Origin: Chthoniobacterales bacterium
GTDB taxonomy: Bacteria; Verrucomicrobiota; Verrucomicrobiia; Chthoniobacterales; JAFAMB01
Reading direction: 5' to 3'
Assembly: GCA_049585495.1 (NCBI GenBank)
Contig: JBAUZZ010000216.1
Coordinates: 3,043-67,042, forward strand
DNA length: 64,000 nucleotides
Shown here: positions 1 to 64,000 of the stretch, one piece after another
How the letters are laid out: every line of letters starts with the position of its first letter
How positions within the stretch are numbered: the first letter of the stretch is position 1
Position numbers and translations under genes: made by a program
The notes under the pieces: model-generated
What the model saw: the letters and a program-made list of their open reading frames with translations, nothing else
Told to the model about the DNA's origin: nothing
The model's database searches: none

Positions 1-720
1 CTGGCCAAGTGTCAGCACCTGAACGTTTGCCTCCCTGAGATCGTCCATCGCCTGAAACAGCTCAATTTCAGTTTCCCCGAGTCCCAGCATGATTCCGCTC
101 TTAGTCACTACCCCCGGATCGAGCTCCTTTGCCCCTCTCAAGACGTTCAAAGAAAGCCGGTACTTGGCGCGGGAGCGCACGAACGGCGTCAAACGCTCCA
201 CGGTCTCCAGGTTATGATTAAATATGTCCGGCCGAGCAGCCAGCACCGCGCTCAGTGAGCTCTGTTTGCCGTTAAAGTCGGGGGTGAGCACCTCAATCAC
301 GATGGAAGAGTCGAGGGCGCGAATCGCGCGAATCGTCTCAGCGAAATGGTGGGCGCCCCCGTCAGACAGATCGTCTCTCGCCACTGCGGTAATTACGACG
401 TGTTTCAGGCGCAAGCGTTGCACCGCTTCGGCGACGCGATCGGGTTCATCGGCCTCAAGAGCACCCGGCTTAGCTGTGGTAACAGCGCAAAATCCGCAAG
501 CCCGAGTACACCGCTCCCCTGCAATCATGAACGTAGCCGTTCCCTGGCTCCAGCATTCCCAGCGGTTTGGGCACTGAGCGGACTCACATACGGTGTGCAG
601 TTTGAGGTCCGCAATCAGGGCTTTCGTCGAGAAGAAGACTGGATTGGACGGCAACCGGACTTTGATCCACTCGGGTTTCTTCGTCTGGTGCAGGGCGGGA
701 TCAATCTTTGAGCAAGACAT
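1..720 (-). CDS. lipA: lipoyl synthase (partial; C-terminus lies beyond window start)
   Basis: Minus-strand ORF open to the window edge, so it is absent from the ORF track. My translation from the ATG at 720-718 reads MSCSKIDPALHQTKKPEWIKVRLP.... It has the lipoyl-synthase N-terminal Cys cluster CESAQCPNRWEC and the radical-SAM cluster CTRACGFC. It is 240 codons in frame to position 1. Confidence 0.9.
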   Translation of the reverse strand, partial: MSCSKIDPALHQTKKPEWIKVRLPSNPVFFSTKALIADLKLHTVCESAQCPNRWECWSQGTATFMIAGERCTRACGFCAVTTAKPGALEADEPDRVAEAVQRLRLKHVVITAVARDDLSDGGAHHFAETIRAIRALDSSIVIEVLTPDFNGKQSSLSAVLAARPDIFNHNLETVERLTPFVRSRAKYRLSLNVLRGAKELDPGVVTKSGIMLGLGETEIELFQAMDDLREANVQVLTLGQ

Positions 721-799
721 CGGCAAGCAACGATACCTTAGGGGGAGCCAAGCCAAAAGCAAAGTAATCCAGGGGTGCGAAATATGACAGCCGAAGGCT

Positions 800-911
800 T
801 GTAGGGCGGCTGGGTCAGCCGCCGGGGCCATCCTTGCCCGGATCAGGAGAGCTTGCTCGATGAATGAAGTGAAAGACCCCTAGTTCCGGCGCGTGAGCCA
901 CGCGCCCTACA
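800..911. repeat. REP-like palindromic unit (TGTAGGGCGG...CGCCCTACA type)
   Basis: Left end is TGTAGGGCGGCTGGGTCAGCCGCC and right end is GGCGCGTGAGCCACGCGCCCTACA. The two ends are mutually inverted and each is a small hairpin. The same ends recur at 22096-22185. Confidence 0.8.
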
Positions 912-993
912 GACCGGGATGCTTCGTCGCTGACGCGTTCGGAGCCGGGGAAGGCGAAGCCGGCTCTAGATTCTAAATTCTTTCCCAGCCAGA

Positions 994-1383
994 TTAGCGT
1001 TTGGAGAACTGGAAGCGCTTGCGAGCGCCGGGCTGACCCGACTTCTTCCGCTCTCTCATCCGTGGGTCGCGCGTCAGGAGGCCTTCTTCTTTCAAGGCGG
1101 GCCGCATGCTCAAATCAAATTCGAGAAGTGCTCGCGCAATGCCTAGCCGGACCGCACCGGCCTGACCATCAATGCCTCCTCCCGCCGCCTTGACCCTAAC
1201 GTCGAAGGTGTTGGCTGTCTTGGTCACTTCGAATGGTTTCAACACGATAAGCTGAAGCGATGGGGACGGAAAATACTCTTCCAAAGGGCGTCCGTTCACC
1301 TCGATCTTCCCAGTCCCCCGCCAAAGACGAACCTGAGCGACTGCTGTTTTGCGTCGGCCGGTAGCGAAAAATACGTCTGACAT
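994..1383 (-). CDS. rpsI: 30S ribosomal protein S9
   Basis: 129 aa. [12 protein letters not shown]...[19 protein letters not shown]...[25 protein letters not shown] is a full-length S9 signature including the C-terminal KR. Confidence 0.97.
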
Positions 1384-1395
1384 ATGCGCAATGAT

Positions 1396-1821
1396 TTAGC
1401 TGACCAAAATCGGCTGCTGAGCTTCATGCGGATGTTGTTCTCCGCGATAGACCTTCAGCTTGGTAAATACGGCCCGCCCCAGCCGGTTGTGCGGGATCAT
1501 TCCTTTGACCGCCCGTTCAATCAAAAGTTCCGGGCGGCGTTGCCGGCGCTGCTGCGCAGTCTCGGCCTTGTGACCGCCGACGTACCCGGAGAAGCTCATG
1601 TATCTTTTCTGCAACTCCTTCTTCCCGGTCAGCCGAATCTTATCCGCGTTGACTACGACCACAAAGTCGCCCGTGTCAACGTGCGAGGTGAAGATAGCTT
1701 TTCCCTTGCCGCGGAGCAGATTCGCAACTTTAACCGCAACGCGGCCCAGAGGCTGACCCTTTGCGTCGACGATGAACCATTTTCGATCTAACTCACCCGC
1801 TTTCGCCGAATATGTCTTCAT
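1396..1821 (-). CDS. rplM: 50S ribosomal protein L13
   Basis: MKTYSAKAGELDRKWFIVDAKGQPLGRVAVKVANLLRGK... is the typical L13 N-terminus. I chose the internal ATG at 1821 (codon 28 of ORF 1396..1902). The gene sits upstream of rpsI, as in the conserved rplM-rpsI operon. Confidence 0.93.
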   Translation of the reverse strand: MKTYSAKAGELDRKWFIVDAKGQPLGRVAVKVANLLRGKGKAIFTSHVDTGDFVVVVNADKIRLTGKKELQKRYMSFSGYVGGHKAETAQQRRQRRPELLIERAVKGMIPHNRLGRAVFTKLKVYRGEQHPHEAQQPILVS

Positions 1822-1954
1822 TACATTCGTCCAGAAAAGAGCGGAAAGACTATTGCTCGGGCTCCGCCCTGTCAATCGGTTTCTGCATCCCGCATCCGAC
1901 AAGCCCCTGGGAGAACAACTGGCGTTCCGAGCGCTCCGGTGCTATTGCGCCGGT

Positions 1955-2701
1955 ATGACGCGTTGGACTCTAATTTTGGGGTGGCTTGCTTTAGGCGTGT
2001 TGCCGTTGACCGCCGCGGATTTGAACAGCGCTCTCCTCCGGGCTGACAAACTCGAAGATGCAAACAGGTTTAAGGAGGCGTTGGACACATTGAAGGAGGC
2101 TGACCGAACGAGTCCGGAGAACCCTGCTGTCCTCAGGCGGTTGTCACAGGTGTATTCAGACTTGATTGACATTACTTCAAACGCAGGGGCGAAGAAAGAA
2201 TATGCCCAGCTTGCACTGGCCAACGCGAAGCGAGCGGTAGAAAAGGCGCCGAACGACGCCGAAGCCCATCTTGCGCTGTCGATCGCTTATGGAAAAATCA
2301 CCGACTATGTCGATAACAAAACGAAGATCGAGTACTCAAAGTATTTGAAGTCCGAGGCGGAGCAGGCGATCGAGCTCAATCCGAAATTGGATGACCCCTA
2401 CGAGATTCTCGCGCGTTGGAATTTCGAGATGGCGAGTTTGAATCCGATTGAGCGAGGGTTTGCGCAACTCTTTTACGGCCAGTTACCGCCCGCTTCCAGG
2501 GACAAGGCGCTGGAATATTTTCGCAAGGCGATTTCGCTGGCACCGAATCGAATCATCCATCACGCCGAATACGCTCGCGCGCTGGAGCAAATGGGGCGCA
2601 CGAGTGAAGCAAAGGTTGAATGGCGCAAAGTCATGCAGTTGAAACCAACAGACGAGGGCGATCAAAAGTACCAGGCGGAGGCAGCGGCCAATAGTAAATA
2701 G
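1955..2701 (+). CDS. secreted TPR-like helical repeat protein (paralog of 3290..4126)
   Basis: Start taken at MTRWTLILGWLALGVLPLTAADL, a signal-peptide-like N-terminus (codon 62 of ORF 1772..2701). The body is helical, Ala/Leu/Lys-rich repeats. The C-terminal block ARWNFEMASLNP..GFAQ..YG..P.AS is shared with the neighbouring paralog. Confidence 0.6.
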   Translation: MTRWTLILGWLALGVLPLTAADLNSALLRADKLEDANRFKEALDTLKEADRTSPENPAVLRRLSQVYSDLIDITSNAGAKKEYAQLALANAKRAVEKAPNDAEAHLALSIAYGKITDYVDNKTKIEYSKYLKSEAEQAIELNPKLDDPYEILARWNFEMASLNPIERGFAQLFYGQLPPASRDKALEYFRKAISLAPNRIIHHAEYARALEQMGRTSEAKVEWRKVMQLKPTDEGDQKYQAEAAANSK

Positions 2702-2904
2702 CCGATAGCCAATAGCCAATGGCAGATAGCCAATAGATGACGAATGACAAATGACGGATGACAAACCGAACCCGTGGGAGCTTCGACCAAGAGTTCAACC
2801 CGATTGGTGGGGCGATTCGCCTTGGCGCAAAGCTGCACGGCTCGATCTGTTATTTGTCATTTGTCATCGCGCCTTTGCATCTGTCATCTGTCATTTGTCA
2901 CAGC
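2701..2904. repeat. inverted-repeat hairpin with tandem-heptamer arms (AGCCAAT / NNATGAC tracts versus TTGTCAT/CTGTCAT tracts)
   Basis: The left side has AGCCAAT x3 followed by GAATGAC AAATGAC GGATGAC. The right side (2847-2904) has TTGTCAT TTGTCAT ... CTGTCAT CTGTCAT TTGTCAC, the reverse complement of ATGACAA/ATGACAG. The central spacer is about 75 bp. Confidence 0.8.
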
Positions 2905-3262
2905 TCCTTCGGCTCTTTCCGACCATCAAGGCTAACCATCCGAACAACATCCCGAGCCCGCCGAGCGGCGTGATTGCACCGACCCCTTTCCAATTCGTCA
3001 GAGCCAAGACGTAAAGTGACCCGCTAAAGATGGCGACGCCGGAAAAAATGAGGTAGAATCCTGCTTTCGGAACCGGCCGCCATGTGCTCAGCGTCAGAAG
3101 TACTACGCCGTGAACCAGGTGATACAAGACCGCAGTTTGCCAGAACTGGGTTGTGCCCAGCGTTACCAACCTTCCCTGGAGCGCATGGGCGCCGAACGCG
3201 CCCAGTAAAATTGCCAGAAAACCAAACGTCGCCGCAACATTTCTCTCCAACGCGTTGTTCAT
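2891..3262 (-). CDS. DUF423 (YgdD/TMEM256-like) small membrane protein
   Basis: 123 aa with four hydrophobic helices. FGFLAILLGAFGAHAL...AVLYHLVHGVVLL...GSLYVLAL is the pattern I recognise as the DUF423 family. Confidence 0.75.
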   Translation of the reverse strand: MNNALERNVAATFGFLAILLGAFGAHALQGRLVTLGTTQFWQTAVLYHLVHGVVLLTLSTWRPVPKAGFYLIFSGVAIFSGSLYVLALTNWKGVGAITPLGGLGMLFGWLALMVGKSRRSCDK

Positions 3263-3289
3263 GGTAATCGAAGAAGTGACAAAGGATCT

Positions 3290-4126
3290 ATGAGAAGGTT
3301 ACTCATTTGCTCCGCCCTTCTGGGTATCGTGACGCCAGCCTTTTCGCAAGACCTCGACGAGCTTATCAAACAGGCCGACCAATATGAGAGAAACGGAGAA
3401 ACCGATCTCGCGCTCGGCTCGCTCAGGCAGGCCGAGCAGGTCTCGGCCGATAATCCTCGGGTCGAGAAGCGTTTGGCTCGTGAGTACATTCGAAAGATCG
3501 AAGATGCGGCGGATCCTGCGGCTCGCAAAAGATATGGAGAATTGTCACTCGAACTGGCACAGAAGGCGGCCAGGAAACTCCCCGACGACCCTGAAGCCAG
3601 AGTGGGCTTGGCGGCGGCCTACGGTAAAATGTTGGAAATGGTCGACGACAAGACGAAGATCGAATATTCCCGGCGCGTTTATGCCGAGGCGACCAGAGGA
3701 GTGGCGCTTGACCCCAATAATGATTTCGGGCACCTGATCATTGCTCGATGGAATTTCGAGATGGCAAGCCTCAACCCAGTCATGAAAGGATTCGCCCAGA
3801 TTGTCTATGGCCGATTCCCGACCGCTTCGAAAGAGGAGGCAGTCGTGGAATTCAAGAAAGCAATTCAGCTCGCCCCGGAGCGAATCACCCATCATGCGGA
3901 GTGCGCCAAAGTGCTGGACGCTCTGGGAGAGAAGGATGCGGCGCACCGAGAATGGGCGAAAGTAACGGTATTGAAGGCGACCGATTCCCAAGATAGACGT
4001 TATCAGGCGGCTGCGATTGAACGGCTGAAATCGCCCGCCTCGGTGCCTGCGGAACAAATATTGCCCGACCTGCTTGGACCTGATAAGTCGGGGAGTACGC
4101 GGAATGCCGTCGGAAACCTGCCGTAG
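3290..4126 (+). CDS. secreted TPR-like helical repeat protein (paralog of 1955..2701)
   Basis: MRRLLICSALLGIVTPAFSQ is a signal peptide. The protein is collinear with the 1955..2701 protein, sharing for example DDKTKIEYS and IARWNFEMASLNPVMKGFAQIVYGRFPTASKEEA..F.KAIQLAPERITHHAE. Confidence 0.6.
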   Translation: MRRLLICSALLGIVTPAFSQDLDELIKQADQYERNGETDLALGSLRQAEQVSADNPRVEKRLAREYIRKIEDAADPAARKRYGELSLELAQKAARKLPDDPEARVGLAAAYGKMLEMVDDKTKIEYSRRVYAEATRGVALDPNNDFGHLIIARWNFEMASLNPVMKGFAQIVYGRFPTASKEEAVVEFKKAIQLAPERITHHAECAKVLDALGEKDAAHREWAKVTVLKATDSQDRRYQAAAIERLKSPASVPAEQILPDLLGPDKSGSTRNAVGNLP

Positions 4127-4131
4127 CCTCG

Positions 4132-4767
4132 ATGTTTTCTGTCTACTTTGCGGGCGAGCTTTTTTCCGGTAAGCATCTTCTCGGCAATGCTGCTCTCGCG
4201 GAGGCGGTCGCCAAGGCGTCAAATCTTCAATTCGTTTGTGTCCTGCCGCAAACATTCGAACCTCGTAGTCTCGGCCCTAGAGGCATCCGCGACGAAGACC
4301 TCGTCAACCTGATCAGTTGTGATCTGGCCATTTTCAATTTCGACGGCGGGGAAGTCGACTCTGGCACGGTGGTGGAGTTTCTTTTCGCGAAATTCGCGGA
4401 CATTCCGTCGCTCCTTTTGCGGACCGACTTTCGACGGGCGGGCGATGCCGGGGACGACCCGTGGAATTTGATGATGAGCTTTTACCCGAGAACCCGGGCT
4501 CTGTGCCTGAACAGTATGGAGATCTACGGCTTATCGATCCGTAAAGGGTCGAATCCGGTTCGGGCGGCACAAAACATGATCGAGGCGATCGCGGACAGCG
4601 TTGTTCGGGAACTCCAGATTTTAGCGGAGTCAAAGCCAATCTTACCTGCCGAGCTAAATGAACCGGTGTACCGCTGGCTCGGTGCGTTCCCGGATTTCCA
4701 AACTTCGGAGAGCGCAAATCGAATCATGGCCGCTCTGGCCCAGAAGAAGGCCAAACGACTTCTGTGA
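4132..4767 (+). CDS. nucleoside 2-deoxyribosyltransferase-like protein
   Basis: The N-terminus VYFAGELFSGKHLLGN and the later DGGEVDSGTVVEFLFA (Asp/Glu pair) resemble PF05014-type N-deoxyribosyltransferase-fold proteins. No search was run. Confidence 0.6.
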   Translation: MFSVYFAGELFSGKHLLGNAALAEAVAKASNLQFVCVLPQTFEPRSLGPRGIRDEDLVNLISCDLAIFNFDGGEVDSGTVVEFLFAKFADIPSLLLRTDFRRAGDAGDDPWNLMMSFYPRTRALCLNSMEIYGLSIRKGSNPVRAAQNMIEAIADSVVRELQILAESKPILPAELNEPVYRWLGAFPDFQTSESANRIMAALAQKKAKRLL

Positions 4768-4795
4768 AATCCTCAAAACAAGGCGACACGGCTTT

Positions 4796-6097
4796 ATGCC
4801 AAAGAATTTCCAGCCGGTCTTAGACGAGCTTCAGAAACTGATTGTACAAGCGAGAACAGGTCGCTTGGCCACGACGGACGAACAGCACGGTGCCGGGTTA
4901 TTCCGCGATCTTGTTCTCGCCGGTGGTAAAGCTCTCGGGAGCGCCCTGGGGCTCCTCCAGGAGTTGCCGTGGTATATCTGTGTCGCCGGCATCGTCGAGG
5001 CGTGGTCCGAACTTACGCCTGCCCGGCGGCGGAGTTTTTTGGGCGCGCTAAACCAGCTCAAATCTGAGGCAGGTAAGCGGATGTGTCTCAGCATCGCAAG
5101 AGGACTCCACAAGGTTGATTCGACGGCTGCCGGAAAGTTGCTCGTTACCACTCTGCGGGAGCTTCACCCATCCGCGGCATTCGACCCCAGGGACCGCCAG
5201 ATGTTTTTCAGCGTACTAATCGGCAAGAATAAGCCTTGGCTGCTCCAGTTTGACCTAAAGTCTCTTGAGCAAACGGACGCGGAGTTTTTCGCCCTCTGCG
5301 CGCTCGAGTGCTGCGGTTCCGCCAACCCGCCATCGGCAATCGCGGTAATCCAATGGGCCAAACCTTATCGGTCTTTGAACACGCTCCCTGAGGCTATTCA
5401 GTCGGAACTGGGGAGATCCTTTCGGAAGTGGAGTTCCAGGTGGAAAAAGGAATTGGTCAACGAGGAACTGCCCGCCTCGATTGCAGAAATTCTTCAAGAG
5501 AGGTCAGCGAAGGCGGGGAAAGCCGGTAGTACTCCTCTTGCACAGGGCGCCGACCAGCGTCGCCCTAAACCTAAGACAGACGGGAAAGAGCAGCTGGCAT
5601 CGCCGGCCAGCCAACAGGCTGGCGAAGTCACGAATCTCCTGCGACAGGTCGAAGCCCGTTTTCATGACCTGCAATCCGATTTGACCGCCGCGCGGCGTCA
5701 GCTTCGTCAGAGTAGGCAGGAGAGGCCACCGGCAGAACTCGTTCGCGGAACCGAGAGCGCGGATTTAGACAAATTGCGGGAGGAAAATGCCCGGCTCACC
5801 GAAACGGTTAACCAACTTCGCCGCACGCTGAGCGAACTGGCTGATAGAAGCTTCGATGAGGCGATCAGCGGCAAAGCAGATACCGATTCCCCGATGACAG
5901 ATCCAACGGCACGATTCAAGTCTTTATTGACTGTGCGCCTGCGCGAAGCAATCACGAACTATCAAGCCTTGAACCGGGAGAACCGCCCCGATGGATTGCC
6001 ACTATTACTGGAAAGCATATTTCTCGTGCTGGAAGAAAGCGGCCTCAATCTTTCCGGCATAGAAGCGCCGCCGGCGGCGGTGCGAAGAAGATACTGA
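4796..6097 (+). CDS. hypothetical protein (helical N-domain, low-complexity linker, coiled-coil C-terminal half)
   Basis: Start taken at the ATG at 4796 (MPKNFQPVLDELQKL), just after the upstream stop at 4767. The ORF is long with coding-like composition, and I recognise no family. Heptad-like segments occur, e.g. DLQSDLTAARRQLRQ and LREENARLTETVNQLRRTLSELA. Confidence 0.5.
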   Translation: MPKNFQPVLDELQKLIVQARTGRLATTDEQHGAGLFRDLVLAGGKALGSALGLLQELPWYICVAGIVEAWSELTPARRRSFLGALNQLKSEAGKRMCLSIARGLHKVDSTAAGKLLVTTLRELHPSAAFDPRDRQMFFSVLIGKNKPWLLQFDLKSLEQTDAEFFALCALECCGSANPPSAIAVIQWAKPYRSLNTLPEAIQSELGRSFRKWSSRWKKELVNEELPASIAEILQERSAKAGKAGSTPLAQGADQRRPKPKTDGKEQLASPASQQAGEVTNLLRQVEARFHDLQSDLTAARRQLRQSRQERPPAELVRGTESADLDKLREENARLTETVNQLRRTLSELADRSFDEAISGKADTDSPMTDPTARFKSLLTVRLREAITNYQALNRENRPDGLPLLLESIFLVLEESGLNLSGIEAPPAAVRRRY

Positions 6098-6152
6098 ACG
6101 ATAATAGTGAGCGCGCCGACGATCGGCCGCGCTCGCGGCATTCTGTTGTTCC

Positions 6153-7268
6153 ATGCGTTACCTGATTGCGCCGGACAAGTTCAAAGGCACACTAAGCGCC
6201 CAAGAGGTCGCCGAAACAATCGCGTCTGCAATCAGGGATAGAGATGCGAGGGCAGCCATCGACCTCCTCCCGATCGCCGATGGTGGCGAAGGAACCGCCA
6301 GGTTGTTGGCAGCCCAGTTATCCGCGGAGCGAAACACCGTCGGAACGCTCGATCCATTGGGCCGCCCTATCGATGCAGAGTTTTTCGTTCGAGGGCACGA
6401 GGCGATTCTTGATATGAGCGCTGCCTCGGGATTATGGCGGGTAAACCCGAACGAGCGCGACCCACTCCGATCGAGTACTTACGGAACTGGAATCATCATT
6501 TGGCACCTGGTTGAGAACGGCATCGAACGAATATTCATAGGTCTGGGGGGAAGCGCGACAGTCGATGCCGGATTGGGGATGGGCGCGGCCCTCGGATATC
6601 GATTCTACGGAACTGGAGACTCCAGAATTGAGCCTTTACCTGTCGCTTTCTCCCAGATCCAAAAAGTGGAGCCCCCTCTGATGACGCGGATGCCGGAGGT
6701 CATTGGGCTGGCCGACGTACAGACAGTTTTGACTGGGCCGCGCGGCGCGACTTATACCTTTGGCCCCCAGAAGGGATTGTCTCCAGTCGAGGTCGAAGCG
6801 CTCGACCGCAGCTTGGCCAGCCTTGTTGTTCGACTCGAACAAGACCTTGGGACGAACTTCTCAAACGTCCAGAGCGCCGGTGCGGCGGGTGGGTTCGGGT
6901 ATGGCATCCTGACGTTTTTGAGAGGCAAGCTCGTCTCGGGCTTCGACATGATAGCAGAAAAGCTCGAGCTTCGGAAACGGATCCGGGCGGCAGACGTCGT
7001 CATCACCGGCGAAGGCAAACTCGATCTGCAATCGTTGCAGGGAAAAGGACCATACGGAGTAGCTGTGCTGGCCAGAGAAGCAACGAAGCCAGTTTGGGCG
7101 ATCGCCGGTATGATCGAAAATCGCAATCTTGTTGAGCGGCACTTCGAAAAATTGATTTCGTTAGCCGATGAGCAAGTCACTCTCGAAGAGGCGATGGGAA
7201 ATCCCGTCGAGCTGCTTCGACGTCGAACGATGCAGCTGTGCGGCAACATTAGCGCCGAAGGCGCGTGA
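6153..7268 (+). CDS. glxK: glycerate kinase
   Basis: MRYLIAPDKFKGTLSAQEVAE...LPIADGGEGT...VITGEGKLDLQSLQGKGP is collinear with the GlxK/GarK glycerate kinase family. Confidence 0.88.
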   Translation: MRYLIAPDKFKGTLSAQEVAETIASAIRDRDARAAIDLLPIADGGEGTARLLAAQLSAERNTVGTLDPLGRPIDAEFFVRGHEAILDMSAASGLWRVNPNERDPLRSSTYGTGIIIWHLVENGIERIFIGLGGSATVDAGLGMGAALGYRFYGTGDSRIEPLPVAFSQIQKVEPPLMTRMPEVIGLADVQTVLTGPRGATYTFGPQKGLSPVEVEALDRSLASLVVRLEQDLGTNFSNVQSAGAAGGFGYGILTFLRGKLVSGFDMIAEKLELRKRIRAADVVITGEGKLDLQSLQGKGPYGVAVLAREATKPVWAIAGMIENRNLVERHFEKLISLADEQVTLEEAMGNPVELLRRRTMQLCGNISAEGA

Positions 7269-7502
7269 GAGCTTAGCCCAGGGTGGAGCGTAGCGGAACC
7301 CTGGGTACCTGTAAAAAAACGCGGCGTAGCTCTGAAGGAGCGGAGGAATCTGTCCAACGCGAAGGCCATAAAACTCGCTCGCTATTTCGGTGGGCGGCCG
7401 CAGTCTGCGACTCGGGGTTCGACTCTCCTGCTCCTTCAGAGCGGTGTGCCTATTGATTCAATACCCAGGGTGCCGCTTCGCTCCACCCTCTGGGCTAAGC
7501 TC
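7269..7502. repeat. long imperfect palindrome (MITE/REP-like, about 235 bp)
   Basis: The outer arm 7269-7307 is GAGCTTAGCCCAGGGTGGAGCGTAGCGGAACCCTGGGTA. It pairs with 7462-7502, TACCCAGGGTGCCGCTTCGCTCCACCCTCTGGGCTAAGCTC. An inner pair is GCTCTGAAGGAGCGGA (about 7331) with TCCTGCTCCTTCAGAGC (about 7426). The element starts right after the glxK stop. Confidence 0.8.
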
Positions 7503-7664
7503 TCTTACGCCTTCGGCGTGCAGCTGCTAACTCGACGCGCACGCACGGACCACTACCGGACGACGTCGGGCCGGCGGAGCGGTTTTTGCAGGTTCGGCTG
7601 CTGCCGTCGGTCAGCTGGCCTTTTGCACAAAGTCCCAAAACCCGCTTAACTTGTCGGCCAAGCG

Positions 7665-8717
7665 ATGATACTCCGCAAAATTATCCACCTCGACATGGAT
7701 TGTTTTTATGCGGCAATCGAGGTACGGGACCGCCCGGAGCTGGTCAGCCAGCCGGTGGCGGTTGGCGGGGCGCGAGATCGCCGGGGAGTATTAACCACCT
7801 GCAACTATGAAGCCCGCAAATACGGCGTTCGCTCAGCGATGCCAACCTTTCAGGCGCTACAGAAGTGCCCGCACCTGATCGTCATACCTCCGCGATTCGA
7901 CGTCTATCAGGCTGAGTCGGCCAAGATTCGGGAGATTCTTTACAAGTTTGCTTCTCTCGTCGAACCCCTTTCTCTTGATGAAGCCTTTCTCGATATTTCG
8001 CACCATGACGGAGACCCCTCAGCAGTTGCCAGCATAATTCGCCACATGATCTTCCAGCGAACGGCCCTGACGGTCTCGGCGGGGATTGCTCCAAACAAAA
8101 TGTTAGCCAAGATCGCCAGCGAGTGGAACAAACCAAACGGCCAACACGAAATCCGACCCGAGGATGTCGAGGCGTTTATGCTTGAACTACCAGTTGAGAA
8201 ACTCTGGGGAATCGGACAGAAATCGGCGGCAAAGCTCCAGAGCCTTGGCACCCGGACGTGTGGCCAATTGCAGCGCTATTCCAGAATTCAGCTCTTCGAA
8301 TTATTCGGCCGCTTTGGCCTGGAACTTTTTGACCTCTGTCGCGGGGTCGATAATCGAGAAGTGGTACCCGATCGGGTTCGCAAGTCCCTCAGCAACGAAC
8401 GCACCTTCACCAGGGACTTGACCTCCCCAACGCAATGCGAGGCGCGCCTGCCGGAACTGTATGAAGACTTGATGAGCGACCTGCAGAAATCTGGAGCGGT
8501 AGACCGCGTCCGGAGTATTTTTGTCAAAATCCGTTTCTCAGATTTCACCCGAACAACGGTGGAACGCGGTGGTATGGCACTTCACCTGGACAATTTTGTT
8601 ACGTTGCTTCATGAAGGTTTGCAGCGGAAGACCCTTAGTGTGCGCCTCCTCGGTCTTGGTGTGAGATTGCAGGAGGATCCCCCCGAGAATACCATGCAAT
8701 TGGACCTGCAAATTTGA
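7665..8717 (+). CDS. dinB: DNA polymerase IV
   Basis: MILRKIIHLDMDCFYAAIEVRDRPEL...SLDEAFLD... are Y-family polymerase motifs, and the protein is full length at 350 aa. Confidence 0.95.
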   Translation: MILRKIIHLDMDCFYAAIEVRDRPELVSQPVAVGGARDRRGVLTTCNYEARKYGVRSAMPTFQALQKCPHLIVIPPRFDVYQAESAKIREILYKFASLVEPLSLDEAFLDISHHDGDPSAVASIIRHMIFQRTALTVSAGIAPNKMLAKIASEWNKPNGQHEIRPEDVEAFMLELPVEKLWGIGQKSAAKLQSLGTRTCGQLQRYSRIQLFELFGRFGLELFDLCRGVDNREVVPDRVRKSLSNERTFTRDLTSPTQCEARLPELYEDLMSDLQKSGAVDRVRSIFVKIRFSDFTRTTVERGGMALHLDNFVTLLHEGLQRKTLSVRLLGLGVRLQEDPPENTMQLDLQI

Positions 8718-8750
8718 GCAACGGTCACCAAACACTAACAAGGAAACGAA

Positions 8751-10385
8751 ATGAGCACGATCCCTCTGACGCAGCGCCCCGAATGGCAGGCGCTAGCGAA
8801 GAATCACGAAAAGATCAAGGATATCCATCTGCGCCAGCTATTCTCCAGTGACGCGAAGCGTGGCGAGCGGTTCGCGGTGGAAGAGGCCGGGTTGTATCTC
8901 GACTATTCGAAAAACCGCGTCACCGACGAAACTCTGCGGCTCCTTCTCGGACTCGCCGCAGCCTGCGAGCTGCGGCAACGCATCGACGCAATGTTCCGCG
9001 GCGAGAAAATCAACTTGACCGAGAACCGTGCGGTTTTGCATGTGGCTCTGCGGTCGCCGCCAGATCAGTCAATCATCTTCGACGGTGAAGATGTCGTCCC
9101 AAAGGTGCATGCGGTACTGGATCGGATGGCTGGCTTCGCCGATCGGGTGCGGAGCGGTGCCTGGAAGGGATATTCCGAAAAGCCCGTTCGCAACGTTGTC
9201 AATATCGGTATCGGTGGTTCCGACCTCGGGCCGGTGATGGCTTATGAGGCGCTCCGGCACTACAGCCGGCGTGACTTGACCTTCCGCTTTGTCTCAAACG
9301 TCGATGGCACAGATTTTGTCGAAGCGACTCACGACCTCGCACCCGATGAGACGCTATTCATCGTTTCATCGAAAACTTTTACCACGCTGGAAACAATGAC
9401 CAATGCCCGGACGGCGCGTGAGTGGGCGCTGAAAGCGTTGCAGGATGAGAAGGCGATTGCCAAGCATTTCGTCGCTGTTTCAACCAATGCTGCCGAAGTT
9501 TCAAAGTTCGGGATTGATACCGCGAATATGTTCGGCTTTTGGGACTGGGTCGGCGGCCGGTACTCGATGGATTCGGCGATCGGACTCTCAACGATGCTCG
9601 CTATCGGGCCTGAGAACTTCCGCTCCTTGCTCGCCGGCTTCCACGCGATGGACGAGCACTTTCGCACTGCGCCATTCGAGCGCAACCTTCCCGTAATCAT
9701 GGGGTTGCTTGCTATCTGGTACAACGATTTTTTCGGGGCGCAGACCGTCGCGGTCCTTCCTTACGATCAGTACCTCAAGCGTTTCCCGGCCTACCTCCAA
9801 CAGTTGACCATGGAGAGCAATGGCAAGCATGTGACGCTGGGTGGCGCAGCGGTAGAATATGAAACCGGGCCCATCTATTGGGGCGAGCCTGGCACAAATG
9901 GCCAACACTCGTTCTATCAACTGATCCATCAAGGGACGAAGCTAATTCCGTGCGACTTTATTGGCTTCTGCCAATCGCTGAACCCTCTAGGCAATCATCA
10001 CAACGTTCTCATGTCGAATATGTTCGCGCAGGCCGAGGCGTTGGCGTTTGGCAAAACCCCGGAGGCTGTCAAGGCCGAAGGCACAGCAGATTGGCTGGTG
10101 CCGCATCGGACTTTCGAGGGCAACCGCCCCTCCAATACTCTCCTCGCGGAACGCTTAACCCCGGAAACGCTGGGCAAACTGGTTGCGCTTTACGAGCACA
10201 GCGTCTTCACCCAAGGCGCCATTTGGGACATCGACTCATTCGACCAGTGGGGAGTCGAACTCGGTAAGGTGCTGGCGAAGCGGATCATCCCCGAGCTTGA
10301 GCAGGCCGGCGATCCGGAACTGGCCCACGATAGCTCCACGAACAGATTGATTCATTATTACCGGAAGCGGAAAGGCGGACGATGA
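8751..10385 (+). CDS. pgi: glucose-6-phosphate isomerase
   Basis: 544 aa. [22 protein letters not shown] and [18 protein letters not shown] are PGI signature blocks. Confidence 0.97.
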
Positions 10386-11098
10386 GCGCGTCGAATCAAT
10401 CCAGGGAGGAACAGACTTCCTTGAAACGGCAGGCAGCCGGGCGCGCCGTTGAGTTTGTGCAGTCGGGTATGATCATAGGCTTGGGTACCGGCTCAACGGC
10501 AATTTTTGCAACCCGTCGCATCGCTGAATTGTGGAAGGTCGGTCAACTCAAGAACATCACCGGATTCGCGACTTCGAAGGCAGTTTGGCAAGAAGCGCTA
10601 CATCTCGGCATCCCGATGATGGACGACGAGATGCCGCGAGCCATCGACCTGACTATAGATGGCGCGGACGAGGTGGACCCTGAGCTGCATCTGATCAAAG
10701 GAGGCGGTGGCGCGTTGCTGCGGGAAAAGATCGTGGCCCAAGCGAGCCGGCGCGTGATTATTGTTGTCGACGACACCAAACTGTCTCCGCACCTCGGCAA
10801 CAATCACTCGCTTCCGGTCGAAGTCCTCGCCTTCGGTTGGTGTTCTCAGCGCCGCTACCTCGAATCGCTCGGAGCCGCAGTCGAAGTGCGGAAGAATTCA
10901 GACGGCCAGGAGTTTGCCACGGACTCGGGCAATATGATCCTGGACTGCGCTTTTGGCGCGATCGAGAACCCCGTCAAGCTCGGTGCAGATCTAAGTGCTC
11001 GTGCCGGGATCGTGGAGCACGGCCTGTTTCTCGGCCTGGCCACCGACCTGATTGTCGCGAGTCAGTCCGGAGTTCGACATCTCCAACGCGATCACTAA
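10382..11098 (+). CDS. rpiA: ribose-5-phosphate isomerase A
   Basis: GLGTGSTA...IDGADEVD...[15 protein letters not shown] are RpiA motifs. The start overlaps the pgi stop in ATGA. Confidence 0.95.
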
Positions 11099-11143
11099 CC
11101 CGCAATTTTTGTGCAAAATGCCCGCAAGTTCGGATCCAAATCC

Positions 11144-11195
11144 GGTAGGGCCAAGTTCCACCTTGGCCTAAGCCCAGGAGGTAGTAGCTTCGGCT
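11144..11195. repeat. short or truncated copy of the GGTAGGGCCAA-type repeat
   Basis: GGTAGGGCCAAGTTCCACCTTGGCCTAAGCCCAGGAGGTAGTAGC matches the ends of the 53576-53709 element, but the internal block of about 40 nt is missing. Confidence 0.65.
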
Positions 11196-11326
11196 CCAGC
11201 ACGTGCTTCTACACGTCCACTGGAGTTTGGACATTTGAAGGTTACCCGACGCTAGCAGTCCCAGCCAGTCTGTCCCGGAGGGACATATGAGAGTAGCCCG
11301 TTGGCCTAATATTGTTCGAGACGATC

Positions 11327-12334
11327 TTACCGGGAAAACTTTCGGATGAAGTCGTACGGATAGGGCAGAGGCACTTCGCTGGCGGAATCCAGCTTCCTGA
11401 TTTGTTTGTCGGACAATGCCCAGCCGACAGCGCCGAGATTACTTTCCAGTTGCTCCATTCTTCGCGCGCCGATAATCGGAGCCGTGACTCCAGGTTGGTG
11501 CAGCAGCCAATTTAGCGCGACTTGGGCCGCCGACCGTTTTGACTCGTCAGCCACTTCGTGCAAGGCGTCCAGAACTCTCCAGGTGTGCTCGTTATTATAA
11601 GCGCTCCACTTCTCACTCCAGTCCTTCTCTTCAGCGATCTGAATCCGACTCCCCTCCGGAGGCGCACTCATGCCGCGCCGGAATTTCCCGGAAAGCCAGC
11701 CACCGCGGAGTGGACTCCACGGGATCACGCCGAGCCCCTCCCGTTGGGCCAGCGGAATCAGTTCCCATTCAGTCGAACGGCATAGGAGATTGTATTGCGG
11801 CTGGAGACAGAAGAAATGCTCCCAGCCCATTTCACGGCTGAGATCAATGGCTCGTTGAAGCTGCCATCCCGTATAATTGCTTGCACCCAGGTATCGGACG
11901 AGACCGCGACGCACAAGATCGTTCAGCGTCGACAGCGTCTCCTCGAGCGGCGTTTGTGAATCCCAACAGTGAACCTGGTAAAGATCCAGATAGTCCGTCT
12001 GTAGTCGCCGCAAACTCGCTTCCACCGCGTTGAGGAGATGCTTCCGGCTGAGACCAAGATCATTCGGGCCATCACCCATCCGAAATCGAGCCTTTGTCGC
12101 AATGATCATGTCATCGCGCCGTTGGCGCTTTAACCAGCGACCGAGGATTTCTTCAGAAACGCCGGTTGAATACACATTCGCGGTGTCAACAAAGTTTCCA
12201 CCCGCTGCGACAAAGCGATCCAGCATCTGATGGCTCTCCTTTTCCGTCGCTTCGTTCTCGCGCCCGAACGTCATTGCACCCAGGCAAAGCTCGCTAACCC
12301 GGAGCCCGGTACGCCCTAAATATCGATAATCCAT
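11327..12334 (-). CDS. aldo/keto reductase
   Basis: [24 protein letters not shown]...DTANVYS.G.SEEILG...LDLYQVH are AKR family motifs. The start is the ATG at 12334 (codon 12 of ORF 11327..12367). Confidence 0.9.
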
Positions 12335-12335
12335 G

Positions 12336-12555
12336 ATTAATGATGCCAGGAATGCCCCGATTGCCAAGGGGGGAACAGTGGTCAGTAGTCAGTGGTCAGT
12401 AGTCAGTGGTCAGTGATTATCAGTGATCAGTAATCAGTGAACGGTGAGACGGTGCGGGGTGCGGTCAGGACACCGGTAACGCTACTGACTACTGACCACT
12501 GACCACTGACCACCGGTCCCCCCTTGGCAATCGGGGCATTCCTGGCATTATTAAT
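12336..12555. repeat. 220-bp hairpin: 38-nt unique outer arms plus CAGTRRT tandem-heptamer inner arms
   Basis: 12336-12373 is ATTAATGATGCCAGGAATGCCCCGATTGCCAAGGGGGG. It is the reverse complement of 12518-12555 at 37 of 38 positions. Inward there are CAGTGGT/CAGTAGT x6 then CAGTGAT/CAGTAAT, opposite ACTACTG/ACCACTG x4-5. Confidence 0.9.
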
Positions 12556-12557
12556 TG

Positions 12558-13724
12558 ATGATTTCGCCGTACACCTTTTCCCCCCGCGGTCGCTTGTTGG
12601 ACTTCATGCGGCAGGCCGGTGATCCCAGACTGATCAACCTGGCGGCTGGCCTTCCGTCTAGCGAGTGCGTACCAAAAAGCGACCTGAAATGGGCCTTCGA
12701 GGCAGCATTAACCGAATCCGCTGACCAGGCACTAGGCTACCACACTCCCGACGGCGATAACTTGCTTAGAGAGCTGTTGGCGAAACGTTTTCACTCTCGA
12801 GGCATCAATGTGACCGCCGACAAAATGGTGATGACTACGGGCTGCACTCAGGCGCTGAATGGTATAATCCGCTTGCTGACAAAACCGGGTGATGTGGTCG
12901 CCTGTGAGGCACCGGCCTACTACGCAACCCTGGAGGTCCTGGGTGATCTCGGTATACGGGTGCTACCCATTCCGGTAAGAGACGCAAACGGGGTCGACCT
13001 CGACCTTGTCTCCAACCTGTTTAATCGGTACCGACCGCGATGCTTTGTGGTGTGTTCGACACTTTCTAACCCCTCCGGCGCAACGATGCCGAATCGGGCT
13101 CGCTTGGAGTTGCTGGATATCTGCTATCGGACAGGAACTCGGATCGTCGAGGACGAGATTTACGGGGAACTCAGTGAGATCGTCGGCTTGCGCTCAATCC
13201 GGTCTTACGATGACGGTTCAACCGTTTCGTACGTGACAAGCTTCTCGAAAACGGTGGCTCCGGGCATACGCGTCGGGGTGTGCATTCCCGGAGGAAACAC
13301 GGATAGCTTCGCCCTGCTAAAATCCCAGCAAGACATGCACTCGGCCACGATTTGCGAAGTTGCCTTTCGAAAGTATCTCGAGCTTGGCGTGCTCGATTCC
13401 CACCTCGATTACCTCAGAAAGTTAAATCGGGAGCGTCGTGAGCACGCCTACCAGGTAATTCGCGAGTCGTTTCCGGCGGACACCAGGGTCTGGCAGCCGC
13501 AGGGGGGATTTATGCTGTGGGTTGAACTAGCGGCCACGGCCGAGATCGAAATGCTTTATCGAGCCGCGCTAGCCGAAAGCGTTGCTTTTTGTCAAGGCAC
13601 GGCGTTTTTCACTGCGGATAACGCAGGGCCGCCCGCGATGCGCTTGAATTGCTCCCGCCCCACGAAGGACCAACTGACCCGGGGCCTGCAAATCCTGGGC
13701 AAGCTGCTGCAGAAGAGTTGGTAG
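12558..13724 (+). CDS. PLP-dependent aminotransferase (class I/II, AspC/LysN-like)
   Basis: LINLAAGLP...YHTPDGDNLLRELLA...TTGCTQAL...NPSGATM...SFSKTVAPGIRVG (PLP-Lys in SFSK) is the aminotransferase fold-type I pattern. ATG at 12558. Confidence 0.85.
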   Translation: MISPYTFSPRGRLLDFMRQAGDPRLINLAAGLPSSECVPKSDLKWAFEAALTESADQALGYHTPDGDNLLRELLAKRFHSRGINVTADKMVMTTGCTQALNGIIRLLTKPGDVVACEAPAYYATLEVLGDLGIRVLPIPVRDANGVDLDLVSNLFNRYRPRCFVVCSTLSNPSGATMPNRARLELLDICYRTGTRIVEDEIYGELSEIVGLRSIRSYDDGSTVSYVTSFSKTVAPGIRVGVCIPGGNTDSFALLKSQQDMHSATICEVAFRKYLELGVLDSHLDYLRKLNRERREHAYQVIRESFPADTRVWQPQGGFMLWVELAATAEIEMLYRAALAESVAFCQGTAFFTADNAGPPAMRLNCSRPTKDQLTRGLQILGKLLQKSW

Positions 13725-13750
13725 GTAAAAGCAGTCTGACGACCAAACCA

Positions 13751-16700
13751 ATGACGTTTCGGTTCGTTCTCCTTTTCGCTGCTATCGCCAGTTTCCAAGC
13801 GACCGCCATGCTCTCTGCTCAGGCCCAGGCACTCGGTCCTAGCACGGCACCCCTCTGGATGCGCTACTCGGCGATTTCGCCGGATGGCAAAGCGATTGCG
13901 TTCACCTTCCAGGGGCACATTTTCACGGTGCCCAGTAGCGGCGGTCGCGCCGAGGCCTTGACCGGTGGCCCAGCTCACGATTCCGCTCCGGTCTGGTCGC
14001 CGGACGGTCGCTCGATTGCTTTCGCATCTGACCGCTATGGGCATTACGACGTTTACCTGATGAGTGCGCAGGGCGGCCCCGCTCGTCGGCTTACGACCTG
14101 TTCCACCGATCAGGTTCCCACCGCCTTCACCCCCGATGGCCGCTTCGTGCTCTTCAGCGCCAACCGCATGGGTTCGGCGACGAGCTCAGAATTTCCTGCC
14201 GGAAGGTGGACACCGCAGCTATTCCGGGTCTCAATCGACGGAGGTCGCGAACCCGAACTCGTCCTGACTAGCCCGGCGCTCAATGCCCGCTATGACCGCG
14301 CCGGCCAGCGGATTCTCTACGAAGATCTCAAGGGCTACGAAGATCTTTGGCGTAAGCATGAGACTTACTCGGTCGCTCCTGATATCTGGATTTACGACTC
14401 AAAGACTGGCGATCATACAAAGCTTACGAATGTTCGGGGCGAAAACCGAAACCCAGTCTGGGCACCGGATGAAAATTCCGTTTACTACCTGAGCGAGCAG
14501 AGCGGCTCTTTCAACGTGTGGAAGTTGCCTTTAGGCGGCAACAAACCAGGCACGCCGGAGCAGATAACGCAATTTGACAAGAACCCAGTCCGGTTCCTTT
14601 CCAGCTCAGTAACCGGCGATCTCTGCTTCGGATTCGACGGTGAATTGTACACCTTGCCAGCCGGCGCCCACGACCCGCAGAAGGTCGCGGTGCAGATCTC
14701 GCTGACCGACAGCGCACCGCGCATTCGGACGGAACAATTCGCCGACCAGGTCACGGAGATCGCGCTGAGTCCGAATGGAAAGGAGATCGCCTTCGTCGTT
14801 CGCGGAGACATCTTTGTCGCGTCAAGCGAAGACGGCATGACGAAACGGATCACGAATACGCCGGGCCAGGAGCGAAGTGTCGCTTTCAGTCCTGATGGGC
14901 GCCATCTCGTTTTCGCTGCGGAGTACAACAAACCATGGGCCTTGTACGAAGGCTCGATTGTCCAACCAAAAGCAAAAGAGCCTTACTTTTTTGATTCAAC
15001 GGTGATCGATATCCATCCCGTCCTGGACAATGGCCACGAGAATTTTCAGCCCAAGTATTCCCCCGATGGAAAGGAGATCGCATACCTTGAAGACCGTACC
15101 ACTCTTAAAGTTCTCAACCTCGAGTCCAGACAAACGCGAGTGATTTTGCCAGGAGACCGCAACTATTCCTACGAAGACGGCGATCAATGGTTCGACTGGT
15201 CACCCGACGGAAAGTGGTTTTTGGTCAGTTTCCTGGATCTCAACCGCTGGTCGAAGGAAGCTGGCCTTGTCGATTCTGCCGGGAACCAGGAACTCACCAA
15301 CCTGACAAAGAGTGGTTATGAAGACGAAAAGCCAGAGTGGACGATGGATGGAAAATCGATGATCTGGCTGACCGATCGTTACGGGCTGCACGGAGATGGT
15401 TACGCCGAGAACGCACAAGTTGACGTTTACGAAATGTTTTTCACGCAGGCTGCGTTCGATCGATTCAAGCTGTCTAAGGCCGAATACGGCATTCTGAAAG
15501 CCAAAGAGGACGAGGAACAAAGGAAGAAAGAGAAAGAAGAGAGCAGGGAACAAACGACGGGCGCGGGTGAAACGGAGCAAACGAAGATTGAGCCGATACC
15601 GATCGACTTGAAGAATATCGAAGATCGAACTGCCCGTCTCACGTTGGGCTCAACGCCGATTGCGGACGCAAAGTTGACCAAGGACGGAGAGATCCTCGTC
15701 TACCTGGCCAAAAGCGACAAGGGATTCGAACTCTTTTCGCTCAAGATTAGGGAAAAGGAACTGAAGCGCTTGGCGGAATTTGAGGCGCCGGAGCATCACG
15801 GACCCGGCATCAAGTTCCCGCAACAGGTCGAGCTCACCTCGGATGGCAAGAATGCCTACGTGCTGGTTAACGGGAAAATCAACAAAGTTACCATCGCTGA
15901 CGGAAAATCCGAGCCGGTGAAATTCAGCGCAGAAAAGGAGATCGATAGCGCCGCTGAGCGCGCCTGCCTGTTCGAGCACATGTGGCGGCAGATGAAGGAG
16001 AAGTTCTATCTCCAGGACATGAACGGCGTCGACTGGGATTATTACAAACGAGTCTACGCGCGCTTCCTTCCCTTCATCGTCGATAACCGTGATTTCGCTG
16101 AAATGATGAGCGAGATGTTAGGGGAGCTGAATGCTAGCCACACCGGTTGTCGCTACTACCCCCAGAATATGGACCAAACCGCGGCTCTCGGCGCATTCTT
16201 CGATCCGACTTTCACGGGACCCGGCGTCAAAATTCAAGAGGTTATCGACAAAGGACCATTAGTCACTGCTAGCGCTCCGATTCAGGCAGGGATGGTCATC
16301 GAAAAAATTGATGCAACAACTATTGCTCCCGGGATGGACCTCAGTCCGCTTTTGAACCACAAGGCGGGCAAACCCACTTTGCTTACGATTCTCGATCCGG
16401 CAAAGAACAGCAGGTTCGAGGTGACCGTCAAGCCAACCGGTCTGGCCGAGCAGGAAGGCCTGCTTTATGAGCGATGGGTCAAGCAACGACGCGAAATCGT
16501 TAACCGGTTGAGCAATGGAACAATCGGTTACGTCCATGTGCGTAGCATGACTGATGAAAGTTACCGCGACACTTTCGCCGAAGCGCTCGGCCAGGAGAGC
16601 GGCAAAAAGGCGTTGATTGTCGACACTCGCTTCAATGGCGGCGGGAATCTTCATGATCAGCTGGAGACTTTTCTCAACGGAAAAACCTATTTGCTGGCGA

Positions 16701-17062
16701 TTCCACGGGGCCAGAGCCTCGGTTGGGAACCGTTCAACAAATGGAACAAACCAAGTGCAGTTCTGGTCGGTGAAAGCAACTATTCGGACGCGGACCTTTT
16801 CCCCTGGATTTATCAGCACTTTGCCATCGGCAAGCTTGTCGGCATGCCGGTGCCGGGAACTGGTACATCGGTCTGGTGGGAAACCCAGCAAGATCCGACG
16901 CTTTTATTCGGCATTCCCGAAGTAGGGCGGATGGATGCCCAAGGCCATTACCTGGAAAACATTCAGGTCGAACCTGATATCAAAGTCGAGAACGATCCTA
17001 GAAGCAGGGCCGAGGGCCGCGATCTGCAGCTGGAAGCGGCAGTGCGGGAACTGATCAAGTAG
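13751..17062 (+). CDS. tricorn-like protease: secreted PD40/beta-propeller repeats plus PDZ-like and S41 peptidase domains
   Basis: Signal peptide MTFRFVLLFAAIASFQATAMLSAQA. There are at least 8 (S/T/A)P(D/N)G/APDE TolB-type repeats (SPDGKAIAF, SPDGRSIAFASDR, TPDGRFVLFSANR, APDENSVYYL, SPNGKEIAFV, SPDGRHLVFAAE, SPDGKEIAYLED, SPDGKWFLVS). The C-terminal S41-type block is GYVHVRSM...LIVDTRFNGGGN. Confidence 0.8.
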   Translation: MTFRFVLLFAAIASFQATAMLSAQAQALGPSTAPLWMRYSAISPDGKAIAFTFQGHIFTVPSSGGRAEALTGGPAHDSAPVWSPDGRSIAFASDRYGHYDVYLMSAQGGPARRLTTCSTDQVPTAFTPDGRFVLFSANRMGSATSSEFPAGRWTPQLFRVSIDGGREPELVLTSPALNARYDRAGQRILYEDLKGYEDLWRKHETYSVAPDIWIYDSKTGDHTKLTNVRGENRNPVWAPDENSVYYLSEQSGSFNVWKLPLGGNKPGTPEQITQFDKNPVRFLSSSVTGDLCFGFDGELYTLPAGAHDPQKVAVQISLTDSAPRIRTEQFADQVTEIALSPNGKEIAFVVRGDIFVASSEDGMTKRITNTPGQERSVAFSPDGRHLVFAAEYNKPWALYEGSIVQPKAKEPYFFDSTVIDIHPVLDNGHENFQPKYSPDGKEIAYLEDRTTLKVLNLESRQTRVILPGDRNYSYEDGDQWFDWSPDGKWFLVSFLDLNRWSKEAGLVDSAGNQELTNLTKSGYEDEKPEWTMDGKSMIWLTDRYGLHGDGYAENAQVDVYEMFFTQAAFDRFKLSKAEYGILKAKEDEEQRKKEKEESREQTTGAGETEQTKIEPIPIDLKNIEDRTARLTLGSTPIADAKLTKDGEILVYLAKSDKGFELFSLKIREKELKRLAEFEAPEHHGPGIKFPQQVELTSDGKNAYVLVNGKINKVTIADGKSEPVKFSAEKEIDSAAERACLFEHMWRQMKEKFYLQDMNGVDWDYYKRVYARFLPFIVDNRDFAEMMSEMLGELNASHTGCRYYPQNMDQTAALGAFFDPTFTGPGVKIQEVIDKGPLVTASAPIQAGMVIEKIDATTIAPGMDLSPLLNHKAGKPTLLTILDPAKNSRFEVTVKPTGLAEQEGLLYERWVKQRREIVNRLSNGTIGYVHVRSMTDESYRDTFAEALGQESGKKALIVDTRFNGGGNLHDQLETFLNGKTYLLAIPRGQSLGWEPFNKWNKPSAVLVGESNYSDADLFPWIYQHFAIGKLVGMPVPGTGTSVWWETQQDPTLLFGIPEVGRMDAQGHYLENIQVEPDIKVENDPRSRAEGRDLQLEAAVRELIK

Positions 17063-17118
17063 CGCCAAATATTGGTTGAAGCTGGAATTGTTTGGTTCTA
17101 CGTTCGCGTCCTCTTTTT

Positions 17119-17192
17119 GGAGACATAGCTCAACTGGTTAGAGCGCTGCCCTGTCACGGCAGAGGTTGCGGGTTCGAGCCCCGTTGTCTCCG
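17119..17192 (+). tRNA. tRNA-Asp (anticodon GTC)
   Basis: Folded by hand. Acceptor GGAGACA/TGTCTCC, D-arm GCTC-AACTGGTTA-GAGC, anticodon arm CTGCC-CTGTCAC-GGCAG, T-arm GCGGG-TTCGAGC-CCCGT, discriminator G. CCA is not encoded. Confidence 0.9.
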
Positions 17193-17276
17193 CATTTTGG
17201 GCGTGGCCGAAAAAGTTTGCAAAATCCTCTCCCTGCGCTACCTATTCCCTCCTCTGTTCACCCGGGAGGTCTTGCC

Positions 17277-17630
17277 ATGAACATTATCCAAAAAATTCAG
17301 AAAGAGCAGCTAAGGGCGGACATCGCGCCGTTCAAAGTCGGGGATACCGTGAGAGTACACACAAGAGTGGTGGAAGGAGACAAAGAGCGTATACAACTCT
17401 TTGCTGGAATCGTGATCGGAAGACGCGGTACCGGCTTGAACTCTTCTTTTACCGTAAGGCGAATTTCCTACGGGGAGGGCGTCGAACGCGTATTCCCGCT
17501 ACATTCCCCCCGGATCGCAAAAATCGAGGTTGAACGTCAAGGAGAGGTCCGGCGCGCAAAACTTAACTACCTGCGCGACCGCAAAGGCAAACAGGCCATG
17601 GCGGTGAAGGAAAAGGTGCAACAAACCTAG
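17277..17630 (+). CDS. rplS: 50S ribosomal protein L19
   Basis: [51 protein letters not shown]...[21 protein letters not shown] is a full L19 signature. ATG at 17277. Confidence 0.95.
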
Positions 17631-17653
17631 GGTCCCTGCTCTGGCAGAGATGT

Positions 17654-17723
17654 TGTAGGCCGTCTGGCTCAGACGCCGGATGAGCCAGAAAGATTGTCCG
17701 GCGGCTGAGCCAGCCGCCCTACA
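17654..17723. repeat. REP-like palindromic unit (TGTAGGC...GCCCTACA variant)
   Basis: TGTAGGCCGTCTGGCTCAGACGCCGG ... CCGGCGGCTGAGCCAGCCGCCCTACA. The architecture matches 800-911. Confidence 0.75.
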
Positions 17724-17789
17724 AACCAGCTGGGAGCTCCGCGACCAAAAGCATTTGCAACTGGCAATCCCGAGCTGCAGAATCCGGGG

Positions 17790-18443
17790 ATGGCGTTTCG
17801 CCGGACCCTGCCAGGCGCTCAATCTCCGTGCTCACTGAGGTACGAAGATGCACTTTGGGGCCGGGGAGTCGACCGGGTGGCCGGCATCGATGAGGCAGGT
17901 CGCGGACCCCTGGCCGGACCGGTCGTCGCCGCGGCGGTCATGTTGCCAACAGGCTTTGAGCTGCCAGGCCTTAACGACTCCAAGCAGCTCACCGAAAAAG
18001 CTCGAGAGGATTATTTTGTACGCCTGACATCCGACTCCCGGATCATTTTTGGCGTTGGAATAGCCTCCTCTGAAGAAATCGATCGCCTCAATATACTCCG
18101 CGCCACCCATCGCGCGATGGACCGAGCAGTGGCTTCTCTCTCCTACCCTCCTGACCATTTCTTGATCGACGGGTTACCGGTTCCAATCTTTGGTTCTTCC
18201 CAGACACCAATCATTGATGGGGATACGAAGTCGCTCAGTATCGCCGCCGCGAGCGTCATTGCCAAAGTAACTAGAGACCGTATGATGCAACTCTGGCATG
18301 AGGAGTTCCCGCGGTACGACTTCGAAAACAACAAAGGCTACGGGACTCCGGAGCACCTGGCGCAGCTTCAAATTTACGGGCCATGTCCAATCCACCGGAG
18401 ATCTTTTGAGCCGGTGGCTCAGACTTATCTCCGACTTTTTTGA
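17790..18443 (+). CDS. rnhB: ribonuclease HII
   Basis: VAGIDEAGRGPLAGPVVAAAV...DSKQLT...ASVIAK..RD are RNase HII catalytic motifs. Confidence 0.93.
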   Translation: MAFRRTLPGAQSPCSLRYEDALWGRGVDRVAGIDEAGRGPLAGPVVAAAVMLPTGFELPGLNDSKQLTEKAREDYFVRLTSDSRIIFGVGIASSEEIDRLNILRATHRAMDRAVASLSYPPDHFLIDGLPVPIFGSSQTPIIDGDTKSLSIAAASVIAKVTRDRMMQLWHEEFPRYDFENNKGYGTPEHLAQLQIYGPCPIHRRSFEPVAQTYLRLF

Positions 18444-18849
18444 AAAGCGCAAAAACCGCCGGAGGATAGCACCGCACCTTGCTCTCGGCTCGCGTGGCGA
18501 AGAACTGGCGACTCACTTCCTCCGCCGGAACGGGTACAAGATTTTATATCGGAATTTTCGGTCACGGCGAGGCGGCGAAATCGACATTGTTTGCCGTGAC
18601 CGTCGCGCTAACGTTCTCGTGTTCGTTGAGGTAAAGGCCAGGACGACAGACCTGTTTGGCCCCCCGCATGAGGCCGTCGACCTCGCCAAGCAGAAGCGAA
18701 TCGTCCGCGCAGCCAAAGAATGGCTTCGCCTGCTGAACCGGCCTGACATCGCATATCGATTCGATATTGTTGAGATCGTATTCGCGCCCCGGCCCCGATG
18801 TCATCTGATCCGAAGCGCCTTCTCGATCCCCGAGGACATTTATCTTTGA
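18406..18849 (+). CDS. YraN family (UPF0102) endonuclease-like protein
   Basis: GSRGEELATHFLRRNGYKILYRNFRSRRGEIDIVCRD..VLVFVEVKAR is the YraN pattern. The track ORF starts at 18298, deep inside rnhB. I prefer the in-frame TTG at 18406, but the start is uncertain. Confidence 0.7.
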   Translation: MSRWLRLISDFFEKRKNRRRIAPHLALGSRGEELATHFLRRNGYKILYRNFRSRRGGEIDIVCRDRRANVLVFVEVKARTTDLFGPPHEAVDLAKQKRIVRAAKEWLRLLNRPDIAYRFDIVEIVFAPRPRCHLIRSAFSIPEDIYL

Positions 18850-18896
18850 TCGCCAGAATCGAGGAGACAAAGTAAATTCGCGCAGAGTTGGGTTGT

Positions 18897-19499
18897 ATGT
18901 CGGAAGTCCCTTTGGAAACATCGAATGACCGCCTGACAGTGGCAGCTTCGAAGTGGCTGGATGCCGCTCTCTTCCATGGTGCATTTGCCGTCGACGCTAC
19001 GGTAGGAAACGGTTACGACACCCTGTTTCTTGCCCATCGGGTTGGAGACCAAGGCCGGGTTCTAGGGTTCGACGTTCAGAAGGCTGCCCTTAATGGTGCG
19101 GCTGAATTGCTCAGGTTTGCCGGAACACTGAACCGTGTGACGCTCGTCCTCGACTCCCACTCTAATATAGGCCGATATCTACCGCCCGGGCAGATTGTTC
19201 ATGCTGCCATGTTTAACCTTGGTTATCTTCCCCGTGGGAATCGACAAATCATTACCCGCCCGGAAACGACTCTAGTGGCGGTCGAAGCGATCTTGGAACA
19301 TCTCACTCCGGGAGGACGCTTGACCATCCTCTGCTACCGTGGTCACGAAGGAGGCCCGGAAGAGTGCGTCGCAGTTCGCGGGTTTCTTCAGTCCGTGCGG
19401 GCGGAAGAATTTTCCATCCGCGAACTCAAGGGGATAGTAGATACTGAGAAGACCCCCCGGCTCTTTTTGGTCGAACGCGAGCGTTTGGAGCGGTCCTGA
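18897..19499 (+). CDS. class I SAM-dependent methyltransferase (YtqB/MnmM-like, PF06962-type)
   Basis: AVDATVGNGYDTLFLAHRVGDQGRVLGFDVQKAAL matches the conserved N-terminal motif of the putative rRNA methylase/MnmM family. ATG at 18897, with TTG at 18888 also possible. Confidence 0.7.
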   Translation: MSEVPLETSNDRLTVAASKWLDAALFHGAFAVDATVGNGYDTLFLAHRVGDQGRVLGFDVQKAALNGAAELLRFAGTLNRVTLVLDSHSNIGRYLPPGQIVHAAMFNLGYLPRGNRQIITRPETTLVAVEAILEHLTPGGRLTILCYRGHEGGPEECVAVRGFLQSVRAEEFSIRELKGIVDTEKTPRLFLVERERLERS

Positions 19500-19553
19500 A
19501 TTGCTTTCGCGGCAGGTTCCAGGCAGACTCCCCATTCAATTGTCGCGAAACGA

Positions 19554-20879
19554 ATGGGCGATTTCTTCGAGTTCCAGAAAAACCGCACGACTCTTGACCG
19601 GGAAGTCATCGCCGGACTAACCACCTTCGCCGCCATGGCCTATATCTTGGCGGTCAACCCGCAGATCCTTAACGCTGGCGGCATGGACAAGGGTGCGGTC
19701 TTCACCGCCACGGCGCTCTCGGCGGCGATCACGACCGTGCTGATGGCGCTGCTCACAAATTATCCCATTGCACTTGCCCCTGGAATGGGGTTGAACGCCT
19801 TCTTCGCGTTCACCATCTGTCTCCAGCTCAAGATCCCGTGGCAAGCCGCTCTTGGGCTCGTCTTTTACAATGGTGTCCTATTTCTACTGCTGTCTATTTC
19901 CGGACTTCGGAAACTGATTATCGATGCCATCCCTCTCCATCTCAAATTGGCCATCACCTGCGGCATCGGCCTTTTTATCGCCTTCATTGGCCTGAAGAAC
20001 GGTGGGATCATCGTGGCGGACCAGGCAACATTCGTGAAGCTAGGGAATTTGTCCCAGCCCGGGCCGCTTCTGACCTTCGCTGGAATTCTGTTAACAGCCA
20101 TTCTTGTCGGACGCCGCATTCCCGGGGCCATCATTCTTTCAATCCTGATCGTGAGCGTCGTTGGTCTCTTCGTCCCGTCCGAGAGACCGGACGGCTCAGC
20201 GATTACTCCCTTCCCGGCCGGCTTGGTAGCGCAGCCCGCATCGCTTGCTCCGACTTTTTTGAAGCTCGATCTCGCCTACCTATGGCAGCACTTTTTTCAG
20301 GGCGCCGTGCTGGTTCTCGCCCTCCTGTTCACCGAATTGTTCGATAACATGGGAACACTACTGGGAGTTTGTCGTCGAGCCGGCTTGCTCGACCAAGCCG
20401 GGAACCTGCCGCGGATCGGACGGGCGCTTTCCGCTGATGCCGGTGCCGCGATAATCAGCTCTCTTCTTGGGACCTCCAGTACGACCAGTTACATTGAGTC
20501 CGCCGCCGGGGTTGAAGCCGGCGGCCGGACCGGACTGACCTCACTGGTCGTTGCCGCCTGCTTTCTTTTGGCTCTCTTTTTCAGCCCGGTGATCCTGGCG
20601 ATACCAGCGGTCGCAACGGCACCGGCGCTCGTGGTCGTCGGAATTTTTATGATGCAAACCGCCGCGGAACTCGATTTACCAGATTTTGTTAAAGCCGCGC
20701 CTGCCGTACTCACCATTCTTTTCATGCCGCTTGCCTTCAGCATCAGTGAAGGCATCGCGGTGGGCATCCTCACACATGTGCTGATCACGCTGGGGCTGGG
20801 CCGGTGGAGACAACTCACACCCCTCTCTGGAGTTCTCGCGATCCTTTTTCTGCTGCACTTCTTGTTCCGGCCGACCTAG
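19554..20879 (+). CDS. NCS2 family purine permease (AzgA/PbuG-like)
   Basis: FEFQKNRTTLDREVIAGLTTFAAMAYILAVNPQIL is the characteristic N-terminus of adenine/guanine/hypoxanthine permeases. The protein is polytopic, 441 aa. Confidence 0.9.
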   Translation: MGDFFEFQKNRTTLDREVIAGLTTFAAMAYILAVNPQILNAGGMDKGAVFTATALSAAITTVLMALLTNYPIALAPGMGLNAFFAFTICLQLKIPWQAALGLVFYNGVLFLLLSISGLRKLIIDAIPLHLKLAITCGIGLFIAFIGLKNGGIIVADQATFVKLGNLSQPGPLLTFAGILLTAILVGRRIPGAIILSILIVSVVGLFVPSERPDGSAITPFPAGLVAQPASLAPTFLKLDLAYLWQHFFQGAVLVLALLFTELFDNMGTLLGVCRRAGLLDQAGNLPRIGRALSADAGAAIISSLLGTSSTTSYIESAAGVEAGGRTGLTSLVVAACFLLALFFSPVILAIPAVATAPALVVVGIFMMQTAAELDLPDFVKAAPAVLTILFMPLAFSISEGIAVGILTHVLITLGLGRWRQLTPLSGVLAILFLLHFLFRPT

Positions 20880-20980
20880 CCTGCATCGCTCGCAAATCCC
20901 CAGAGATTTGGGAGCGATGCAGGCTCAATGGTTGCGCGCGGCCGGAAGCGGCGTCTATTTGCCATTCGCCTCGCGAAAAT

Positions 20981-21562
20981 ATGAGACAGCTCTTCGTCAT
21001 TTCCGGTATCCTCCTCTCCACCCTGTCACTCCACGCTGAGCGTATTTTGGAAGGTTACACAGTGGTCAATGGCAAGGGTTATGCCTTTGAACTGAAAGCG
21101 CCTCGTGGTTGGGTGCTCGACAACGACGCCGCTCGCGAGCAGGGATTGAACGTCGTCTTCTACCCGAAAGACTCCAGCTGGGACAACGGCAAAGCCGTTT
21201 GTTACGTGCGCGTCAAAACTCTGGACTCAACCGTACGCACTATTGAGGACCAAGTGAAGGACACTCTGAAGAATCTGCGAGAGAATGGTAGTCCAAACGC
21301 CGGCGCCCGATTCGTCAAGTCGCTCCTGACCCAGGATGCGAGCAAAGCAAAGGTTTTTTACTTCTCCGGGGACCGCTTCGGGAATTTGGAGGCGACCGCG
21401 TACATTCAAACGAAGAACACGATCCACTTTATTACGCTGTCGACCCGAGATGCGAACACCTTTCAATACTCGCTCCCTGCTTTTGAGTCTCTTGTCACCT
21501 CCTACGAAGACCTGACCAAACCACCGACCGCCGAGCCGGAAGGATCGGAAGATCGAAATTAG
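20981..21562 (+). CDS. hypothetical secreted protein
   Basis: ATG at 20981 gives the signal peptide MRQLFVISGILLSTLSLHA. I recognise no family. The upstream extension in ORF 20804.. overlaps the permease gene and looks non-coding. Confidence 0.5.
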   Translation: MRQLFVISGILLSTLSLHAERILEGYTVVNGKGYAFELKAPRGWVLDNDAAREQGLNVVFYPKDSSWDNGKAVCYVRVKTLDSTVRTIEDQVKDTLKNLRENGSPNAGARFVKSLLTQDASKAKVFYFSGDRFGNLEATAYIQTKNTIHFITLSTRDANTFQYSLPAFESLVTSYEDLTKPPTAEPEGSEDRN

Positions 21563-21631
21563 GACATGTGGGAGAACGGTGTCAGTGTTAGCGATAGTGT
21601 CAGTCCTGGTTCGCAGTTCGATCCCCTATCT

Positions 21632-21987
21632 ATGCTCATCCGTGCCGCCAAATTTGAAGACCGCAAGGCCATCGCTGCGTTGCGCGCCCGATCATGGACC
21701 GCTGTCTATCGCGATATTCTTCCGGCAAATTTCCTGGCGACTCTGTCTCCAGCGATCTCGTTCTTTGGGAAACCGTTTATATTCATGTGTTGAACGACCA
21801 CAAAGCGATGGTTGAATGGTATCGAAGTACTCAACTACGTTTTTATCTCGACGCTCTCCCTGATGACGCGACTAAGGAAGCGTTCGAGGAAGATGTTGTG
21901 AACGTCTATCGCGAGCGATTTCCCACCCAGAAAGACGGGAAAGTCTTGTTCCCATTTCGTCGCCTGTTCGTGATCGCAAGAAAATAG
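21632..21987 (+). pseudogene. chimeric remnant: GNAT acetyltransferase N-terminal fragment joined out of frame to the C-terminal third of a trans-aconitate methyltransferase (Tam)
   Basis: One frame reads MLIRAAKFEDRKAIAALRARSWTAVYRDILP (GNAT-like start) and stops at 21793. The 21694..21987 frame reads LWETVYIHVLNDHKAMVEWYRSTQLRFYL...DGKVLFPFRRLFVIARK, collinear with the Tam C-terminus (DIWHTVYNH...IVEWVKGTGLRPYL...RLFVVA). Neither part is full length. Confidence 0.65.
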
Positions 21988-21998
21988 CTTGTTCAGAA

Positions 21999-22241
21999 AC
22001 AGAAGGGCGCAAAAGGGATTTTTACAGAAGCTCACAAAGTTCTCAAAGAGGGTATAGCTCGCGCCCTCAGGTAAGGGCGATGCGGTTCAGCGAGTTGTAG
22101 GGCGGCTGGTTCAGCCGCCGAAAATCACTGCCGCGAACCTCAAGCCAAGTTAAATTTCCCAGGCGCGTGAGCCAGGCGCCCTACAACAGCACCTTTGAGA
22201 TCTTCGAGAGCTTCTGTAAAAACCCCTTTGCGCTCTTCTGT
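21999..22241. repeat. nested composite palindrome (outer about 53-nt inverted arms enclosing a TGTAGGGCGG-type unit)
   Basis: The outer arm 21999-22053 is ACAGAAGGGCGCAAAAGGGATTTTTACAGAAGCTCACAAAGTTCTCAAAGAGGGT. It is inverted relative to 22191-22241. The inner unit at 22096-22185 has the same ends as 800-911. Confidence 0.8.
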
Positions 22242-22266
22242 AACTACGCGGCTCGAACATCGGTCC

Positions 22267-22767
22267 TCAACTCCTCATCGGCTGTGGGCCGAAATCCCGG
22301 ACCGTCGCTTCAAATTCGAGAAGTGCCCGTTTGCGTTCCACCCCTCCTCCGTAACCTACCAACTTGCCATCGGCTCCGATAACCCGATGGCAGGGAACAA
22401 TAATCGCCACTGGGTTGCGACCGTTGGCGAGCCCGACCGCTCGAGGAACGCTTCCGATGCGTTGGGCTTGCTCTTTGTACGAAATCGTCTCCCCGTAGGG
22501 AATCGAGTTCAGCGCTTGCCAGGCCCGGACCTCAAACTCCGTCCCCCTCAAACGCAAGGCGATATCAAACTCAGTTCGCTCTCCTTGAAAGTATGCCTCA
22601 AGCTGCGCGATGACCTCGGGAAAAGGATCTGTGTCCTCGTCCCGGATAGAAACCGGGGGAACCGGCAGAGAGTTACCTTTTACGAAGTGGAGACCCGTTA
22701 GACTCGAGTTCTCCGAGGTTAGCAACAGCATACCAACCGGGCTTTTGTAATAACGGTAGTATTTCAT
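22267..22767 (-). CDS. ogt: methylated-DNA--protein-cysteine methyltransferase
   Basis: IIVPCHRVIGADGKLVGYGGGVERKRALLEFE carries the PCHR active site. The start MKYYRYYKSPVG at 22767 overlaps the upstream stop by 4 nt. Confidence 0.9.
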   Translation of the reverse strand: MKYYRYYKSPVGMLLLTSENSSLTGLHFVKGNSLPVPPVSIRDEDTDPFPEVIAQLEAYFQGERTEFDIALRLRGTEFEVRAWQALNSIPYGETISYKEQAQRIGSVPRAVGLANGRNPVAIIVPCHRVIGADGKLVGYGGGVERKRALLEFEATVRDFGPQPMRS

Positions 22768-24233
22768 TTTTTGCCTTCTAATGATTTCCAGAGATGCATA
22801 GCGGCATACGCTCGCCACGGTCTCCATTTTTCGGCTGCTTTAAGGGCGTCTTTGGATTTCTTAACTTTTAGCGCCTTCAGAATTCCAAGATCGCTGGCCG
22901 GAAAAGCGTCCGGCCAGCCGTAGGCACGCATGGCAAAGTAGTGTGCAGTCCAATCACCCACGCCTGGAAGTTGAGTTAGTTTTTCCATGGCGTCTTCGAT
23001 CGAAACGGCAACATCCAGGACAATCTCCTGCGCAGCGGCTGCTCGCGCGAGAGCGATGATGGACGCGGCACGCGACTTCGTAACCCCCAATGAAATCAGA
23101 TCCGAAATCTCCGCTTTTGCCAACGCGCCCGGCGTTGGAGATAAATGGGTTAATCCGGCCATCGAGGTGGCCAGGGTTTGGCCGAACCGATACGCTAGGC
23201 GAGCAGCTAGAGTAGATGCCGCGCGAACGCTGATCTGTTGGCCAAGAATTGCCCGAACGGCCATCTCGAAACCATCGAAGGCGCCTGGAACGCGGAGGCC
23301 CGGATTCGCGCACGCGACCGATCCAAGATGATCGACAATGCGCTCAGGCACCGCCTCAAGATCGAAGAGACGTCGCACCCGGTTCAGCACCTGCATGATT
23401 ACCGGCAACAAATCTGGCGAGATCTCGACTTGCAGAGCACCTTGAGAAGCCTTGTTCTCTACCATGATCCAACCGGAACGCGGACCGATTTCGACGGTAC
23501 GGTAATACCTGCCGTCAACGATGCGCTCAACCCCCTCAAAGATGCGCGGTGAGAGGAACTCCAGGAGTGACTTCCAATCGAACGGCGTTCGGTAACTGAC
23601 TGTACAAAGGCATCGACTTTGATCCACGGGGACCCGCGTCGCTCTACGCATTTTGGTAGGGGCAAGCCGGTATCGCTCGCGAAAGAGCGCATTAAATCTG
23701 CGCAAGCTCGAAAATCCGCTCGCGTAGGCCACGTCGATCACGGGGAGTCTTGTATCCGTCAAAAGGCGCTTGGCGAGAAGAAGCCGCTGAGTTTGCGCGA
23801 CCTGAATTGGGGTCACGCCAAGCACATTCCGCAGCACCCGGCGAAGATGCCGATCCGTCACCCCGAGCGATCCTGCCAGCTCGTTCACCCCGGTTTCTCC
23901 TAGCGAGTCCTCCTCGAGTTTTCGAAGAGCGGCACGCACCAACCGATGGTTGGCGTCGACCGGCGCGAATCCGGGAGCTAATTCCGGTCGGCAGCGCAAA
24001 CATGGACGAAAGCCTGCGGCTTCTGCTGCGGCGGGATGGATGAAGAACTCGCAATGGTTCAGCTGGGGCCGTTTCGCCGGGCAGATCGGCCGACAATAGA
24101 TTCCAGTCGTTTTGACCGCGACAAAGAAGACGCCATCGAAGCGCTTATCGCGAGTCACGATCGCCTGGTAACAATGCTCCCGATTCAACATCACGGAGCA
24201 ACTTTGCTCCGTCCGAAGGGATTGTCTCGCCAT
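22764..24233 (-). CDS. Ada-type Zn-finger / AraC HTH / AlkA DNA-3-methyladenine glycosylase II fusion protein
   Basis: The N-terminus has FDGVFFVAVKTTGIYCRPICPAK...FRPCLRCRP (Ada Zn-binding). An AraC-type HTH follows (VTDRHLRRVLRNVLGVTPIQ). The C-terminus is HhH-GPD (LTQLPGVGDWTAHYFAMRA.GWPDAFPASD). The start is either ATG 24233 or ATG 24191. Confidence 0.87.
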   Translation of the reverse strand: MARQSLRTEQSCSVMLNREHCYQAIVTRDKRFDGVFFVAVKTTGIYCRPICPAKRPQLNHCEFFIHPAAAEAAGFRPCLRCRPELAPGFAPVDANHRLVRAALRKLEEDSLGETGVNELAGSLGVTDRHLRRVLRNVLGVTPIQVAQTQRLLLAKRLLTDTRLPVIDVAYASGFSSLRRFNALFRERYRLAPTKMRRATRVPVDQSRCLCTVSYRTPFDWKSLLEFLSPRIFEGVERIVDGRYYRTVEIGPRSGWIMVENKASQGALQVEISPDLLPVIMQVLNRVRRLFDLEAVPERIVDHLGSVACANPGLRVPGAFDGFEMAVRAILGQQISVRAASTLAARLAYRFGQTLATSMAGLTHLSPTPGALAKAEISDLISLGVTKSRAASIIALARAAAAQEIVLDVAVSIEDAMEKLTQLPGVGDWTAHYFAMRAYGWPDAFPASDLGILKALKVKKSKDALKAAEKWRPWRAYAAMHLWKSLEGKK

Positions 24234-24277
24234 TTTCGGACGTGGAATTAATGAACTCAAATTCTGGAAATTGACAC

Positions 24278-24458
24278 AGCGCGGCGGAGCCGCAACCAAA
24301 CCTGATTCGTGTGAAATGAGGTGATCGACGGTCGGCGTAAGTAAGGAATGACAGGTAGGGCGAATCCGCCGCGGCGGATGAGCCTAAACCGCAAATGTTG
24401 TTAGCCCCTTGAGGCTCATTTGTCTCGCTTCGCGAGACGAATTCGCCTTACCGCCTTT
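24278..24458. repeat. about 180-bp structured repeat, copy 1 (GGTAGGGCGAAT...ATTCGCC(T/C)TACC core)
   Basis: Collinear with 35701-35892 in the same orientation. The core from GGTAGGGCG... to ...TTTGTC (about 75 nt) differs at only 2 positions by eye. Confidence 0.85.
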
Positions 24459-24610
24459 CAGCAGCAAAAATCCTCGCGGAAATGCACGATTCAGAACTAT
24501 AAAAGCTTGGATCCGCCGAATTTTGGGATTTGGGCGGCGGCGACGGAGCGCCGCCCTCCGAGGTAATGTAGAGTCGGGATACGTTTGCCGTGGACTGGAT
24601 TGTGGGCGTC

Positions 24611-25681
24611 TTACTCGATGCGTTGAGCAACCGCCTGAGCCTTAAGACAAAGCTCCGCCGCCTTAAATGCGTGCTCCTGGCTCATGGCTGTTTCCGTTCC
24701 TTGTAGGCAGTCAAGAATTAATCGGCCAAAAAAAGGAAATCCGACTTTTCCGCCGAGAGCGAAGTGTTGCTCGCCAGCCTGGTTAACCAAAAACAGTTGG
24801 TCACCACCGGCCTCACGGGTGACGTCGATGTACTTGCGCATCTCAATGTAACCCTTAGTGCCAAGAATGATCGTGCGGCCATCACCCCACGTCCGCAGAC
24901 CATCCGGCGTCAACCAGTCCACCCGAAAATAGGAAGTCGCGCCGTTGTCCGCCACCAGCGAAGCGTCGCCAAAGTCCTCGAGTTCCGGGTACTCTTTGTT
25001 CGCGTAATTAGCTACGCGCGCCGAAGTGACCGTAGCATCGGAGGCTCCCGAGTAGAACAGGAATTGCTCGATCTGATGGCTGCCAATGTCGCACAAGATC
25101 CCGCCGTACTTTGCTTTTTCGAAAAACCAGGCAGGCCGCGCAGCCGCGCTGAGGCGATGCGGTCCCAGACCAAGGACATGAACAACCCGGCCAATCGCGC
25201 CTTGCTCGATTAAGTCACCCGCGAATACCGCGCATTCGACGTGCAGCCGTTCACTGTAATAGACCATATATTTCTTGCCGGTCTCAGCCGCAACTTTCCT
25301 GGCCTCCGTGAGTTGCGCCAATTCAGTGAACGGCGTCTTATCGGTAAAGTAATGTTTACCGGCGCGCATGACCTGCACGCCAAGAGGCCCTCTCTCAGAA
25401 GGGATGGCGGCAGCTGCGATGAGACGAATTTCTGGATCCTCCAGGATCTGGTTAAGCGACTTGCTAATTTCTGCCTGGGGGAATGTTTTCCGGAAGGCTT
25501 CGACCTTGCGCGGATCGGGATCGAAAACCCAGCGCAGTTCTCCGCCTGCTTCAATCAGTCCATTGCACTGGCCGTTAATGTGACCGTGATCCAGGGCCAC
25601 TGCGGCAAACTTGAACTCGCCCGGCCGGCACACCGGCTCTGGCTTCCCTTTCGGTGAATAGTCATATCCTGTCTCACTCAT
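24611..25681 (-). CDS. Gfo/Idh/MocA family oxidoreductase
   Basis: The start MSETGYDYSP is at 25681. The protein combines a Rossmann-type N-domain with the alpha/beta C-domain typical of the family (FKFAAVALDHGH..., EKP-like region, GGILCDIGSHQIEQF). Confidence 0.8.
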   Translation of the reverse strand: MSETGYDYSPKGKPEPVCRPGEFKFAAVALDHGHINGQCNGLIEAGGELRWVFDPDPRKVEAFRKTFPQAEISKSLNQILEDPEIRLIAAAAIPSERGPLGVQVMRAGKHYFTDKTPFTELAQLTEARKVAAETGKKYMVYYSERLHVECAVFAGDLIEQGAIGRVVHVLGLGPHRLSAAARPAWFFEKAKYGGILCDIGSHQIEQFLFYSGASDATVTSARVANYANKEYPELEDFGDASLVADNGATSYFRVDWLTPDGLRTWGDGRTIILGTKGYIEMRKYIDVTREAGGDQLFLVNQAGEQHFALGGKVGFPFFGRLILDCLQGTETAMSQEHAFKAAELCLKAQAVAQRIE

Positions 25682-25706
25682 AGTTCGTGGATCGTTTCGG
25701 TTATAC

Positions 25707-26858
25707 TCAGCGGAAGGAATTGGCCATGTCGTCCGTGGCCTCCTCAACAACTTTTGGCTCTTTTAGGTTAGATGATGCGATCAGCTGCTTCAGACGCTGT
25801 TCGAAGGCAATCCCGTCGATCGGGAGTTGAAGCGAACGTTTTTCCAAACTGGAGAGGAGAAACGAATTGGCCAGTTCCAGGGAAAATATTCCTTCGCGGG
25901 CAGGCGCAATTAATGGTGCTCCGTCCAGAATGGCAGCGACGAAATTTGCTAGAATTCCATTGTGTTGGGGGCCGTGCCCCTGAATGGGAATTCTGATATC
26001 CCAAGTCGCAGGCGCCGAGAAGCGCCCCGGATCTGTTCGCGAAAATTCACTCATTGGCACTTCATTGCGAGTAAAGAGGAATTCGTCATTCTCGATCACC
26101 ACTTTCCCTTTTTCCGCGGCCACTTCGAGCCGATTTGTACCCGGCGCCTCCCCGGTGGAGGTGCTGATTATGGCCGTCATCCCGTCGGCGTACTCGAGGT
26201 AGGCAGTGACGTCGTCTTCGACTTCGATATCGTGATACCGACCAAAATGGCAAAAGGCCCGAACGCTGGCCGGCATTCCAAAGATCCATTGGTATAGATC
26301 CAGATTGTGCGGACACTGATTAAGCAAAACGCCCCCTCCCTCACCCGACCACGTCGCCCGCCAAGAACTCGACCGATAATACGCTTCGGTTCGGAACCAG
26401 TTGGTAATCGTCCAGTTGACGCGCCTGATCGCTCCGAGGTCACCAGATCGCACCAACTGATTGAGCTTCAGGAAAAAGGGATCCGTCCGCTGGTTGAACA
26501 TCGCGGCAAACACCTGATCCGAACGGCGGTGCGCCGACAGCAAACGTTCCGCATCGGCTTTGTGAACCGAAATCGGTTTTTCCACTAGCACGTGCCTACC
26601 GGATTCGAGTGCCTGAATCCCGATCGTCGTATGAAAGTAATGCGGAGTGGCGATTAGAACAGCATCGATCTCGGGTGATTCCAGAAAATCATCAGCCGAG
26701 ACAAAGGCCTGGGCAGAAGGAAACCGCTTGAGGCGTTCTACCTTCGGATCGCAGACGGCGGTGAGTTGACAACGAGGCACCTTGCCATCGACCACGTTCT
26801 GGGCATGTATTGTACCCATTGCGCCAATTCCAACGATTCCAAGTCTTACTGTTTCCAT
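25707..26858 (-). CDS. Gfo/Idh/MocA family oxidoreductase
   Basis: METVRLGIVGIGAMGTIHAQN (GxGxxG) ...HVLVEKPIS (EKP motif) ...GGGVLLNQCPHNLD. Confidence 0.88.
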   Translation of the reverse strand: METVRLGIVGIGAMGTIHAQNVVDGKVPRCQLTAVCDPKVERLKRFPSAQAFVSADDFLESPEIDAVLIATPHYFHTTIGIQALESGRHVLVEKPISVHKADAERLLSAHRRSDQVFAAMFNQRTDPFFLKLNQLVRSGDLGAIRRVNWTITNWFRTEAYYRSSSWRATWSGEGGGVLLNQCPHNLDLYQWIFGMPASVRAFCHFGRYHDIEVEDDVTAYLEYADGMTAIISTSTGEAPGTNRLEVAAEKGKVVIENDEFLFTRNEVPMSEFSRTDPGRFSAPATWDIRIPIQGHGPQHNGILANFVAAILDGAPLIAPAREGIFSLELANSFLLSSLEKRSLQLPIDGIAFEQRLKQLIASSNLKEPKVVEEATDDMANSFR

Positions 26859-26901
26859 ACGGATTTCGGAAAGTCCTGTCCGGTTAGGTTGCCTTTCATC
26901 G

Positions 26902-27741
26902 TCAGCCTTTTACGCTTCCAGCCAACGATCCCTTGACGAAATAGCGCTGGAAACAGAGAAACACTATCAGGACTGGAACCATCGCCAAGGTTGCATAAGC
27001 TAGCAATGTTCCCCACTCCACCGTGTTCGTTCCTACCAGGTTCGCCAGTGATAACTGCAAGGTAAAATTCTGCTGATTATTAATCACAATCAGCGGCCAC
27101 AGGTAATCGTTCCACCGCCAGGTGAAGCTTAGAATTCCAACCGCCCCTAAGGCCGGAGCCGACAATGGTAGAATAACGTGACGATATATCTTCCAATGCG
27201 ATGCTCCGTCCAATCGCGCAGCTTCCAGCAACTCGTCCGGAATTCCGATAATGTACTGGCGCATCATGAAAGTGCCGGTTGCTGTTGCTGCGGGCGGGAT
27301 GATGATGCCGATCAAACTATTTATCCAGCCTAGGGCTTTCAACACCAGAAACACCGGCACCATCAGAACCTGCAGTGGAACCAAAAGGACGCTGATGATC
27401 AGCAGGAAGATAAATTGCCGCCCCAAAAACCGATATTTAGCCAGGGCGAACCCGGCCATCGAACTCGCGAAGACAGTGATCAGGCTGCTCGAAGTAGCCA
27501 CGATCAGCGAATTCATCGCATATCTCGGCACATTCCCGGTCGCAAAAACTGCCCCGAAGTTAACCAAGCTGAATTGTCGCGGGTCGAGGTTGGGCGGAAA
27601 GGTAAACAGATGTTCGGGCAGTTGAAACGCGGAAAAGAGGGCCCAGAACACCGGAACGAGGAATACGATGCAAATGCCGATCGCGCAGCAATCGTATGCG
27701 ACATTCCCGAGAGCAATACTTTTCTCTTTGCTTGTCTTCAC
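26902..27741 (-). CDS. carbohydrate ABC transporter permease (MalG-like)
   Basis: Six TM segments. The EAA loop IPDELLEAARLDGASHWKIYRHVILPL is typical of CUT1 permeases. Confidence 0.9.
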   Translation of the reverse strand: MKTSKEKSIALGNVAYDCCAIGICIVFLVPVFWALFSAFQLPEHLFTFPPNLDPRQFSLVNFGAVFATGNVPRYAMNSLIVATSSSLITVFASSMAGFALAKYRFLGRQFIFLLIISVLLVPLQVLMVPVFLVLKALGWINSLIGIIIPPAATATGTFMMRQYIIGIPDELLEAARLDGASHWKIYRHVILPLSAPALGAVGILSFTWRWNDYLWPLIVINNQQNFTLQLSLANLVGTNTVEWGTLLAYATLAMVPVLIVFLCFQRYFVKGSLAGSVKG

Positions 27742-28665
27742 TTAGATGATCCCCTCTTTCTTGAATAGGCGCATTTGGAGCCAGGCGACAAACAGGATCA
27801 CCGGCAGGAGCACAACGGCCTGGGCAACACCATAGCCCGGCTGGAGGCGCCCGAAGGCAGACTGATACATGTTTTGCACCACGAGTCTCGTCGCATCACC
27901 AGGCCCTCCAGCGGTAAGCAGCAGTATCATCTCAAAAGCTTGCGTGGCGTGAATCGTTGCCAGGATAACCACCAACAGAATCGTGGGTCGCAGCATCGGT
28001 AAGGTGATCCGCCAGAATCGCTGCCAACTTGTTGCGCCTTCAATTCTGGCAGCTTCGTAAAGGTCCGCGCTGATCTGACTTAACCCGGCCAACACCATCA
28101 GCATATAAAACCCGACGAGATTCCAAACAGTGATGAGGACGATGCTCACTCGGGCAGAAAAGTCGGACGTTAACCATGGAATCGTCGACGCTCCAGCCCA
28201 CTTCAGGAATCCGTCGATGACGCCCAAGTCTTCGTTCAAAAACCATTTCCAGGAAGTAGCAACTACTACCGGCGACAAAACAAACGGAATATAAAAGCCG
28301 ACACGAGCCAGCAACCGCGCCGGCCTGCTCTCACGGAGAAAAACTGCAATCGCGACGCTGCCAGCAACAATCAGCGGAACCACTGTCAACGTGTACCAAG
28401 CAGTATTCAGTACGCTCTGACCAAATTGCGGGTCGTGAAACAGTTGGACGTAGTTCCCTAATCCGACAAACTTGAATGTGCCGTGAATAACATCAAAGTT
28501 ATGCAGGGACATCCAAACGCCGTAGAGCATGGGATATAAACTGAAAAGAGCCATGATGCCCGCCGTGGGAAGTAAAAAAAGGTACGGCGCCAACTGAAAG
28601 GTGGGTTGAGGCCGCGAGGGAGGAACCGCATTTAAGGCGGAGACTGTTTCATCGGAGGAATCCAT
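27742..28665 (-). CDS. carbohydrate ABC transporter permease (MalF-like)
   Basis: The EAA loop is ISADLYEAARIEGATSWQRFWRITLPML. The stop abuts the next permease start. Confidence 0.9.
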   Translation of the reverse strand: MDSSDETVSALNAVPPSRPQPTFQLAPYLFLLPTAGIMALFSLYPMLYGVWMSLHNFDVIHGTFKFVGLGNYVQLFHDPQFGQSVLNTAWYTLTVVPLIVAGSVAIAVFLRESRPARLLARVGFYIPFVLSPVVVATSWKWFLNEDLGVIDGFLKWAGASTIPWLTSDFSARVSIVLITVWNLVGFYMLMVLAGLSQISADLYEAARIEGATSWQRFWRITLPMLRPTILLVVILATIHATQAFEMILLLTAGGPGDATRLVVQNMYQSAFGRLQPGYGVAQAVVLLPVILFVAWLQMRLFKKEGII

Positions 28666-28674
28666 AGCTGCCTT

Positions 28675-29931
28675 CTATTTGCTTACGGGCTGATTCTGTT
28701 CAAGAACTTGCGAGCCGAGCTTTTCTATCTCGGAGAGCGTGTCGTCCAGCCGTGTTCTTCCGGTGGAGAAAAGGATTAACTGGTCAAGCAAGTCATTCTG
28801 CAACAGGTTGAGTTCGGGTCTGGCCAGATCCTCTGCAACCCATTCAGGTGTTACCGATAAATCATCCAGCATCGGCTTCAGGTAGTCCGCATATTTCCCG
28901 TAATTTATCGGCAGATCTTTCATCGGGCTCAAGAGCGACCCCCCCAGACTTTCCAGGTAACGCTTCGTTGTCGCTGGTTCTCCCCACCAGAGCAGCACCT
29001 TCGCAGCATCGTCACGATTCGGCGATTTCCTGAACCCAATCAGAAACTCGCCCCCTGGACAGGCGGCACGTATAACATCTCTGGGGAAATAGGTAGTCCC
29101 GAACTCGAATCGTGTTCCGCCTCCCACGAGTGTTTTCAATTCCCAATTTCCTGCCCACATAAGCGCAGCGACTCCCGTCTCGAAGAGTGGACCTCCGTCA
29201 GTCTTTCCAGGCCAGGAAGAGGTGGGCACAAGTTTTGCCTCGACCAAATTTCGAAAATAAGTAAGCGCCTGTCGGGCTGCTTCCCGATTGGGCAAAATCG
29301 CTTTTCCATCTTCGGAAATCCAGCGTCCGTTCGCCTGGTAGAGCAGGTTGGACCAACGCTGCACGCTACAGTCGTACGCGACTCCAATCCGGCAGGATGG
29401 TAGTTTCATCACTTTTTGGACGGCATCCCTGAACTGCGACCAAGTCCAAACATGATCAGAATCCGCCGGCACGCTCACCCCCGCTTCCTTGAAGAGTCCC
29501 TTGTTATAGAAAAGGCCATTGACCGTGGCTTCAATCGGGATTCCGATCACTTTATCTCCCGATCTGATGAAAGCCTGATAACTTGGCAGATACCGATTCA
29601 ATAAGCCGGCCCCCTGGGTGTACTGCGCCAAATCCAGGGCCTGTTCTCCATACGTCTGAATATAGGCCGTTGTTACTTCGAGAATGTCCGGGGGCTCACC
29701 AGCGGTGACCAGAGTGTTGATCTTCGCCGTGAGCGCGCTGTACTGCACAATCGAGACATTAAAATCAATCCCCGGATGGTCCTGGCTATATTCCTTCAAA
29801 AACTTTTGGATTACGTCTTGGGTACTGGCATTGGCCAATAGGATTACGCTTAACGTCTTGGCGGGACTAAGCGACCCGGAGAACAGCAGACAAGCTGCGG
29901 TACAGATGATCCTGGGATAGAAGAGTTTCAC
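28675..29931 (-). CDS. ABC transporter extracellular sugar-binding protein
   Basis: Signal peptide MKLFYPRIICTAACLLFSGS. At 418 aa it fits family-1 SBP size and composition, and it is the first gene of the transporter operon. Confidence 0.85.
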   Translation of the reverse strand: MKLFYPRIICTAACLLFSGSLSPAKTLSVILLANASTQDVIQKFLKEYSQDHPGIDFNVSIVQYSALTAKINTLVTAGEPPDILEVTTAYIQTYGEQALDLAQYTQGAGLLNRYLPSYQAFIRSGDKVIGIPIEATVNGLFYNKGLFKEAGVSVPADSDHVWTWSQFRDAVQKVMKLPSCRIGVAYDCSVQRWSNLLYQANGRWISEDGKAILPNREAARQALTYFRNLVEAKLVPTSSWPGKTDGGPLFETGVAALMWAGNWELKTLVGGGTRFEFGTTYFPRDVIRAACPGGEFLIGFRKSPNRDDAAKVLLWWGEPATTKRYLESLGGSLLSPMKDLPINYGKYADYLKPMLDDLSVTPEWVAEDLARPELNLLQNDLLDQLILFSTGRTRLDDTLSEIEKLGSQVLEQNQPVSK

Positions 29932-30009
29932 GTTTGTTCTGGAGGTGATGCGTTAGGGTTAAATCTGGTAGATGAAATTTGGAGGGCAAAGTCCGATAGG
30001 GTCAGATCA

Positions 30010-30061
30010 GGTAGGGCGAGGCTCCGCCCGAGCCGCGACTCGGACGGAGCCTCCCGTTACC
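30010..30061. repeat. GGTAGGGCG-type palindrome
   Basis: GGTAGGGCGAGGCTCCGCCCGAGCCGCGACTCGGACGGAGCCTCCCGTTACC has inverted halves. The right end contains the cupin gene stop codon (30057-30059). Confidence 0.7.
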
Positions 30062-30563
30062 CGGCGATCAACACGCCTTCCGGAAGATACGGCCGAAGCG
30101 TCCCACACATTCCCAGCTTTCGTTCCTCGTGCACGAGATCGACCGGAATCGCAAACACTCTTCCCTGGTTTAGGTAATCACTCGCTCCGGCGTTCAACTT
30201 GTCCAGGAAGGATTTCGTGCGTCTGATAGTCCTCGCCGGTCCCGCTTCCCAAACGTGCCGCCAGGTGGATTCCTTAGAGCGCACCAACTGGCCATCTAGG
30301 TTGATCAGGCGATGAATCAGACCGGGCGTAAACCAGACAAGCGATCCCGTAAGAAGCGGAATTTCACGAAAGCCCTCGCTGGAAAGCGTCTGAACGGAGC
30401 CTCGTCCCTTCATGACCAGGTAAGCTTCGGCACACGCGAAGTGCAGATGAGGGCTGCCGCCGACCAGTCCGTCGGCGGCCGGAGTATCGTACACCCTGAG
30501 ATGAGTGACGCCGATTCCGCCAGGAAATGGTTCAACGTTCTGCTTTGGGTCAGTCATATTCAA
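30057..30563 (-). CDS. cupin domain protein
   Basis: GGSPHLHFACAEAYLVMKGRGSV...LVWFTPGLIHRL resembles the two-motif cupin His pattern. Confidence 0.7.
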   Translation of the reverse strand: MNMTDPKQNVEPFPGGIGVTHLRVYDTPAADGLVGGSPHLHFACAEAYLVMKGRGSVQTLSSEGFREIPLLTGSLVWFTPGLIHRLINLDGQLVRSKESTWRHVWEAGPARTIRRTKSFLDKLNAGASDYLNQGRVFAIPVDLVHEERKLGMCGTLRPYLPEGVLIAG

Positions 30564-30581
30564 GGCGCTCAGTTTCTCAAG

Positions 30582-31640
30582 CTATAGTGTCTCGTATCTT
30601 GGATGACCCGGCCCGATCGGGAGAGTGACCGGGGCATTCGTTTCGCTGGAGTAGTAGGTGGCGGTGATAAGTTCTAACGCGGCACGGGCGTCCGCAAGCG
30701 TGACCGGCAACTCGGTTCCATCTCGAAGAGCCTGATGAAACCGATAGAACTGTCCCGCGTAATGTTCCGGAAGAAGTTTGAATTGCTCGAGCGCATCCTT
30801 CATTCGCTGTTCGTTTCCAGCAGCGTTGAACGAGAAAACCCATGGCTCCCGAGAGTTCGCGTAGGGCTCAGTGTTACTCTCCGCCGTGATATTTCGAAAG
30901 GTGAATCGGTGTCTGGAAATTTCCGCCACCGAACCAAGCGTCACCGAAATAGTACCAAGCGACCCATCTCCCATCGCCATCGAGATCGCCACGCAGTCCT
31001 CCACCTCGATCTGATTTACCCGAGTGCTTGTGCGACCAAAGACACTCTTTGCCGGCCCCAGAATATAGAGCACCATGTCGACGGCATGGATCGCCTGGCT
31101 TAATAGCGCGCCGCCTAATTCGCTGACTCGTTTGCCTCGCCATGGATTGCTATAGTATTTACTGTCTCGCCACCAAGCGATATCCGCGTTAAAGACAAAC
31201 GCTTCGCCGGCGAGATTTTGTTCCACCAGGTATTTGAGCTTCTGCAAGCCGTGACCAAATCGATATTGAAAAATCGGCATAACCTGCCGGCCGGTCTCCT
31301 GGGCCAGGCGTGAAACCGAGTCCAACGCGGCGAGACTACCGACCAATGGTTTCTCGCAAATTACGTGCTTCCCGGATTTCAGGGCCTCCTGGATCTGCTC
31401 AAGGTGACGGTTGGGCGGGGTACAAATGTCGATCACGTCAATCTCCGATCGGCGGCAAACTTCGTCGAAGCTCGAAACGATTTCCTCGATCCGATATTTT
31501 TCTGCTACGGGAGCAGCGCGTTGGCGGTCGAGGTCGCAAATGAGCTTGACGTTAAAGAGGTCCGGGAATGCTTGAAAGCCGTGGATGTGTTCGGCTCCGA
31601 TTCCTGAACCGACGACTGCGATTTGGAGTGGATAGGGCAT
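30582..31640 (-). CDS. Gfo/Idh/MocA family oxidoreductase
   Basis: LQIAVVGSGIGAEH...HVICEKPL (EKP motif). Confidence 0.88.
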   Translation of the reverse strand: MPYPLQIAVVGSGIGAEHIHGFQAFPDLFNVKLICDLDRQRAAPVAEKYRIEEIVSSFDEVCRRSEIDVIDICTPPNRHLEQIQEALKSGKHVICEKPLVGSLAALDSVSRLAQETGRQVMPIFQYRFGHGLQKLKYLVEQNLAGEAFVFNADIAWWRDSKYYSNPWRGKRVSELGGALLSQAIHAVDMVLYILGPAKSVFGRTSTRVNQIEVEDCVAISMAMGDGSLGTISVTLGSVAEISRHRFTFRNITAESNTEPYANSREPWVFSFNAAGNEQRMKDALEQFKLLPEHYAGQFYRFHQALRDGTELPVTLADARAALELITATYYSSETNAPVTLPIGPGHPRYETL

Positions 31641-31742
31641 GAGACGCGGGAGAAGTAAAAACGCCGGAGACCCAGATTAAACTTGATTCTGGGCCTATAT
31701 ATATCATATATTATATACAGTCAATCGCTTTCCGCCCTCCTT
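31641..31742. promoter_or_regulatory. divergent control region of the sugar cluster (AT-rich palindromic tract)
   Basis: This 102-bp gap lies between divergent oxidoreductase genes. It contains CCCAGATTAAACTTGATTCTGGG (a 6-bp stem) and TATATATATCATATATTATATA (31696-31717, with the ATATAT-C-ATATAT palindrome). This is the only strongly AT-rich stretch in the cluster. No operator consensus could be verified. Confidence 0.3.
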
Positions 31743-32888
31743 ATGCCAAATCGAATCATTAAGGTGATCATGAATGGCGTCACCGGCCGCATGGGGCGGA
31801 CCCAGCATCTCAGCCGGTCAATCCTCGCCATCCGCAACCAGGGCGGTATCTCCCTCCGCAACGGGGAAACTCTCTGGCCTGAGCCAGTCTTGGTCGGCCG
31901 AAACGATAAGCGCCTTCGCTCCCTCGCCACAGAAGCCGGTTTAACACTCTGGACGGCTCATCTGGATGAGGCGCTGTCTGATCCCGCTGCCCAAATCTAC
32001 TTCGATGCTCAAGTGACCTCCGAGCGGGCTCCCGCCGTTAAAGCCGCCATTGCTGCAGGAAAGCACATCTATTGCGAGAAGCCGATTGCTCACGATCTTC
32101 GCACGGCCCGGGAACTCGCCTACCTGGCTGCCAAAGCCGGGGTGAAGAATGGCGTGGTTCAAGACAAGCTGTTTCTCCCGGGTCTGCGAAAACTCAAGGC
32201 CCTTATTGAGAGCAGCTTTTTCGGCAAAATCCTCTCGGTTCGCGGTGAGTTCGGCTACTGGGTTTTCGAGGGAGATTGGCAAGAGGCACAGCGACCCTCC
32301 TGGAACTACCGGGCAGAGGATGGGGGCGGCATCATGGTCGATATGTTTTGTCACTGGCGCTATGTTCTAGACAATCTTTTCGGACCGGTTCGCTCGGTGT
32401 GCGCCATGGGCGCGACTCACATTCCGCAGCGGGTCGATGAGCAGGGCAAGCCGTATTCCGCGACTGCCGACGATGCAGCCTACGCTATCTTCGAGTTAGA
32501 TGGCGGAATTATCGCCCAGATGAACTCCTCGTGGTGCGTCCGGGTCTATCGCGATGAACTTCTAAGTCTCCAGGTGGACGGAACTCATGGGAGTGCAATA
32601 GCCGGGCTTCACTCCTGCAAAGTACAGCACCGAGTCAATACTCCAAAGGCAGTCTGGAATCCAGACCAGCCGAGTACGCGTAGCTTCTTCGCCGACTGGC
32701 AAGAAGTGCCGGATAACAAGAAGTTCGATAATGGCTTCAAGGTCCAATGGGAGTTATTCCTCCGTCACGTCGCTGAAGACGGCCCCTTTAAGTACACCCT
32801 GCTCGAGGGGGCAAAAGGAGTTCAGCTGGCCGAGGCCGGTCTGGAATCGTGGCGCCAGCGCCGTTGGGTTCAATTGCCGGAGTTTTAG
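31743..32888 (+). CDS. Gfo/Idh/MocA family oxidoreductase
   Basis: MPNRIIKVIMNGVTGRMG...HIYCEKPIA (EKP motif). ATG at 31743. Confidence 0.85.
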   Translation: MPNRIIKVIMNGVTGRMGRTQHLSRSILAIRNQGGISLRNGETLWPEPVLVGRNDKRLRSLATEAGLTLWTAHLDEALSDPAAQIYFDAQVTSERAPAVKAAIAAGKHIYCEKPIAHDLRTARELAYLAAKAGVKNGVVQDKLFLPGLRKLKALIESSFFGKILSVRGEFGYWVFEGDWQEAQRPSWNYRAEDGGGIMVDMFCHWRYVLDNLFGPVRSVCAMGATHIPQRVDEQGKPYSATADDAAYAIFELDGGIIAQMNSSWCVRVYRDELLSLQVDGTHGSAIAGLHSCKVQHRVNTPKAVWNPDQPSTRSFFADWQEVPDNKKFDNGFKVQWELFLRHVAEDGPFKYTLLEGAKGVQLAEAGLESWRQRRWVQLPEF

Positions 32889-32921
32889 TGCACCGGCGTT
32901 TCGGCAGACGGAGAACACTCG

Positions 32922-34082
32922 ATGAATCCAACTATAAAACTGCCCAAAGCGAATGGGATGTTCGAAACCTATACGATGCGCCAGCCACCAGACTTCGGAC
33001 AGCCGGGCTGTCTGCAAAGCCGTAAGGTTTACGCTGCGGCTCACGTCATAGCGAATCCGTTGGGCGAAAATTACCTCGGTGCGCCGGCCGTGGTGGACTG
33101 GGAATCCACCCTGGCTTTTCGCCGTTATCTCTGGTCGCAGGGCTTAGGCGTCGCCGAAGCGATGGATACCGCTCAACGGGGGATGGGACTTAACTGGGCT
33201 ACAACGAAGGAATTGATTCGGCGCTCGGTGTCCGAAGCGAATCGCGCACAAAAACCAATCGCCTGCGGAGCGGGGACTGATCAACTCGCAGACGGGCGAC
33301 ATTACCTGCTTCAAGAGATTGTAACTGCTTATCTGGAACAATGTGAAGCCGTCGAGACGGCAGGCGCCACAGTCATCTTGATGGCTAGCCGAGCGCTGGC
33401 CGCGAGCGCGAGGGATCCCGGCGACTATGAACAAGTTTACGGCATCATTCTGTCAAAGGTTTCTCAACCAGTCATACTTCATTGGCTCGGGGCCATGTTC
33501 GATCCTGACCTCGACGGATACTGGGGGTCCAGGGATCTCGATGAAGCCTCTGAAATTTGCTTGAAGATTATTGAACAACACGCAGCCAAGATCGACGGGA
33601 TCAAAATCTCGTTGTTGGACAGGGATCGTGAGATCCGCCTGCGCCGCCGCCTGCCGCCAGGTGTAAAGCTGTACACCGGTGACGACTTTAGCTACCCCGA
33701 GCTCATCCTAGGGGACGATTCCGGATATAGCCATGCGCTGCTCGGTATCTTTGACGGCATCGCTGTGGCCGCGGCCGCAGCCATCCGTGCTCTCGATCAA
33801 GGCGACGCCAAAGCTTTCCGGCAGATCCTCGAACCAACAGTGCCGCTGGCGCACCATATCTTTCAGCCCCCCACTTACTACTACAAGACCGGACTGACTT
33901 TCCTCGCCTATCTGAACGGCCACCAAAATCACTTTCGAATGGTTGGCGGGTTCGAATCCGGACGTTCCGTTCTCCATCTCACAAAGCTGCTGATTCTGGC
34001 CGATCAAGCCGGCGTGATTCGCGATCCCGATCTAGCCTCAGCAAGAATGCGGCATTTCCTGGCGCTCAATGGCGTTCAGTAA
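32922..34082 (+). CDS. DUF993-like protein (DHDPS/aldolase-like TIM barrel, function unknown)
   Basis: AAAHVIANPLGEN...VDWESTLAFRRYLWSQGLGVAEAMDTAQRGMGLNW matches my memory of the DUF993 family. That family typically neighbours Gfo/Idh/MocA and xylose-isomerase-like genes. Not verified by search. Confidence 0.6.
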   Translation: MNPTIKLPKANGMFETYTMRQPPDFGQPGCLQSRKVYAAAHVIANPLGENYLGAPAVVDWESTLAFRRYLWSQGLGVAEAMDTAQRGMGLNWATTKELIRRSVSEANRAQKPIACGAGTDQLADGRHYLLQEIVTAYLEQCEAVETAGATVILMASRALAASARDPGDYEQVYGIILSKVSQPVILHWLGAMFDPDLDGYWGSRDLDEASEICLKIIEQHAAKIDGIKISLLDRDREIRLRRRLPPGVKLYTGDDFSYPELILGDDSGYSHALLGIFDGIAVAAAAAIRALDQGDAKAFRQILEPTVPLAHHIFQPPTYYYKTGLTFLAYLNGHQNHFRMVGGFESGRSVLHLTKLLILADQAGVIRDPDLASARMRHFLALNGVQ

Positions 34083-34091
34083 CTCGATGCG

Positions 34092-34904
34092 ATGGAAACG
34101 ATAGCTCGTTTAAGCATCAATCAGTACACCGTGCGGCAGTGGAGCATCCCTCAATTATTGGACGGATGCGCGTCGGCCGGAATACCCTTCGTCGGGCTCT
34201 GGAGAGACAAACTTGCCCAGACGGGTCTGCGGGAAACGAGGAATCTCTTGCAGGCTACCGGCGTTCGGGTCTCCAGTCTTTGTCGGGGCGGTTTCTTCCC
34301 CGGAAGCACTTCAGAGCAGCGGTCCAATATTCTCGAAGCTAACCATCGCGGCATTGACGAGGCCGCGGCCTTGGCCACCGAAGTCCTCGTGCTGGTCTGC
34401 GGAGGCATCGTCAACCGGGACCTCGATCAAAGCCGGAAAATGGTTGAGGAAGGGATTTACCGATTGCTGCCATATGCCGCCAAGGCCGGCGTAAAGTTAG
34501 GAATCGAGCCGCTCCACCCAATGTTCGCAGCCGACCGTTCCGTGATCGTCTCGCTGCGAGAAGCGAACCGGATCGCGGAATTGTTCAACTCACCCTACCT
34601 CGGCGTGGTGATCGATGTCTACCACGTCTGGTGGGATCCGGAAGTCTACTCAGAAATTTCTCGAGCGGCTGGGCGCATTTTCGGTTTCCACGTCAACGAC
34701 TGGATTGTACCCCTTCCCGATATCGTGCATGGCCGGGGGATGATGGGCGATGGTGTGATCAAGGTTCGACCGCTGCGCGAAGCTGCAGAGAAGGCCGGCT
34801 ATAATGGACCGATCGAAGTGGAAGTTTTCAACGAGAAACTTTGGCAGATGTCCGGCAACGATCTGCTCGCTCTGGCAAGGGACCGTTTCCTCAAGCTCGT
34901 GTGA
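34092..34904 (+). CDS. sugar phosphate isomerase/epimerase (xylose isomerase-like TIM barrel)
   Basis: 270 aa. LGIEPLHP...VVIDVYHVWWDP...GFHVNDW is the metal-ligand pattern of the AP-endonuclease-2/IolE-like TIM barrels. Confidence 0.85.
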   Translation: METIARLSINQYTVRQWSIPQLLDGCASAGIPFVGLWRDKLAQTGLRETRNLLQATGVRVSSLCRGGFFPGSTSEQRSNILEANHRGIDEAAALATEVLVLVCGGIVNRDLDQSRKMVEEGIYRLLPYAAKAGVKLGIEPLHPMFAADRSVIVSLREANRIAELFNSPYLGVVIDVYHVWWDPEVYSEISRAAGRIFGFHVNDWIVPLPDIVHGRGMMGDGVIKVRPLREAAEKAGYNGPIEVEVFNEKLWQMSGNDLLALARDRFLKLV

Positions 34905-34937
34905 GCGGCCGACAGATATTGCTCAAACAGAAATAAG

Positions 34938-35687
34938 ATGCGACCCATCGGATCTTCCCGCAGCAAGAAAGACCTCGTTACCCGCGAGCTGCGCTCGGCC
35001 ATCCTCAATGGGGAACTGCCACCCGGCACACGGCTGATCATCGATGACCTGGCTGCTCAACTGGATGTAAGCCCGATCCCGGTTCGCGAAGCTCTTCAGC
35101 AACTGCAGTCGGATGGGTACGTCGTGATCGAACCGTATATTGGAGCAAAAGTCGCCGCGATCGAAGCCGAATCGATCATCGAAGTGTTTTCGCTGCTCGA
35201 GACCATGGAAGTCGTAAGCAGCAAAGCAGCCTGCCGGCGCATGAGCGACGAGGATTTGCGGCTCCTCGAATCCATCGTCGTAAGAATGGATGGCCTGGTA
35301 TCGGACCCCGAAGCCTGGTCGCAGGAAAATCGCCATTTTCATCAATTTATTTGCGAGTGCTCGGGAACGCGTCTCGTCGGATCTCTGATGTCTAAGGTCC
35401 TTGATCACTGGGACCGGCTCCATCGCTATTTCCTCAAAGACGTTTTCGCCCTGCGGTTACCTAACGCTCAGCGCCAGCACCGGGAAATCCTGCGCGCCCT
35501 TCGCGCGAAAGACCCGGTGAAAGTGGAATTCTTAATCCGACAACACAATCAGGATTCGCTCGGCGCCTACGAAAGATACCTGCGCCAATCACCGACTCGG
35601 GGCAACCGTATCACAGCCAGATCACTACCCGTTCGCAAGACTTTGGCGCCATCCACTAGCCCAGCTCCCCCGAAAAGGCGCGGATAG
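34938..35687 (+). CDS. GntR family transcriptional regulator (FadR/FCD subfamily)
   Basis: The N-terminal winged helix is LRSAILNGELPPGTRLIIDDLAAQLDVSPIPVREALQQLQSDGYV. The C-terminal helical FCD-like domain carries HxxF/H residues. Confidence 0.88.
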   Translation: MRPIGSSRSKKDLVTRELRSAILNGELPPGTRLIIDDLAAQLDVSPIPVREALQQLQSDGYVVIEPYIGAKVAAIEAESIIEVFSLLETMEVVSSKAACRRMSDEDLRLLESIVVRMDGLVSDPEAWSQENRHFHQFICECSGTRLVGSLMSKVLDHWDRLHRYFLKDVFALRLPNAQRQHREILRALRAKDPVKVEFLIRQHNQDSLGAYERYLRQSPTRGNRITARSLPVRKTLAPSTSPAPPKRRG

Positions 35688-35700
35688 CCTCAGAGCTCCT

Positions 35701-35892
35701 AGCGCGGCGTAGCCGCAACTCAAACATGATCCATGTAAAATGAGGTGATCGAGGATCGGCCTAACTAAGGAATGACGGTAGGGCGAATCCGCCGCGGCGG
35801 ATCAGCCTAAACCGCAAATGTCGTTAGCCCCTTGAGGCTCATTTGTCCCGCGTCGCGTCGCGTCGCGGGACGAATTCGCCCTACCAGCTTTC
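35701..35892. repeat. about 180-bp structured repeat, copy 2
   Basis: Collinear with 24278-24458 in the same orientation. The core at 35777-35885 is bounded by GGTAGGGCGAAT / ATTCGCCCTACC. Confidence 0.85.
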
Positions 35893-35940
35893 GCCGCATG
35901 TTGGCGGCCGGCGGACAAATTAGGCCTTTCAATTTTCCCG

Positions 35941-36345
35941 TTAATACGAAACGACGCGCGGAAGCGCCTTTGCCTCTTCTATCCACTTGCTGACGGTTGC
36001 CACGCCCGGGACAACATGCACTTGGCGGTTGGCCTCGTTTGCGCTCTTAAGCTTTTCATGGAGGTGTTCCGCGTTTCGCTGGGCGAGTTCCAGGACGGAA
36101 TCAACCCCGGCAGACTCCAAAAGCTCTGCGTATTGGCGGGCAATGCCATGAATCCGGAACAGATCCGCCTGGTTTACCCATTTCAGAATATGATGTTCGG
36201 AATAGCCGGTTTTTGCGGCGAGATCGTTTCGGCCTTTGGGTGTCTTTCCAGCCTCCAACAGTTCTTCGACCGTGGTTATGCCGATCGTTTCAAGCTTCTT
36301 AGTGTGAACTTCTCCGATCCCTTCGATCTCGTTGATGTGCTTCAT
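35941..36345 (-). CDS. DUF4332 domain protein (tandem helix-hairpin-helix-like)
   Basis: MKHINEIEGIGEVHTKKLETIGITTVEELLE...IHGIARQYAELLESAGVDSVLELA. ATG at 36345 is preceded by AGGAGG. Confidence 0.7.
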   Translation of the reverse strand: MKHINEIEGIGEVHTKKLETIGITTVEELLEAGKTPKGRNDLAAKTGYSEHHILKWVNQADLFRIHGIARQYAELLESAGVDSVLELAQRNAEHLHEKLKSANEANRQVHVVPGVATVSKWIEEAKALPRVVSY

Positions 36346-36576
36346 AACCTCCTGGGGGTGCTTTCTATTCAATACGGACTCATCTGACCGCTCGCAAGCC
36401 GAAAGTAGCATAGGCTTCTGGCCTGTCGGTTCGCCGGAAAAAGGTTAGTTCTCGGACTCAGCGAGGCGCCCAGGCCAGATGCATATGCTACCTTGAGACC
36501 TGCAGGTGATCGCGGCCGGATAGGTGCCACGGAATGAGTCGACAAGGTCGCTTGCTTTGTTAAATTTTTGCCCTCA

Positions 36577-38106
36577 ATGAAAATCAAACGCGCTCTCGTT
36601 TCGGTGTCGGACAAAACGAGCGTCGTGCCGTTTATACGTCGCTTAAGCGAGTTCGGGGTCGAGATCATTTCGACGGGAGGAACCGCCGCCCTGCTCAAAA
36701 GCGAATCCATTCCGCATATTGCCATAGAGGAATTTACCGGGTTTCCCGAAATTTTGGATGGCCGTGTCAAAACGCTTCACCCAAAAGTGCATGGCGGCTT
36801 GCTCTATTTGCGGGCAAATCCTGATCACCAGCGCGAGGCGCAGGCTCATGAGATCGAAGCGATCGATCTCGTTGTCGTCAATCTGTACCCGTTCCAGACG
36901 ACCGCGGAGAGGCCCGGGGTAACCCTGGAAGAAGCACTCGAAAGGATTGACATCGGCGGCCCTTCCATGCTGCGAAGCGCCGCGAAAAACTACCAATCTG
37001 TAACTGTGGTCACCGATCCACGAGATTACGAGACAGTCGTTCAGCAAATGGAGGAGCATGACGGAGGCACCACACTCAAATTCCGGGAGCAACTCGCCAT
37101 TAAAGTTTTTCTAACCACTGCCAAGTACGACCAGGCGATTGCCGATTTCCTCAATCGCGAACAAACAACTGCCGGATCTTTCTTGATCTCGCTGCCGCTC
37201 GAGATGCGCCTGCGCTACGGTGAAAATCCGCACCAAAACGCTTCGCTCTATGGGCGATTCCAAAATTTTTTCCAGAAACTCCACGGTAAGGAACTCTCGT
37301 TCAATAACATCCTCGACATCAACGCCGCTGCGAATCTGATCCAGGAATTCGTCGAACCGACGGTCGCTATTCTGAAGCATACCAATCCGTGCGGGGTCGG
37401 CGCCGACCCGGATCTTCGCGAAGCCTGGATGAAAGCGTTCGCTACGGACAAGCAGGCGCCCTTCGGTGGGATTATTATTTGTAACCGTCCAATTACCGAG
37501 CCGCTGGCCAGAGCGATTACCGAGATTTTTAGTGAGGTTATTATCGCCCCAGATTTCGAACCGGAGGCGCGGGCGCTGCTCCAGAAGAAGAAGAATTTAC
37601 GATTAATCCGAATGTTGGATTGGGCCTCAGAAACCGAACAGGACCCCGATTTACGATCAGTGATCGGCGGTATCCTGGTCCAGGATAAAGACCGCACGGA
37701 GCTAACGGACCCGGAGCGGCGGGTCGTATCGACGAGACCGCCGACAGCCGATGAAATGAAGGCGATGCTTTTCGGCTGGAAGGTCGTGAAGCACGTTAAG
37801 TCCAATGCGATCGTCTTTGCCGCAAAGGATCGGACGCTGGGCATCGGTGCCGGCCAAATGTCCCGGGTCGATTCGTCTCGAATCGCGGTCTGGAAGGCAA
37901 GCGAGTCTGGACTTTCTCTAAAGGGCAGCGTGATCGCGAGCGATGCGTTCTTCCCATTCGCCGATGGACTAATCGCTGCCGCGGACGCCGGTGCGACCGC
38001 CGCGATTCAACCCGGCGGTTCAGTTAGAGATGACGACGTGATTCGGGCAGCAAACGAGCGCAGCATGGCCATGATCTTGACGGGTGTCCGACATTTCAAG
38101 CATTGA
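36577..38106 (+). CDS. purH: bifunctional AICAR transformylase / IMP cyclohydrolase
   Basis: MKIKRALVSVSDKT...GGTA..L...VKTLHPKVHGG...NLYPF are PurH signatures, full length. Confidence 0.97.
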   Translation: MKIKRALVSVSDKTSVVPFIRRLSEFGVEIISTGGTAALLKSESIPHIAIEEFTGFPEILDGRVKTLHPKVHGGLLYLRANPDHQREAQAHEIEAIDLVVVNLYPFQTTAERPGVTLEEALERIDIGGPSMLRSAAKNYQSVTVVTDPRDYETVVQQMEEHDGGTTLKFREQLAIKVFLTTAKYDQAIADFLNREQTTAGSFLISLPLEMRLRYGENPHQNASLYGRFQNFFQKLHGKELSFNNILDINAAANLIQEFVEPTVAILKHTNPCGVGADPDLREAWMKAFATDKQAPFGGIIICNRPITEPLARAITEIFSEVIIAPDFEPEARALLQKKKNLRLIRMLDWASETEQDPDLRSVIGGILVQDKDRTELTDPERRVVSTRPPTADEMKAMLFGWKVVKHVKSNAIVFAAKDRTLGIGAGQMSRVDSSRIAVWKASESGLSLKGSVIASDAFFPFADGLIAAADAGATAAIQPGGSVRDDDVIRAANERSMAMILTGVRHFKH

Positions 38107-38114
38107 AACCGGCG

Positions 38115-38855
38115 ATGATTAAACTGGGAGTCAACATCGATCACGTCGCTACCCTTCGGCAGGCCCGCTATGCTGCAATGATGGATTCGTCTAACTGTGA
38201 GCCGGACCTTCTCGCTGCAGCCTCGGCGTGCGAGCGAGCCGGAGCGCACGGCATCACCGTCCATCTCCGAGCCGACCGCCGCCACGTCCAGGATCGGGAC
38301 GTGTTCCGGCTACGCAGCAGCCTCATCACGAAACTCAATCTTGAAATGGGCAATAACTCAGAAATCCTTGAGACCGCGCTGCGGGTGATCCCCGACGAGG
38401 TATGCCTCGTCCCGGAAAACCGGCAAGACGTTACGACCGAAGGTGGTCTCGATGTTCTGAGGCATCTCAAATCTCTTCGCAAGACAGTTCAGCGTCTTCA
38501 AGCTGCTGGAGTCCGGGTCAGTACTTTCATCGAGCCCGTGGCGGAGCAGATCGAAGCTTCAGCTCAGTTGGGGGTCGAGGCTGTGGAGCTTCATACTGGC
38601 GCATTCGCCAACGTGATGGAGGAATTTAGGAATGATGAAATCGCTCGGCTGGACGCCGCGGCGCGACTGGCCATCGAAAAAGGCCTCAAGGTCAACGCCG
38701 GGCATGGCATCAACTACGATAACGTCCATCTGCTGTTGCGAATTCCACACTGGAAGGAGTTTAATATCGGGCATTCGATCGTTTCACGAGCGATAATGGT
38801 CGGGTTGGAAAATGCTGTTCGCGAGATGTTACTGCGCCTACAACCGTATCGATGA
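38115..38855 (+). CDS. pdxJ: pyridoxine 5'-phosphate synthase
   Basis: MIKLGVNIDHVATLRQAR...HLRADRRH...ELHTG...NAGHG are PdxJ motifs. ATG at 38115, with TTG at 38103 also in frame. Confidence 0.95.
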   Translation: MIKLGVNIDHVATLRQARYAAMMDSSNCEPDLLAAASACERAGAHGITVHLRADRRHVQDRDVFRLRSSLITKLNLEMGNNSEILETALRVIPDEVCLVPENRQDVTTEGGLDVLRHLKSLRKTVQRLQAAGVRVSTFIEPVAEQIEASAQLGVEAVELHTGAFANVMEEFRNDEIARLDAAARLAIEKGLKVNAGHGINYDNVHLLLRIPHWKEFNIGHSIVSRAIMVGLENAVREMLLRLQPYR

Positions 38856-39232
38856 TTTTCGGCATTGGGATTGATGTGGTAGAAAACGCTCGCATTGCGG
38901 ATTCCATCAGGAGACACGGAGATCGTTTCCTCGAGCGGGTTTACCAAACCGCCGAGCTGGAATATTGCCGCTCGATGACAGATCCGATTCCCCATTTCGC
39001 TGCACGATTTGCCGCAAAAGAAGCAGTTTCGAAGGCGTTTGGCACTGGGTTCGCCCAGAACGTGAGTTGGAAAGAAATCGAGGTTAGGCGGAAGGCTAGC
39101 GGAGCGCCCTTCATTGTTCTTCATACGGCAGCTGAGGATCTGGCAAGAAGCTTAGGGATCACAGCTGTTCACATCAGCCTGAGTCACTCCCAGAACTATG
39201 CCGTCGCCAACGCCCTGCTGGTGAAAGAATGA
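38852..39232 (+). CDS. acpS: holo-[acyl-carrier-protein] synthase
   Basis: MIFGIGIDVVENARI...FAAKEAVSKA...SLSHS. The start overlaps the pdxJ stop, matching the conserved pdxJ-acpS pairing. Confidence 0.93.
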   Translation: MIFGIGIDVVENARIADSIRRHGDRFLERVYQTAELEYCRSMTDPIPHFAARFAAKEAVSKAFGTGFAQNVSWKEIEVRRKASGAPFIVLHTAAEDLARSLGITAVHISLSHSQNYAVANALLVKE

Positions 39233-39307
39233 GAGTTCCGCGTTCAGAGTTCCGCGTTCCGCGGCCGTGACAGACGCGGGACGCGGAACCTGAAACTCGG
39301 AACCTGG
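39233..39307. repeat. hairpin with GNGTTCC heptamer arms
   Basis: GAGTTCC GCGTTCA GAGTTCC GCGTTCC GCG - loop - CGCGGGACGCGGAACCTGAAACTCGGAACCTGG. It begins 1 nt after the acpS stop. Confidence 0.75.
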
Positions 39308-39320
39308 AAGCAGAAAAACG

Positions 39321-40040
39321 ATGGAGCGCGATTACAAGGTAACTCTGGAGGTTTTCGAAGGACCGCTCGATCTTCTGCTCTATCTCATCAAGAAGGAAGA
39401 AGTCGATATTTATGATATCTCGATCGAAAAGATCACCGCGCAGTACCTGGAGTACCTGAACAGCTTCCGGATGCTGGATCTGGAGATTGCGGGCGAGTTC
39501 GTCGTCATGGCAGCGAATCTGATCTATATCAAGAGCCGAAGCCTGTTGCCTGTGCATCAGCAACCTCCCGACGAAGACGCGGAGGAAGTGGATCCACGTT
39601 GGGACCTCATCCGACAGTTGATCGAATACAAGAAGTTTAAAGACGCCGCTTTTCACCTCCACCAACGCGAACTCGGGCAGGAAGGAATGTTCCCCCGCCT
39701 GCCGGATAAACCGGCAGGGTCCGATGTCCTTCTCAAATCCGAGGTGGGCATCTTCGATCTGATCAATGCGTTCCAGCGGGTCCTTAAAAAACTTCAAGGT
39801 AAGCGGGAAGATCTGCGCGAAATCTTCGAAGAGAACTACACTGTCTCGGACAAGATCGACTACCTCATGCGCGCGACGCAGTTCGAAAAACCCACCTTCT
39901 TTTCCCAGCTCTTTGCCTTGGCCGCGTCGCGAACCGAAATTGTGGTGACATTCCTGGCTCTCCTCGAGCTCATTCGTCTCAAACAGCTCCGAGTCGCCCA
40001 GAGCGAGCCGTTTGCCGAGATCGAAATCAGGAGACTTTAA
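39321..40040 (+). CDS. scpA: segregation and condensation protein A
   Basis: YKVTLEVFEGPLDLLLYLIKKEEVDIYDISI..IT.QYL is the ScpA N-terminal signature. Confidence 0.92.
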   Translation: MERDYKVTLEVFEGPLDLLLYLIKKEEVDIYDISIEKITAQYLEYLNSFRMLDLEIAGEFVVMAANLIYIKSRSLLPVHQQPPDEDAEEVDPRWDLIRQLIEYKKFKDAAFHLHQRELGQEGMFPRLPDKPAGSDVLLKSEVGIFDLINAFQRVLKKLQGKREDLREIFEENYTVSDKIDYLMRATQFEKPTFFSQLFALAASRTEIVVTFLALLELIRLKQLRVAQSEPFAEIEIRRL

Positions 40041-40084
40041 TGGTAGGATGGACAGTTGGAACGGTCCATCCTACCATTAAAGTC
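40033..40084. repeat. perfect 21-bp stem-loop spanning the scpA stop codon
   Basis: GACTTTAATGGTAGGATGGAC (40033-40053), loop AGTTGGAACG, then GTCCATCCTACCATTAAAGTC (40064-40084). No T-tract follows. Confidence 0.85.
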
Positions 40085-40090
40085 TGAGGC

Positions 40091-40858
40091 ATGGTTACGC
40101 TGAAAGCGGTTATTGAAGCTCTGCTGTTCAGCTCGCACAAAGCTCTTACGCCAAAAGAGATTGTGAGCGTGTTGAAAGCAGCCTCGGAAGCTGCCGACAA
40201 AAGTACCAGAAACGAAGCAAGCGTTCCGGCCAGGGAAAACGAGGTCGCCGAGGTGTTGCAGGCACTCGCCCGCGAATATACGGAAATGGGCCGCTCGTTT
40301 CAGTTGGTTGAACACGCGTCCGGATGGCAACTGACCAGCCGGCCGGATTATCAAGCCTGGGTGCGCCAGCTGTTCCCTGAACTGCGCCCTGCCCGACTCA
40401 GCACCCCCGCGCTCGAAACGCTCGCGATCATCGCTTACCGGCAACCGATAACGAAAGCCGATATCGAGGCGATTCGCGGCGTCACCGTGGATGGAATTCT
40501 CCAGAAACTCCTGGACGCGGGCCTCACCAAAATCGGCGGACGAGCGGAGATTCCTGGGAGACCTTTGTTGTACGAAACTACACAACATTTCCTGGAACAT
40601 TTTGGTCTGAGAACGCTCGATGAGCTGCCGAACGCTTCGGAACTCCGCGATCTTTCGTTGCCCGGAACGAAGGAGACTGGTTTACCCGCTGGCCCGGAGC
40701 ATCAGGCAATTCAGGAGACGCTGGACTTACCGGAACAGAAAGCGACTGACGAAGATATCGTTCGAAGCACAATCACGCACCCGCAAGACCCCAAGCTGAA
40801 GGAGACACAAGGTGGAACCATCGAAACCGTCGCTAGAAGAGATCCGGAACCAGATTGA
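40091..40858 (+). CDS. scpB: SMC-Scp complex subunit ScpB
   Basis: LKAVIEALLFSS.KALTPKEI... , ALETLAIIAYRQPITKADIEAIRGV and GRPLLYETT..FLEHFGL are ScpB motifs. Confidence 0.92.
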   Translation: MVTLKAVIEALLFSSHKALTPKEIVSVLKAASEAADKSTRNEASVPARENEVAEVLQALAREYTEMGRSFQLVEHASGWQLTSRPDYQAWVRQLFPELRPARLSTPALETLAIIAYRQPITKADIEAIRGVTVDGILQKLLDAGLTKIGGRAEIPGRPLLYETTQHFLEHFGLRTLDELPNASELRDLSLPGTKETGLPAGPEHQAIQETLDLPEQKATDEDIVRSTITHPQDPKLKETQGGTIETVARRDPEPD

Positions 40859-41900
40859 TGGCATCGACTCTGAATTGCTATGGCTGCTCAATCAACGCGC
40901 TGAACTGGTGCATGAGATTGGCGTCTTAAAGAAAGAGGCCGGCTTATCGATTTATGCACCTGAACGCGAGGAGACGCTGCTCCAGTCTCTGGTACAAAGG
41001 AGTCAGGGCCGATTGCCACCCGTCTCGATCCGGGCGATCTACCGGGAGATCATGTCAGCCTCGCTTGCCCTCGAAAAGGATTTGACGATCTCCTACCTCG
41101 GCCCAGAGGCAACCTGGACACATCAAGCCGCGCGGGCAAAATTCGGAGCATCCGTCCGCTACGATCCCCAGTCGAATATCGGAGACGTCTTCGACCAGGT
41201 GACCCGCCGCCGCGCAGACTACGGCGTCGTTCCGATCGAAAACTCGGTGGAGGGCGCCGTGAATCACACGCTGGACGTTTTCATGGATTCAGAACTCAAG
41301 ATCTGTGCCCAGATCCTGTTGCGGATCGAAAACAATTTTCTTGCAGCAGGTGCTCGCGAGGAAATCAAAAAAATCTATTCGCATCCGCAGGTCTTCGGAC
41401 AATGCCGGAAGTGGCTCCAAAACTACGCGCGCGGCCTCGAGTTGATCGAGGTGTCCAGCACCACTCGGGCGGCCGAGATCGCTGCGCACGAACCTGGCGC
41501 AGCCGCCCTCGCCGGCGCGATGGCAGCGGAAATTTACAGGCTTCAGGTTTTGGAGCGGTCGATTCAAGACAGCCCGAACAACACGACTCGATTCCTGGTG
41601 ATTTCGCACACAACCTGCCCACCGACAGGTAACGATAAAACCTCATTGATGTTTTGTGTTCACGATCGCGTCGGCGCGCTGTACTCGGCTCTGGAGCCAT
41701 TCAATCGGCTCAAGTTGAGCATGAGCAAAATTGAAAGCCGGCCATCGAAGCGAAAAAACTGGGAGTACTTTTTCTTCGTCGACATCGAGGGTCACTGCGA
41801 CGACAAACCCGTCAAGGATGCGCTGCATGAGCTGGAGAAGCACTGCACTTTTGTCAAGGTCCTGGGGAGTTATCCGAAAACGGAAGCGGTGGGGGGATAG
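40812..41900 (+). CDS. pheA: bifunctional chorismate mutase / prephenate dehydratase (P-protein)
   Basis: The CM domain is LEEIRNQIDGIDSELLWLLNQRA. The PDT domain is ISYLGPEATWTHQAA...VPIENSVEG. The ACT domain is TSLMFCVHDRVGALYSALEPF...ESRP. The GTG start at 40812 overlaps the scpB 3' end. Confidence 0.92.
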   Translation: MEPSKPSLEEIRNQIDGIDSELLWLLNQRAELVHEIGVLKKEAGLSIYAPEREETLLQSLVQRSQGRLPPVSIRAIYREIMSASLALEKDLTISYLGPEATWTHQAARAKFGASVRYDPQSNIGDVFDQVTRRRADYGVVPIENSVEGAVNHTLDVFMDSELKICAQILLRIENNFLAAGAREEIKKIYSHPQVFGQCRKWLQNYARGLELIEVSSTTRAAEIAAHEPGAAALAGAMAAEIYRLQVLERSIQDSPNNTTRFLVISHTTCPPTGNDKTSLMFCVHDRVGALYSALEPFNRLKLSMSKIESRPSKRKNWEYFFFVDIEGHCDDKPVKDALHELEKHCTFVKVLGSYPKTEAVGG

Positions 41901-42565
41901 GGCTCGTTCGTTTCTCGTGTCTCGTGTCTCGTGTCTCGTGTCTCGCCTCGTTTGCGCGCTCTGGAACTTTGGGAATGAAATAGTACTTGCAACGCCAAGC
42001 CGATTTATATAACATCTTTGCCAGATGTTCTATGAATAAGATTCAGTCTTTTGAAGACTTCGATGCATTCAAAATAGCGAGAGAGTTTTGCCGGGCCGTA
42101 GGGAGAATAGTCCGAAGCCAGACCTTCAGTGATGACCGCAGTCTACGTTGGCAGATTGAGAAATCACTCGTCTCCATCCTCTCTAACTTTGCAGAGGGAT
42201 TTGAGCGCGATGGGCGTCAGGAATTCATTCAGTTCCTGACAATCGCTAAGGGATCTGCAGGTGAAGCTCGTGCACAGTTGATCTACGCTTATGACCAAGG
42301 TCTGATCGACGAGGCGACGTTCCAATCGCTGCACGATTTAGGCGTTAGAGTTTCGGCGATCTTCGGCGGTTTATTGAAACATCTCTCCCAATCCGAATAC
42401 TCCGGAATCAAATTTAGGAAATTCAACGCATCGCCGAATCAGAGAACGGTTCCTGGAAGGCAAGCAAGTCCGGCTTCCGGAAATCAAACAAAGATCTCAG
42501 GAGATAGCGAAAAACGAGAGACGAGAAACCAGAGACGAGAAACGAGAGACGAATAACGAATGAGC
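41901..42565. other. IVS-like cassette: four-helix-bundle gene bracketed by tandem-heptamer inverted arms
   Basis: The left arm 41901-41956 is GGCTCGTTCGTTTC(TCGTGTC)x4TCGCCTCGTTTGCG. The right arm 42507-42565 is GCGAAAAACGAGAGACGAGAAACCAGAGACGAGAAACGAGAGACGAATAACGAATGAGC. The arms are reverse-complementary with about one mismatch per heptamer, and the outer termini are GCTC(G/A)TTCGTT. Confidence 0.75.
42032..42556 (+). CDS. four-helix-bundle protein (23S rRNA intervening-sequence protein family, PF05635/TIGR02436-like)
   Basis: MNKIQSFEDFDAFKIAREFCRAVGRIV...QIEKSLVSILSNFAEGFERDGRQEFIQFLTIAKGSAGEARAQLIYAYDQGLI is the family's characteristic pattern. The C-terminal tail of about 50 aa runs into the right repeat arm (..EKRETRNQRRETRDE) and is probably not native. 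Confidence 0.8.
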   Translation: MNKIQSFEDFDAFKIAREFCRAVGRIVRSQTFSDDRSLRWQIEKSLVSILSNFAEGFERDGRQEFIQFLTIAKGSAGEARAQLIYAYDQGLIDEATFQSLHDLGVRVSAIFGGLLKHLSQSEYSGIKFRKFNASPNQRTVPGRQASPASGNQTKISGDSEKRETRNQRRETRDE

Positions 42566-42566
42566 T

Positions 42567-43145
42567 TTACCGCCCGACGTAGATGGCGTCGCTTGGCCAA
42601 TCCGGTCTTAAGTAGCCTCCATTCATGTTAACGAGAGGCAGGTAGTTGCGCATGACGCGGACCGGGGCCAGCAGACGAACAGTCGAGACCGCTTCGATCG
42701 AATTGTCTCCGTGGTTTTTCACAAGACTCGGAATCAATTCCTCGTGGATTCGCCGGACTATATCCAGGTCACTGGTCCCGTCGACAAACAGCAGCAAGGC
42801 GACTTTCCCATCTATCTCAGCGATATGACTTTCAAAGATGCTCTCCGTGAACACCGTCTGCTGGCTGGACTCTTGACGCATTTCATCCACTACCTGGGTA
42901 TAGGTGACACCAACCCGAAACTTAATGATGTAGAGATTGCGTGTGTTGAATTGTTTCGCACCGTCTGAGGAGAGATCGAGGTTCGTGTAATAAGAGAGAA
43001 TACCCTCTTGCTCCAGGCGCGATCGCTTCCGACTCACGGTACGAACGTTGACTCCGGTAAGCTCTGCTACGCCGTTGTCTGATTCGCGCGGGTCTCTGAT
43101 TAGCTGGCGAACAATCGCCTTTTCTTGCTCATCTAAAATTCTCAT
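42567..43145 (-). CDS. Lrp/AsnC-like winged-helix transcriptional regulator
   Basis: MRILDEQEKAIVRQLIRDPRESDNGVAELTGVNVRTVSRKRSRLEQEGIL is an AsnC-type HTH. The C-terminal half is longer than and divergent from the canonical RAM domain. The gene is divergent from gltB. Confidence 0.6.
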   Translation of the reverse strand: MRILDEQEKAIVRQLIRDPRESDNGVAELTGVNVRTVSRKRSRLEQEGILSYYTNLDLSSDGAKQFNTRNLYIIKFRVGVTYTQVVDEMRQESSQQTVFTESIFESHIAEIDGKVALLLFVDGTSDLDIVRRIHEELIPSLVKNHGDNSIEAVSTVRLLAPVRVMRNYLPLVNMNGGYLRPDWPSDAIYVGR

Positions 43146-43331
43146 GGCAGTATGCGCTTTCGGTACGGTGCCGGGAAAGCCCTGCTCTCCATTTTCCCCG
43201 GGGCCAAGCTGAACTACGAAAATCCGAAATTATTCGATTTGTTCTTTTTGGGCGACATAAATTTGTCGGATGAATCGTATTTTCGTCTTGAATCACGCAG
43301 TTGAATACCTATCGTCACCAAGTTTGCAGCC

Positions 43332-46300
43332 ATGAACGACGCGATCAACGACGTACTTCGAGAGATTCCGGTCTCGCTGTATGAACCGGAGGAGGAACAT
43401 GATTCCTGTGGTGTCGGCTTTGTCGCTGCAATTGACGGGCAGCGCTCCAATCGCGTGCTCCGCCTCGGCCTGACATCCGTCTGCAACATGGCACACCGTG
43501 GCGCCATGGATGCCGATGCGAAAACTGGGGACGGATCGGGGGTCTTGACCCAGATCCCATACAAGCTCTTTCGCACTGAACTCGCCAAGCTTGGGCATAC
43601 CTTGTACAACGACACCGATCTGGGCGTTGGATTCGTTTTCCTGCCCCACGATAACGCCTACGCTCAGGCGCGCACGAAGGCAATCATTGAAGAGGTGCTC
43701 GGCGAAAGGAATCTGTTCCAGTTCGGATGGCGCGAGGTACCGCTCAATATCATGGTGCTGGGCGAGAAGGCCCAGCTAACCATGCCGCGGATCGAACAGG
43801 TCTTGATCGGCCGGCCCGCCGGAATGAGCGATGACGAATACGAGCGCCGATTGTTCCTGGCCCGCAACGAGATCGAGAAACGCGTGCAACTCGATCACAT
43901 CCGAAACTTTTACATCACCTCTTTTTCGCATCGGGTGATCATCTATAAGGGGCTGCTGACCGCTGTCTTCTTGGACAAATTCTATCTGGATCTGAGTAGC
44001 CCGGAATATGAGACTGCCATCTGCCTCTTCCACGAGCGATATAGCACCAACACTTTTCCAACTTGGCCGCTGAGCCAGCCTTTTCGGGTTCTGGGCCACA
44101 ACGGTGAGATCAATACGATTCGGGGAAATCGGAACTGGATGCGAGCTCGGGAAGCGGAGCTTGAGGCCGATTTTTGGGGCGAGGATATCGACCTGCTCAA
44201 ACCGATCATTCAGCCCGGTGGATCCGATTCTGCGAGCCTGGATAACGCTCTCGAAGTCCTGATCATGTCGGGTCGGGACATGCTTCACGCGATGACCATG
44301 CTCATCCCACCAGCCTGGCGCACGGATCAAACCATGGCGCCGGAGCTGAAAGCTTACTACGACTATCACCGATGCTTCAACGAGCCGTGGGATGGACCGG
44401 CCGGACTCGTTTTCAGCAATGGTGTGGTAGCCGCGGCCTGTCTCGATCGGAATGGCCTGCGCCCCGCTCGGTACCAGGTCACCGAAGATGGGATTTTCTC
44501 GCTCGCCTCGGAGGTTGGCTGCACAGAGATTGATGACTCAAAGGTCATCGAAAAGGGGCGTTTGGCCCCGGGCGAAATGATCGCAGTAGACACGCGAGCG
44601 GGAAGGCTGCTTCGCGATAGCGAGATCAAGCTCCGGCTGTCAACTCAGAAGCCGTACCTACAGTGGGTAAACAGGCATCTGGTCTCGCTGCAGCAGATCG
44701 CCGGCCCGGAGATCCCCTGCCCGCAAGGCGATCTTGACATCCTCGGACTGACTCAGCGCCAGGTCGCGTTTGGCTACACGAACGAAGAGCTCGAGTTCGT
44801 CATGAAGCCGATGATGAAAGACGCTCAGGAGGCCGTTGGTTCGATGGGCGACGACACTCCTCTTGCCGTTCTCTCTTTACAACCGCGACTCCTGTACACC
44901 TATTTTAAGCAACTCTTTGCCCAGGTCACCAACCCGCCAATCGATCCCCTTCGCGAAAAGTTAGTCATGTCTTTGGCAACGATCATGGGTTGGCGGCGAA
45001 ATCTTTTGGGCGAAACCCCGGAACATGCGCAACTGGTGCATTCCGACTCGCCGATTCTTCTACCACACGAGCTAGAGGCTTTGCGCTCGATCCCCGATCC
45101 CGCTCACAAGGCGGTCTCGATCTCGGCGCTTTGGAATCTCGCGGAGGGCGAAGAGGGCCTGGAAAAGGCGGTGAACCGGATCTGCTCGGAAGCCGAGCAC
45201 GCAGTCGACGAGGATGTTCGCTTGATCGTCCTTTCCGATCAGGGAGTCGATCACGAGCGGGTCGCGATTCCGATGCTTCTCGCCGTGGGTGCAATCCATC
45301 ATTCCCTTACGCGAGTCGGTAAGCGCATGAAATGCAGCATTGTCTGCGAGACGGCAGAAGCGCGCGATGTGCACCAGGTGGCCTGCCTGATCAGCTACGG
45401 CGCGAGTGCGATTTGTCCCTATCTGGCCTACGAAACAATCGGCGAGCTGATCGAGAAGGGAAAAGTTGGCGAAGGTGCGAGCTACCAGACGGTCATCCGA
45501 AAGTACAAGGAAGCTCTGGAAAAAGGACTTCTCAAGATTATGTCCAAGATGGGCATCTCCGTCATCGGCAGCTATCGCGGTGCTCAAATTTTCGAGGCCA
45601 TTGGTATCAGTTCCGAACTGATCGAAAAATGTTTCGCCGGCACCTCCTCGAAGATCGAAGGGATCGGATTCCGCGAAATTGCGCTGGAGAGCATCACCCG
45701 GCATCGACAAGCTTTCGCCAGGCCAGTTCCGGAAGAAGGGGGTACCCTGGAACTCGCAGATCCGGGCTACTATCGTTTCCGTCGGCAAGGCGAGCAGCAC
45801 GCGGTCACGCCGCCGGTAATCAAGAACTTCCACACGTTCGTCAAATCGAATAAGCCGGAAGACTACAAGGCCTACGTGGATGCAGTCAAAGCTGTTCGCC
45901 CGACCTCTCTCCGAGACCTTCTGGAGATCATTCCCGACGCTAAATCGCCGATTCCAATCGAAGAGGTGGAACCGATCGAAGAGATTCGCCGGCGGTTCAC
46001 GACTGCTGGGATGTCGCTCGGGGCGCTGAGTCCTGAAGCGCACGAATGCCTTGCGATCGCGATGAATCAGATCGGAGGCAAATCGAATTCCGGTGAGGGC
46101 GGCGAAGATCCCGAACGCTTCCACCGCCGCCCAAACGGGGACTGGCCGAACAGCGCGATCAAGCAGGTAGCGCAAGGCCGGTTTGGAGTCACAGCCGCGT
46201 ATCTGGCCGCATCGAAAGAGATCGAGATCAAGATGGCGCAAGGCGCCAAACCAGGCGAAGGGGGTCAGCTGCCGGGCCATAAGGTCTCCGCCCTTATCGC

Positions 46301-47900
46301 AAAGCTCCGGAAAAGTACGCCGGGCGTGACGCTCATCTCGCCACCACCGCACCACGATATCTATTCCATCGAAGATCTGGCACAACTCATCTTCGATCTG
46401 AAACAGGTAAATCCTAGAGCGAAGGTCTGCGTGAAACTCGTGGCGGAAGCCGGGGTCGGGACAGTTGCCGCCGGTGTTGCCAAGGCGCATGCCGATATCA
46501 TTCTTATCAGCGGACACGAAGGTGGGACGGGAGCCTCGCCCCTCAGCTCCATCAAGAACGCCGGAAGTGCGTGGGAGCTTGGAGTCGCCGAGGCGCACCA
46601 GGTTCTGATGCTGAACGGATTGCGTAATCGCATCACCCTTCGAACCGATGGCGGCATGCGAACCGGAGAGGATATCGTCTTCGCGGCGCTGCTGGGAGCC
46701 GAGGAATTCAATTTCGGGACGACAGCCTTAATCGCGTCTGGTTGCGTTTACGTCCGGCAATGCCACCTCAACACTTGCCCGGTCGGCATTGCCACTCAGG
46801 ACGAGAAGCAGCGCGCCAAGTTCAAAGGCAAGCCTGAATACGTTGTGAACTATTTTAACGGGGTGGCCCAGGATGTTCGCGAAATTATGGCGAAGATGGG
46901 CCTTCCCACTTTCAACGACCTTGTCGGGCGCGTGGAGTATTTGCGACAACGCGAAGTGCCAGAGCATCGGAAGGCGAATCGGGTGAACTTGAGCCGTCTC
47001 CTGGTCAACGTTGCCCGCGACGGCGACTCACAGCCCCGCTACAACACCTGGGATCGAAATGATCCCCCGCCGGGCCGTCGCCTGGACGATTCAATACTGC
47101 AAGACGCGCGTGAGGCGGTGAATGATCAATTACCGATTGCTCTGGCTTACCGCGTAAAGAACACCAACCGCGCGATCGCGACCAAGCTTTCCGGTGAGAT
47201 CGCCTATCTATGGGGAGAACAAGGACTGCCCTCAGGCACGATCGAATTGACCTTGCGGGGCAGTGCTGGTCAAAGCCTTGGTGCCTTTCTCAGCCCCGGC
47301 GTCAAAGTCTTCTTAACCGGTGAGGCCAATGACTACGTCGGAAAAGGGATGAGTGGAGGCGAGATTGTGGTGAAGCCGCCTGCGAATCGAAAGTACGTTG
47401 CTCACGAAAATTCCATTGTCGGCAACACCTGTCTGTACGGCGCTACCGGTGGCTGGTTCTATGCTTCTGGACGCGCGGGGGAAAGATTTGCGGTCCGTAA
47501 CTCTGGCGCTACCGCTGTGATCGAAGGCGTAGGTGATCACGGCTGCGAGTACATGACGGGCGGCGTGGCTCTGGTGCTGGGCCGAACCGGGAAGAACTTT
47601 GGCGCAGGAATGACCGGCGGCGTTGCTTTCGTGCTCGATCTCGAAGCGTGCTTCCCGATCGCGCTGAACCCGGAGTTAGTGAAAGCTCAACCCCTGGAGG
47701 TTGACGAGGATGTCTTGACCGTGAAGGAGCTAATCTACAAGCATCTCGAACGGACCGAAAGCGAGCGTGCCCGTGCGATTCTGGCCGACTGGAATTCGTA
47801 CCAATCCAAGTTCTGGAAAGTGGAACCGATCCAGACGGTCCCGAAACCGAGCGCAGCCGCAGTGCCGACGCCGGCAGGCACGCCGGCCACAAAACATTAA
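43332..47900 (+). CDS. gltB: glutamate synthase large subunit
   Basis: 1522 aa. The Ntn-amidotransferase start is EEEHDSCGVGFVA. Central and FMN domains are present (ISPPPHHDIYSIEDL, LRTDGG). The C-terminal GXGXG beta-helix includes GDHGCEYMTGG. Confidence 0.97.
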   Translation: MNDAINDVLREIPVSLYEPEEEHDSCGVGFVAAIDGQRSNRVLRLGLTSVCNMAHRGAMDADAKTGDGSGVLTQIPYKLFRTELAKLGHTLYNDTDLGVGFVFLPHDNAYAQARTKAIIEEVLGERNLFQFGWREVPLNIMVLGEKAQLTMPRIEQVLIGRPAGMSDDEYERRLFLARNEIEKRVQLDHIRNFYITSFSHRVIIYKGLLTAVFLDKFYLDLSSPEYETAICLFHERYSTNTFPTWPLSQPFRVLGHNGEINTIRGNRNWMRAREAELEADFWGEDIDLLKPIIQPGGSDSASLDNALEVLIMSGRDMLHAMTMLIPPAWRTDQTMAPELKAYYDYHRCFNEPWDGPAGLVFSNGVVAAACLDRNGLRPARYQVTEDGIFSLASEVGCTEIDDSKVIEKGRLAPGEMIAVDTRAGRLLRDSEIKLRLSTQKPYLQWVNRHLVSLQQIAGPEIPCPQGDLDILGLTQRQVAFGYTNEELEFVMKPMMKDAQEAVGSMGDDTPLAVLSLQPRLLYTYFKQLFAQVTNPPIDPLREKLVMSLATIMGWRRNLLGETPEHAQLVHSDSPILLPHELEALRSIPDPAHKAVSISALWNLAEGEEGLEKAVNRICSEAEHAVDEDVRLIVLSDQGVDHERVAIPMLLAVGAIHHSLTRVGKRMKCSIVCETAEARDVHQVACLISYGASAICPYLAYETIGELIEKGKVGEGASYQTVIRKYKEALEKGLLKIMSKMGISVIGSYRGAQIFEAIGISSELIEKCFAGTSSKIEGIGFREIALESITRHRQAFARPVPEEGGTLELADPGYYRFRRQGEQHAVTPPVIKNFHTFVKSNKPEDYKAYVDAVKAVRPTSLRDLLEIIPDAKSPIPIEEVEPIEEIRRRFTTAGMSLGALSPEAHECLAIAMNQIGGKSNSGEGGEDPERFHRRPNGDWPNSAIKQVAQGRFGVTAAYLAASKEIEIKMAQGAKPGEGGQLPGHKVSALIAKLRKSTPGVTLISPPPHHDIYSIEDLAQLIFDLKQVNPRAKVCVKLVAEAGVGTVAAGVAKAHADIILISGHEGGTGASPLSSIKNAGSAWELGVAEAHQVLMLNGLRNRITLRTDGGMRTGEDIVFAALLGAEEFNFGTTALIASGCVYVRQCHLNTCPVGIATQDEKQRAKFKGKPEYVVNYFNGVAQDVREIMAKMGLPTFNDLVGRVEYLRQREVPEHRKANRVNLSRLLVNVARDGDSQPRYNTWDRNDPPPGRRLDDSILQDAREAVNDQLPIALAYRVKNTNRAIATKLSGEIAYLWGEQGLPSGTIELTLRGSAGQSLGAFLSPGVKVFLTGEANDYVGKGMSGGEIVVKPPANRKYVAHENSIVGNTCLYGATGGWFYASGRAGERFAVRNSGATAVIEGVGDHGCEYMTGGVALVLGRTGKNFGAGMTGGVAFVLDLEACFPIALNPELVKAQPLEVDEDVLTVKELIYKHLERTESERARAILADWNSYQSKFWKVEPIQTVPKPSAAAVPTPAGTPATKH

Positions 47901-47903
47901 ACT

Positions 47904-48293
47904 ATGGAAATCGCCACTCAACTGGCCCTGTTCCTGGCAAATAAGCCCGGGACCTTGGCTGCAGTCTGTGACGCCCTTTCCGCCGAGAAAATCAACATCT
48001 ACGGCTTAACGATCTCGGATACGGTCGATCACGCGGTCGTCCGGATGGTTGTGAGTGACCCTCACAAGGCCTTGTCGATCTTTGAGGCGCATGGAACGCT
48101 GGTAGTCGAGAACGAGGTGCTGCTCATCGAACACGATAATAAGCCTGGCTCCTTGTCAGAAATCGCGAAGAAGCTCGCGGCGAAGAAGGTCAATATCGAG
48201 TACGCTTACCTGGCGAGCGGGCCCCACTTGAAAAAGGGAACCCTTATTCTCCGGCCTGACAACCTCAAGAAAGCTGTCCAGATTTTGAGCTGA
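47904..48293 (+). CDS. ACT domain protein (tandem ACT)
   Basis: There are two beta-alpha-beta-beta-alpha-beta units (LALFLANKPGTLAAVCDALSAEKINI.. and LIEHDNKPGSLSEIAKKLAAKKVNI..). The gene starts 3 nt after gltB. Confidence 0.75.
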   Translation: MEIATQLALFLANKPGTLAAVCDALSAEKINIYGLTISDTVDHAVVRMVVSDPHKALSIFEAHGTLVVENEVLLIEHDNKPGSLSEIAKKLAAKKVNIEYAYLASGPHLKKGTLILRPDNLKKAVQILS

Positions 48294-48295
48294 GG

Positions 48296-48700
48296 TTACC
48301 TCTTTTCGGCGGATTGTGCCGTCTCGATCTTCTGTTCCGGTACCGGTTGATCAACCCACTCGAGATACGCCATTGGCGCCGAATCGCTCGGCCGCGGCCC
48401 GAGCTTCACTATCCGAATGTAGCCGCCCTGGCGACTCCCGGCGCGCGGCGCGACCTCGGCAAACAGCTTGCGTACCACGTCCTTTTGCCGAAGGAACGCA
48501 AGCGCTAGCCGTCGGGCATGCAAATCGCCACGCTTCCCTAAGGTAACCATCTTCTCCGCAAGCGGGCGAACCGCCTTCGCTTTTGCTAACGTAGTCTTGA
48601 TCCGATTGTGTTCGATCAGGCTGCAAACCTGGTTAGCGAGCAGCAGATTTCGATGCTCGGCTTTGCGGCCCAACTTCACCGTTAATTTCGCGTGACGCAT
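48296..48700 (-). CDS. rplQ: 50S ribosomal protein L17
   Basis: MRHAKLTVKLGRKAEHRNLLLANQVCSLIEHNRIKTTLAKAKAVRPLAEKMVTLGK is the L17 signature. Confidence 0.96.
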   Translation of the reverse strand: MRHAKLTVKLGRKAEHRNLLLANQVCSLIEHNRIKTTLAKAKAVRPLAEKMVTLGKRGDLHARRLALAFLRQKDVVRKLFAEVAPRAGSRQGGYIRIVKLGPRPSDSAPMAYLEWVDQPVPEQKIETAQSAEKR

Positions 48701-48727
48701 AGTTACTCAGTTTGATTTCGGAAGTTC

Positions 48728-48800
48728 CGGCGGCTGATCCCCGCCCGCAATCCGCCGCGGCCGATCGCGCAGCGACTGCGGGCTGGGCAGCCGCCCTACA
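48728..48800. repeat. structured repeat inside the rpoA-rplQ spacer (CGG(C/A)GGCTGAT...GCGACTGCGGGCTGGGCAGCCGCCCTACA)
   Basis: Near-identical to 52335-52398 apart from an indel of about 9 nt. It ends in the GCCGCCCTACA motif. Confidence 0.8.
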
Positions 48801-48821
48801 ATTCAACTTCGGAATTTGCGC

Positions 48822-49856
48822 TTAAATCGAGACGAGTTTCCCATCGTCGTTTCGGTCACCGCCGAGCGCTGGTTCGACCAGACCGGATTCAAACTTCATA
48901 CCCAGACTCAAACCGAGTTGTTGTAGTTTCTCCTTGATCTCATTCAAAGACTTCTTACCGAAATTGCGGTATTTCAGCATCTCGGCTTCTGTCTTCATGG
49001 CCAACTGGCCAACGGTCGTGATATTCGCGTTGTTCAAACAGTTCGCCGCCCGAACGGAAAGCTCGATCTCATTCACGCTCATATTGAGAAGCTTCTTCAG
49101 GCGAGTGTTTTCCTGGCTGACTTCCTCCGGCGTTTCATCGAACTCCACCTGGCTATCGTCATAGTTAACGAAGACGTCGAGATGATGACGGAAGATCGCG
49201 GAAGCCTGGAGCAAAGCCTCATCCGGCGTGATGCGCCCGTCTGTCCAAATCTCCAGGATCAGCTTATCGTAATCGGTTCTTTGACCAACCCGCGTGTTCT
49301 CGACCGCGTATTTGACCCGGGTGACAGGCGAGAAGATCGAGTCGATCGGGATGACGCCGATCGGCATGTCGGGACGCTTGTTTTCATCCCCCGAAAAAAA
49401 TCCGCGACCAATCCGGACGTCGAACTCCGCTTCGAATTTCTGCTTCTTATCAAGCGTACAAATGATTTGGTCGGTGTTCAAAACTTCAATCCCGGTTACA
49501 GTTTGAATGTCGCCGGCTGTCACCGGGCCTTCCCGGTGGACATTGATAGAGATGGTACGGGCATCGTGGTCAACGGCTTTGAACCGAATCTTCTTTAGGT
49601 TGAGAACAATGTCGGTCACGTCTTCGACGACGCCTGGCAAAGACGCAAACTCGTGTTGAGCGCCAGTGATGCGGGCGGACGTGATTGCAGCACCCTCCAG
49701 GGATGACAACAGAACGCGTCGGAGTGAGTTGCCAACCGTATGGCCATACCCCGCTTCAAACGGTTCCGCGACAAATTTGGCGTAAGTTTCAGTTGCGCTG
49801 GCCTCGTCCTTGACAAGGCTCTTCGGCATTTCGAAACGTCCTAGACGAACGGGCAT
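48822..49856 (-). CDS. rpoA: DNA-directed RNA polymerase subunit alpha
   Basis: FVAEPFEAGYGHTVGNSLRRVLLSSLEGAAITS... The alpha-CTD is ELSVRAANCLNNANITTVGQL. Confidence 0.97.
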   Translation of the reverse strand: MPVRLGRFEMPKSLVKDEASATETYAKFVAEPFEAGYGHTVGNSLRRVLLSSLEGAAITSARITGAQHEFASLPGVVEDVTDIVLNLKKIRFKAVDHDARTISINVHREGPVTAGDIQTVTGIEVLNTDQIICTLDKKQKFEAEFDVRIGRGFFSGDENKRPDMPIGVIPIDSIFSPVTRVKYAVENTRVGQRTDYDKLILEIWTDGRITPDEALLQASAIFRHHLDVFVNYDDSQVEFDETPEEVSQENTRLKKLLNMSVNEIELSVRAANCLNNANITTVGQLAMKTEAEMLKYRNFGKKSLNEIKEKLQQLGLSLGMKFESGLVEPALGGDRNDDGKLVSI

Positions 49857-50021
49857 AATAACAATCTGGATCTACCGGGTTTCCCCTGGCGCGTGCGGTC
49901 GACAACCAATCGGCTGAGACCCAGGGACCAACGGCAAGTATATTGGCTCGCGCGGAGCGTGGAATGAGCCACATGCGGCTGAAGTTGTCAAGGGATAGGG
50001 ACCAACCCTGGGCCAAAATAC

Positions 50022-50191
50022 GGTAGGGCCAAGTTTCCCGCCGTCGCCGGAGGCTATGGCGTGGCTCGCCAAAGTGCGTACCTAGCACCCGGCGACAGGG
50101 AGTTCTCGCGGGGCGCGCTGAAGCTCGACAGAGCGGAGGCGGCACCTTGGCCTCCTCCTCGTTTCAGGACGCGGCGGAGCGCGTCCCTACC
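50022..50191. repeat. GGTAGGGCCAA...GTCCCTACC palindrome-terminated element (long copy)
   Basis: The termini are GGTAGGGCCAAGTTTCCC and GCGTCCCTACC. It shares CACCTTGGCCT with the copies at 53576 and 11144. Confidence 0.75.
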
Positions 50192-50258
50192 GTCTTTTTC
50201 CCTTGGTCTCACGAGTCGTAAATGCAAATTTTACCCGGGCAACTCCTCCCTCCAGACT

Positions 50259-51488
50259 ATGCCAAAGACTATCTGCATCCTTGGCGCCTTTGATACCAAA
50301 GGCGAAGACCACGCTTTTTTGCGCCAGGAAATCCTGAAACGCGGCCATCAAGCCGTGACCGTGAATATCGGAATACTCGGCAGCACCAATTTCTTCCCGG
50401 TCGACTACGATTCGGGAGAGGTCGCCAAGGCCGGCGAAGTTGATTTAGCTGATTTGCGATCAAAAAAGGACAAGGCGGCCGCGATGAAGGCGTTCGATGC
50501 AGCAGCGCCAAAACTCCTTCAGCAATTATTCAAGGAAGGAAAATTTGACGGTGTCATTGGGATGGGCGGTTCCGGTGGATCGGCGATCATCGCGTCAGCG
50601 ATGCGGTCCTTGCCGATCGGCGTACCAAAGGTTCTGGTCTCAACGGTCGCTTCGGGGGACGTCTCGTTCTACGTCCGCGGCAAAGACATCGCGGTGTTGC
50701 CGTCAATCGTCGACGTCGCTGGGGTGAACCGTGTTTCCCGGTTGGTCTATGCTCGCGCCGCCGGGGCAATTTGCGGAATGGTCGACACTGAGACTCCCAG
50801 CGCGACCGGGGACCGCCCGATCATTACTGCATCGATGTTTGGTAACACCACGAACTGCGTGAACGCCTGCGCAAAGGCTTTAAGCGAAAAAGGATTTGAA
50901 GTGCTGGTGTTTCATGCGACGGGCGCTGGTGGACGCGCGATGGAGACGCTCGTTGCCGACGGGCTAGTCGAAGCTGTGCTGGACATAACGACCACCGAAT
51001 GGGCAGATGAGCTTTGCGGCGGCGTTTTCAGCGCAGGTCCGGACCGTTTGGGCGCACCGGGACAACGCGGTCTGCCGCACCTGATCGTGCCGGGATGTGT
51101 CGACATGGTTAACTTCGGGGCTCCTGCGACGGTTCCGGCAAGATACCGCGAAGCCCGGCGGCTGTTCTACGAATGGAATCCTTCCGTTACCCTGATGCGC
51201 ACGAACGTCGAAGAGAATCAACAGATGGGAAAAATCTTTGCTCAGAAAGCAAACGCTGCCAAAGGCCCGGCGGCCTTCCTGATCCCGCTCCGGGGCGTCT
51301 CCATGCTGGATGGAGATGGCCAACCGTTTTGTGATCGAGCTGCTGATCAGGCGATGTTCGATGCGATTAAGAAGAATCTTAAGCCCTGGATCCCCGTCGT
51401 CGAGTCGGACCACAATATCAACGATCCCGAATTTGCGGCCAAAGCCGTGGAAATGATGCTTCAGTTAATTCAAGAGAGAAAAATTTGA
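50259..51488 (+). CDS. UPF0261 / Tm-1 N-terminal-like ATP-binding protein
   Basis: MPKTICILGAFDTKGEDHAFLRQEI...GMGGSGGSAI...MFGNTT...FHATGAGGRAME matches my memory of the UPF0261 family. ATG at 50259. Confidence 0.75.
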   Translation: MPKTICILGAFDTKGEDHAFLRQEILKRGHQAVTVNIGILGSTNFFPVDYDSGEVAKAGEVDLADLRSKKDKAAAMKAFDAAAPKLLQQLFKEGKFDGVIGMGGSGGSAIIASAMRSLPIGVPKVLVSTVASGDVSFYVRGKDIAVLPSIVDVAGVNRVSRLVYARAAGAICGMVDTETPSATGDRPIITASMFGNTTNCVNACAKALSEKGFEVLVFHATGAGGRAMETLVADGLVEAVLDITTTEWADELCGGVFSAGPDRLGAPGQRGLPHLIVPGCVDMVNFGAPATVPARYREARRLFYEWNPSVTLMRTNVEENQQMGKIFAQKANAAKGPAAFLIPLRGVSMLDGDGQPFCDRAADQAMFDAIKKNLKPWIPVVESDHNINDPEFAAKAVEMMLQLIQERKI

Positions 51489-51491
51489 ATT

Positions 51492-52325
51492 ATGGCTCAA
51501 TCCAGACAGCAAATTCTCAGGCGCCTACGCAAGTTAGTGACGCAGCACAAACCCATCATCGGTGGCGGAGCCGGCACCGGTATCTCTGCGAAGTTTGAGG
51601 AAGCGGGTGGCGTCGATTTGATCGTGATTTACAATAGCGGGCGCTATCGCATGGCCGGTCGCGGCTCACTGGCCGGTCTGATGCCCTATGGCGATGCCAA
51701 CGCCATTGTTATGGAGATGGCTGCTGAGGTGTTGACCGTTGTCACAGACACGCCCGTCCTGGCCGGTGTTTGCGGCACAGACCCGTTTCGTCAAATCCCA
51801 CTCTTTATCAAGCAGCTGAAAGAGGTCGGATTTGCCGGGGTTCAGAATTTTCCGACGGTGGGACTATACGACGGGTTGTTCCGGAAAAATCTCGAAGAGA
51901 CCGGGATGGGCTACGGGCTCGAGGTGGAGATGATCCGGGTCGCCCACGAAATGGATCTGTTGACGACCCCCTACTGTTTCAATCCTGAAGAGGCGAGAGC
52001 AATGGCAAAGGCAGGCGCTGACATTATCGTTGCACACCTCGGTCTGACTACGAAGGGATCTATCGGCGCATCCACGGCGGCTAATCTGGATGAAGCACCC
52101 CAGAAAGTGCAGGAGATAGCCGACGCGGCGAAATCGGCGAACAAGGATGTGCTTGTGTTGTGTCACGGCGGCCCGATTTCGGAGCCTCAAGACGCCGAAT
52201 ACGTCCTTCTCCGGACGAAAGGGGTGCACGGCTTCTACGGCGCCTCCAGCATGGAGCGGCTGCCCGTGGAAAAGGCTATCACCGAGACGATGAAGAGCTA
52301 TAAGGCGATCAAGCTGAAAAAGTAG
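51492..52325 (+). CDS. phosphoenolpyruvate-hydrolase-like TIM barrel protein (PF09370-type; Tm-1 C-terminal-like)
   Basis: [49 protein letters not shown]...[12 protein letters not shown] is the typical pattern. The gene starts 3 nt after the UPF0261 gene. Confidence 0.75.
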
Positions 52326-52334
52326 CGGAATTTT

Positions 52335-52398
52335 CGGAGGCTGATGCCCGCCCGCAACGCTGCCGCGTAGCGACTGCGGGCTGGGCAGCCGCCCTACA
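52335..52398. repeat. second copy of the 48728-type repeat
   Basis: CGGAGGCTGATGCCCGCCCGCAACGCTGCCGCGTAGCGACTGCGGGCTGGGCAGCCGCCCTACA. Confidence 0.8.
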
Positions 52399-52420
52399 CG
52401 CGATTCCCGGAATTCGAACC

Positions 52421-53476
52421 TTATACGGCTTCTGCGATCGCCTTCCCGACCGCGTCTGTCCGGGCCGTACCACCGATGTCGGCGGTACGCGGCCCTTTTG
52501 CCAACACCTTTTCGATTGCCCGGAGGACGGCGCTTGCGGCGTCGGCCTCGCCAAGGTGCTCAAGCATCATCGCCCCGGACCAAATCTGACCGATTGGATT
52601 TGCGATCTGCTTTCCAGCAATATCGGGCGCGGAGCCGTGGACCGGCTCAAACATCGACGGGTAGGCCCTTTCGGGATTTAAGTTCGCGGATGGAGCAATT
52701 CCAATCGTCCCTGTGCAAGCTGGACCGAGGTCGGAAAGGATGTCGCCGAAGAGATTGGATCCGACCACGACGTCGAACCAATCGGGGTGCAGGACAAAAT
52801 GCGCAGCCAGGATATCAATGTGGAATTGATCGGTCTTGATTCCCGGAAATTCGTCTCCAATGGCTTTGAATCGCTCATCCCAGAACGGCATTGTGATCGT
52901 TATCCCGTTCGACTTCGTGGCAGAAGTAATGCGCTTTTTCTCCCGTTTTTGAGCCAACTGGAATGCGTAGCGCAGAATCCGATCGACGCCCCGCCGAGTA
53001 AAAACTGATTGCTGAGAGACGACCTCATGCGCCGTGCCTTCGAAAATTCGTCCGCCGATGCTCGAGTATTCGCCCTCGTTGTTTTCTCTTACGATTACGA
53101 AGTCGATGTCTCCAACTTCGCGGTCTCGTAGCGGAGAGCGTAGTCCGGGCATCAGACGGACGGGTCGAACGTTAGCGTATTGCTCGAAGGCGCGACGGAT
53201 CGGAATGAGAAGTCCCCATAGGGAGATATGATCCGGCACTCCTGGAAAGCCGACCGCGCCGAGAAAAATGGCATCAAAGCCACGAAGCTTCTCCAGCCCG
53301 ACTTCCGGCATCATCCGACCGGTTTCCCGGTAATACTCGCAGCTCCAGGGAAAATGGTGCCAATCCAAGTGAAATCCCGCTTTCCGGGCCGCAGCTTCGA
53401 GCACCCGGACTCCTTCCGGGGCGACTTCCTTGCCAATCCCGTCGCCCGGAATACTTGCTATACAATACTTTTTCAT
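52421..53476 (-). CDS. tartrate dehydrogenase/decarboxylase family (isocitrate/isopropylmalate dehydrogenase superfamily)
   Basis: IPGDGIGKEV...FDAIFLGAVG.P.VPDHISLWGL...YANVRP...VIVRENNEGEYS...NLFGDILSDL...SMFEPVHGSAPDIAGK.IANP is closest in pattern to TtuC-type tartrate/D-malate dehydrogenases. Confidence 0.85.
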   Translation of the reverse strand: MKKYCIASIPGDGIGKEVAPEGVRVLEAAARKAGFHLDWHHFPWSCEYYRETGRMMPEVGLEKLRGFDAIFLGAVGFPGVPDHISLWGLLIPIRRAFEQYANVRPVRLMPGLRSPLRDREVGDIDFVIVRENNEGEYSSIGGRIFEGTAHEVVSQQSVFTRRGVDRILRYAFQLAQKREKKRITSATKSNGITITMPFWDERFKAIGDEFPGIKTDQFHIDILAAHFVLHPDWFDVVVGSNLFGDILSDLGPACTGTIGIAPSANLNPERAYPSMFEPVHGSAPDIAGKQIANPIGQIWSGAMMLEHLGEADAASAVLRAIEKVLAKGPRTADIGGTARTDAVGKAIAEAV

Positions 53477-53575
53477 ACGGACTAGAGTTTCTTAGCCTCA
53501 CATTGCTTGACTTGCACTGGTTATTATCAGCGCCTTGCCGATTGGCAGGGACGTTGGCCAAGGTCGGCCAAATTG

Positions 53576-53709
53576 GGTAGGGCCAAATTCCCCACCCGCA
53601 ACGCTTCCGCCTTGGGCGGATGCGGGCGGGCACCTTGGCCTGAAACCAGGAGGTCGTAGCGCTCGGTGGTAGCGCTCGGGGCCAGGACGGGCGGAAGCAG
53701 GTCCCTACC
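53576..53709. repeat. GGTAGGGCCAA...GTCCCTACC element (copy with internal insertion)
   Basis: GGTAGGGCCAAATTCC[CCACCCGCAACGCTTCCGCCTTGGGCGGATGCGGGCGGG]CACCTTGGCCTGAAACCAGGAGG...CAGGTCCCTACC. The bracketed block is absent from the 11144 copy. Confidence 0.75.
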
Positions 53710-53776
53710 GTTCATAACGCGATGACGGCACGGACTGTTGTGGTAAGGTGAAAGTGCGACATCGCTAAACCTTTTT

Positions 53777-54994
53777 ATGCCAGCTCTTGAAGAAGTTTTT
53801 CTTTATGAGGCCCTTCGGACTCCACGCGGGCGCGGCAAAGCAAACGGCGCGTTGCATACACAAACACCGCTGGGTCTGGTAACGACGCTGCTGAAGGCGT
53901 TGGCGTGCCGGCATCCGGACCTCGAACAGGCCGTCGACGAAGTCGTCCTCGGCTGTTGTGAACAATACAACGACCAAGGCGCCAACCTTGCGCGTTCCGC
54001 CGCGATCCAGGCAGGATACGCGATTACGACGCCAGGCATGATGGTTTCGCGCTTCTGCGGCTCGGCCCTCGATGCTGTCAATATCGGGGCAGCCAAGGTC
54101 ATGGCCGGCCAAAATGAATTGGTGGTCGCTGGTGGCGTCGAGATGTTGTCTCTGTTCACGATTTTCGGGTCGGGTGGACCGTTGGCTTCGGATGTTGCTT
54201 TTAAGGATAAAGTTGTCGCCATTCCGCAAGGGCTCTCGGCGGATCTTATAGCCACCCGACAAGGCTATTTGCGCTCGGACGTAGACGCATTCGCGGCAGC
54301 CTCGCAGCAGCGCGCTTTCGCCGCGTGGAAGAATGGCTGGTTCCAGAATTCCGTTGTCCCTGTGCGTGGGGAAGACGATTCAGTCGTGCTCAGCCGAGAC
54401 GAACTCGTGCGGGACAATGTCACTGTCAGCAGTTTGGCCAAACTCCCGCTTTCCTTCCGTAAAGCAGGGGAAGAGGAGGGATATGCTGAAATCATTCGTT
54501 TTCGCTATCCGGAGGTTGGACCCGTCCGATACGTGCACCACGCGGGCAATTCGTCAGGAATTGCCGACGGAGCAGGGATCGTTTTGCTGGGCAACGCCGA
54601 GGCGGGAACCAGACTCGGCCTGAAGGCACGAGCTAGAATCATGTCAACTGGGAGCGCGGCCGACGACCCGTGTATTATGCTCACGGCGCCGGCGGCCTCG
54701 ACACGGCGGGCGTTGCAGCGGCTTGGGTTACGTTTTTCGGACGTCGATCTATACGAGGTAAACGAGGCGTTCGCTTCAGTCGTGCTCTACTTTATGGAGC
54801 GGACAAAAGTCCCGCATGAAAAAGTCAATGTCGTGGGCGGATCGATCGCGATGGGTCACCCAGTCGGCGCAACCGGAGCGATGTTGCTTGGAACATTGAT
54901 TGATGAACTCGAGCGGCGCGGACTCGAGCGCGGTGTGGTGACTATGTGCACGGGGCTAGGGATGGGTGTTGCCACCGTGATTGAACGGGCATGA
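53777..54994 (+). CDS. fadA: acetyl-CoA C-acyltransferase (thiolase)
   Basis: The active-site Cys context is VSRFCGSALDAV. The C-terminus has NEAFASV and GGSIAMGHPVGATG...CTGLGMG (His and Cys). Confidence 0.9.
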   Translation: MPALEEVFLYEALRTPRGRGKANGALHTQTPLGLVTTLLKALACRHPDLEQAVDEVVLGCCEQYNDQGANLARSAAIQAGYAITTPGMMVSRFCGSALDAVNIGAAKVMAGQNELVVAGGVEMLSLFTIFGSGGPLASDVAFKDKVVAIPQGLSADLIATRQGYLRSDVDAFAAASQQRAFAAWKNGWFQNSVVPVRGEDDSVVLSRDELVRDNVTVSSLAKLPLSFRKAGEEEGYAEIIRFRYPEVGPVRYVHHAGNSSGIADGAGIVLLGNAEAGTRLGLKARARIMSTGSAADDPCIMLTAPAASTRRALQRLGLRFSDVDLYEVNEAFASVVLYFMERTKVPHEKVNVVGGSIAMGHPVGATGAMLLGTLIDELERRGLERGVVTMCTGLGMGVATVIERA

Positions 54995-56943
54995 GTACAG
55001 AACGCGTTCGAGCCATTATCTGTCCGGCCATCATCTCCAAAGAGTTTCTTGATGCCATCGACTCGACGATCGCGGACCCGGAGGCCGCCGCTGTAATCCT
55101 GGAATTTGAGGGCGGGGAGAATGCAGCAAGCCTCGAGTGTTTCCTCGCCTCCTTCCCTTTCGTCGATCAGCTTCGCGTCTTGTTGCGGAAACTGGAGGTT
55201 TCCGGCAAACCAGTTGCAGGCGTTGTTCATCGATCATTGATTGGACTGCCCTTTGAGATTGCCTTGGCGTGCCACGCCCGATTTGTCGCTGACCAGAACG
55301 CTAGATTGGGGTTTCCCTTTCTCCGGTTCGGACAGTTACCGGTGATCGGTTCAACCCAACGCCTGCCGCGGCTGGTGGGGATTGAGACAGCCGCTGCGAT
55401 CCTGCTTCGTGAGGAACTCCTCGACACCCAAAGTGCTCAAGAACTGCATCTTGTAACGCTCTGCATCGACGATCTAAGAGCTCGTGCGCTGGAATGGGCG
55501 CAGGCAAATAGTTCGATTAGGCAACCGTGGGATCTTGCGGATCGACCAACGATTAATACTCAAAGCGTGCAGGGTCGGCAGACGCTTCAAAGCCTCTTTC
55601 TCAAGTTGAGACATAAGGCCCCGCCGGAAGATACGGGTTCGGCCGCGCTGCTGAGATGTTTTCACGATGGCTTGGAAAGATCCGTGGATGCCGGAATTCG
55701 GTTGGAAGCCGAAGAAGGGAGAAGGGTACGAACTTCGGTTGCAGTGCGCAACCGCCTCCACGTTCTCCATCATCTCCGAAGCAAGGCGCTGAAGCGTTCT
55801 ACTCAAGCGGCTGGTCAAATCAGGCAAATCGGCGTGCTCGGCGCCGGTGCGATGGGAACTGGGATCGCTTTTACCGCCGCGAAGCGAGGTTGCAACGTTT
55901 GCCTGTTCGATGTCTTTCCGGAGGCTTTGGAGCGATCGATCCAGCGCATAAAGCATCTTGGCAAGCGAGAATCAAACGAGCTTCTGAACCGAGTTTCTTT
56001 CGTTGGCGATCCCCGTTTACTCTCGCAATGCGAATTTGTGATCGAGGCGGTATTCGAGAAACCGGACATCAAGCGCGCAATCCTTCGGACTGTCTCGGAG
56101 CTGGTTCGTCCGGACACCATCCTATCGTCGAACACGACCACACTGCCGATTTCTGATTTGGCGATGGCGTGCCGGTGTCCCGGGAATTTTATAGGCACCC
56201 ATTTCTTTTCGCCGGTAGACCGTATGGAGCTTCTGGAAATCGTCATCGGCACCCAGACTTCCACCGAAGCAATCAATGGAGCGTTTCGTCTTGCGAGGAC
56301 CCTTGGCAAGGTCCCGGTCGTCGTGCGGGATGGACCGGGGTTCTACACCAGCCGGGTTGTCGCCGCGTATACCCAGGAGGCGTTGTTTCTGTTACGCGAG
56401 GGTGTTTCGCCGTGGTTCATCGACAATGTCGCCCAGAATGGCGGCATGATCGTCGGCCCGCTCGCAATGGCCGATCTCTTGTCGCTCGACCTTCTCCTCG
56501 ACATCTTTCGAAGCCTTGGCGAGCACGGCAGGGGTAGCGCAAAGTATGCGAACGAATCTGTCGAAATTCTTCAGCAATTTACTTCCCACGGCCGCCTCGG
56601 CCGTAAAACCTCTGGGGGCATCTACGATTACGCCGAAAAGGATAGGAAAATCGATTGGCCGGGGCTAAAAGATTATTTTCCGCCTTCGCCTCAAGCGCCT
56701 TCGCCGGAAGAGATTACGCAAAGGCTGTTCTTGATCCAAACAATCGAAACGCTTCATGCCTTACGCGAGAATATTCTCGACGATCCTGAGACGGCAGATC
56801 TAGCCTCTGTCCTCGGTTGGAGCTATCCGGCATTCCGCGGCGGGGTCATGCGCTACAAGGATGACTTGGGCGAGGAGCAATTTCAGAATCTCCGCCGGTC
56901 TCTCGAGTCAAAGCACGGAGCCCGGTTTGCGCTACCGGGCTGA
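54991..56943 (+). CDS. FadB-like fatty-acid oxidation protein: 3-hydroxyacyl-CoA dehydrogenase with a divergent crotonase-like N-domain
   Basis: The HCDH Rossmann motif is IGVLGAGAMGTGIAFTAA. The HCDH core is FIGTHFFSPVDRMELLEIV. The N-terminal 190 aa align to the crotonase fold but lack key motifs (see finding). The start overlaps the fadA stop in ATGA. Confidence 0.8.
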   Translation: MSTERVRAIICPAIISKEFLDAIDSTIADPEAAAVILEFEGGENAASLECFLASFPFVDQLRVLLRKLEVSGKPVAGVVHRSLIGLPFEIALACHARFVADQNARLGFPFLRFGQLPVIGSTQRLPRLVGIETAAAILLREELLDTQSAQELHLVTLCIDDLRARALEWAQANSSIRQPWDLADRPTINTQSVQGRQTLQSLFLKLRHKAPPEDTGSAALLRCFHDGLERSVDAGIRLEAEEGRRVRTSVAVRNRLHVLHHLRSKALKRSTQAAGQIRQIGVLGAGAMGTGIAFTAAKRGCNVCLFDVFPEALERSIQRIKHLGKRESNELLNRVSFVGDPRLLSQCEFVIEAVFEKPDIKRAILRTVSELVRPDTILSSNTTTLPISDLAMACRCPGNFIGTHFFSPVDRMELLEIVIGTQTSTEAINGAFRLARTLGKVPVVVRDGPGFYTSRVVAAYTQEALFLLREGVSPWFIDNVAQNGGMIVGPLAMADLLSLDLLLDIFRSLGEHGRGSAKYANESVEILQQFTSHGRLGRKTSGGIYDYAEKDRKIDWPGLKDYFPPSPQAPSPEEITQRLFLIQTIETLHALRENILDDPETADLASVLGWSYPAFRGGVMRYKDDLGEEQFQNLRRSLESKHGARFALPG

Positions 56944-57254
56944 TCAATCCTCGGCAGGAGCAGACCAACGGATGTGGTAACTGGAGGGTGATGTTCCGCC
57001 ATCGCCGCGATATGGCTCCCAATGAAAAACGCTACGACGGAGCGTAGCGCAGCTTGTGGCTTCTTATTTGGTAGGGTCGTTTCTCCGAAACGATCGAAAT
57101 TTCATTTGAGCCAGAAAGTCCCGAAATCTTGCGTGATGTGTCGAAGTGAACGTTTTCGAACGCTTTATGACGCAAAATCGGCGCCCGCTCGTGAGTCCAA
57201 CAACAAATTTTCTTCGAGAAACTGACCATCCGCCGGTATAGTTCCAATTCGAGC

Positions 57255-58448
57255 ATGATCCAACGAGATTACCTTATTGTCGGCGGTGGCGTCGCGGCCG
57301 CGAGTGCTTGCGAAGCATTGCGCCAATATGACCCAAAAGGATCGGTGACACTCGTCAGCAACGAGCCGCACCTTCCTTACCAGCGACCTCCGTTGTCAAA
57401 AGTTGTCCTCAAGGACGGATATCCATCCATCGAAAAGCTGGCCGAAAGATCAGCGGACTGGTATCGGAAAAGGGGAGTCGAGGTGCGGATCGCGACCCTA
57501 GTCCGCGAGTTTAACATCGAACGAAGACTCGCCGTTCTGGAGAATGGTCAAACGGTTGAATTTCGCAAGGCCTGTCTCGCGACCGGAAGCCGGGCGCGGC
57601 GGCCTCAGGTGGCTGGCGCGAATCTTGGGAACGTGGTCTATCTGCGAACCTATCGGGATGTTCTTGCGATACGCGAAATCCTGAGTTCGGAAAAGCACGT
57701 GGTTATCGTGGGATCCGGTTATCTGGGGGCTGAAGCGGCTTCGTCATTGCTCCAGTCCGGTTGCAAACTTACCCTGCTCAGCCGGGACAAAGCGATCTGG
57801 CAGGAGCTCTTGGATCCGCAAACGGCGGATTGGCTCACCAATCGATTTAGCGATGCTGGTGTCCAGCTATTGCTGAACGAGAACTTGAACGGATTCGAGG
57901 GCAAGACTGCCGTGCGGAATGTTCAAACCAAGAGCGGTCTTCGTTTCCCTGCCGGACTCGCAATCGTCGCGATCGGCACTGAGCCAAATCTGCAGCTTGT
58001 CACAAATACGCCTCTTAGCAGCCCTGGCGGCTGCCCGGTGAATGAGTACCTCGAAAGCGATGAAAAAGGCATCTATGCCGTTGGGGATATCGCTCTCTAC
58101 CCAGACCGAATTTATGGTGGCGCTCGCCGGGTCACGAACTACGAAATGGCCAAGGCTCAAGGACTGGTCGCAGGTGCAAACATGACCGGCCGGAAACGGC
58201 AAAAATTCGAGATTGTGCCAACTTGCTCCAGCAGCGTTCTTGGGATGCATTTCGATTTCGTTGGCGACTTCAGCACGCCCCACCTTTTGGCCGATCTCGA
58301 TGGTTCGAGAGAAAAGGCAAACTTTATCGCCAGATATCGTCGCGGCGATCTCTTGACCGCAGCCGTTTTGTGCAATCGGAAGCCGGACGAAGTCAGACGG
58401 ATTCAGGAAGAAGTCAAAATCAGCATGTTTTCGCGATTGAAGAAGTAG
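57255..58448 (+). CDS. NAD(P)/FAD-dependent oxidoreductase (ferredoxin reductase/AIF-like)
   Basis: The FAD GxGxxA motif is YLIVGGGVAAASA. The NAD GxGxxG motif is VVIVGSGYLGAE. There is also YAVGD. Confidence 0.85.
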   Translation: MIQRDYLIVGGGVAAASACEALRQYDPKGSVTLVSNEPHLPYQRPPLSKVVLKDGYPSIEKLAERSADWYRKRGVEVRIATLVREFNIERRLAVLENGQTVEFRKACLATGSRARRPQVAGANLGNVVYLRTYRDVLAIREILSSEKHVVIVGSGYLGAEAASSLLQSGCKLTLLSRDKAIWQELLDPQTADWLTNRFSDAGVQLLLNENLNGFEGKTAVRNVQTKSGLRFPAGLAIVAIGTEPNLQLVTNTPLSSPGGCPVNEYLESDEKGIYAVGDIALYPDRIYGGARRVTNYEMAKAQGLVAGANMTGRKRQKFEIVPTCSSSVLGMHFDFVGDFSTPHLLADLDGSREKANFIARYRRGDLLTAAVLCNRKPDEVRRIQEEVKISMFSRLKK

Positions 58449-58497
58449 ACTTCACGAGTTTCGAGTTCCGAGTTCAAGATATGGGTGTTTGTTCGCT

Positions 58498-58523
58498 TGT
58501 AGGGCGGCTGGGTCAGCCGCCGG
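58498..58523. repeat. solo TGTAGGGCGGCTGGGTCAGCCGCCGG end
   Basis: Identical to the left end of the 800-911 unit, with no partner end nearby. Confidence 0.7.
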
Positions 58524-58540
58524 ACCTTCGGGAATTTACC

Positions 58541-59443
58541 CTAGAAGACCGCGGGAACCCCCTCTTTCATCACAGACACCATCGATTCGATGTGATGCTG
58601 GCGAACAGCGGCTCCAAGGCGGTACAGTGGCTCTTCCAGAGGCTCGTAGCTCAATCGGAACGAGCCGTAGTGCATTGGGACCATACGCTTTGCCTTCAGT
58701 TCCAGGAACGCACGGACGGCTTCCTCCGGGTTCATGTGGACCTCACGCCGGCTAAGGGATTCGTATGCTCCGATTGGCAACAACGCTATTTCGGTCGGGA
58801 GCCGGTCTCCAATCTCGGCGAACCCCTTGAAGTAGGCGCTGTCGCCGCAATGAAACACGGTCCGCTTGCCCAGCTTGAGATGGAAGCCACCAAATCCGCG
58901 GCGGTAATCGTGGAGCACCCGGGCACCCCAATGGTGACACGGTGTCAAGGTGACGCTAATTTCGCCGACGGCCAGGGTTTCCCATGGAAGAAGTTCATGC
59001 ACGCGATTGAAGCCCAGGTCGAAGACTAAATTACCCACGCCCTGAGGCACTATAATCGGTTGGGCATCGGCTATCCTCCGCAGGGTACGACGATCGAGAT
59101 GGTCGAAGTGAGCATGTGTCACCAGCACCAGGTCGATTTCCGGCAAATGGTCAAGCCGGATGCCAGGACGCTGGATTCGTTTTAGCACTTTCAACCAAAG
59201 CGACCAGATCGGGTCCACCAGAATGTTCAGTCCGCGCCAGCCGATAAGAAAGGAGGCGTGACCAATCCAGGTCAGGCCGATTTCGTCCGAGCCTAACGCC
59301 GGAAACGTCGGGCGTAACGGCCGGCCCTTTCGCCGGGTGAACAGGGAGGGCAAATAAACTTCGGTGATGAAGTTTCTCCTTAACCAGCCTCTTCCCGGTC
59401 GGAGACCGACTCGATACCCATGATTCGGCGAAGTATTCGACAC
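58541..59443 (-). CDS. MBL-fold metallo-hydrolase
   Basis: LVLVTHAHFDHLD is the HxHxDH motif. WIGHASFLI... fits the Lactamase_B_2/3 type. The start position is uncertain. Confidence 0.8.
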   Translation of the reverse strand: MSNTSPNHGYRVGLRPGRGWLRRNFITEVYLPSLFTRRKGRPLRPTFPALGSDEIGLTWIGHASFLIGWRGLNILVDPIWSLWLKVLKRIQRPGIRLDHLPEIDLVLVTHAHFDHLDRRTLRRIADAQPIIVPQGVGNLVFDLGFNRVHELLPWETLAVGEISVTLTPCHHWGARVLHDYRRGFGGFHLKLGKRTVFHCGDSAYFKGFAEIGDRLPTEIALLPIGAYESLSRREVHMNPEEAVRAFLELKAKRMVPMHYGSFRLSYEPLEEPLYRLGAAVRQHHIESMVSVMKEGVPAVF

Positions 59444-59474
59444 AGCACAAGAGTTTCTATTGAATTGTACCGAA

Positions 59475-60026
59475 ATGGCAACCGACCGCTCGATTCATTT
59501 TTGGAAGCGGGATCTGCGTTCGCAAATGAAGCGCCGGCTTCGGGAACTTCAAAAAGAGCAATACGAGGCGAAGTCGGCAAAAATCTGCCACAAGGTCACA
59601 AACAGTTTCGCATCTGCGAACGTCGTTGCGGCGTTCGCATCCAGCCGATTTGAACCAAACCTTGAGACGCTGTGGACTCAGGGTTTTTTTGTACGGAGAA
59701 TCGCTCTCTATCCGAAAATCGACGGCAACAATCTTGTATTTTGTCCTGTGGCTTTCAGCAGCGAGCTGAGCCCGGGCCAACTCGGAATTCGCGAGCCGGT
59801 CACCCCGCCGACACGACTCAATCCGGACGTCATTCTCGTACCGGGGCTCGCCTTCAGCAGCAATGGCTATCGACTTGGACGAGGCGCGGGGTTTTACGAC
59901 CGTTTTTTAGGTCTAAGCTCTACCAACATGATCAAGGCCGGGATTTGTTTCGATTTCCAGCTTATCCCTGAGCTGCCGATCGAATGTCACGATGTGCGGA
60001 TGGATTTGGTCATTAGCGATGAGTAA
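59475..60026 (+). CDS. 5-formyltetrahydrofolate cyclo-ligase
   Basis: LGIREP....PDVILVPGLAFSSNGYRLGRGAGFYDRFL is the family signature. ATG at 59475. Confidence 0.88.
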   Translation: MATDRSIHFWKRDLRSQMKRRLRELQKEQYEAKSAKICHKVTNSFASANVVAAFASSRFEPNLETLWTQGFFVRRIALYPKIDGNNLVFCPVAFSSELSPGQLGIREPVTPPTRLNPDVILVPGLAFSSNGYRLGRGAGFYDRFLGLSSTNMIKAGICFDFQLIPELPIECHDVRMDLVISDE

Positions 60027-60207
60027 GAGAGTGAGTGCGAGTGCGAGTGAAAAGGGCAAGGGTTGAATAAGGGTTCAATGGATAACCAAACAACCCTGTC
60101 CCACAGAGCTCCGAAGCGCCGACGAAAACCGTCACCAGCAGACCTCCACGATCAGTACACACTCGCACTCACACTCACACTCACACTCGCACTCGCACTC
60201 ACACTCC
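60027..60207. repeat. inverted-repeat hairpin with tandem-hexamer arms (GAGTGC / CACTCG-CACTCA)
   Basis: The left arm is GAGAGTGAGTGCGAGTGCGAGTGAAAAG (60027-60054). The right arm 60155-60207 is (CACTCG/CACTCA)x8. There is a perfect 19-nt match, GTGAGTGCGAGTGCGAGTG. The central spacer is about 100 bp. Confidence 0.85.
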
Positions 60208-60579
60208 GGCAGCGGGCACCTGCATCTCAAACCTTGGGATGCGCACGATAAACGGCTCGCCGCCATCGGTTATTCCAAGGAACGAACCTTCAGCAACGCT
60301 ATCGGTTCCTATCACGTGGTAACTGTTGTAAGAGAAGCGTTCCCCCGGCTTCAGGCGGGGTAATTCGCCGACAACCCCGTCACCCTCGACGACGACCTTT
60401 TCTCCGAGTTGATCTGTGATGACCCACTTCCGGCCGCGAATCGTGATCGTTTCAGATGATTGGTTATCAATCGTTATGAAGTAGACGAAAGGGTACGGTC
60501 GATCGGGAGGTGCCTCCAGCGTTGGCACGTAGATAAGTCTGTCGACCGTTACGCGAAGATCAGTGAGTTCATGAAACAC
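60199..60579 (-). CDS. apaG: ApaG (DUF525) protein
   Basis: RVTVDRLIYVPTLEAPPDRPYPFVYFITIDNQS.ETITIRGRKWVITDQLGEKVVVEGDGVVGELPRLKPGERFSYNS is the ApaG fold pattern. I chose the GTG at 60579, giving 126 aa (typical size). The track ORF extends to 60711 and would overlap thiD. Confidence 0.75.
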   Translation of the reverse strand: MFHELTDLRVTVDRLIYVPTLEAPPDRPYPFVYFITIDNQSSETITIRGRKWVITDQLGEKVVVEGDGVVGELPRLKPGERFSYNSYHVIGTDSVAEGSFLGITDGGEPFIVRIPRFEMQVPAAGV

Positions 60580-60628
60580 GACAGAATCAGCTCTACAATG
60601 GCAGATTTCGATTGGAAAGTCTGATTCT

Positions 60629-61426
60629 ATGCCAACTCCTGTTGCCCTTACGATCGCAGGATCAGACAATTCCGCCGGAGCGGGAATCCAGGCCGACCTG
60701 AAGACCTTCACTCATTTCCGGGTCTATGGGCAAACAGTTGTTAGTTGTGTAGTTGCCGAAGTTCCAGGCAGAGTCTTTCGGATTCAGCCGGTCGACCTTG
60801 AAGTCATTCGCGACCAACTGTCTTTGAGCTTGGGATATTTCCCCGTGAGCGCAATCAAGACCGGTATGCTGTTTTCCGCAGAGATCGTCGATTTGGTCTG
60901 TGACGCCATTGGATCGCAACCAAAGGCTCGGCGACCTGCCCTGGTCGTCGATCCGGTAATGGTGGCGGGTTCTGGCGATGCCTTGCTTCAATCCGACGCG
61001 ATCGAGCGTTACCGAGATCGCTTATTTCCACTTGCCTCGGTAGTGACGCCAAACCTGAATGAGGCTGGGTTGCTGCTGGGAAGGAGCATCTCAACGCTGG
61101 AGGCACTGCATCGAGCGGCAGCAGAATTGGCCTCCTGTTACGGTGTTCCATTTCTCGTCAAGGGTGGACACTTGCCCGGCCCGTCCGCCGTCGATCTGCT
61201 AGTCGCGGGCGATCGCGAGATCGAAATGTCGGCGCCGTACCAGGCGAATATCTCAACGCATGGCACGGGTTGTACATTCTCTGCTGCGATTGCGGCGAAC
61301 CTCGCCCTTGGTAAAAACCTTCAAGAGGCCGCACAGTCGGCAAAAAGCTTTATCACCCGAGCGATCTCAAGCTCCCTCCAGTGGACGGGTAGCCAAGGTG
61401 AGATCTCGGCCTTGAACCCATGGTAG
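60629..61426 (+). CDS. thiD: hydroxymethylpyrimidine/phosphomethylpyrimidine kinase
   Basis: VALTIAGSDNSAGAGIQADLKTF...AIKTGML...VVDPVMVA..G...TPNL.EA...VKGGH...HGTGCTFSAAIAA. Confidence 0.94.
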   Translation: MPTPVALTIAGSDNSAGAGIQADLKTFTHFRVYGQTVVSCVVAEVPGRVFRIQPVDLEVIRDQLSLSLGYFPVSAIKTGMLFSAEIVDLVCDAIGSQPKARRPALVVDPVMVAGSGDALLQSDAIERYRDRLFPLASVVTPNLNEAGLLLGRSISTLEALHRAAAELASCYGVPFLVKGGHLPGPSAVDLLVAGDREIEMSAPYQANISTHGTGCTFSAAIAANLALGKNLQEAAQSAKSFITRAISSSLQWTGSQGEISALNPW

Positions 61427-61449
61427 GGCGCCGGTCGTCGTCCGGCTTA

Positions 61450-61666
61450 GGTGACCAGTAGCCAGGGGGGTCAGTAGTCAGTGGTCAGTAGCCAGTAGCC
61501 AGTAATCTGTAATCTATGGTCGGTGGCCCGTCCGCGATTTTCTTTGCAGCTCGGCGGGCTGAGAGCGGTGCAGCAGAATCTGTCTAGGCATGACGTTCCC
61601 GTGGAACCAGCTACAGACCACAGCTTACTGACTACTGATTACTGATTTACTGACCACCCGATCACC
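61450..61666. repeat. inverted-repeat hairpin with CAGTRRY tandem-heptamer arms (same heptamer as 12336 element)
   Basis: The left arm is GGTGACCAGTAGCCAGGGGGGTCAGTAGTCAGTGGTCAGTAGCCAGTAGCCAGTAATCTGTAATC. The right arm is ..CTGACTACTGATTACTGATTTACTGACCACCCGATCACC. The outer ends are GGTGA(C/T)C / G(A/G)TCACC. The spacer is about 80 bp. Confidence 0.8.
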
Positions 61667-61737
61667 GTCCAACCCTTGATCCTTGGAAAGGTCTGTGTCA
61701 CTCTCCGGTTTCACATCAGATCCCATAAGACAGAATC

Positions 61738-62466
61738 ATGCACCGGAGTATCCCCGTCTTGTTTGCCGCATTCCTCGTGAGCGGCTGCTTTCACCGCCAT
61801 TCCCGCACAGAAAACGCAGGGTCCACCGGTCCGAGACAAGCCACGGTCGAGTGGTTAGGCCGCGGCAGCTTTCTGGTGAGTTCTTCGATCGGCCTCTCGA
61901 TGTTGCTTGATCCATTCAATCCGGGCGTCGCCCACATTCCGGTCAAGGTCGCCAGCATTCCGGCTGATGTCGTTTTTATTACCCATGAGGATGAGATGTC
62001 CAATTTCACGGACCTGGCTGCCGGCTCGCCGCAAATCTTTCGGAGCTCGATGGCGACCGGGGTGAATCGCGCCAGCGGCATTCTTGTTCGCGGGGTTCGA
62101 ACCAGTTCGGAAAATCTCGCTGCTACCGGCAGGCTGAATGTTGCGTACGTTTTTGCGATGGATGGAGTAAGATTTTGTGACCTGGGGGCAATCGAGGACG
62201 CGATTACCCCGTCAGAGGCTTTGAATATCGGGACCGTCGATGTGCTTTTCATCCCAGTCGGTGGGCCGCCCAACTTCACAGACGCGAAGCGCTTGGCTAC
62301 AATTGACCGGCTTCGGCCAAAGATAGTCGTCCCATGGCCGTATGGGGGGAGCTTCGAAAGGATTCCCGGACAGATGAATGTTGTTCGCTTGAACTCGATT
62401 CGATTTACCGTTTCTTCCTCCGCCCTGCCCGCGACTACGACCGTCTACATTCTTTCCGGCCACTGA
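61738..62466 (+). CDS. MBL-fold hydrolase-like lipoprotein
   Basis: The lipobox is LVSGC (MHRSIPVLFAAFLVSGCF). GRGSFLV...VVFITHEDEMSNF is an atypical metal motif (HEDE rather than HxHxDH) of the UlaG/YtkL-like beta-lactamase superfamily. Confidence 0.6.
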   Translation: MHRSIPVLFAAFLVSGCFHRHSRTENAGSTGPRQATVEWLGRGSFLVSSSIGLSMLLDPFNPGVAHIPVKVASIPADVVFITHEDEMSNFTDLAAGSPQIFRSSMATGVNRASGILVRGVRTSSENLAATGRLNVAYVFAMDGVRFCDLGAIEDAITPSEALNIGTVDVLFIPVGGPPNFTDAKRLATIDRLRPKIVVPWPYGGSFERIPGQMNVVRLNSIRFTVSSSALPATTTVYILSGH

Positions 62467-62474
62467 GGAAAGTT

Positions 62475-63734
62475 ATGAAGGTTCTGGTTATCGGCGGAGG
62501 TGGCCGCGAACACGCACTCGCGTGGAAAATTCGTCAGTCGCCGCGTGTATCTCAGGTATTCGTCGCCCCCGGGAACGCTGGCACACAGCGGATCGGGCGG
62601 AACGTGCCAATTAAGGTGACCGAGTTGGCGAAGTTGCGGGATTTTGCGCTCGACGAACAGATAAACCTGACAGTCGTCGGTCCGGATGATGCCCTGGCAG
62701 CCGGCGCGGCGAATCTCTTCGAGGAAGCCGGGCTCAGGACCTTCGGCCCGCGCAAGGAAGCGGCCCGGCTGGAGTCGTCGAAAGGCTTCGCCAAGAGTTT
62801 TATGGTTCGCCACGGCATTCCGACGCCTCGCTTCGCCCAGTTCGATTCGAGTCGGGAAGCTATCGAATCGCTCGACCAATTCGGGCTTCCCGTGGCAATT
62901 AAGGCCGACGGTCTCGCACTCGGCAAGGGGGTCGTCATCGCCCACGACCGATCAGAAGCGGAGGGCGCAATCGGGGACATGATAGATCGCGGGCGGTTCG
63001 GCGAGGCCGGGCGCAGAATCGTCATCGAGGAATTTCTAACTGGGACGGAATGCTCGGTCCACGCCCTCGTCGATGGCCGCAGCTACCTCCTCTTCCCAAC
63101 AGCGCAGGACCACAAGCAGCTATACGACGGAAATCATGGCCCGAATACTGGCGGAATGGGAGCATTTAGCCCTTCGAACAAGCTGAAGCAGGCTCAGATG
63201 CGCGAAATCGAAGAAAGGATTTTGAAACCATTCGTTCGCGGAATTCAGCAGGACAGAATAGAGTTTCGAGGTTTGCTCTTCCCCGGGCTAATGCTTACGC
63301 CTGACGGACTGCAGGTGCTGGAGTTTAATTGCCGATTTGGCGATCCGGAGGCACAAGCCATTCTCCCGCGCCTCGAAAGCGATCTAGTCGATTTACTAGA
63401 GGCAACGCTCGATCAGCGGCTGGACGAGGTCTCAGCAACCTGGAGTCCTCGTGCTTCGGTTTGCGTCGTGATGGCCTCGGGCGGATACCCAGATAAATAC
63501 TTGACCGGCAAACGAATCGTTGGAATTGAGGAAGCGGAAAAATTGGATTCAATCATTATCTTTCACGCCGGAACGAAATTTGAATCTTCCAGAACGGTGA
63601 CTTCTGGCGGGCGCGTGCTCGGGATAACGGCTCTCGGCGACAACCTCCTAAGCGCTAAGCGGCAGGCCTACGACGCGGTCGAAAAAATCGAATTCGACGG
63701 GAGCTATTTTCGCCGCGACATTGCATTGCGATAA
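62475..63734 (+). CDS. purD: phosphoribosylamine--glycine ligase
   Basis: MKVLVIGGGGREHALAWKI..SP.V..VFVAPGNAGT...EFN.RFGDPE. ATG at 62475 is preceded by GAGGAA. Confidence 0.96.
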   Translation: MKVLVIGGGGREHALAWKIRQSPRVSQVFVAPGNAGTQRIGRNVPIKVTELAKLRDFALDEQINLTVVGPDDALAAGAANLFEEAGLRTFGPRKEAARLESSKGFAKSFMVRHGIPTPRFAQFDSSREAIESLDQFGLPVAIKADGLALGKGVVIAHDRSEAEGAIGDMIDRGRFGEAGRRIVIEEFLTGTECSVHALVDGRSYLLFPTAQDHKQLYDGNHGPNTGGMGAFSPSNKLKQAQMREIEERILKPFVRGIQQDRIEFRGLLFPGLMLTPDGLQVLEFNCRFGDPEAQAILPRLESDLVDLLEATLDQRLDEVSATWSPRASVCVVMASGGYPDKYLTGKRIVGIEEAEKLDSIIIFHAGTKFESSRTVTSGGRVLGITALGDNLLSAKRQAYDAVEKIEFDGSYFRRDIALR

Positions 63735-63752
63735 TCTGATCGAAAGCGTTGC

Positions 63753-64000
63753 ATGAGGACCCATCTGGCACTTTTTGGAGCCATCTTAGCCTTGTTGGCT
63801 TTGGCGAAGGGTGATCCATCACCTCTCGCGTCGGCTGCGACATCACCGGCAGGGCCTCCATCCGCGGCCGAAACTCCGGGCCACTCGCCGATGAGCACCC
63901 TGGTGGACCAACTCGATAAAAGTCAGCTACAGGAGGTCATCCAACAGCTCCGGTCCAATTATGTCGACCAACGCGAATTAACCAGCGATGAAATCAACCA
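63753..64000 (+). CDS. secreted protein, partial (N-terminus only; possibly an S41 C-terminal-processing peptidase)
   Basis: My translation from ATG 63753 is MRTHLALFGAILALLALAKGDPSP...LVDQLDKSQLQEVIQQLRSNYVDQRELTSDEINQ, open to the window end. It has a signal peptide. The ..L..NYVD...L pattern recalls S41 N-termini, but that is weak. Confidence 0.45.
   Translation, partial: MRTHLALFGAILALLALAKGDPSPLASAATSPAGPPSAAETPGHSPMSTLVDQLDKSQLQEVIQQLRSNYVDQRELTSDEIN

Follow-up and report, generated by a model that had tools for sequence, protein, structure and literature searches.

What are the long hairpins with arms of tandem repeats that stand between the genes of this DNA? The stretch analysed (the window, 64,000 nucleotides) comes from a MAG of Chthoniobacterales (Verrucomicrobiota), and the window contains no rRNA. 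Six loci had been reported to have a common design, with inverted tandem-repeat arms around a spacer; sequence reading, TRF and inverted-repeat search found all six with the tracts described and bore this design out. The reading preferred here, with a probability of about 0.6, is that the loci are 'slippery palindromes' of the intervening sequence (IVS) type, situated in mRNA and intergenic contexts, with or without an ORF. A slippery palindrome is understood as a gene-boundary insert, whose arms are inverted tandem arrays of 6–9-nt units (mostly 7 nt) and whose loop is formed by a short spacer of unique sequence or by a small passenger gene. The locus 41901–42565 would then be a complete cassette, and the other five its ORF-less counterparts.

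First of all, such pairs must be distinguished from chance. The window contains 18 short-period tandem tracts (period 5–10), against a mean of 1.54 and a maximum of 6 expected from 100 third-order Markov simulations of the window. Five inverted tract pairs and no direct pairs were detected automatically, and each of the 100 simulations gave 0 inverted pairs; the locus at 39233 is not among the five, since its right arm is below the TRF threshold. The loci thus far exceed what chance would give. Moreover, every locus has a better fold than its 200 dinucleotide shuffles, with z from -3.7 to -16.5.

The fourth locus is the one that indicates a known relationship. Its 5′ arm (41901–41946, + strand) consists of 5.4 (T/G)TCTCGT-type heptamers directly after the pheA stop (TRF tract TCGTGTC ×5.4, 41908–41945), and its 3′ arm (42507–42565, + strand) of 5.6 CGAGARA heptamers (TRF tract ACGAGAG ×5.6, 42514–42552). 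Between them, and running into the 3′ arm, which encodes the C-terminal tail of the protein, lies a passenger gene (42032–42556, + strand) for a four-helix-bundle protein of 174 aa, belonging to PF05635/TIGR02436, the S23p/Avd family; the nearest solved structure is 2GSC, and more than 334 homologues of the gene exist. This gene had been overlooked earlier, and the wording 'cassette arms' turns out to be correct for this locus. Because its dN/dS against orthologues is 0.08–0.14, similar to that of neighbouring genes, the gene is taken to be functional and under purifying selection. In the fold of the cassette as a whole (678 nt, z -3.8) the ends, which are the arms, pair with each other; the stem is 85% complementary, almost all of its units containing a G-G or G-A mismatch. 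Through the PF05635 gene, the whole hairpin family is linked to the intervening sequences of 23S rRNA.

The comparison was extended to the 80 best matches to one subfamily profile (homologues of the locus 4 gene), with ORF ends called mechanically. At the 74 testable loci, from many phyla, the best inverted repeat around the gene scores a median of 41.5, versus 20 in 260 shifted controls; 93% of the loci are above the 95th percentile of the controls, and 70% above their maximum. Period 7 was found in 164 of 217 tracts, and inverted tract pairs outnumber direct ones by 81 to 25. For the 5′ unit the consensus is GTYYMAR, with G(.78) T(.96), and the 3′ arm, read as its reverse complement, gives the identical consensus; the median arm is 32 nt long, equal to 4.6 copies. 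Most cassettes sit in operons in sense orientation between co-directional genes: of 63 loci, 58 have an upstream gene running in the same direction, with its stop a median of 3 nt ahead of the 5′ arm, and 59 have such a downstream gene (one-sided binomial ~1e-12, the present author's own calculation). The flanking operon partners include HlyD + AcrB, DUF1553 + DUF1501, SufBD, and a periplasmic binding protein + ABC ATPase, and cassettes are vertically inherited at orthologous operon junctions across whole families. In addition, GxxExxY/PDDEXK_3 nuclease genes were found as a second passenger, flanked by tandem 8-mers in inverted orientation, the arms being almost the same in three unrelated contexts; across phyla their proteins are 75–97% identical and their arms near-identical.

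A unit consensus and polarity common to cassettes with related four-helix-bundle proteins could also suggest that the arms are protein-binding arrays, the units being candidate sites for a pentameric four-helix-bundle protein or a host nucleoid protein, and the inverted layout reflecting symmetric binding or DNA looping. Avd relatives of the family bind nucleic acid, which counts in favour of this. Each arm has about 4–5 units, 2GSC, the homologue of solved structure, forms a homopentamer (PMC4990558), and the authors of the Geobacter study proposed IHF/HU binding for their 'paired sites' (PMC2700814). However, the GxxExxY cassettes and the gene-less hairpins use other units, with periods of 6, 8 and 9 nt, and even orthologous cassettes differ in units, so that this explanation is considered quite improbable.

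The five gene-less hairpins, to none of which a strand is assigned, repeat the same architecture. Hairpin 1 (2737–2900), identified by TRF, inverted-repeat search and folding (z = -4.7), has a 5′ arm of ATGACRA ×3.7 at 2737–2765 (TRF tract 2737–2762), a unique spacer at 2766–2844 and a 3′ arm of TGTCATY ×7.7 at 2845–2900 (TRF tract 2848–2900). Hairpin 2 (12336–12555, z = -16.5) occupies an entire divergent intergenic region; a unique outer stem of 40 bp (12336–12375/12516–12555) encloses repeat arms of CAGTRRT (12376–12439) and ACTGACY (12484–12513) with a loop between them, and the inverted-repeat search gave an arm pair of 72 nt (12336–12407/12484–12555) with 94% complementarity. Hairpin 3 (39232–39304, z = -7.2), within the gene row pdxJ-acpS-scpA-scpB-pheA, consists of GNGTTCC units at 39232–39263, a 12-nt loop and the complement at 39276–39304. 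Hairpin 5 (60021–60206, z = -5.7), found by the same three approaches as hairpin 1, has GAGTGM hexamers (GAGTGC type) at 60021–60049, a unique spacer of 108 nt and CACTCR ×8.2 at 60158–60206. Hairpin 6 (61450–61666, z = -3.7), between the co-directional ThiD and Lactamase_B_3 genes, has arms of GTCAGTA/GCCAGTA (GTCAGTA ×5, 61470–61504) and TACTGAY (TACTGAC ×4, 61626–61654) around a spacer of ~105 nt; it starts 23 nt after the ThiD stop.

In the spacers of these five hairpins there is no trace of the four-helix-bundle gene and no sequence common to the cassettes or to one another, and three unit types (GTCAGTR, ATGACRA and GAGTGC) are outside the GTYYMAR consensus; their kinship with the cassette is thus a matter of design, co-occurrence and partly similar units. 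Short ORF-less rRNA IVSs occur in enterobacteria and are comparable to these five loci. Two tracts were also found in unpaired form. A GCCAATA-type heptamer tract of ~7 copies (2687–2736, + strand; TRF and sequence) overlaps the last codons and stop (2699–2701) of the TPR gene, with no complementary tract nearby. GAGTTYC ×3 (58455–58475, + strand), which begins 6 nt past the stop codon at 58446–58448, stands without a complementary partner, perhaps as a half element.

The loci do lie at gene boundaries, with neighbours confirmed by Pfam: the element fills the gap between neighbouring genes, often supplying their stop codons. The stops of acpS (39230–39232, the last base of which is the first base of hairpin 3), pheA (41898–41900) and 5-FCL (60024–60026) adjoin or fall within the left arms. 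The earlier statements on gene boundaries stand, with two corrections: the TPR stop is overlapped by the extra GCCAATA tract, and hairpin 6 does not start 0–1 nt after its upstream stop. As described, two right arms hold the stop of a convergent gene (DUF423, 2891–2893; ApaG, 60199–60201), locus 4 ends 1 nt before the stop (42567) of an AsnC-type gene, and hairpin 2 is bordered on both sides by divergent start codons, which independent gene calls put at 12334 and 12558. Convergent genes flank three of the six loci, the arms start at a stop codon or inside one, and the stems are very stable, all of which would suit transcription terminators or REP-like stabilisers of mRNA 3′ ends, acting bidirectionally between convergent genes. 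However, a scan of 41700–42800 around the cassette gave no T-run terminators, no T-run was seen after the hairpins on reading the other loci, and one locus sits between divergent start codons. Since most cassettes, moreover, lie inside operons, where a terminator would have polar effects, such a role finds no support and is regarded as highly unlikely.

The comparison of strains shows how the arrays change. Slippage in either arm had been expected to leave the stem pairable; strains with ~99–100% identical flanks indeed differ by 7, 14 or 12 nt within the arms, independently in each arm, and the stem persists. Of the six loci, four show such unit-sized indels between strains. The cassette 5′ arm is shorter in L001 and L005, and in L004 it is 14 nt longer and GTTTCTC throughout, the 3′ arm there being 14 nt shorter. 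The right arm of hairpin 3 is shorter by 7 or 14 nt in L004 and L003, and hairpin 5 has two additional hexamers in L094; hairpin 1 shows no length change in five other strains. That is, whole units are gained and lost by slippage, and the unit sequence turns over. In relatives the same site may carry the insert, lack it or have it built of different units: a hairpin is also present at the hairpin 3 site of the more distant L093; the close relative L097 is without hairpin 5 and has ~35 nt between the two stops; the units of hairpin 6 are different in L096, contigs break within the arm of this hairpin, and L097–L099 have 8-mer-armed hairpins (GCGGTAAA) at that site. The two arms of one locus nevertheless stay matched to each other, the unit distance of an arm being 0.55 to its own partner and 2.69 to arms of other loci (reached in 0 of 10,000 permutations), and this holds even among orthologous cassettes with differing units. 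Arm–arm recombination can invert the interior, as in the relative L091, where the cassette interior is cleanly inverted with breakpoints in the arms.

Such variable presence, together with inverted termini and the clear mobility of the GxxExxY cassettes, could be expected of miniature transposable elements (MITE- or REPIN-like), with the arms as terminal inverted repeats and a transposase acting in trans. However, neither in their arms nor in their spacers do the six loci have any sequence in common; the ends of the cassette show no target-site duplication; the gene list of 28.8–49.2 kb contains no transposase, RAYT or integrase; and the vertical inheritance at operon junctions is against it, which makes this origin highly improbable.

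It is also conceivable that the structures are a functionless by-product at the DNA level, in which replication slippage turns ordinary short palindromes between genes into arrays, intrastrand template switching (quasipalindrome correction) copies changes from arm to arm, and passenger genes merely survive best inside. Unit-sized indels, unit turnover, arm co-evolution, the other units, other periods or empty sites of relatives and the inverted interior all agree with it, as does the one locus between divergent genes, where an RNA hairpin is not expected. In 68 cassette stems, mismatches of the G-U type in the sense RNA number 123 versus 111 of the A-C type (p 0.47); without a G-U excess the stems bear no RNA signature specific to one strand, and processes at the DNA level alone could therefore keep the complementarity. 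However, this explanation leaves unaccounted for the cross-phylum GTYYMAR consensus with fixed polarity, the strong sense-orientation bias (58 of 63), the clustering of arm lengths near 32 nt and the near-identical arms travelling with GxxExxY genes across phyla; it is considered unlikely.

In the IVS-type reading, read-through from the upstream gene would transcribe the element, and the arms would pair as a dsRNA stem of ~25–70 bp, which the periodic units would keep pairable after slippage. RNase III would then cut the stem, so that the insert is excised and the flanking cistrons remain usable, just as fragmented 23S rRNA stays functional; excision is proposed by analogy with the Coxiella IVS. 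The element would thus be largely selfish, insulating the host from its own presence. At 12336–12555 a read-through RNA hairpin is unlikely, because the locus sits between divergent start codons. The lack of a G-U excess in the cassette stems and the many mismatches in the stem of the window cassette also speak against this reading.

As to known systems, REP/BIME and REPIN elements of Proteobacteria are intergenic or intercistronic palindromes that can form long mRNA hairpins and affect mRNA stability, and the window loci are similar in this; but REPs form one conserved family per genome, RAYT-mobilised and with non-tandem arms, whereas the window arms are periodic and locus-specific. Paired inverted heptamer tracts had been thought undescribed, which does not hold in view of precedents in Coxiella (PMC4990558), Xanthomonas (PMC4692102) and Geobacter (PMC2700814); parts of the pattern are known from these, and no publication uniting them was found. 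STRR sequences of heterocystous cyanobacteria and the TAACTGA repeats of Beggiatoaceae (PMC4679880) are, like the window tracts, intergenic tandem heptamers very near start or stop codons, but they are described as direct arrays, in other taxa and with other units, and inverted pairing is rare among them (a single one of 170 sets in the Beggiatoa genome and 'only a few' cases in Nostoc); the host of the window, unlike STRR hosts, is not a cyanobacterium. PF05635 proteins are homologues of Avd, which serves diversity-generating retroelements as accessory protein (PMC10053308), but in the cassette surroundings (28.8–49.2 kb, the only stretch with listed gene calls) neither a reverse transcriptase nor a template or variable repeat appears.

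In Geobacter metallireducens, 53 'paired sites' (24 + 21 + 8) of tandem 7–9-mers have been reported (Aklujkar et al. 2009, PMC2700814), for example ~100 nt apart between moaA and mosC; like the window loci they are paired on opposite strands at variable spacing, and each site has 3–5 tandem units. They were read as paired global-regulator binding sites for IHF/HU and fall into few unit classes genome-wide, whereas almost every locus of the window has a different unit. In Xanthomonas each genome has 70–75 pairs of convergent GGGAATC tracts (Rehm et al. 2015, PMC4692102), which likewise are intergenic heptamers on opposite strands, close together and of lengths varying between related strains, but have a single G-rich unit genome-wide, studied as a G-quadruplex former. 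The S23p protein that has been crystallised is XCC0516, beside bccP (XCC0517), and one of these tracts adjoins its start; Rehm et al. drew no link to IVSs, PF05635 genes or RNase III.

The closest relationship is with the 23S rRNA IVSs carrying an S23p ORF (Coxiella burnetii, Leptospira, Xanthomonas), which have the passenger family PF05635 in common with the cassette (PMC4990558). The Coxiella IVS has a 28-bp terminal stem and, ahead of the S23p ATG, 2–3 GACAGAT heptamers in tandem, the number of which varies between strains, and RNase III cleaves it in vitro at the first repeat (PMC4990558). Like the cassettes, it thus has strain-variable stem heptamers directly upstream of a sense-oriented ORF and is inherited vertically. 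It is excised by RNase III. The window elements lie between protein-coding genes instead of in an rRNA helix, both of their arms are extended periodic arrays of 4–9 units, and five of the six are without an ORF. Finally, the Coxiella S23p gene was judged by its authors to be decaying (PMC4990558), unlike the gene of the window, which is under purifying selection.

The original prediction of six loci at which tracts of tandem 6-7-mers stand in inverted pairs was borne out by reading of the sequence, by TRF and by an inverted-repeat search: locus 1 (2737-2900), locus 2 (12336-12555), locus 3 (39232-39304), locus 4 (41901-42565), locus 5 (60021-60206) and locus 6 (61450-61666). The folding of each locus is well above that of dinucleotide shuffles (z from -3.7 to -16.5). 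The window also shows a clear excess over chance, with 18 tandem tracts of period 5-10 against a mean of 1.54 in 100 third-order Markov simulations; five inverted and no direct tract pairs were detected automatically, and no inverted pair arose in the 100 simulations. Locus 3 (at 39233) falls outside the automatic count because its right arm is too short for TRF, but it is evident in the sequence and the fold. All six loci are flanked by protein-coding genes, which had been named correctly at the outset. The stop codons of acpS, pheA, 5-FCL, DUF423 and ApaG adjoin the arms or fall inside them, the stop of the AsnC-type gene lies 1 nt beyond the end of locus 4, and locus 2 occupies all 223 nt between two divergent start codons in independent gene calls. 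The palindrome at locus 2 takes up this whole divergent region, so that an identical 40 nt stands before the start codon of the aldo-keto reductase gene and that of the aminotransferase gene (12336-12375 and 12516-12555; CCCCCCTTGGCAATCGGGGCATTCCTGGCAT...). The promoters of both genes must lie inside the hairpin, and the shared sequence could place them under common control.

In the Rfam gathering scan of the window, only a tRNA and an Acido-Lenti-1 match were found, with no rRNA, and none of the six loci is covered by an Rfam family. The Acido-Lenti-1 match (43.3 bits on the minus strand; gathering score 37) is at the left end of a nested imperfect palindrome of about 266 nt (7253-7518) whose arms are not tandem repeats and whose neighbours are the genes of a glycerate kinase and a DinB-type polymerase. 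A small dispersed hairpin repeat, TGTAGGGCGGCTGGKTCAGCCGCC, is present in at least three copies (22094-22120, 22162-22187 and 58498-58524); at 22012-22229 it is nested in another inverted repeat with 37-nt arms, and the copy at 58498 is 3′ of a solo heptamer tract. In addition, a 26-bp palindrome (40032-40085; 96% complementary, 2-nt loop) spans the junction of scpA with scpB, overlapping the stop of the former. One relative, L093, keeps it, with a change that makes its centre fully symmetric; in another, L091, other palindromes stand instead.

Locus 4 had been proposed as a pair of cassette arms around a 550-bp spacer; the arms stand, but the "spacer" is a gene (42032-42556) that had been overlooked. 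Its product of 174 aa is a four-helix-bundle protein of PF05635 (E 1.3e-22, 80.5 bits against the Pfam cut-off of 33.8) and TIGR02436 (E 2.7e-23, 82.3 bits against the NCBIfam cut-off of 24), and among solved structures the closest is 2GSC (XCC0516 of Xanthomonas; E 4.8e-6). This family is S23p, as encoded in the long intervening sequences (IVSs) of 23S rRNA, and it is homologous to Avd of diversity-generating retroelements (PMC10053308). The 3′ arm codes for the C-terminal end of the protein. Purifying selection acts on the gene, with a dN/dS of 0.08-0.14 (pheA, 0.03-0.06; scpB, 0.22) and a dS similar to that of its neighbours. A sigma-70 promoter was looked for inside the locus 4 cassette (that is, the hairpin with the passenger gene enclosed by its arms) and none was found, and the search for a defence-system role gave no PADLOC match.

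To follow this design in other genomes, a profile was built from 33 homologous sequences and scanned against one genome per species, giving 80 loci from Acidobacteriota, Bacteroidota, Verrucomicrobiota, Planctomycetota, Desulfobacterota, Nitrospirota and other phyla. At the 74 loci with enough flank and at 260 shifted controls of the same geometry, the highest-scoring inverted repeat joining the two flanks of the gene was taken; its median score was 41.5 at the loci and 20 in the controls, with 93% of the 74 loci above the control 95th percentile and 70% above the control maximum. The tracts of the arms have period 7 in 164 of 217 cases, the others being chiefly 8 or 9, and inverted pairs outnumber direct pairs by 81 to 25 in the comparison loci. 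In a common register, the unit of the 5′ arm is G(0.78) T(0.96) T/C C/T A/C A A/G, i.e., GTYYMAR (for example GTTCAAA, GTCCAAA or GTTTCTG), and an equal profile results from the 3′ arm read as its reverse complement. This consensus is matched by the units of the window cassette (GTGTCTC or GTTTCTC) and of locus 3 (GTTCCGC or GTTCAGA), but not by GTCAGTR, ATGACRA and GAGTGC. The arms on either side have a median length of 32 nt (4.6 copies). An extreme case, L050 2271-3102 on the Pyrinomonadaceae chromosome OZ252004, has GATTCAA arms of 215 nt, each with about 30 copies and complementary to the other at 96%. At the locus L012, both sides of the cassette are complete repeat-armed hairpins (2380-2486 and 2888-2955; GGTTTCT versus AACCAGA, 2-7 nt apart), so that this cassette is bounded by nested palindromes. 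At L077 (869-2405), one unit, ATTCCAG, is repeated in the hairpins of several consecutive intergenic regions, including the arms of the four-helix-bundle cassette, whereas the window has a separate unit at nearly every locus.

The cassette is a compact sense-orientation insert of about 0.5 kb at an intercistronic junction. When the longest ORF in 600 nt on each side was taken as the neighbour (median lengths 420 aa upstream and 470 aa downstream), the upstream neighbour pointed the same way as the four-helix-bundle gene in 58 of 63 cases and the downstream neighbour in 59 of 63; an estimate from the nearest ORF, in which spurious ORFs that end at the arms may introduce bias, gave the same result. 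The median distance from the upstream stop codon to the 5′ arm is 3 nt, and the 9 nt to the downstream start is a mechanical figure, counted to the first possible start codon. The genes on the two sides are of the kind typically joined in an operon: HlyD and then AcrB flank the cassette in nine loci, and other flanking pairs are DUF1549/DUF1553 then DUF1501, a periplasmic binding protein then an ABC ATPase, and RecG then RsmD, with SufBD also found. The gap between the 5′ arm and the start of the gene match is only about 28 nt, which in most lineages leaves little room for an internal promoter and suggests that transcription of the cassette is usually supplied by the host operon.

The four-helix-bundle gene is not the only passenger. 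At the locus L015, inverted tandem 8-mers (ACACAAAG / TCTTTGTG) surround the gene of a 127-aa GxxExxY protein (TIGR04256 / PF13366 PDDEXK_3), and two more GxxExxY contexts, one of them between co-directional radical-SAM genes, have nearly the same arms set tight against the start and stop codons. Homologues of this protein occur in archaea and in various bacterial phyla with 75-97% identity, in agreement with the "multiple transfers" noted for the family (PMC3424549). Arms and gene clearly travel together here, and the repeat-armed hairpin is therefore a vehicle with no single passenger. A GACATTT / GTCATTT heptamer run (L195 2000-2075), 3′ of a GxxExxY cassette and ahead of the next gene, resembles the unit of locus 1 (TGTCATT).

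The other five loci of the window contain no ORF, and no remnant of the four-helix-bundle gene is present in their spacers. A reading of these hairpins as decayed cassettes was rejected: a six-frame HMM search at permissive settings, run over the whole window, matched only the gene of locus 4, and local alignment of eight spacers with five cassette interiors gave z of -0.8 to 1.2, a likeness noticed by eye in L099 being not significant. Nor do the gene-less hairpins form one repeat family, as every spacer is unique. Without gene trace or shared sequence, descent from cassettes therefore cannot be claimed for them; what links them with the cassette is design, some common units and co-occurrence. 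Gene-less inverted tandem-repeat hairpins also stand beside cassettes in other phyla (for example at L020, L049, L050, L054, L058, L077 and L084).

Orthologous sites in relatives of the window were retrieved via ThiD. The 5-FCL/ApaG hairpin is missing in L097, in which ApaG is 92% identical and the two stops are about 35 nt apart, and likewise in L104, L105 and L109; L111 has an GGGGCGAC 8-mer hairpin adjoining the ApaG stop. L097-L099 have 8-mer arms (GCGGTAAA) with another spacer at the ThiD/Lactamase_B_3 site, where L102 and L104 have nothing comparable. Compared with the hairpin-free L097 (1775-1850), the arms of the window supply the last codons and the stops of ApaG and 5-FCL (60199-60206 and 60021-60026), the C-termini being EMQVPAAGV* instead of EMKAPH* and VISDE* instead of VIAG*. 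Such presence, absence and exchange of arms therefore indicate rapid gain, loss and replacement of hairpins, by which the ends of ORFs can be redefined.

Contigs of near-identical strains were found via exact AcpS, ThiD, DUF423 and aldo-keto reductase proteins; their flanks and cassette gene match the window at about 99-100% identity, whereas the arms differ. Repeat number varies at four of the six loci, which shows slippage in the arms. Compared with the window, the right arm of locus 3 lacks 7 nt in L004 and 14 nt in L003, and the left arm of locus 4 is shorter in L001 and L005. In L004 the left arm of locus 4 is 14 nt longer with its unit changed from GTGTCTC to GTTTCTC throughout, and the right arm is 14 nt shorter; locus 5 has two additional hexamers in L094, and locus 6 in L096 has different units, with contigs that stop inside the arm. 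No length change was found at locus 1 among five strains, or at locus 2 between the two assemblies that allowed comparison. Variation at four loci is also what a phase-variable (contingency) locus displays, but no connection with the switching of a gene on and off was observed. Assembly breaks at arms were also observed at L090 1-110 (GGGTAAC, 15 copies or more), at the end of L094 and at both ends of L096, and a 72.8-kb ENA contig ends 23 nt past ThiD; short-read contigs thus stop inside arms, and repeat-armed elements fragment metagenome assemblies.

Over longer times, the cassettes pass vertically, one operon junction being filled in eight Acidobacteriota (HlyD-AcrB) and another in five Verrucomicrobiota (DUF1553-DUF1501). 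In such orthologous cassettes the units vary (AGTTCAA, GGTTTCT, GGTCCAA), while both arms of each are concordant. Among 49 cassettes, the mean unit distance between the 5′ arm and the reverse complement of its own 3′ arm is 0.55, against 2.69 for the arms of other cassettes, a match reached by none of 10000 permutations; the two arms of a cassette thus evolve in concert. The pheA-AsnC site of locus 4 is filled in the window's own lineage, in L093 and also in L091 and L092, whose four-helix-bundle proteins are 71% (L093) and 81% (L091 and L092) identical to that of the window over the full length. In L091 the flanks are collinear with the window and the interior (42007-42552 of the window) is reversed with breakpoints in the arms, which is a clean inversion.

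As for the mechanism, in a read-through transcript the arms would form a double-stranded stem of about 25-70 bp, and RNase III would cut it, releasing the insert and leaving the flanking cistrons usable, as in fragmented rRNA. The main rival is a process at the DNA level, in which slippage and template switching from arm to arm alone maintain the complementarity. Selection specific to RNA was rejected, as G-U-type and A-C-type mismatches are equally common in the stems (123 and 111); moreover, the stem of the window cassette is only 85% complementary and locus 2 lies between divergent genes, and all three observations count against a purely RNA-level account. The DNA-level process may therefore suffice for complementarity.

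It is speculated, with roughly one chance in five, that IVS-type cassettes form one ancient class of selfish element with a distribution across phyla, which colonises the tips of hairpins and the junctions between cistrons in any strongly transcribed RNA, the rRNA being merely the first case noticed. The passengers, an Avd-like pentamer recognising GTYYMAR arrays and the GxxExxY PD-(D/E)XK nuclease, would act on the arms and might create, maintain or move them, possibly via an RNA or cDNA intermediate. If so, cassettes and their ORF-less derivatives would explain much of the heptamer repeats over-represented in bacterial intergenic DNA, for which there is no accepted reason (cited in PMC4679880 and PMC4692102). 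So far, IVSs have been viewed as a peculiarity of rRNA genes, and the many PF05635 and GxxExxY proteins have been counted as "hypotheticals"; the present evidence connects IVSs, these passengers and the heptamer excess. One design of stem plus passenger, with a consensus repeat, a fixed orientation and only a few bases to the stops, is found between operon genes of many phyla, and this generalisation is broad and statistically strong. Should RNase III cut the stems, polycistronic mRNAs would be split and the relative stability of adjacent cistrons could be set, which would be a layer of operon expression so far unrecognised. In practice, the arms break short-read assemblies, shift annotated stops and add repeat-encoded tails to proteins.

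Among known systems, an intrinsic terminator fits poorly: there is no terminator-like site in 41700-42800 and no T-run after any of the six hairpins, and the neighbours of cassettes are co-directional operon genes. A MITE also fits poorly, with no target-site duplication beside the cassette and no similar copies within the window. REP/REPIN elements are one dispersed palindromic family, whereas the arms and spacers of the window are unrelated except for CAGTRRT at two loci. STRR sequences are tandem heptamers of few genome-wide unit types in heterocystous cyanobacteria, whereas the window comes from a metagenome-assembled genome of Chthoniobacterales (Verrucomicrobiota) and has five different units in six loci. 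Inverted pairs of heptamer tracts had been thought undescribed, but precedents exist in three genera. In Xanthomonas, 70-75 such pairs per genome were studied as G-quadruplex formers, and a table of that paper lists, without comment, one tract with bccP on one side and the start of XCC0516 (the crystallised S23p) on the other (PMC4692102). For Geobacter metallireducens, the annotation gives 53 "paired sites", composed of tandem 7-9-mers, as putative IHF/HU sites, one of them between moaA and mosC (PMC2700814). The earlier interpretation was thus partly right: it overstated novelty, parts being already published, and understated the loci, which are best read as IVS-type elements outside rRNA. 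In the literature searched, which included few subscription journals so that an earlier description is possible, no account was found of the general cassette architecture, its operon placement or its repeat consensus, and heptamers, four-helix-bundle ORF, IVS and RNase III were joined only in the third precedent, the Coxiella paper (PMC4990558). The rRNA IVS is the closest precedent. As in an IVS, terminal inverted repeats form a long stem around an insert (inverted-repeat search and folds); the IVS sits in a 23S rRNA helix, whereas the window loci do not, and the S23p ORF in the loop, typical of long IVSs, is present at locus 4 only. Excision by RNase III is a trait of the Coxiella IVS, while the stems of the window are predicted from folding. 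The Coxiella burnetii IVS is 428 nt long with a 28-bp terminal stem, carries two or three tandem GACAGAT units, depending on the strain, right before the S23p ATG, and is cleaved in vitro by RNase III at the first repeat (PMC4990558); this GACAGAT is close to the unit of locus 1 in the window (GACAAAT, GACGGAT).

Follow-up and report, generated by a model that had tools for sequence, protein, structure and literature searches.

The 223-bp gap between the divergent genes for an aldo/keto reductase (AKR, minus strand) and an aminotransferase (AT, plus strand) is taken up by one inverted repeat, and we infer that the outer 38 nt of each arm constitute an outward σ70-type extended –10 promoter of predicted activity. 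The –10 hexamers end 5–6 nt before the start codons, so that the predicted +1 position is the A of each ATG and both mRNAs are predicted to be leaderless. The reading of this element as two outward extended –10 promoters, with transcription starts at the ATGs, set on a hairpin of heptamer repeats and kept symmetric by recombination between the arms, is given a probability of roughly 0.55. The near-identical promoters would then supply AKR and AT with leaderless mRNAs, or with leaders of at most 2 nt, and thus the same basal signal to both genes. The core (approximately positions 12368–12523) is an ORF-less hairpin in which tandem heptamers, inverted with respect to each other, flank a short asymmetric center, and the mirror symmetry would be a by-product of arm-to-arm recombination or gene conversion, not needed for a hairpin function. 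Coordinates refer throughout to the 64-kb stretch of DNA analyzed, called the window hereafter.

The AKR-AT Locus and Its Genomic Context

The AKR gene spans positions 11327–12334 on the minus strand, with its ATG at 12332..12334 and the predicted transcription start at the A in 12334, and the class I/II aminotransferase gene spans 12558–13724 on the plus strand, with its ATG at 12558..12560 and the predicted start at the A in 12558. The start codons of both genes can be regarded as firm, since Pfam matches lie near the N-termini (PF00248 from residue 15 of the AKR protein, and PF00155 near the N-terminus of the AT protein) and the first codons are conserved at the protein level with synonymous changes. 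In fact, the AKR N-terminus was kept in relatives, with changes that were synonymous, the AT homologs of 385–390 aa began with MISPY.F at the same place, and ATG was the start codon of both genes in all clade members.

The window has a G+C content of approximately 55% and carries an Acido-Lenti-1 RNA, and the named AKR homologs belong to Verrucomicrobia/Verrucomicrobiota MAGs. The neighborhood is devoted to core metabolism, including glycerate kinase, DinB, PGI, RpiA, tricorn protease, a tRNA and RNase HII. A Pfam scan of the ORFs from about 3.3 to 22.8 kb returned housekeeping families only, and no site-specific recombinase gene was found within about 9 kb of the element. Regarding translation signals, SD-like 4-mers were observed at about 10 of the 55 first starts in the window and were not commoner there than at internal candidate starts, in line with the SD scarcity reported for some Verrucomicrobia (PMC10783764). 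The sequence-only reading had remarked on the lack of a Shine-Dalgarno sequence at both genes; indeed, no SD 4-mer was found upstream of either AKR or AT, but this is nothing special in a window where such motifs are rare throughout, and the absence is therefore, by itself, weak evidence for leaderless initiation.

Anatomy of the Inverted Repeat

The repeat finder identified arms at 12336–12407 and 12484–12555, each of 72 nt and 94% complementary, separated by 76 nt, and the 31-mer CCCCCCTTGGCAATCGGGGCATTCCTGGCAT occurred exactly twice in the window, once per arm, while none of 100 shuffles gave any match. Both results bear out the earlier proposal that the whole divergent gap is a single inverted repeat, and the coordinates agree with its statement that the arms abut the two start codons, the distance between 38-mer and ATG being 1 nt (C) on the AKR side and 2 nt (TG) on the AT side. 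Read toward the genes, the outer 38-mers were identical at 37 of 38 positions, with CATCAT (AKR) versus CATTAT (AT) as the sole difference. This identity, as claimed before, is true here, but it is lineage-specific, since the arms of relatives differ from each other at 4 (L007), 8 (L009) and 12 (L008) of 38 positions, compared with 1 in the window. Folded as single-stranded DNA, the gap reached –94.9 kcal/mol, with z = –19.7.

Inward from the outer arm, a G-run at 12368..12373 (a C-run in the other arm) separates the promoter arm from the heptamer tract. Similar G-runs border heptamer arrays near 41890 and 61465. The left tract (12376..12441), detected by TRF and the repeat finder, is a tandem array of CAGTGGT/CAGTAGT units degenerating to CAGTGAT/CAGTAAT, and G/A flips within its units distinguish strain variants. 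The right tract (12484..12513), recovered by the same two programs, consists of ACTGACT/ACTGACC units complementary to the left one. Between them lies an asymmetric G-rich center (12442..12483) containing GTCAGGACACCGGTAAC at 12464–12480; the heptamer tracts and G-rich center described by the sequence-only reading are thus both present. This 17-mer occurs twice in the distant relative L010 (a 72% relative), and the center is co-linear with the reverse complement of that of L007. ORFs in the center of the element (42–76 nt) did not exceed 28 aa.

Predicted Promoters in the Outer Arms

A consensus scan of positions 12200–12700 returned exactly two promoter-like sites, where shuffled sequence led to an expectation of 0.2; each arm held one, and the interior of the element held none. 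Both sites presented 9 of 12 consensus matches, the TG dinucleotide and a 16-nt spacer (plus strand, TTGGCA-16-TGg-CATTAT; minus strand, TTGGCA-16-TGg-CATCAT), as scored on a σ70-type consensus, that of Verrucomicrobiota not being experimentally established. On the AKR side (minus strand), the candidate –35 hexamer TTGGCA is placed at 12362..12367, the candidate extended –10 (TGg + CATCAT) at 12340..12348, and a 5-nt discriminator, TAATC, at 12335..12339, between the –10 and the ATG. On the AT side (plus strand), the candidate –35 hexamer TTGGCA occupies 12524..12529, at the position of a TTGAAG block in relatives of about 70% identity, followed by the candidate extended –10 (TGg + CATTAT), indicated by both the consensus scan and conservation, at 12543..12551 and by a 6-nt discriminator, TAATTG, at 12552..12557. 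Taken by themselves, the –10 hexamers CATTAT and CATCAT reach a score of only 4 of 6, and the sequence ahead of the –35 is rich in C and not an UP element. Boxes of this kind had already been noticed in the 38-mer, in a TTGGCA-19-TATTAAT arrangement; the better parse is the one with a 16-nt spacer and an extended –10.

With this new parse, the –10 hexamer is followed by the ATG after 5 nt (AKR) or 6 nt (AT), which agrees with the accepted signature of leaderless transcription in bacteria, a Pribnow box located 6–8 nt from the start codon (PMC6028130). The same geometry was found at 4 of the 55 first starts in the window, namely those of AKR, AT and the genes for RNase HII (17790) and ScpB (40091), compared with 1 of about 270 internal candidate starts. 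The earlier idea that starts at the ATGs would give leaderless mRNAs therefore persists, as a prediction, in the form of the best-supported reading, and the conservation described below agrees with it.

Each arm also contains three 9-nt units, CTTGGCAAT, CGGGGCATT and CCTGGCATT, which could be read as a tandem repeat, in which case the likeness to a promoter would be partly built in. Two other interpretations of these units were rejected. A σ54 promoter (TGGCACG-N4-TTGC) was checked by hand: the GGCA units recur every 9 nt, which places GG and GC 9 or 18 nt apart and not 12, and the sole 12-nt register needs the middle unit, which is unconserved in relatives. Likewise, three equivalent 9-mer sites for a regulator are not favored, given that the middle unit is free (CGGGG, CCTGG, CCCGG, CACCG, CGAGC, CGGTC) and the outer two are kept.

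Conservation of the Arms Among Relatives

The same locus was recovered in several metagenome assemblies by exact-protein look-ups, and a metagenome protein scan returned only six loci, all of the group of about 70% identity. Ranked by AT identity, the relatives were L007 (98%), L009 (88%) and L008 (84%), and by AKR identity L036 (100%), L037 (93%) and L038 (82%), with L010, L012, L013 and L030–L035 forming the group at about 70%; the short-read contigs L004 and L005 end inside the element. The divergent AKR/AT pair was kept in L007, L008, L009, L010 and L038, and every member of the close clade had mirror-image arms abutting both ATGs.

An alignment on the –10 was made of eleven arms, taken from the window, L002/3, L007, L008, L009, L036 and L037; the sample is small and represents about four independent lineages, known in each case from metagenome assemblies. 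The –35 hexamer TTGGCA was kept in 10 of these 11 arms, whereas every arm retained the A2 and T6 of the –10 hexamer, the TG that precedes this hexamer by one base and the 16-nt length of the spacer, with five mid-spacer positions varying freely. Between the –10 and the ATG there were always 5 nt on the AKR side (6/6 arms) and 6 nt in every AT-side arm, even though the sequence of the AKR discriminator varied (AAGCC in L037 and TAGTC in L008, versus TAATC). Moreover, between the window and L008 the arms differed at 13–21% of positions and the third codon positions of the flanking genes at 32–46%, which points to purifying selection on the arms; the interior, unlike the arms, was barely alignable. 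Two conserved hexamers, a TG, two fixed distances and a free spacer are the pattern predicted for a promoter, and, as judged from these alignments, not the one predicted for a leader, for three equivalent binding sites or for a neutral repeat.

This pattern also bears on the alternative in which the two genes share the 38-mer as a 5′ untranslated leader or translation-initiation region, AU-rich and unstructured, with transcription starting further in. Such leaders would suit an SD-poor organism, where non-SD leaders must be common, as well as the AT-rich composition of the last 11 nt ahead of the ATG and the purine-rich, GGAG-like block found 9–12 nt ahead of the ATG in some of the relatives at about 70%. 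However, the interior from which they would be transcribed offers no promoter-like site, and its sequence is unconserved, invertible and, in L036, interrupted by an insertion sequence 22 nt beyond the arm, while two hexamers with a TG, fixed spacings and a free spacer sequence are typical of promoters. We consider a leader function unlikely.

Beyond the close clade, outgroups at 72–82% identity carried heptamer arrays between the same divergent genes and promoter-proximal sequence that was not mirrored. The arrays of L038 (GGAGTCA/TGACTCC) were complementary, and those of L010 were not. In the group at about 70%, the AT gene was preceded by a conserved block, CCTTGAAGATT...GGTAGAAC...TG-ATG, in the same position as CCTTGGCA...TG-ATG in the window.

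Pairing Between the Arms and the IS110-Family Insertion

The strength of the fold raises the possibility that the palindrome acts as a structure that couples the expression of both genes and feeds back on it, either as a cruciform burying both promoters or as an RNA hairpin occluding the starts. The negative supercoiling of divergent transcription could extrude a cruciform, the folding is very strong (z = –19.7), hairpin potential was kept across the clade, and some changes were double-sided: four pairs had changed on both sides, and strain variants had exchanged G:C for A:T within the heptamers. Nevertheless, the covariation was modest, since its score of 0.112 (versus 0.079) was attained in 12 of 500 shuffles, and recombination accounts for it just as well. 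The 76-nt non-complementary center disfavors cruciform extrusion, complementarity of the promoter arms declines in relatives (4, 8 and 12 mismatches of 38), and, with outward promoters, the other arm would be in neither mRNA.

In L036, the heptamer tract contains an IS110-family element (transposase PF01548 + PF02371) at a distance of 22 nt from the AKR arm; the arm itself is intact, and the AKR protein is 100% identical to that of the window. The hairpin is probably dispensable in cis, since this insertion in the tract left the AKR arm and protein intact. Pairing of the promoter arms themselves is probably not needed either, considering this insertion together with the loss of complementarity in relatives with little compensation. 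The suggestion of the sequence-only reading that the start codon could be occluded through pairing of each mRNA 5′ end with the opposite arm was not upheld, given that no promoter-like site lies deeper in the element, that complementarity is lost in relatives and that L036 keeps its AKR arm. At the RNA level, a strand-bias check for selection found G·U-compatible mismatches mixed between strands. The element had no Rfam match at the gathering score, and an e-value scan gave only look-alikes of plant MIR1437/mir-1537 and Ocean-VII, far below threshold, the best plant miRNA-precursor look-alike, a family of long hairpins, reaching 74.6 bits against a threshold of 168 bits. A structural basis for the coupling of the two genes is thus regarded as improbable. 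Even so, the hairpin potential of the heptamer part was kept across the clade and in L038, which leaves room for a structural or recombinational role of the hairpin core.

Copy Number and Vertical Inheritance

No further copies of the arms were found in the window, nor in the fetched loci outside the orthologous site. Among 185,579 GTDB species genomes, a collection apparently without this organism, only 16 single chance matches in unrelated taxa were obtained, and a metagenome pattern scan, of a collection apparently also without it, gave 0 copies. That the 38-mer might be a common dispersed repeat, the outcome named beforehand as contrary to a role at gene starts, is therefore not what these searches returned; its uniqueness applies within the 64-kb window and the searchable collections.

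These searches bear directly on the proposal that the whole inverted repeat is a miniature transposable element of the Correia/MITE type, with outward promoters, that integrated between AKR and AT. In Neisseria, Correia repeat-enclosed elements are short and palindromic, with terminal inverted repeats that carry promoter elements able to drive neighboring genes, and they exist in hundreds of copies flanked by a TA duplication. Like them, the element studied is palindromic, with predicted promoters in long terminal inverted repeats, and heptamer hairpins related to it are dispersed in the window. Moreover, the ATTAAT at both ends is itself palindromic and could hide a target duplication, which would be indistinguishable from the repeat. 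Unlike Correia elements, with which there is no sequence similarity, the arms are single-locus and vertically inherited: no second copy was present in anything searched, no empty site was seen in relatives (6/6 complete clade loci were occupied), and the same position was held in all clade members down to 84% protein identity. The arms had diverged in step with the genes, which, together with this vertical inheritance, argues against a recent insertion. Furthermore, the AT-side arm lies at the position of the conserved upstream block (CCTTG...TG-ATG) of the outgroups, and removal of the element would leave the divergent ATGs only about 9 bp apart. There is accordingly little chance that an inserted element of this type accounts for the locus.

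Origin of the Mirror Symmetry

Three findings are suggestive of recombination between the arms. The interior of L007 is the reverse complement of that of the window (score of 74 versus 11), in flanking coding DNA 97–98% identical, and L009 probably has its interior in the inverted orientation too (23 versus 12). In the 38-mers, positions 4 and 13 differ between genomes and agree between the two arms of one genome. Moreover, the AKR arms of the window and L007 differed at 16% of their positions, compared with about 5% of third codon positions, a rate faster than neutral and as expected if tracts are overwritten. Conversion between the arms can be inferred to be the mechanism of the symmetry, and the same arm-to-arm process would also flip the interior. 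Since no recombinase was found within about 9 kb, the arms probably recombined through the ordinary homologous pathway or by template switching. The outgroups with heptamer arrays and without mirrored arms suggest that the hairpin is old and that the palindrome was extended outward, across the promoters, in the clade of the window. Such conversion would spread outward only to the limit set by the tolerance of the coding sequences, and selection against conversion into coding sequence would explain why the repeat ends 1–2 nt from the ATGs. A leaderless promoter would be portable in this manner because nothing else is needed between promoter and ATG.

A programmed invertible switch, whose flipping would move an upstream regulatory site between the two promoters, seems very improbable: although the interior is inverted between strains with 97–98% identical flanking coding DNA (and probably in L009), and its center is asymmetric and shares a 17-mer with the 72% relative, and both orientations and flanking inverted repeats are found as in fimS/hin-type switches, a nearby recombinase and an internal promoter are not, the neighborhood within about 9 kb being housekeeping and the promoter-like sites lying only in the arms outside the flipped segment, while ordinary homologous recombination could operate on arms of 72 nt and the two orientations come from contigs of different strains, not from one clone.

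The Heptamer Core and Its Possible Relation to PF05635 Cassettes

The core of the element belongs to a class of heptamer-array hairpins that are dispersed in the intergenic regions of this genome. In the window, period-7 arrays forming inverted pairs were found at about five places, at 2687–2900, 12376–12513 (the element studied), 39232–39300, 41908–42559 and 61456–61654, each with a unit sequence of its own and two matching arms. The pair at 41908/42508 encloses a gene for a PF05635 "23S rRNA intervening sequence protein", a cassette that was present in all strains compared, with variation only in heptamer copy number. Similarly, four plasmid PF05635 genes (from Riemerella, two Nostoc strains and Pseudanabaena) were bracketed by tandem arrays of 6–8-nt units, inverted in three of them and direct in one. 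The small ORFs inside the heptamer bracket of L010 had no Pfam match. No description of heptamer brackets around non-rRNA PF05635 genes was found in the literature.

[quoted passage not shown] The element resembles, by analogy, an ORF-less form of such an IVS-type hairpin outside rRNA, as its complementary stem is likewise built of tandem heptamers with strain-variable units. Unlike the 23S rRNA IVS, it has no PF05635 ORF and lies outside rRNA, between two protein-coding genes, and for these reasons it was not classed as an IVS; placed between two promoters, it may never be transcribed. A second parallel is offered by the TAACTGA heptamer repeats, which are intergenic in Beggiatoaceae, Cyanobacteria and Bacteroidetes (PMC4679880). 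These share with the element the period-7 arrays, an ACTGA-type core, and an intergenic location, often near start codons in SD-poor contexts, but they are mostly direct and abut the start codon, whereas the arrays described here are inverted pairs, with the 38-mer between array and ATG.

Taken more broadly, it can be suggested, tentatively and with considerable doubt, that the heptamer hairpins are ORF-less relatives of the IVS/S23p (PF05635) cassettes and belong to a selfish or structural class of palindromes, resident in intergenic DNA and spanning Verrucomicrobiota, Cyanobacteriota, Bacteroidota and the Coxiella rRNA IVS. Such palindromes would be sufficiently recombinogenic to invert their central part, to draw in insertions of the IS110 type and to duplicate a neighboring leaderless promoter on the opposite arm, generating new mirror-image bidirectional promoters.

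Comparison with Known Systems

If the paired-promoter reading is true, a complete expression signal, comprising promoter, start site and start codon, would be contained in about 40 nt and could be duplicated in mirror image by palindrome recombination, a simple route to co-regulated divergent genes in bacteria. It would also point to leaderless initiation in Verrucomicrobiota, a soil-abundant phylum for which we know of no transcription-start maps, and the 38-mer would be a candidate minimal promoter part for this lineage. Heptamer tandem repeats and the 23S-rRNA IVS/S23p cassettes would, in turn, be tied to a wider class of intergenic hairpins.

The predicted promoters share with the leaderless promoters of Actinobacteria and Deinococcus-Thermus (group C of GeneMarkS-2) a –10 that ends 5–8 nt before the ATG and the absence of both a 5′ UTR and an SD; the leaderless mRNAs of Deinococcus deserti are among the matters treated in PMC4007540. 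Unlike the known cases, those considered here are from Verrucomicrobiota, are predicted from sequence and stand as mirror images on one palindrome. They also resemble bidirectional promoter regions, in which two back-to-back promoters in a short intergenic region serve divergent genes; however, the promoters of such regions are usually unrelated, whereas these are reverse-complement copies, identical at 37 of 38 positions, with a repeat hairpin between them.

Large palindromes, such as plastid inverted repeats and those of sex chromosomes, undergo arm-to-arm gene conversion and flip-flop inversion of the spacer. The concerted evolution of the arms and the occurrence of the interior in both orientations are features in common with them, although here the arms measure only 72 nt and the converted segment includes predicted promoters. 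The element thus combines things that are known individually, namely bidirectional promoters, leaderless promoters and palindrome homogenization, and as a compact two-way promoter it is fairly ordinary; the more novel thread is the cross-phylum link of heptamer-array hairpins with PF05635 cassettes.

Variants of the AKR/AT hairpin

The divergent gap between the aldo/keto reductase (AKR) and class I/II aminotransferase (AT) genes was found in altered forms in other strains. In locus L007, from a co-occurring strain of sample ERZ25039506, the interior of the hairpin, comprising the heptamers and the centre, was inverted (2812-2965, versus 12374-12517 in the window), and the same sample yielded two contigs with the window orientation (L003 and L006). 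In a further contig (L036; JGI 3300085324, Ga0679438_0117092), an IS110-family element at positions 42-1690 was placed inside the heptamer tract, 22 nt past the AKR-side promoter arm, the outer 38-mer carrying the predicted promoter. This element encodes a 455-aa transposase (PF01548 and PF02371), and roughly 280 nt at one of its ends are non-coding; the contig stops short of its second junction.

The 17-mer GTCAGGACAYCGGTAAC of the hairpin centre (window 12464-12480) was found in two more copies, at 1184-1200 and 1209-1225, adjoining the heptamer array of L010, a relative with an aminotransferase of only 72% identity. Apart from this 17-mer, which may represent a binding site, the intergenic regions of the window and L010 were unalignable. 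The AKR/AT gap of L010 reached 810 nt and contained two small overlapping ORFs of 59 and 66 aa (1300-1676), neither with a Pfam match, surrounded by heptamer arrays that were not complementary to each other (GTTCGGC, seven copies, and CACCTCT, five copies).

Other inverted repeats in the window

Three more inverted heptamer-array pairs in the window formed intergenic hairpins devoid of ORFs, at 2687-2900 (GCCAATA/ATGACGA versus TGTCATT), 39232-39300 (GTTCCGC versus GCGGAAC) and 61456-61654 (CAGTAGC/CAGTGGT versus TACTGAC). The unit differed at each locus and the arms matched within it; the hairpin at 61456 shared both its unit and the G-run ahead of the array with the AKR/AT element.

Inverted repeats of other kinds were also present. 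The region separating the glycerate kinase gene from dinB held two Acido-Lenti-1 RNA motifs (7251-7305, minus strand, and 7464-7520, plus strand) about 160 nt apart in inverted orientation, one scoring 43.3 bits, above the gathering score, and the other 24.6 bits, below it; the pair coincided with a 29-nt inverted repeat (7253-7281/7490-7518). A 37-nt inverted repeat (22012-22048/22193-22229; 89%, 144 nt between arms) was placed directly downstream of the 3′ end of an ogt-like gene (22267-22827, minus strand).

A near-perfect 26-nt palindrome (40032-40085; 96%, 2-nt loop) stopped 5 nt ahead of the ATG (40091) of an scpB-like gene, a second instance of a start codon abutted by a hairpin arm. 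Its right arm held a promoter-like site in leaderless geometry (TTGGAA-16-TAAAGT).

Shine-Dalgarno scarcity

Across the 55 ORFs of the whole window, Shine-Dalgarno-like motifs preceded about 10 first start codons, a frequency not above that at internal sites. The source organism appears to be Shine-Dalgarno-scarce, a trait in common with some other Verrucomicrobia (PMC10783764).

A PF05635 gene bracketed by heptamer arrays

Between pheA and an AsnC-type gene, a gene for a PF05635 four-helix-bundle protein ("23S rRNA intervening sequence protein"; 42032-42556, plus strand) was flanked by inverted heptamer arrays (41908-42559) of five TCGTGTC and seven GAGACGA-type units. Tandem arrays of 6-8-nt units also bracketed the plasmid PF05635 genes of Riemerella, two Nostoc strains and Pseudanabaena (L039-L042). 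A literature search found no paper describing such bracketing of non-rRNA PF05635 copies. The rRNA intervening sequence of Coxiella is likewise bracketed by tandem arrays (PMC4990558).

Follow-up and report, generated by a model that had tools for sequence, protein, structure and literature searches.

Within the 64,000-nucleotide stretch of Chthoniobacterales DNA analysed here (hereinafter the window), a 665-bp unit (41901-42565) fills the gap between the stop codon of pheA and that of a convergent lrp-like gene. The pheA ORF (40812-41900) shows matches to the PF00800, PF01817 and PF01842 domains. The unit encloses a gene of a four-helix-bundle family between two arms made of tandem heptamers, and its elements are:

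41898..41900, + strand: pheA stop codon TAG (ORF 40812-41900); the left arm starts at the adjacent base
41901..41956: left (5') arm, with the outer terminus GGCTCGTTCGTT followed by the tandem heptamer array
41957..42031, + strand: A+T-richer spacer of 75 nt, from the left arm to the ATG
42032..42556, + strand: four-helix-bundle ORF of 174 aa, S23p / 23S_rRNA_IVP family (PF05635, TIGR02436)
42053..42391, + strand: four-helix-bundle core, residues 8-120, with helices 11-27, 36-58, 62-88 and 94-120 in the AlphaFold model
42425..42553, + strand: C-terminal tail, residues 132-174, predicted to be disordered; its last ~16 codons are the right arm in frame
42507..42565: right (3') arm of CGAGAGA / CGAGAAA heptamers, with the outer terminus AACGAATGAGCT
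42567..42569, - strand: stop codon of the lrp-like gene (ORF 42567-43145, HTH_24); the right arm ends one base short of it

Arms, spacer and protein of the cassette

On recheck, the coordinates, arms, stop codons and ORF of the initial annotation all hold. The left arm consists of one GTTTCTC unit followed by four GTGTCTC units (41908-41945), a segment in which Tandem Repeats Finder recognizes 5.4 copies of TCGTGTC with a period of 7 and 96% matches; in the right arm it finds a period of 7/14 at 42508-42559. The outer arm ends read GGCTCGTTCGTT and AGCTCATTCGTT, and the right arm is complementary to the left apart from about one position per heptamer, such that 41889-41949 can pair with 42518-42578 over 61 nt with 77% complementarity, or alternatively over 39 nt at 85%. 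The flanking inverted-repeat score of the cassette is 53, whereas none of 402 other positions in the window scores above 30 under the same scheme, and in the predicted fold of a 698-nt RNA the arm stem closes the structure on either strand (z = -6.4 and -5.3). The non-Watson-Crick arm positions, when read on the sense strand, comprise 126 G.U and 123 A.C. This wobble test thus reveals no bias toward pairing in the sense transcript and, therefore, no sign of selection for arm pairing specifically in that transcript. The complementarity of the arms could have originated at the DNA level alone.

The spacer contains a weak sigma-70-like pair, TTGCAA (41987-41992) and TAACAT (42010-42015) separated by 17 nt, which matches at 8 of 12 positions and falls under the scan threshold; the promoter scan picked no site within the spacer. 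A short hairpin lies at 42003-42037, and a consensus scan found no intrinsic terminator in the cassette. Rfam searches recovered no rRNA in the window and no match to the arms even at E <= 1. There is no invertase gene within 10 kb of the cassette, and neither a reverse transcriptase domain nor a diversity-generating retroelement (DGR) target gene is found among the genes called over 10 kb on either side. As the cassette has no matches in PADLOC and PHROGs, and a single weak relative was recovered from 2.9 million viral contigs, we rejected a defence or phage origin.

Profile searches confirm the family to which the ORF had initially been assigned, with scores above the cut-offs for both PF05635 (E = 1.1e-22; 80.7 bits, cut-off 33.8) and TIGR02436 (E = 2.7e-23; 82.3 bits, cut-off 24). 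PF05635 is the only domain matched, and there is no HUH Y1 transposase. The AlphaFold model has a pLDDT above 90 across residues 11-120, and Foldseek relates the protein to 2GSC (TM 0.88-0.92 by target length, rmsd about 1.5 A; profile match E = 1.5e-15), 2RLD (TM 0.79-0.87 by target length) and Avd (4DWL; TM 0.90 by target length, rmsd 1.6 A, sequence identity 13%), the last of which agrees with the kinship of fold initially noted for this family. Avd is pentameric. PDB entry 2GSC holds 5 chains and has been described as a homopentamer (PMC4990558). By analogy with these structures, the cassette protein most likely binds nucleic acid as a pentameric ring. Comparison of the related loci L116 and L119, which differ by 11 synonymous codon changes and 1 non-synonymous one, indicates that the gene is under purifying selection. 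The last ~16 codons are, as first noted, simply the right arm read in frame; since merely 9 of the 71 arm-flanked ORFs extend into the right arm, this arm-encoded tail is incidental.

Gene and heptamer arms across a branch of the PF05635 family

We called arms wherever the flanking inverted-repeat score exceeded the 95th percentile of 262 offset controls. By this measure arms flank the gene at 71 of 77 homologous loci (about 90% of the closer relatives), as against 5% of the offset controls, with median scores of 43 and 20, respectively. The carriers span more than 10 phyla, including Acidobacteriota, Verrucomicrobiota, Planctomycetota, Bacteroidota, Desulfobacterota, Nitrospirota and Proteobacteria. 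Thus other copies of the gene are flanked by arms just as the initial annotation had envisaged, and a gene within heptamer arms is the normal state of the sampled PF05635 branch across many phyla. Of 65 arms, 58 have a repeat period of 7, and the 5' unit fits the pattern G-T-Y-Y-M-A-R (GTYYMAR) in 48 of 54, its GTY core being conserved and one position free. The arms reach a length of up to ~215 nt (locus L050); those of the window have 5-6 units. Contigs frequently end within arms.

The placement of these cassettes relative to their neighbours is strikingly regular: both neighbours are co-directional with the gene at 54 of the 71 loci, and at none is it antisense to them. The distance from the upstream stop to the left arm has a median of 4 nt (within 20 nt in 55 of 63 cases) and that from the right arm to the downstream start a median of 9 nt, while a median of 34 nt separates the left arm from the ATG.

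The same arm unit recurs, with both flanks unrelated, in pairs of loci whose proteins are 68-86% identical, among them L011/L010, L013/L080, L014/L061, L058/L048, two paralogs of one MAG (L021/L026), and L006 versus L181/L182, with a GGGTAAC unit beside S41-purD in the former and beside ispH in the latter. As related genes retain their arm unit at unrelated sites, the gene and its arms act as one unit, and judged by these comparisons the arm repeat unit is inherited with the gene. Two paralogs with differing units were also found within a single MAG. The proposal that the cassette is an autonomous unit hence finds support in its second word, the arm unit being common to 68-86%-identical genes at unrelated sites. 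It lacks support in its first, because the 665 bp encode no recombinase or other catalyst of movement and identical proteins were never seen at two sites. No recent transposition was seen, in that two proteins present on 6-17 contigs have constant neighbours in every case. No target-site duplication is visible at the cassette ends, a same-lineage empty site for comparison being lacking.

Cultured strains of Riemerella, Nostoc and Xanthomonas (XCC0516) are among the carriers. In Riemerella, no other period-7 array was found across 50 kb, and the flanks of loci with a detectable cassette array (~376 kb scanned, 80 genomic loci) contain five gene-less period-7 arrays, one of them near the local unit.

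States of the pheA-lrp junction and gene-less hairpins

In relatives, the pheA/lrp junction occurs as an empty junction of 3-17 nt, a gene-less hairpin with 1-2 and up to 6 units in both arms, a cassette, other four-helix-bundle alleles, a decayed copy or an inverted cassette; the expected presence/absence polymorphism is thus real. The decayed copies include a fragment of the four-helix-bundle gene (L117), a frameshifted gene (L005) and IS200-disrupted versions (L118/L120), with L118 containing a true Y1_Tnp gene as a secondary insertion. These states show that the gene may be lost or disrupted while the heptamer arms stay. The arms themselves vary in copy number: the window has a left arm of 4 GTGTCTC units, the near-identical L003/L001 one of 3, the proteins being identical, and the same kind of difference separates L087 from L089. 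Among the lrp-anchored loci no cassette was found beyond the pheA/lrp junction.

Inverted cassettes are seen between the window and L004 (98% aa identity) and between L116 and L119 (99% aa), with the breakpoints within the arms in both cases, and likewise in P0002. They were seen only at the convergent pheA/lrp junction and look like by-products of arm-to-arm recombination. On the Lrp tree, cassettes occupy three deep branches, with hairpin-only and empty states nested among them. Given this one site and a midpoint-rooted tree, the gene-less hairpins at the orthologous site look like derivatives rather than landing sites, thereby favouring the first of the two origins that had initially been offered for them and not the second. 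The four-helix-bundle gene of the window is 55% identical to that of a sister lineage at the same junction, as against 87% for Lrp and 91% for PheA, and the arm units differ too (GTKTCTC in the window versus GTTTYGN in the sister lineage).

Elsewhere in the window we recovered all five of the gene-less hairpins of like arm design that had been reported, one of them built of hexamer units:

2736..2900: heptamer hairpin, ATGACRA / TGTCATY, between convergent stops at 2701 and 2891; a GCCAATA array at 2687-2736 precedes it
12336..12555: hairpin with a GTCAGTR heptamer core, arms of 72 nt with 94% complementarity, between divergent gene starts
39233..39309: heptamer hairpin, GTTCCGC / GCGGAAC, occupying the junction between the acpS stop and the scpA start
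60020..60206: hairpin built of hexamers, GAGTGC / CACTCR, between convergent stops
61470..61645: heptamer hairpin with the GTCAGTR unit of 12336-12555, between co-directional genes

The units of these hairpins differ from that of the cassette. A further candidate, 58455-58475, is a solo array only. The suggestion that the hairpin spacers might retain remnants of the gene was not borne out, with TBLASTN searches using 27 family members returning only noise from them. A weak match to the N-terminus lies at 58380-58433 (E about 0.5).

Relationship to known elements and interpretation

S23p ORFs are known from the intervening sequences (IVSs) of 23S rRNA in Leptospira, Coxiella burnetii and Brucella, where they are prone to decay, and the origin and function of the IVS and its ORF have been called unclear since their discovery around 1990 (PMC4990558). 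The Coxiella IVS carries 2-3 strain-variable GACAGAT heptamers in the 5' stem, beside the S23p ORF and at the RNase III cut (PMC4990558). The cassette resembles these elements in that: 1) it encodes a protein of the same family, with the ORF in the loop of a long terminal-inverted-repeat stem; 2) the 23S IVS is embedded in a host transcript, an arrangement that the cassette would have in common with it; 3) as in Coxiella, copy-number-variable tandem heptamers are present in the 5' stem. The analogy to IVSs drawn in the initial annotation is therefore strengthened by the heptamers beside the Coxiella S23p ORF at its RNase III site. Unlike 23S IVSs, which are found in helix 25 or helix 45 of the rRNA, the cassette lies between pheA and the lrp-like gene; long arrays make up its arms (5-6 units in the window, up to ~215 nt in L050), whereas the IVS has a plain stem of 28 bp; its interior inverts; and gene-less hairpins of like design are dispersed in the genome. 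Moreover, IVSs are excised from the transcript by RNase III, whereas the cassette stem is a plausible substrate by analogy only. Our literature search, the coverage of which was incomplete and which is weak evidence, found no paper on PF05635 genes within heptamer arms outside rRNA.

In light of these connections, the reading we favour, with a probability of roughly 60%, is that of an IVS-type passenger cassette in a junction of protein-coding genes, co-transcribed with the host genes, closed by a stem and reshaped at the DNA level. The unit consists of the 5' heptamer array, a short spacer, the PF05635 gene and the complementary 3' heptamer array, and its transcription would come from read-through of the host gene upstream, namely pheA here and lrp in the inverted allele. 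In the transcript the arms would pair to form a stem of ~60 bp, mismatched at one position in every 7 bp, sealing off the insert and re-apposing the upstream stop and the downstream junction. By analogy with rRNA IVSs, this stem could also serve as a double-stranded RNase III substrate, and its closure together with such cleavage might allow the insert to be tolerated by the host. We infer co-transcription, stem formation and RNase III cleavage purely from geometry and analogy. The complementarity of the arms would probably be kept at the DNA level by slippage within the arrays and by recombination or conversion between the two arms, with the inversions as the visible outcome, while deletion of the gene would leave behind gene-less heptamer hairpins. 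Certain observations sit less comfortably with a passenger: the short stop and start spacings may merely reflect insertion into already short junctions; the window cassette may be transcribed from a promoter of its own, given the weak promoter-like pair in its 75-nt spacer; identical proteins are always found in the same neighbourhood; and this account explains neither the period of 7 nt nor the one variable position in each unit.

Among the known heptanucleotide tandem repeats of bacteria are the cyanobacterial STRRs. In Xanthomonas, the GGGAATC arrays include 70 inverted pairs (PMC4692102), and in X. campestris one array lies 6 nt past bccP and abuts the S23p gene XCC0516 (2GSC) (PMC4692102 supplement); the heptanucleotide repeat of Beggiatoaceae is TAACTGA (PMC4679880). 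Like the cassette arms, such repeats are intergenic tandem 7-nt units, variable in copy number, often a few nucleotides from a gene end and often arranged as inverted pairs inside operon junctions. However, the papers on them treat the arrays as G-quadruplex-forming or regulatory, with no link to PF05635, whereas here the arrays are cassette arms with a unit that varies by site. A comparable division into many gene-less junction hairpins and few copies with inverted hairpins around a gene is seen in the REP/BIME elements and their RAYTs, and both these and the heptamer hairpins are plausibly mRNA-stabilising or insulating stems. Yet the RAYT gene codes for an HUH/Y1 (IS200-like) transposase and the cassette gene for a four-helix bundle, and REP is one conserved palindrome whereas the cassette arms are tandem arrays with site-specific units. 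Insertion sequences and MITEs offer a further comparison: the cassette has inverted termini but no transposase, and its identical proteins are at one site each.

A broader synthesis, which we offer tentatively as a possible but clearly less probable reading, is that rings of PF05635 proteins read their cognate 7-nt unit in single- or double-stranded form. A class of hairpin elements lacking a transposase would then have the gene with its arms as its master copy, heptanucleotide repeats, such as GGGAATC of Xanthomonas and the cyanobacterial STRRs, as its gene-less descendants and the classical IVSs as its rRNA members. The stem would restore the proximity of stop and start, thereby keeping translational coupling.

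Another reading, which we regard as unlikely, holds that the protein recognises its own heptamer unit and seeds, spreads or maintains the arrays, as an analogue of the RAYT-REP pair without the HUH enzyme. Speaking for it, all 186 GGGAATC arrays of X. campestris match the unit 5' of XCC0516, two of the gene-less hairpins in the window have GTCAGTR in common, and the occurrence of two paralogs with two different units in one MAG fits the idea. Furthermore, a conserved GTY core with one free position is what periodic recognition by a protein would give, and the Avd relative acts in a nucleic-acid-handling complex. Conversely, the gene-less hairpins of the window lack the cassette unit, Riemerella is without dispersed arrays, the ~376 kb of flanks yield just the 5 gene-less arrays with 1 near the local unit, and the protein has no catalytic domain.

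Placed slightly lower is the possibility that the hairpins are host structures of gene junctions (REP/BIME-like elements, mRNA 3' stabilisers or bidirectional terminators) whose loops are entered by a mobile gene, with the arms as its target. The gene-less hairpins of the window do occupy the same type of junction, those of Xanthomonas are found at the groES-groEL, atpA-atpG and gltD-gltB junctions, and the low identity of the gene (55%) relative to Lrp (87%) and PheA (91%) suggests replacement at an existing hairpin. Nevertheless, the replacing gene of the window came with other arms (GTKTCTC versus GTTTYGN), the arm unit follows the protein clade over unrelated sites and genomes, Riemerella has a cassette without a further period-7 array in 50 kb, and the hairpin-only state is nested among cassette branches on the Lrp tree.

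A programmed invertible switch, in which the arms are recombination sites and a flip alters expression of the gene or its neighbour by phase variation, appears very unlikely. As with invertons, closely related strains can have the segment between the inverted repeats in opposite orientations, here at 98-99% protein identity and in two independent lineages. However, no invertase gene lies within 10 kb, the breakpoints are scattered in repetitive arms, which consist of variable tandem arrays and not of defined sites for a recombinase, and any promoter in the spacer would flip along with the gene. Furthermore, inversions were seen only at a convergent junction, where either orientation is downstream of a co-directional gene, against a ratio of 54 to 0 at co-directional junctions.

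Even less credible is a stray DGR component, in which an Avd gene would be accompanied by template and variable repeats that have degenerated. The fold does match Avd (4DWL and the 8UB7 series) with a TM of about 0.9 by target length, and PF05635 often adjoins DGR reverse transcriptases (PMC10053308). The DGR setting with its reverse transcriptase, TR and VR is nevertheless absent near the cassette (no reverse transcriptase or target gene within 10 kb either side), the protein shares only 13% sequence identity with Avd, the arms form inverted heptamer arrays rather than a TR/VR pair, and the variable position of the heptamer is not adenine-specific. Finally, chance similarity or an assembly artefact, to which the common contig breaks inside arms might point, has a negligible probability: the inverted-repeat score stands far above that of all 402 control positions, the imperfect arms are short enough to fit within typical reads, and the architecture recurs in MAGs, finished genomes of cultured strains and independent assemblies, the last of which rule out an assembly artefact.

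The architecture of the favoured passenger cassette would link three puzzles, namely the origin of the rRNA IVS and its S23p ORF, the excess of 7-nt tandem repeats in bacteria, and the stand-alone Avd-like proteins (5,716 clusters at 50% identity). The rRNA IVS would then be a special case of a wider gene-in-heptamer-hairpin cassette in close-packed gene junctions. In practical terms, these cassettes break metagenome assemblies, lead gene callers to fuse or extend ORFs through the arms and mark recombination junctions between strains. As tractable cultured carriers exist, namely Riemerella anatipestifer (near the suf genes), X. campestris with XCC0516 (solved structure) and Nostoc, these questions are directly testable. 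In Riemerella, an accessory gene of Fe-S cluster assembly and the ORF that follows it flank the cassette, with sufC/sufD downstream.

The window cassette and its protein

The 665 bp between the stop codons of pheA and of a convergent lrp-like gene in this soil Chthoniobacterales bacterium (Verrucomicrobiota) are made up of a left arm, a spacer, an ORF and a right arm, a layout that agrees with the initial annotation:

40812-41900, + strand: pheA (PF00800, PF01817, PF01842), stop TAG at 41898-41900
41908-41945: left arm array (Tandem Repeats Finder: period 7, 5.4 copies, 96% matches)
75 nt: spacer from the left arm to the ATG
42032-42556: four-helix-bundle ORF with ATG start, 174 aa
42508-42559: right arm array, period 7/14
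42567-43145, - strand: lrp-like HTH_24 gene, stop at 42567-42569

The two arms are complementary at 77% over 61 nt, or 85% over 39 nt, and under a single scoring scheme the inverted repeat around the gene scores 53, with a maximum of 30 at 402 other window positions. In the predicted RNA fold of a 698-nt segment, the arm stem closes off the structure for both strands (z = -6.4 and -5.3). The arms match no Rfam family; elsewhere, the window has an Rfam match to the Acido-Lenti-1 sRNA at 7251-7305 on the minus strand (43.3 bits vs a gathering score of 37) and a tRNA at 17119-17192.

The ORF clearly belongs to the family first assigned to it, with matches to PF05635 (E = 1e-22) and TIGR02436 (E = 3e-23). 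Its AlphaFold model has four helices between residues 11 and 120, and the tail is disordered from residue 132 onwards; the closest structures are XCC0516 of Xanthomonas (2GSC, TM ~0.9 by target length) and BT_0352 (2RLD), followed by Avd, the accessory protein of diversity-generating retroelements (DGRs; 4DWL, TM 0.90 by target length, 13% identity). Given this structural match, the kinship to Avd put forward in the initial annotation is right at the level of the fold; the likeness of PF05635 to Avd and its association with DGR reverse transcriptases have already been noted (PMC10053308). No reverse transcriptase is found within 10 kb of the window cassette. PADLOC and PHROGs searches gave 0 matches, and the subfamily of the window protein is nearly absent from viral contigs.

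Arms and junctions of homologous loci

In many homologues recovered by protein search, the N- or C-terminus is extended by what is plainly a translated tandem repeat. For 80 homologous loci taken from named genomes and MAGs, 77 of them testable for a flanking inverted repeat, the threshold was set at the 95th percentile of 262 offset positions within the same loci. The repeat exceeds it in 71/77 loci (median score 43 vs 20 for controls), which answers the question of whether other copies of the gene carry such arms. These armed loci span Acidobacteriota, Verrucomicrobiota, Planctomycetota, Bacteroidota, Desulfobacterota, Nitrospirota, Proteobacteria, Chloroflexota, Armatimonadota and one anammox genome. 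The cassette is best described as an S23p-type intervening sequence (IVS) located outside rRNA, and tandem-heptamer arms as a trait of the whole family.

The period is 7 in 58/65 arms, and the 5' arm unit, rotated to a common start, reads G-T-Y-Y-M-A-R in 48/54 loci (GTTCAAR, GTCCAAR, GTTTCTG and similar), a series into which the window unit GTTTCTC/GTGTCTC falls. The heptamer has one free position, where arm-to-arm mismatch is 30% vs 6-10% at the others, a measure that is partly circular since the free position is defined from those same arms. Arms may be unequal, as in locus L176 (~125 nt at 1665-1788 vs 37 nt at 2324-2360), or very large (>15 GGGTAAC units at 1-105 of L006; ~215 nt in L050), and metagenome contigs often terminate within one. 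Two finished sequences of cultured strains, deposited as plasmids, also carry the cassette: in Riemerella anatipestifer it has an Fe-S cluster assembly accessory gene on one side, the next ORF on the other, and GGTTTAA/GGTTCAA arms, on a record with chromosomal housekeeping genes that also contains sufC and sufD, and in Nostoc sp. ATCC 53789 its arms are GGGAAAA/CCCTTTT. The cassette bears on three open questions, and cultured carriers make its study possible.

In 54/71 armed loci the four-helix-bundle gene points the same way as both neighbours; among the others, 8 are convergent on the right and 4 divergent on the left, and 0 are antisense to both neighbours. The outer end of the left arm follows the upstream stop by a median of 4 nt (<=20 nt in 55/63), the outer end of the right arm precedes the downstream start by a median of 9 nt (IQR 5-21), and the spacer from left arm to ATG has a median of 34 nt. 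As a general rule, cassettes occupy very tight, mostly operon-type junctions, with arms reaching right up to the coding sequences; given this spacing in the 71 armed loci, the description of the window cassette as wedged exactly between two stop codons holds, as the convergent form of the rule. An orientation bias of 54 to 0, a short spacer and intact ORFs all speak for a protein that is made, with its expression likely to depend on read-through from the upstream gene. Intact ORFs are under purifying selection, as seen between L116 and L119, where the gene differs by 11 synonymous changes and 1 non-synonymous change. Since just 9/71 ORFs overlap the right arm, the arm-encoded C-terminal tail of the window ORF is incidental. 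The database proteins P0278, P0279, P0295, P0303 and P0355 (650-1150 aa, with an N-terminal four-helix bundle) probably result from gene calling that fused two genes, the ORF running on through a right arm devoid of stops and into the gene that follows.

History and recombination of the cassette

Presence/absence polymorphism at the pheA/lrp junction, contemplated in the initial annotation, is seen among 80 metagenomic loci anchored on the Lrp-like protein (66-87% identity). Empty junctions have 3-17 nt between stops (L126, L129-L132, L137, L139). Elsewhere gene-less GGTTGCG hairpins with the same loop fill the stop-to-stop space, with 1-2, 2-3, 4-5 or 6 units in both arms (48 nt in L104/L106, 62 in L107, 83 in L091, 98 in L097 and 112 in L100), and further gene-less hairpins have the units GTTTTAG and GTTCGCG. 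Cassettes with other four-helix-bundle alleles occur in L087-L089, L114-L116 and L119, and decayed copies in L117 (a four-helix-bundle fragment with the left arm only) and L005 (frameshifted). In L118 (3744-4196)/L120, a Y1 transposase gene of the IS200 family (PF01797, E = 1e-26), bordered by REP-like hairpins of its own (GTCCCGGAGGGACG), lies inside the heptamer arms in place of most of the four-helix-bundle gene, of which ~20 N-terminal codons are left. Nested double arms are found in L116, L136 and L111 (the inner pair of L111 having CGTCCT-type units) and a palindromic insert in the hairpin loop of L108/L110 (3576-3958). Structured repeats collect at this junction, which serves as a sink for them.

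The site-resident proteins of L087, L116/L119 and L114/L115 are mutual closest relatives (72% and ~60%) and have diverged about as much as their Lrp genes, so the resident cassette is old at this junction and was lost several times; in the Lrp tree, empty and hairpin-only states are nested among cassette-bearing branches. The window gene is 55% identical to that of the sister lineage, as against 87% for Lrp and 91% for PheA, and the arms differ; gene and arms of the window cassette look to have been replaced together. Beyond its own lineage the nearest relatives of the window protein (60-64% identity) are in L181 and L182, which adjoin ispH, and L006, which adjoins an S41 peptidase gene and purD, all with GGGTAAC arms. 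Many four-helix-bundle pairs 68-86% identical have the same arm unit despite unrelated flanks on both sides (L011/L010, L013/L080, L014/L061, L011/L080, L058/L048, L020/L083), so the arms travel together with the gene; one Pyrinomonadaceae MAG has two paralogs with the units GTTCAAR and GTCCAAA, respectively. No recent movement was seen, proteins on 6-17 contigs always lying in one same neighbourhood. The proposal of an autonomous gene-plus-arms unit finds support as to the unit, given the same arms at unrelated sites, but not as to autonomy, the 665 bp coding for nothing able to catalyse transposition. The cassette is a coherent, widespread and vertically persistent unit that is at times relocated or replaced.

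L004, from another sample, has the same cassette at the same junction, but turned around with respect to pheA and lrp; its protein is 95% identical across the entire sequence and 98% in the core. Each outer arm end remained next to its flank while the inner ends moved with the ORF, so the exchange occurred inside the arrays. The inverted order is found on the P0002 contig as well, and in L116 and L119 (99% identical), which have a three-arm structure, the segment between the outer arms is inverted in one relative to the other. The left arm has 4 units in the window vs 3 in L003 and L001, the proteins being identical. Between the window and L004 (41621-43145), 0/279 nt differ at the pheA end, 8/471 (1.7%) in the cassette interior and 51/579 (8.8%) in the lrp-like gene; therefore a recombination breakpoint coincides with the cassette, which is a junction of strain-level recombination as well. 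Non-Watson-Crick arm positions on the sense strand comprise 126 G.U vs 123 A.C, and arm complementarity is therefore strand-symmetric; this would be the expected product of slippage and arm-to-arm recombination or conversion, and is no sign of selection acting only on the sense RNA. Cassette arms expand, contract and recombine, and the cassette can decay to gene-less hairpins.

Known systems, a possible mechanism and gene-less hairpins

Like the window cassette, the 23S IVS of Coxiella burnetii has an S23p ORF in a stem loop and copy-variable tandem heptamers: its 28-bp terminal stem is cut by RNase III, and beside the ORF lie 2 or 3 tandem GACAGAT heptamers, the number varying with the strain, with the RNase III site at the first repeat (PMC4990558). 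Where IVSs come from and what they do is described as still unclear (PMC4990558). We propose that the cassette is transcribed within the host message and that its arms would zip into a long, regularly mismatched stem around the insert, reuniting the upstream stop with the downstream junction; by analogy with rRNA IVSs, this stem probably also serves as an RNase III site. An insert of ~0.5-0.7 kb could thus be tolerable in a ~13-nt junction. More speculatively, a ribosome terminating 4 nt ahead of the stem might unwind the foot of the stem and thereby free the sequence just ahead of the next start codon, so that translational coupling could be preserved.

The same placement rule as in cassettes and gene-less hairpins here is seen in X. 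campestris ATCC 33913, for which 186 GGGAATC arrays, including 70 inverted pairs, have been catalogued (PMC4692102 and supplement); such pairs lie 3-16 nt from the upstream gene and occupy the groES-groEL, atpA-atpG, atpD-atpC, gltD-gltB and holC-pepA junctions (PMC4692102 supplementary Table A). Array number 15, 6 nt past bccP, overlaps the annotated start of XCC0516 (PMC4692102 and supplement), the S23p protein of PDB entry 2GSC; that study treats G-quadruplexes, and XCC0516 goes unmentioned. A full-text literature search found no description of a PF05635 gene in heptamer arms outside rRNA.

The five gene-less tandem-repeat-arm hairpins reported elsewhere in the window are all present. The IVS-like unit with related empty hairpins is retained from the initial interpretation, and of the origins it offered, derivatives or landing sites, derivation from the cassette is the most likely. 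A more ambitious reading, in which the four-helix-bundle protein reads its heptamer unit and the dispersed arrays are its products, draws some support from the Xanthomonas GGGAATC arrays and from the unit GTCAGTR common to the hairpins at 12336-12555 and 61470-61645, but the tests run were negative in outcome or underpowered. The 12336-12555 hairpin lies within a much longer near-perfect palindrome (72-nt arms, 94% complementary) between divergent genes, that is, in a promoter region and not at gene ends. The hairpin at 60020-60206, of the same layout and between convergent stops, has hexamer arms (GAGTGC / CACTCR), and the period is therefore not strictly 7. At 58455-58475, 6 nt past the stop of an ORF (57255-58448), lies a solo CGAGTTT/CGAGTTC array with no inverted partner; together with a very weak similarity (E ~0.5) to FEDFEAF, an N-terminal motif of four-helix-bundle proteins, just upstream (58380-58433, minus strand), it may be the relic of a lost cassette.
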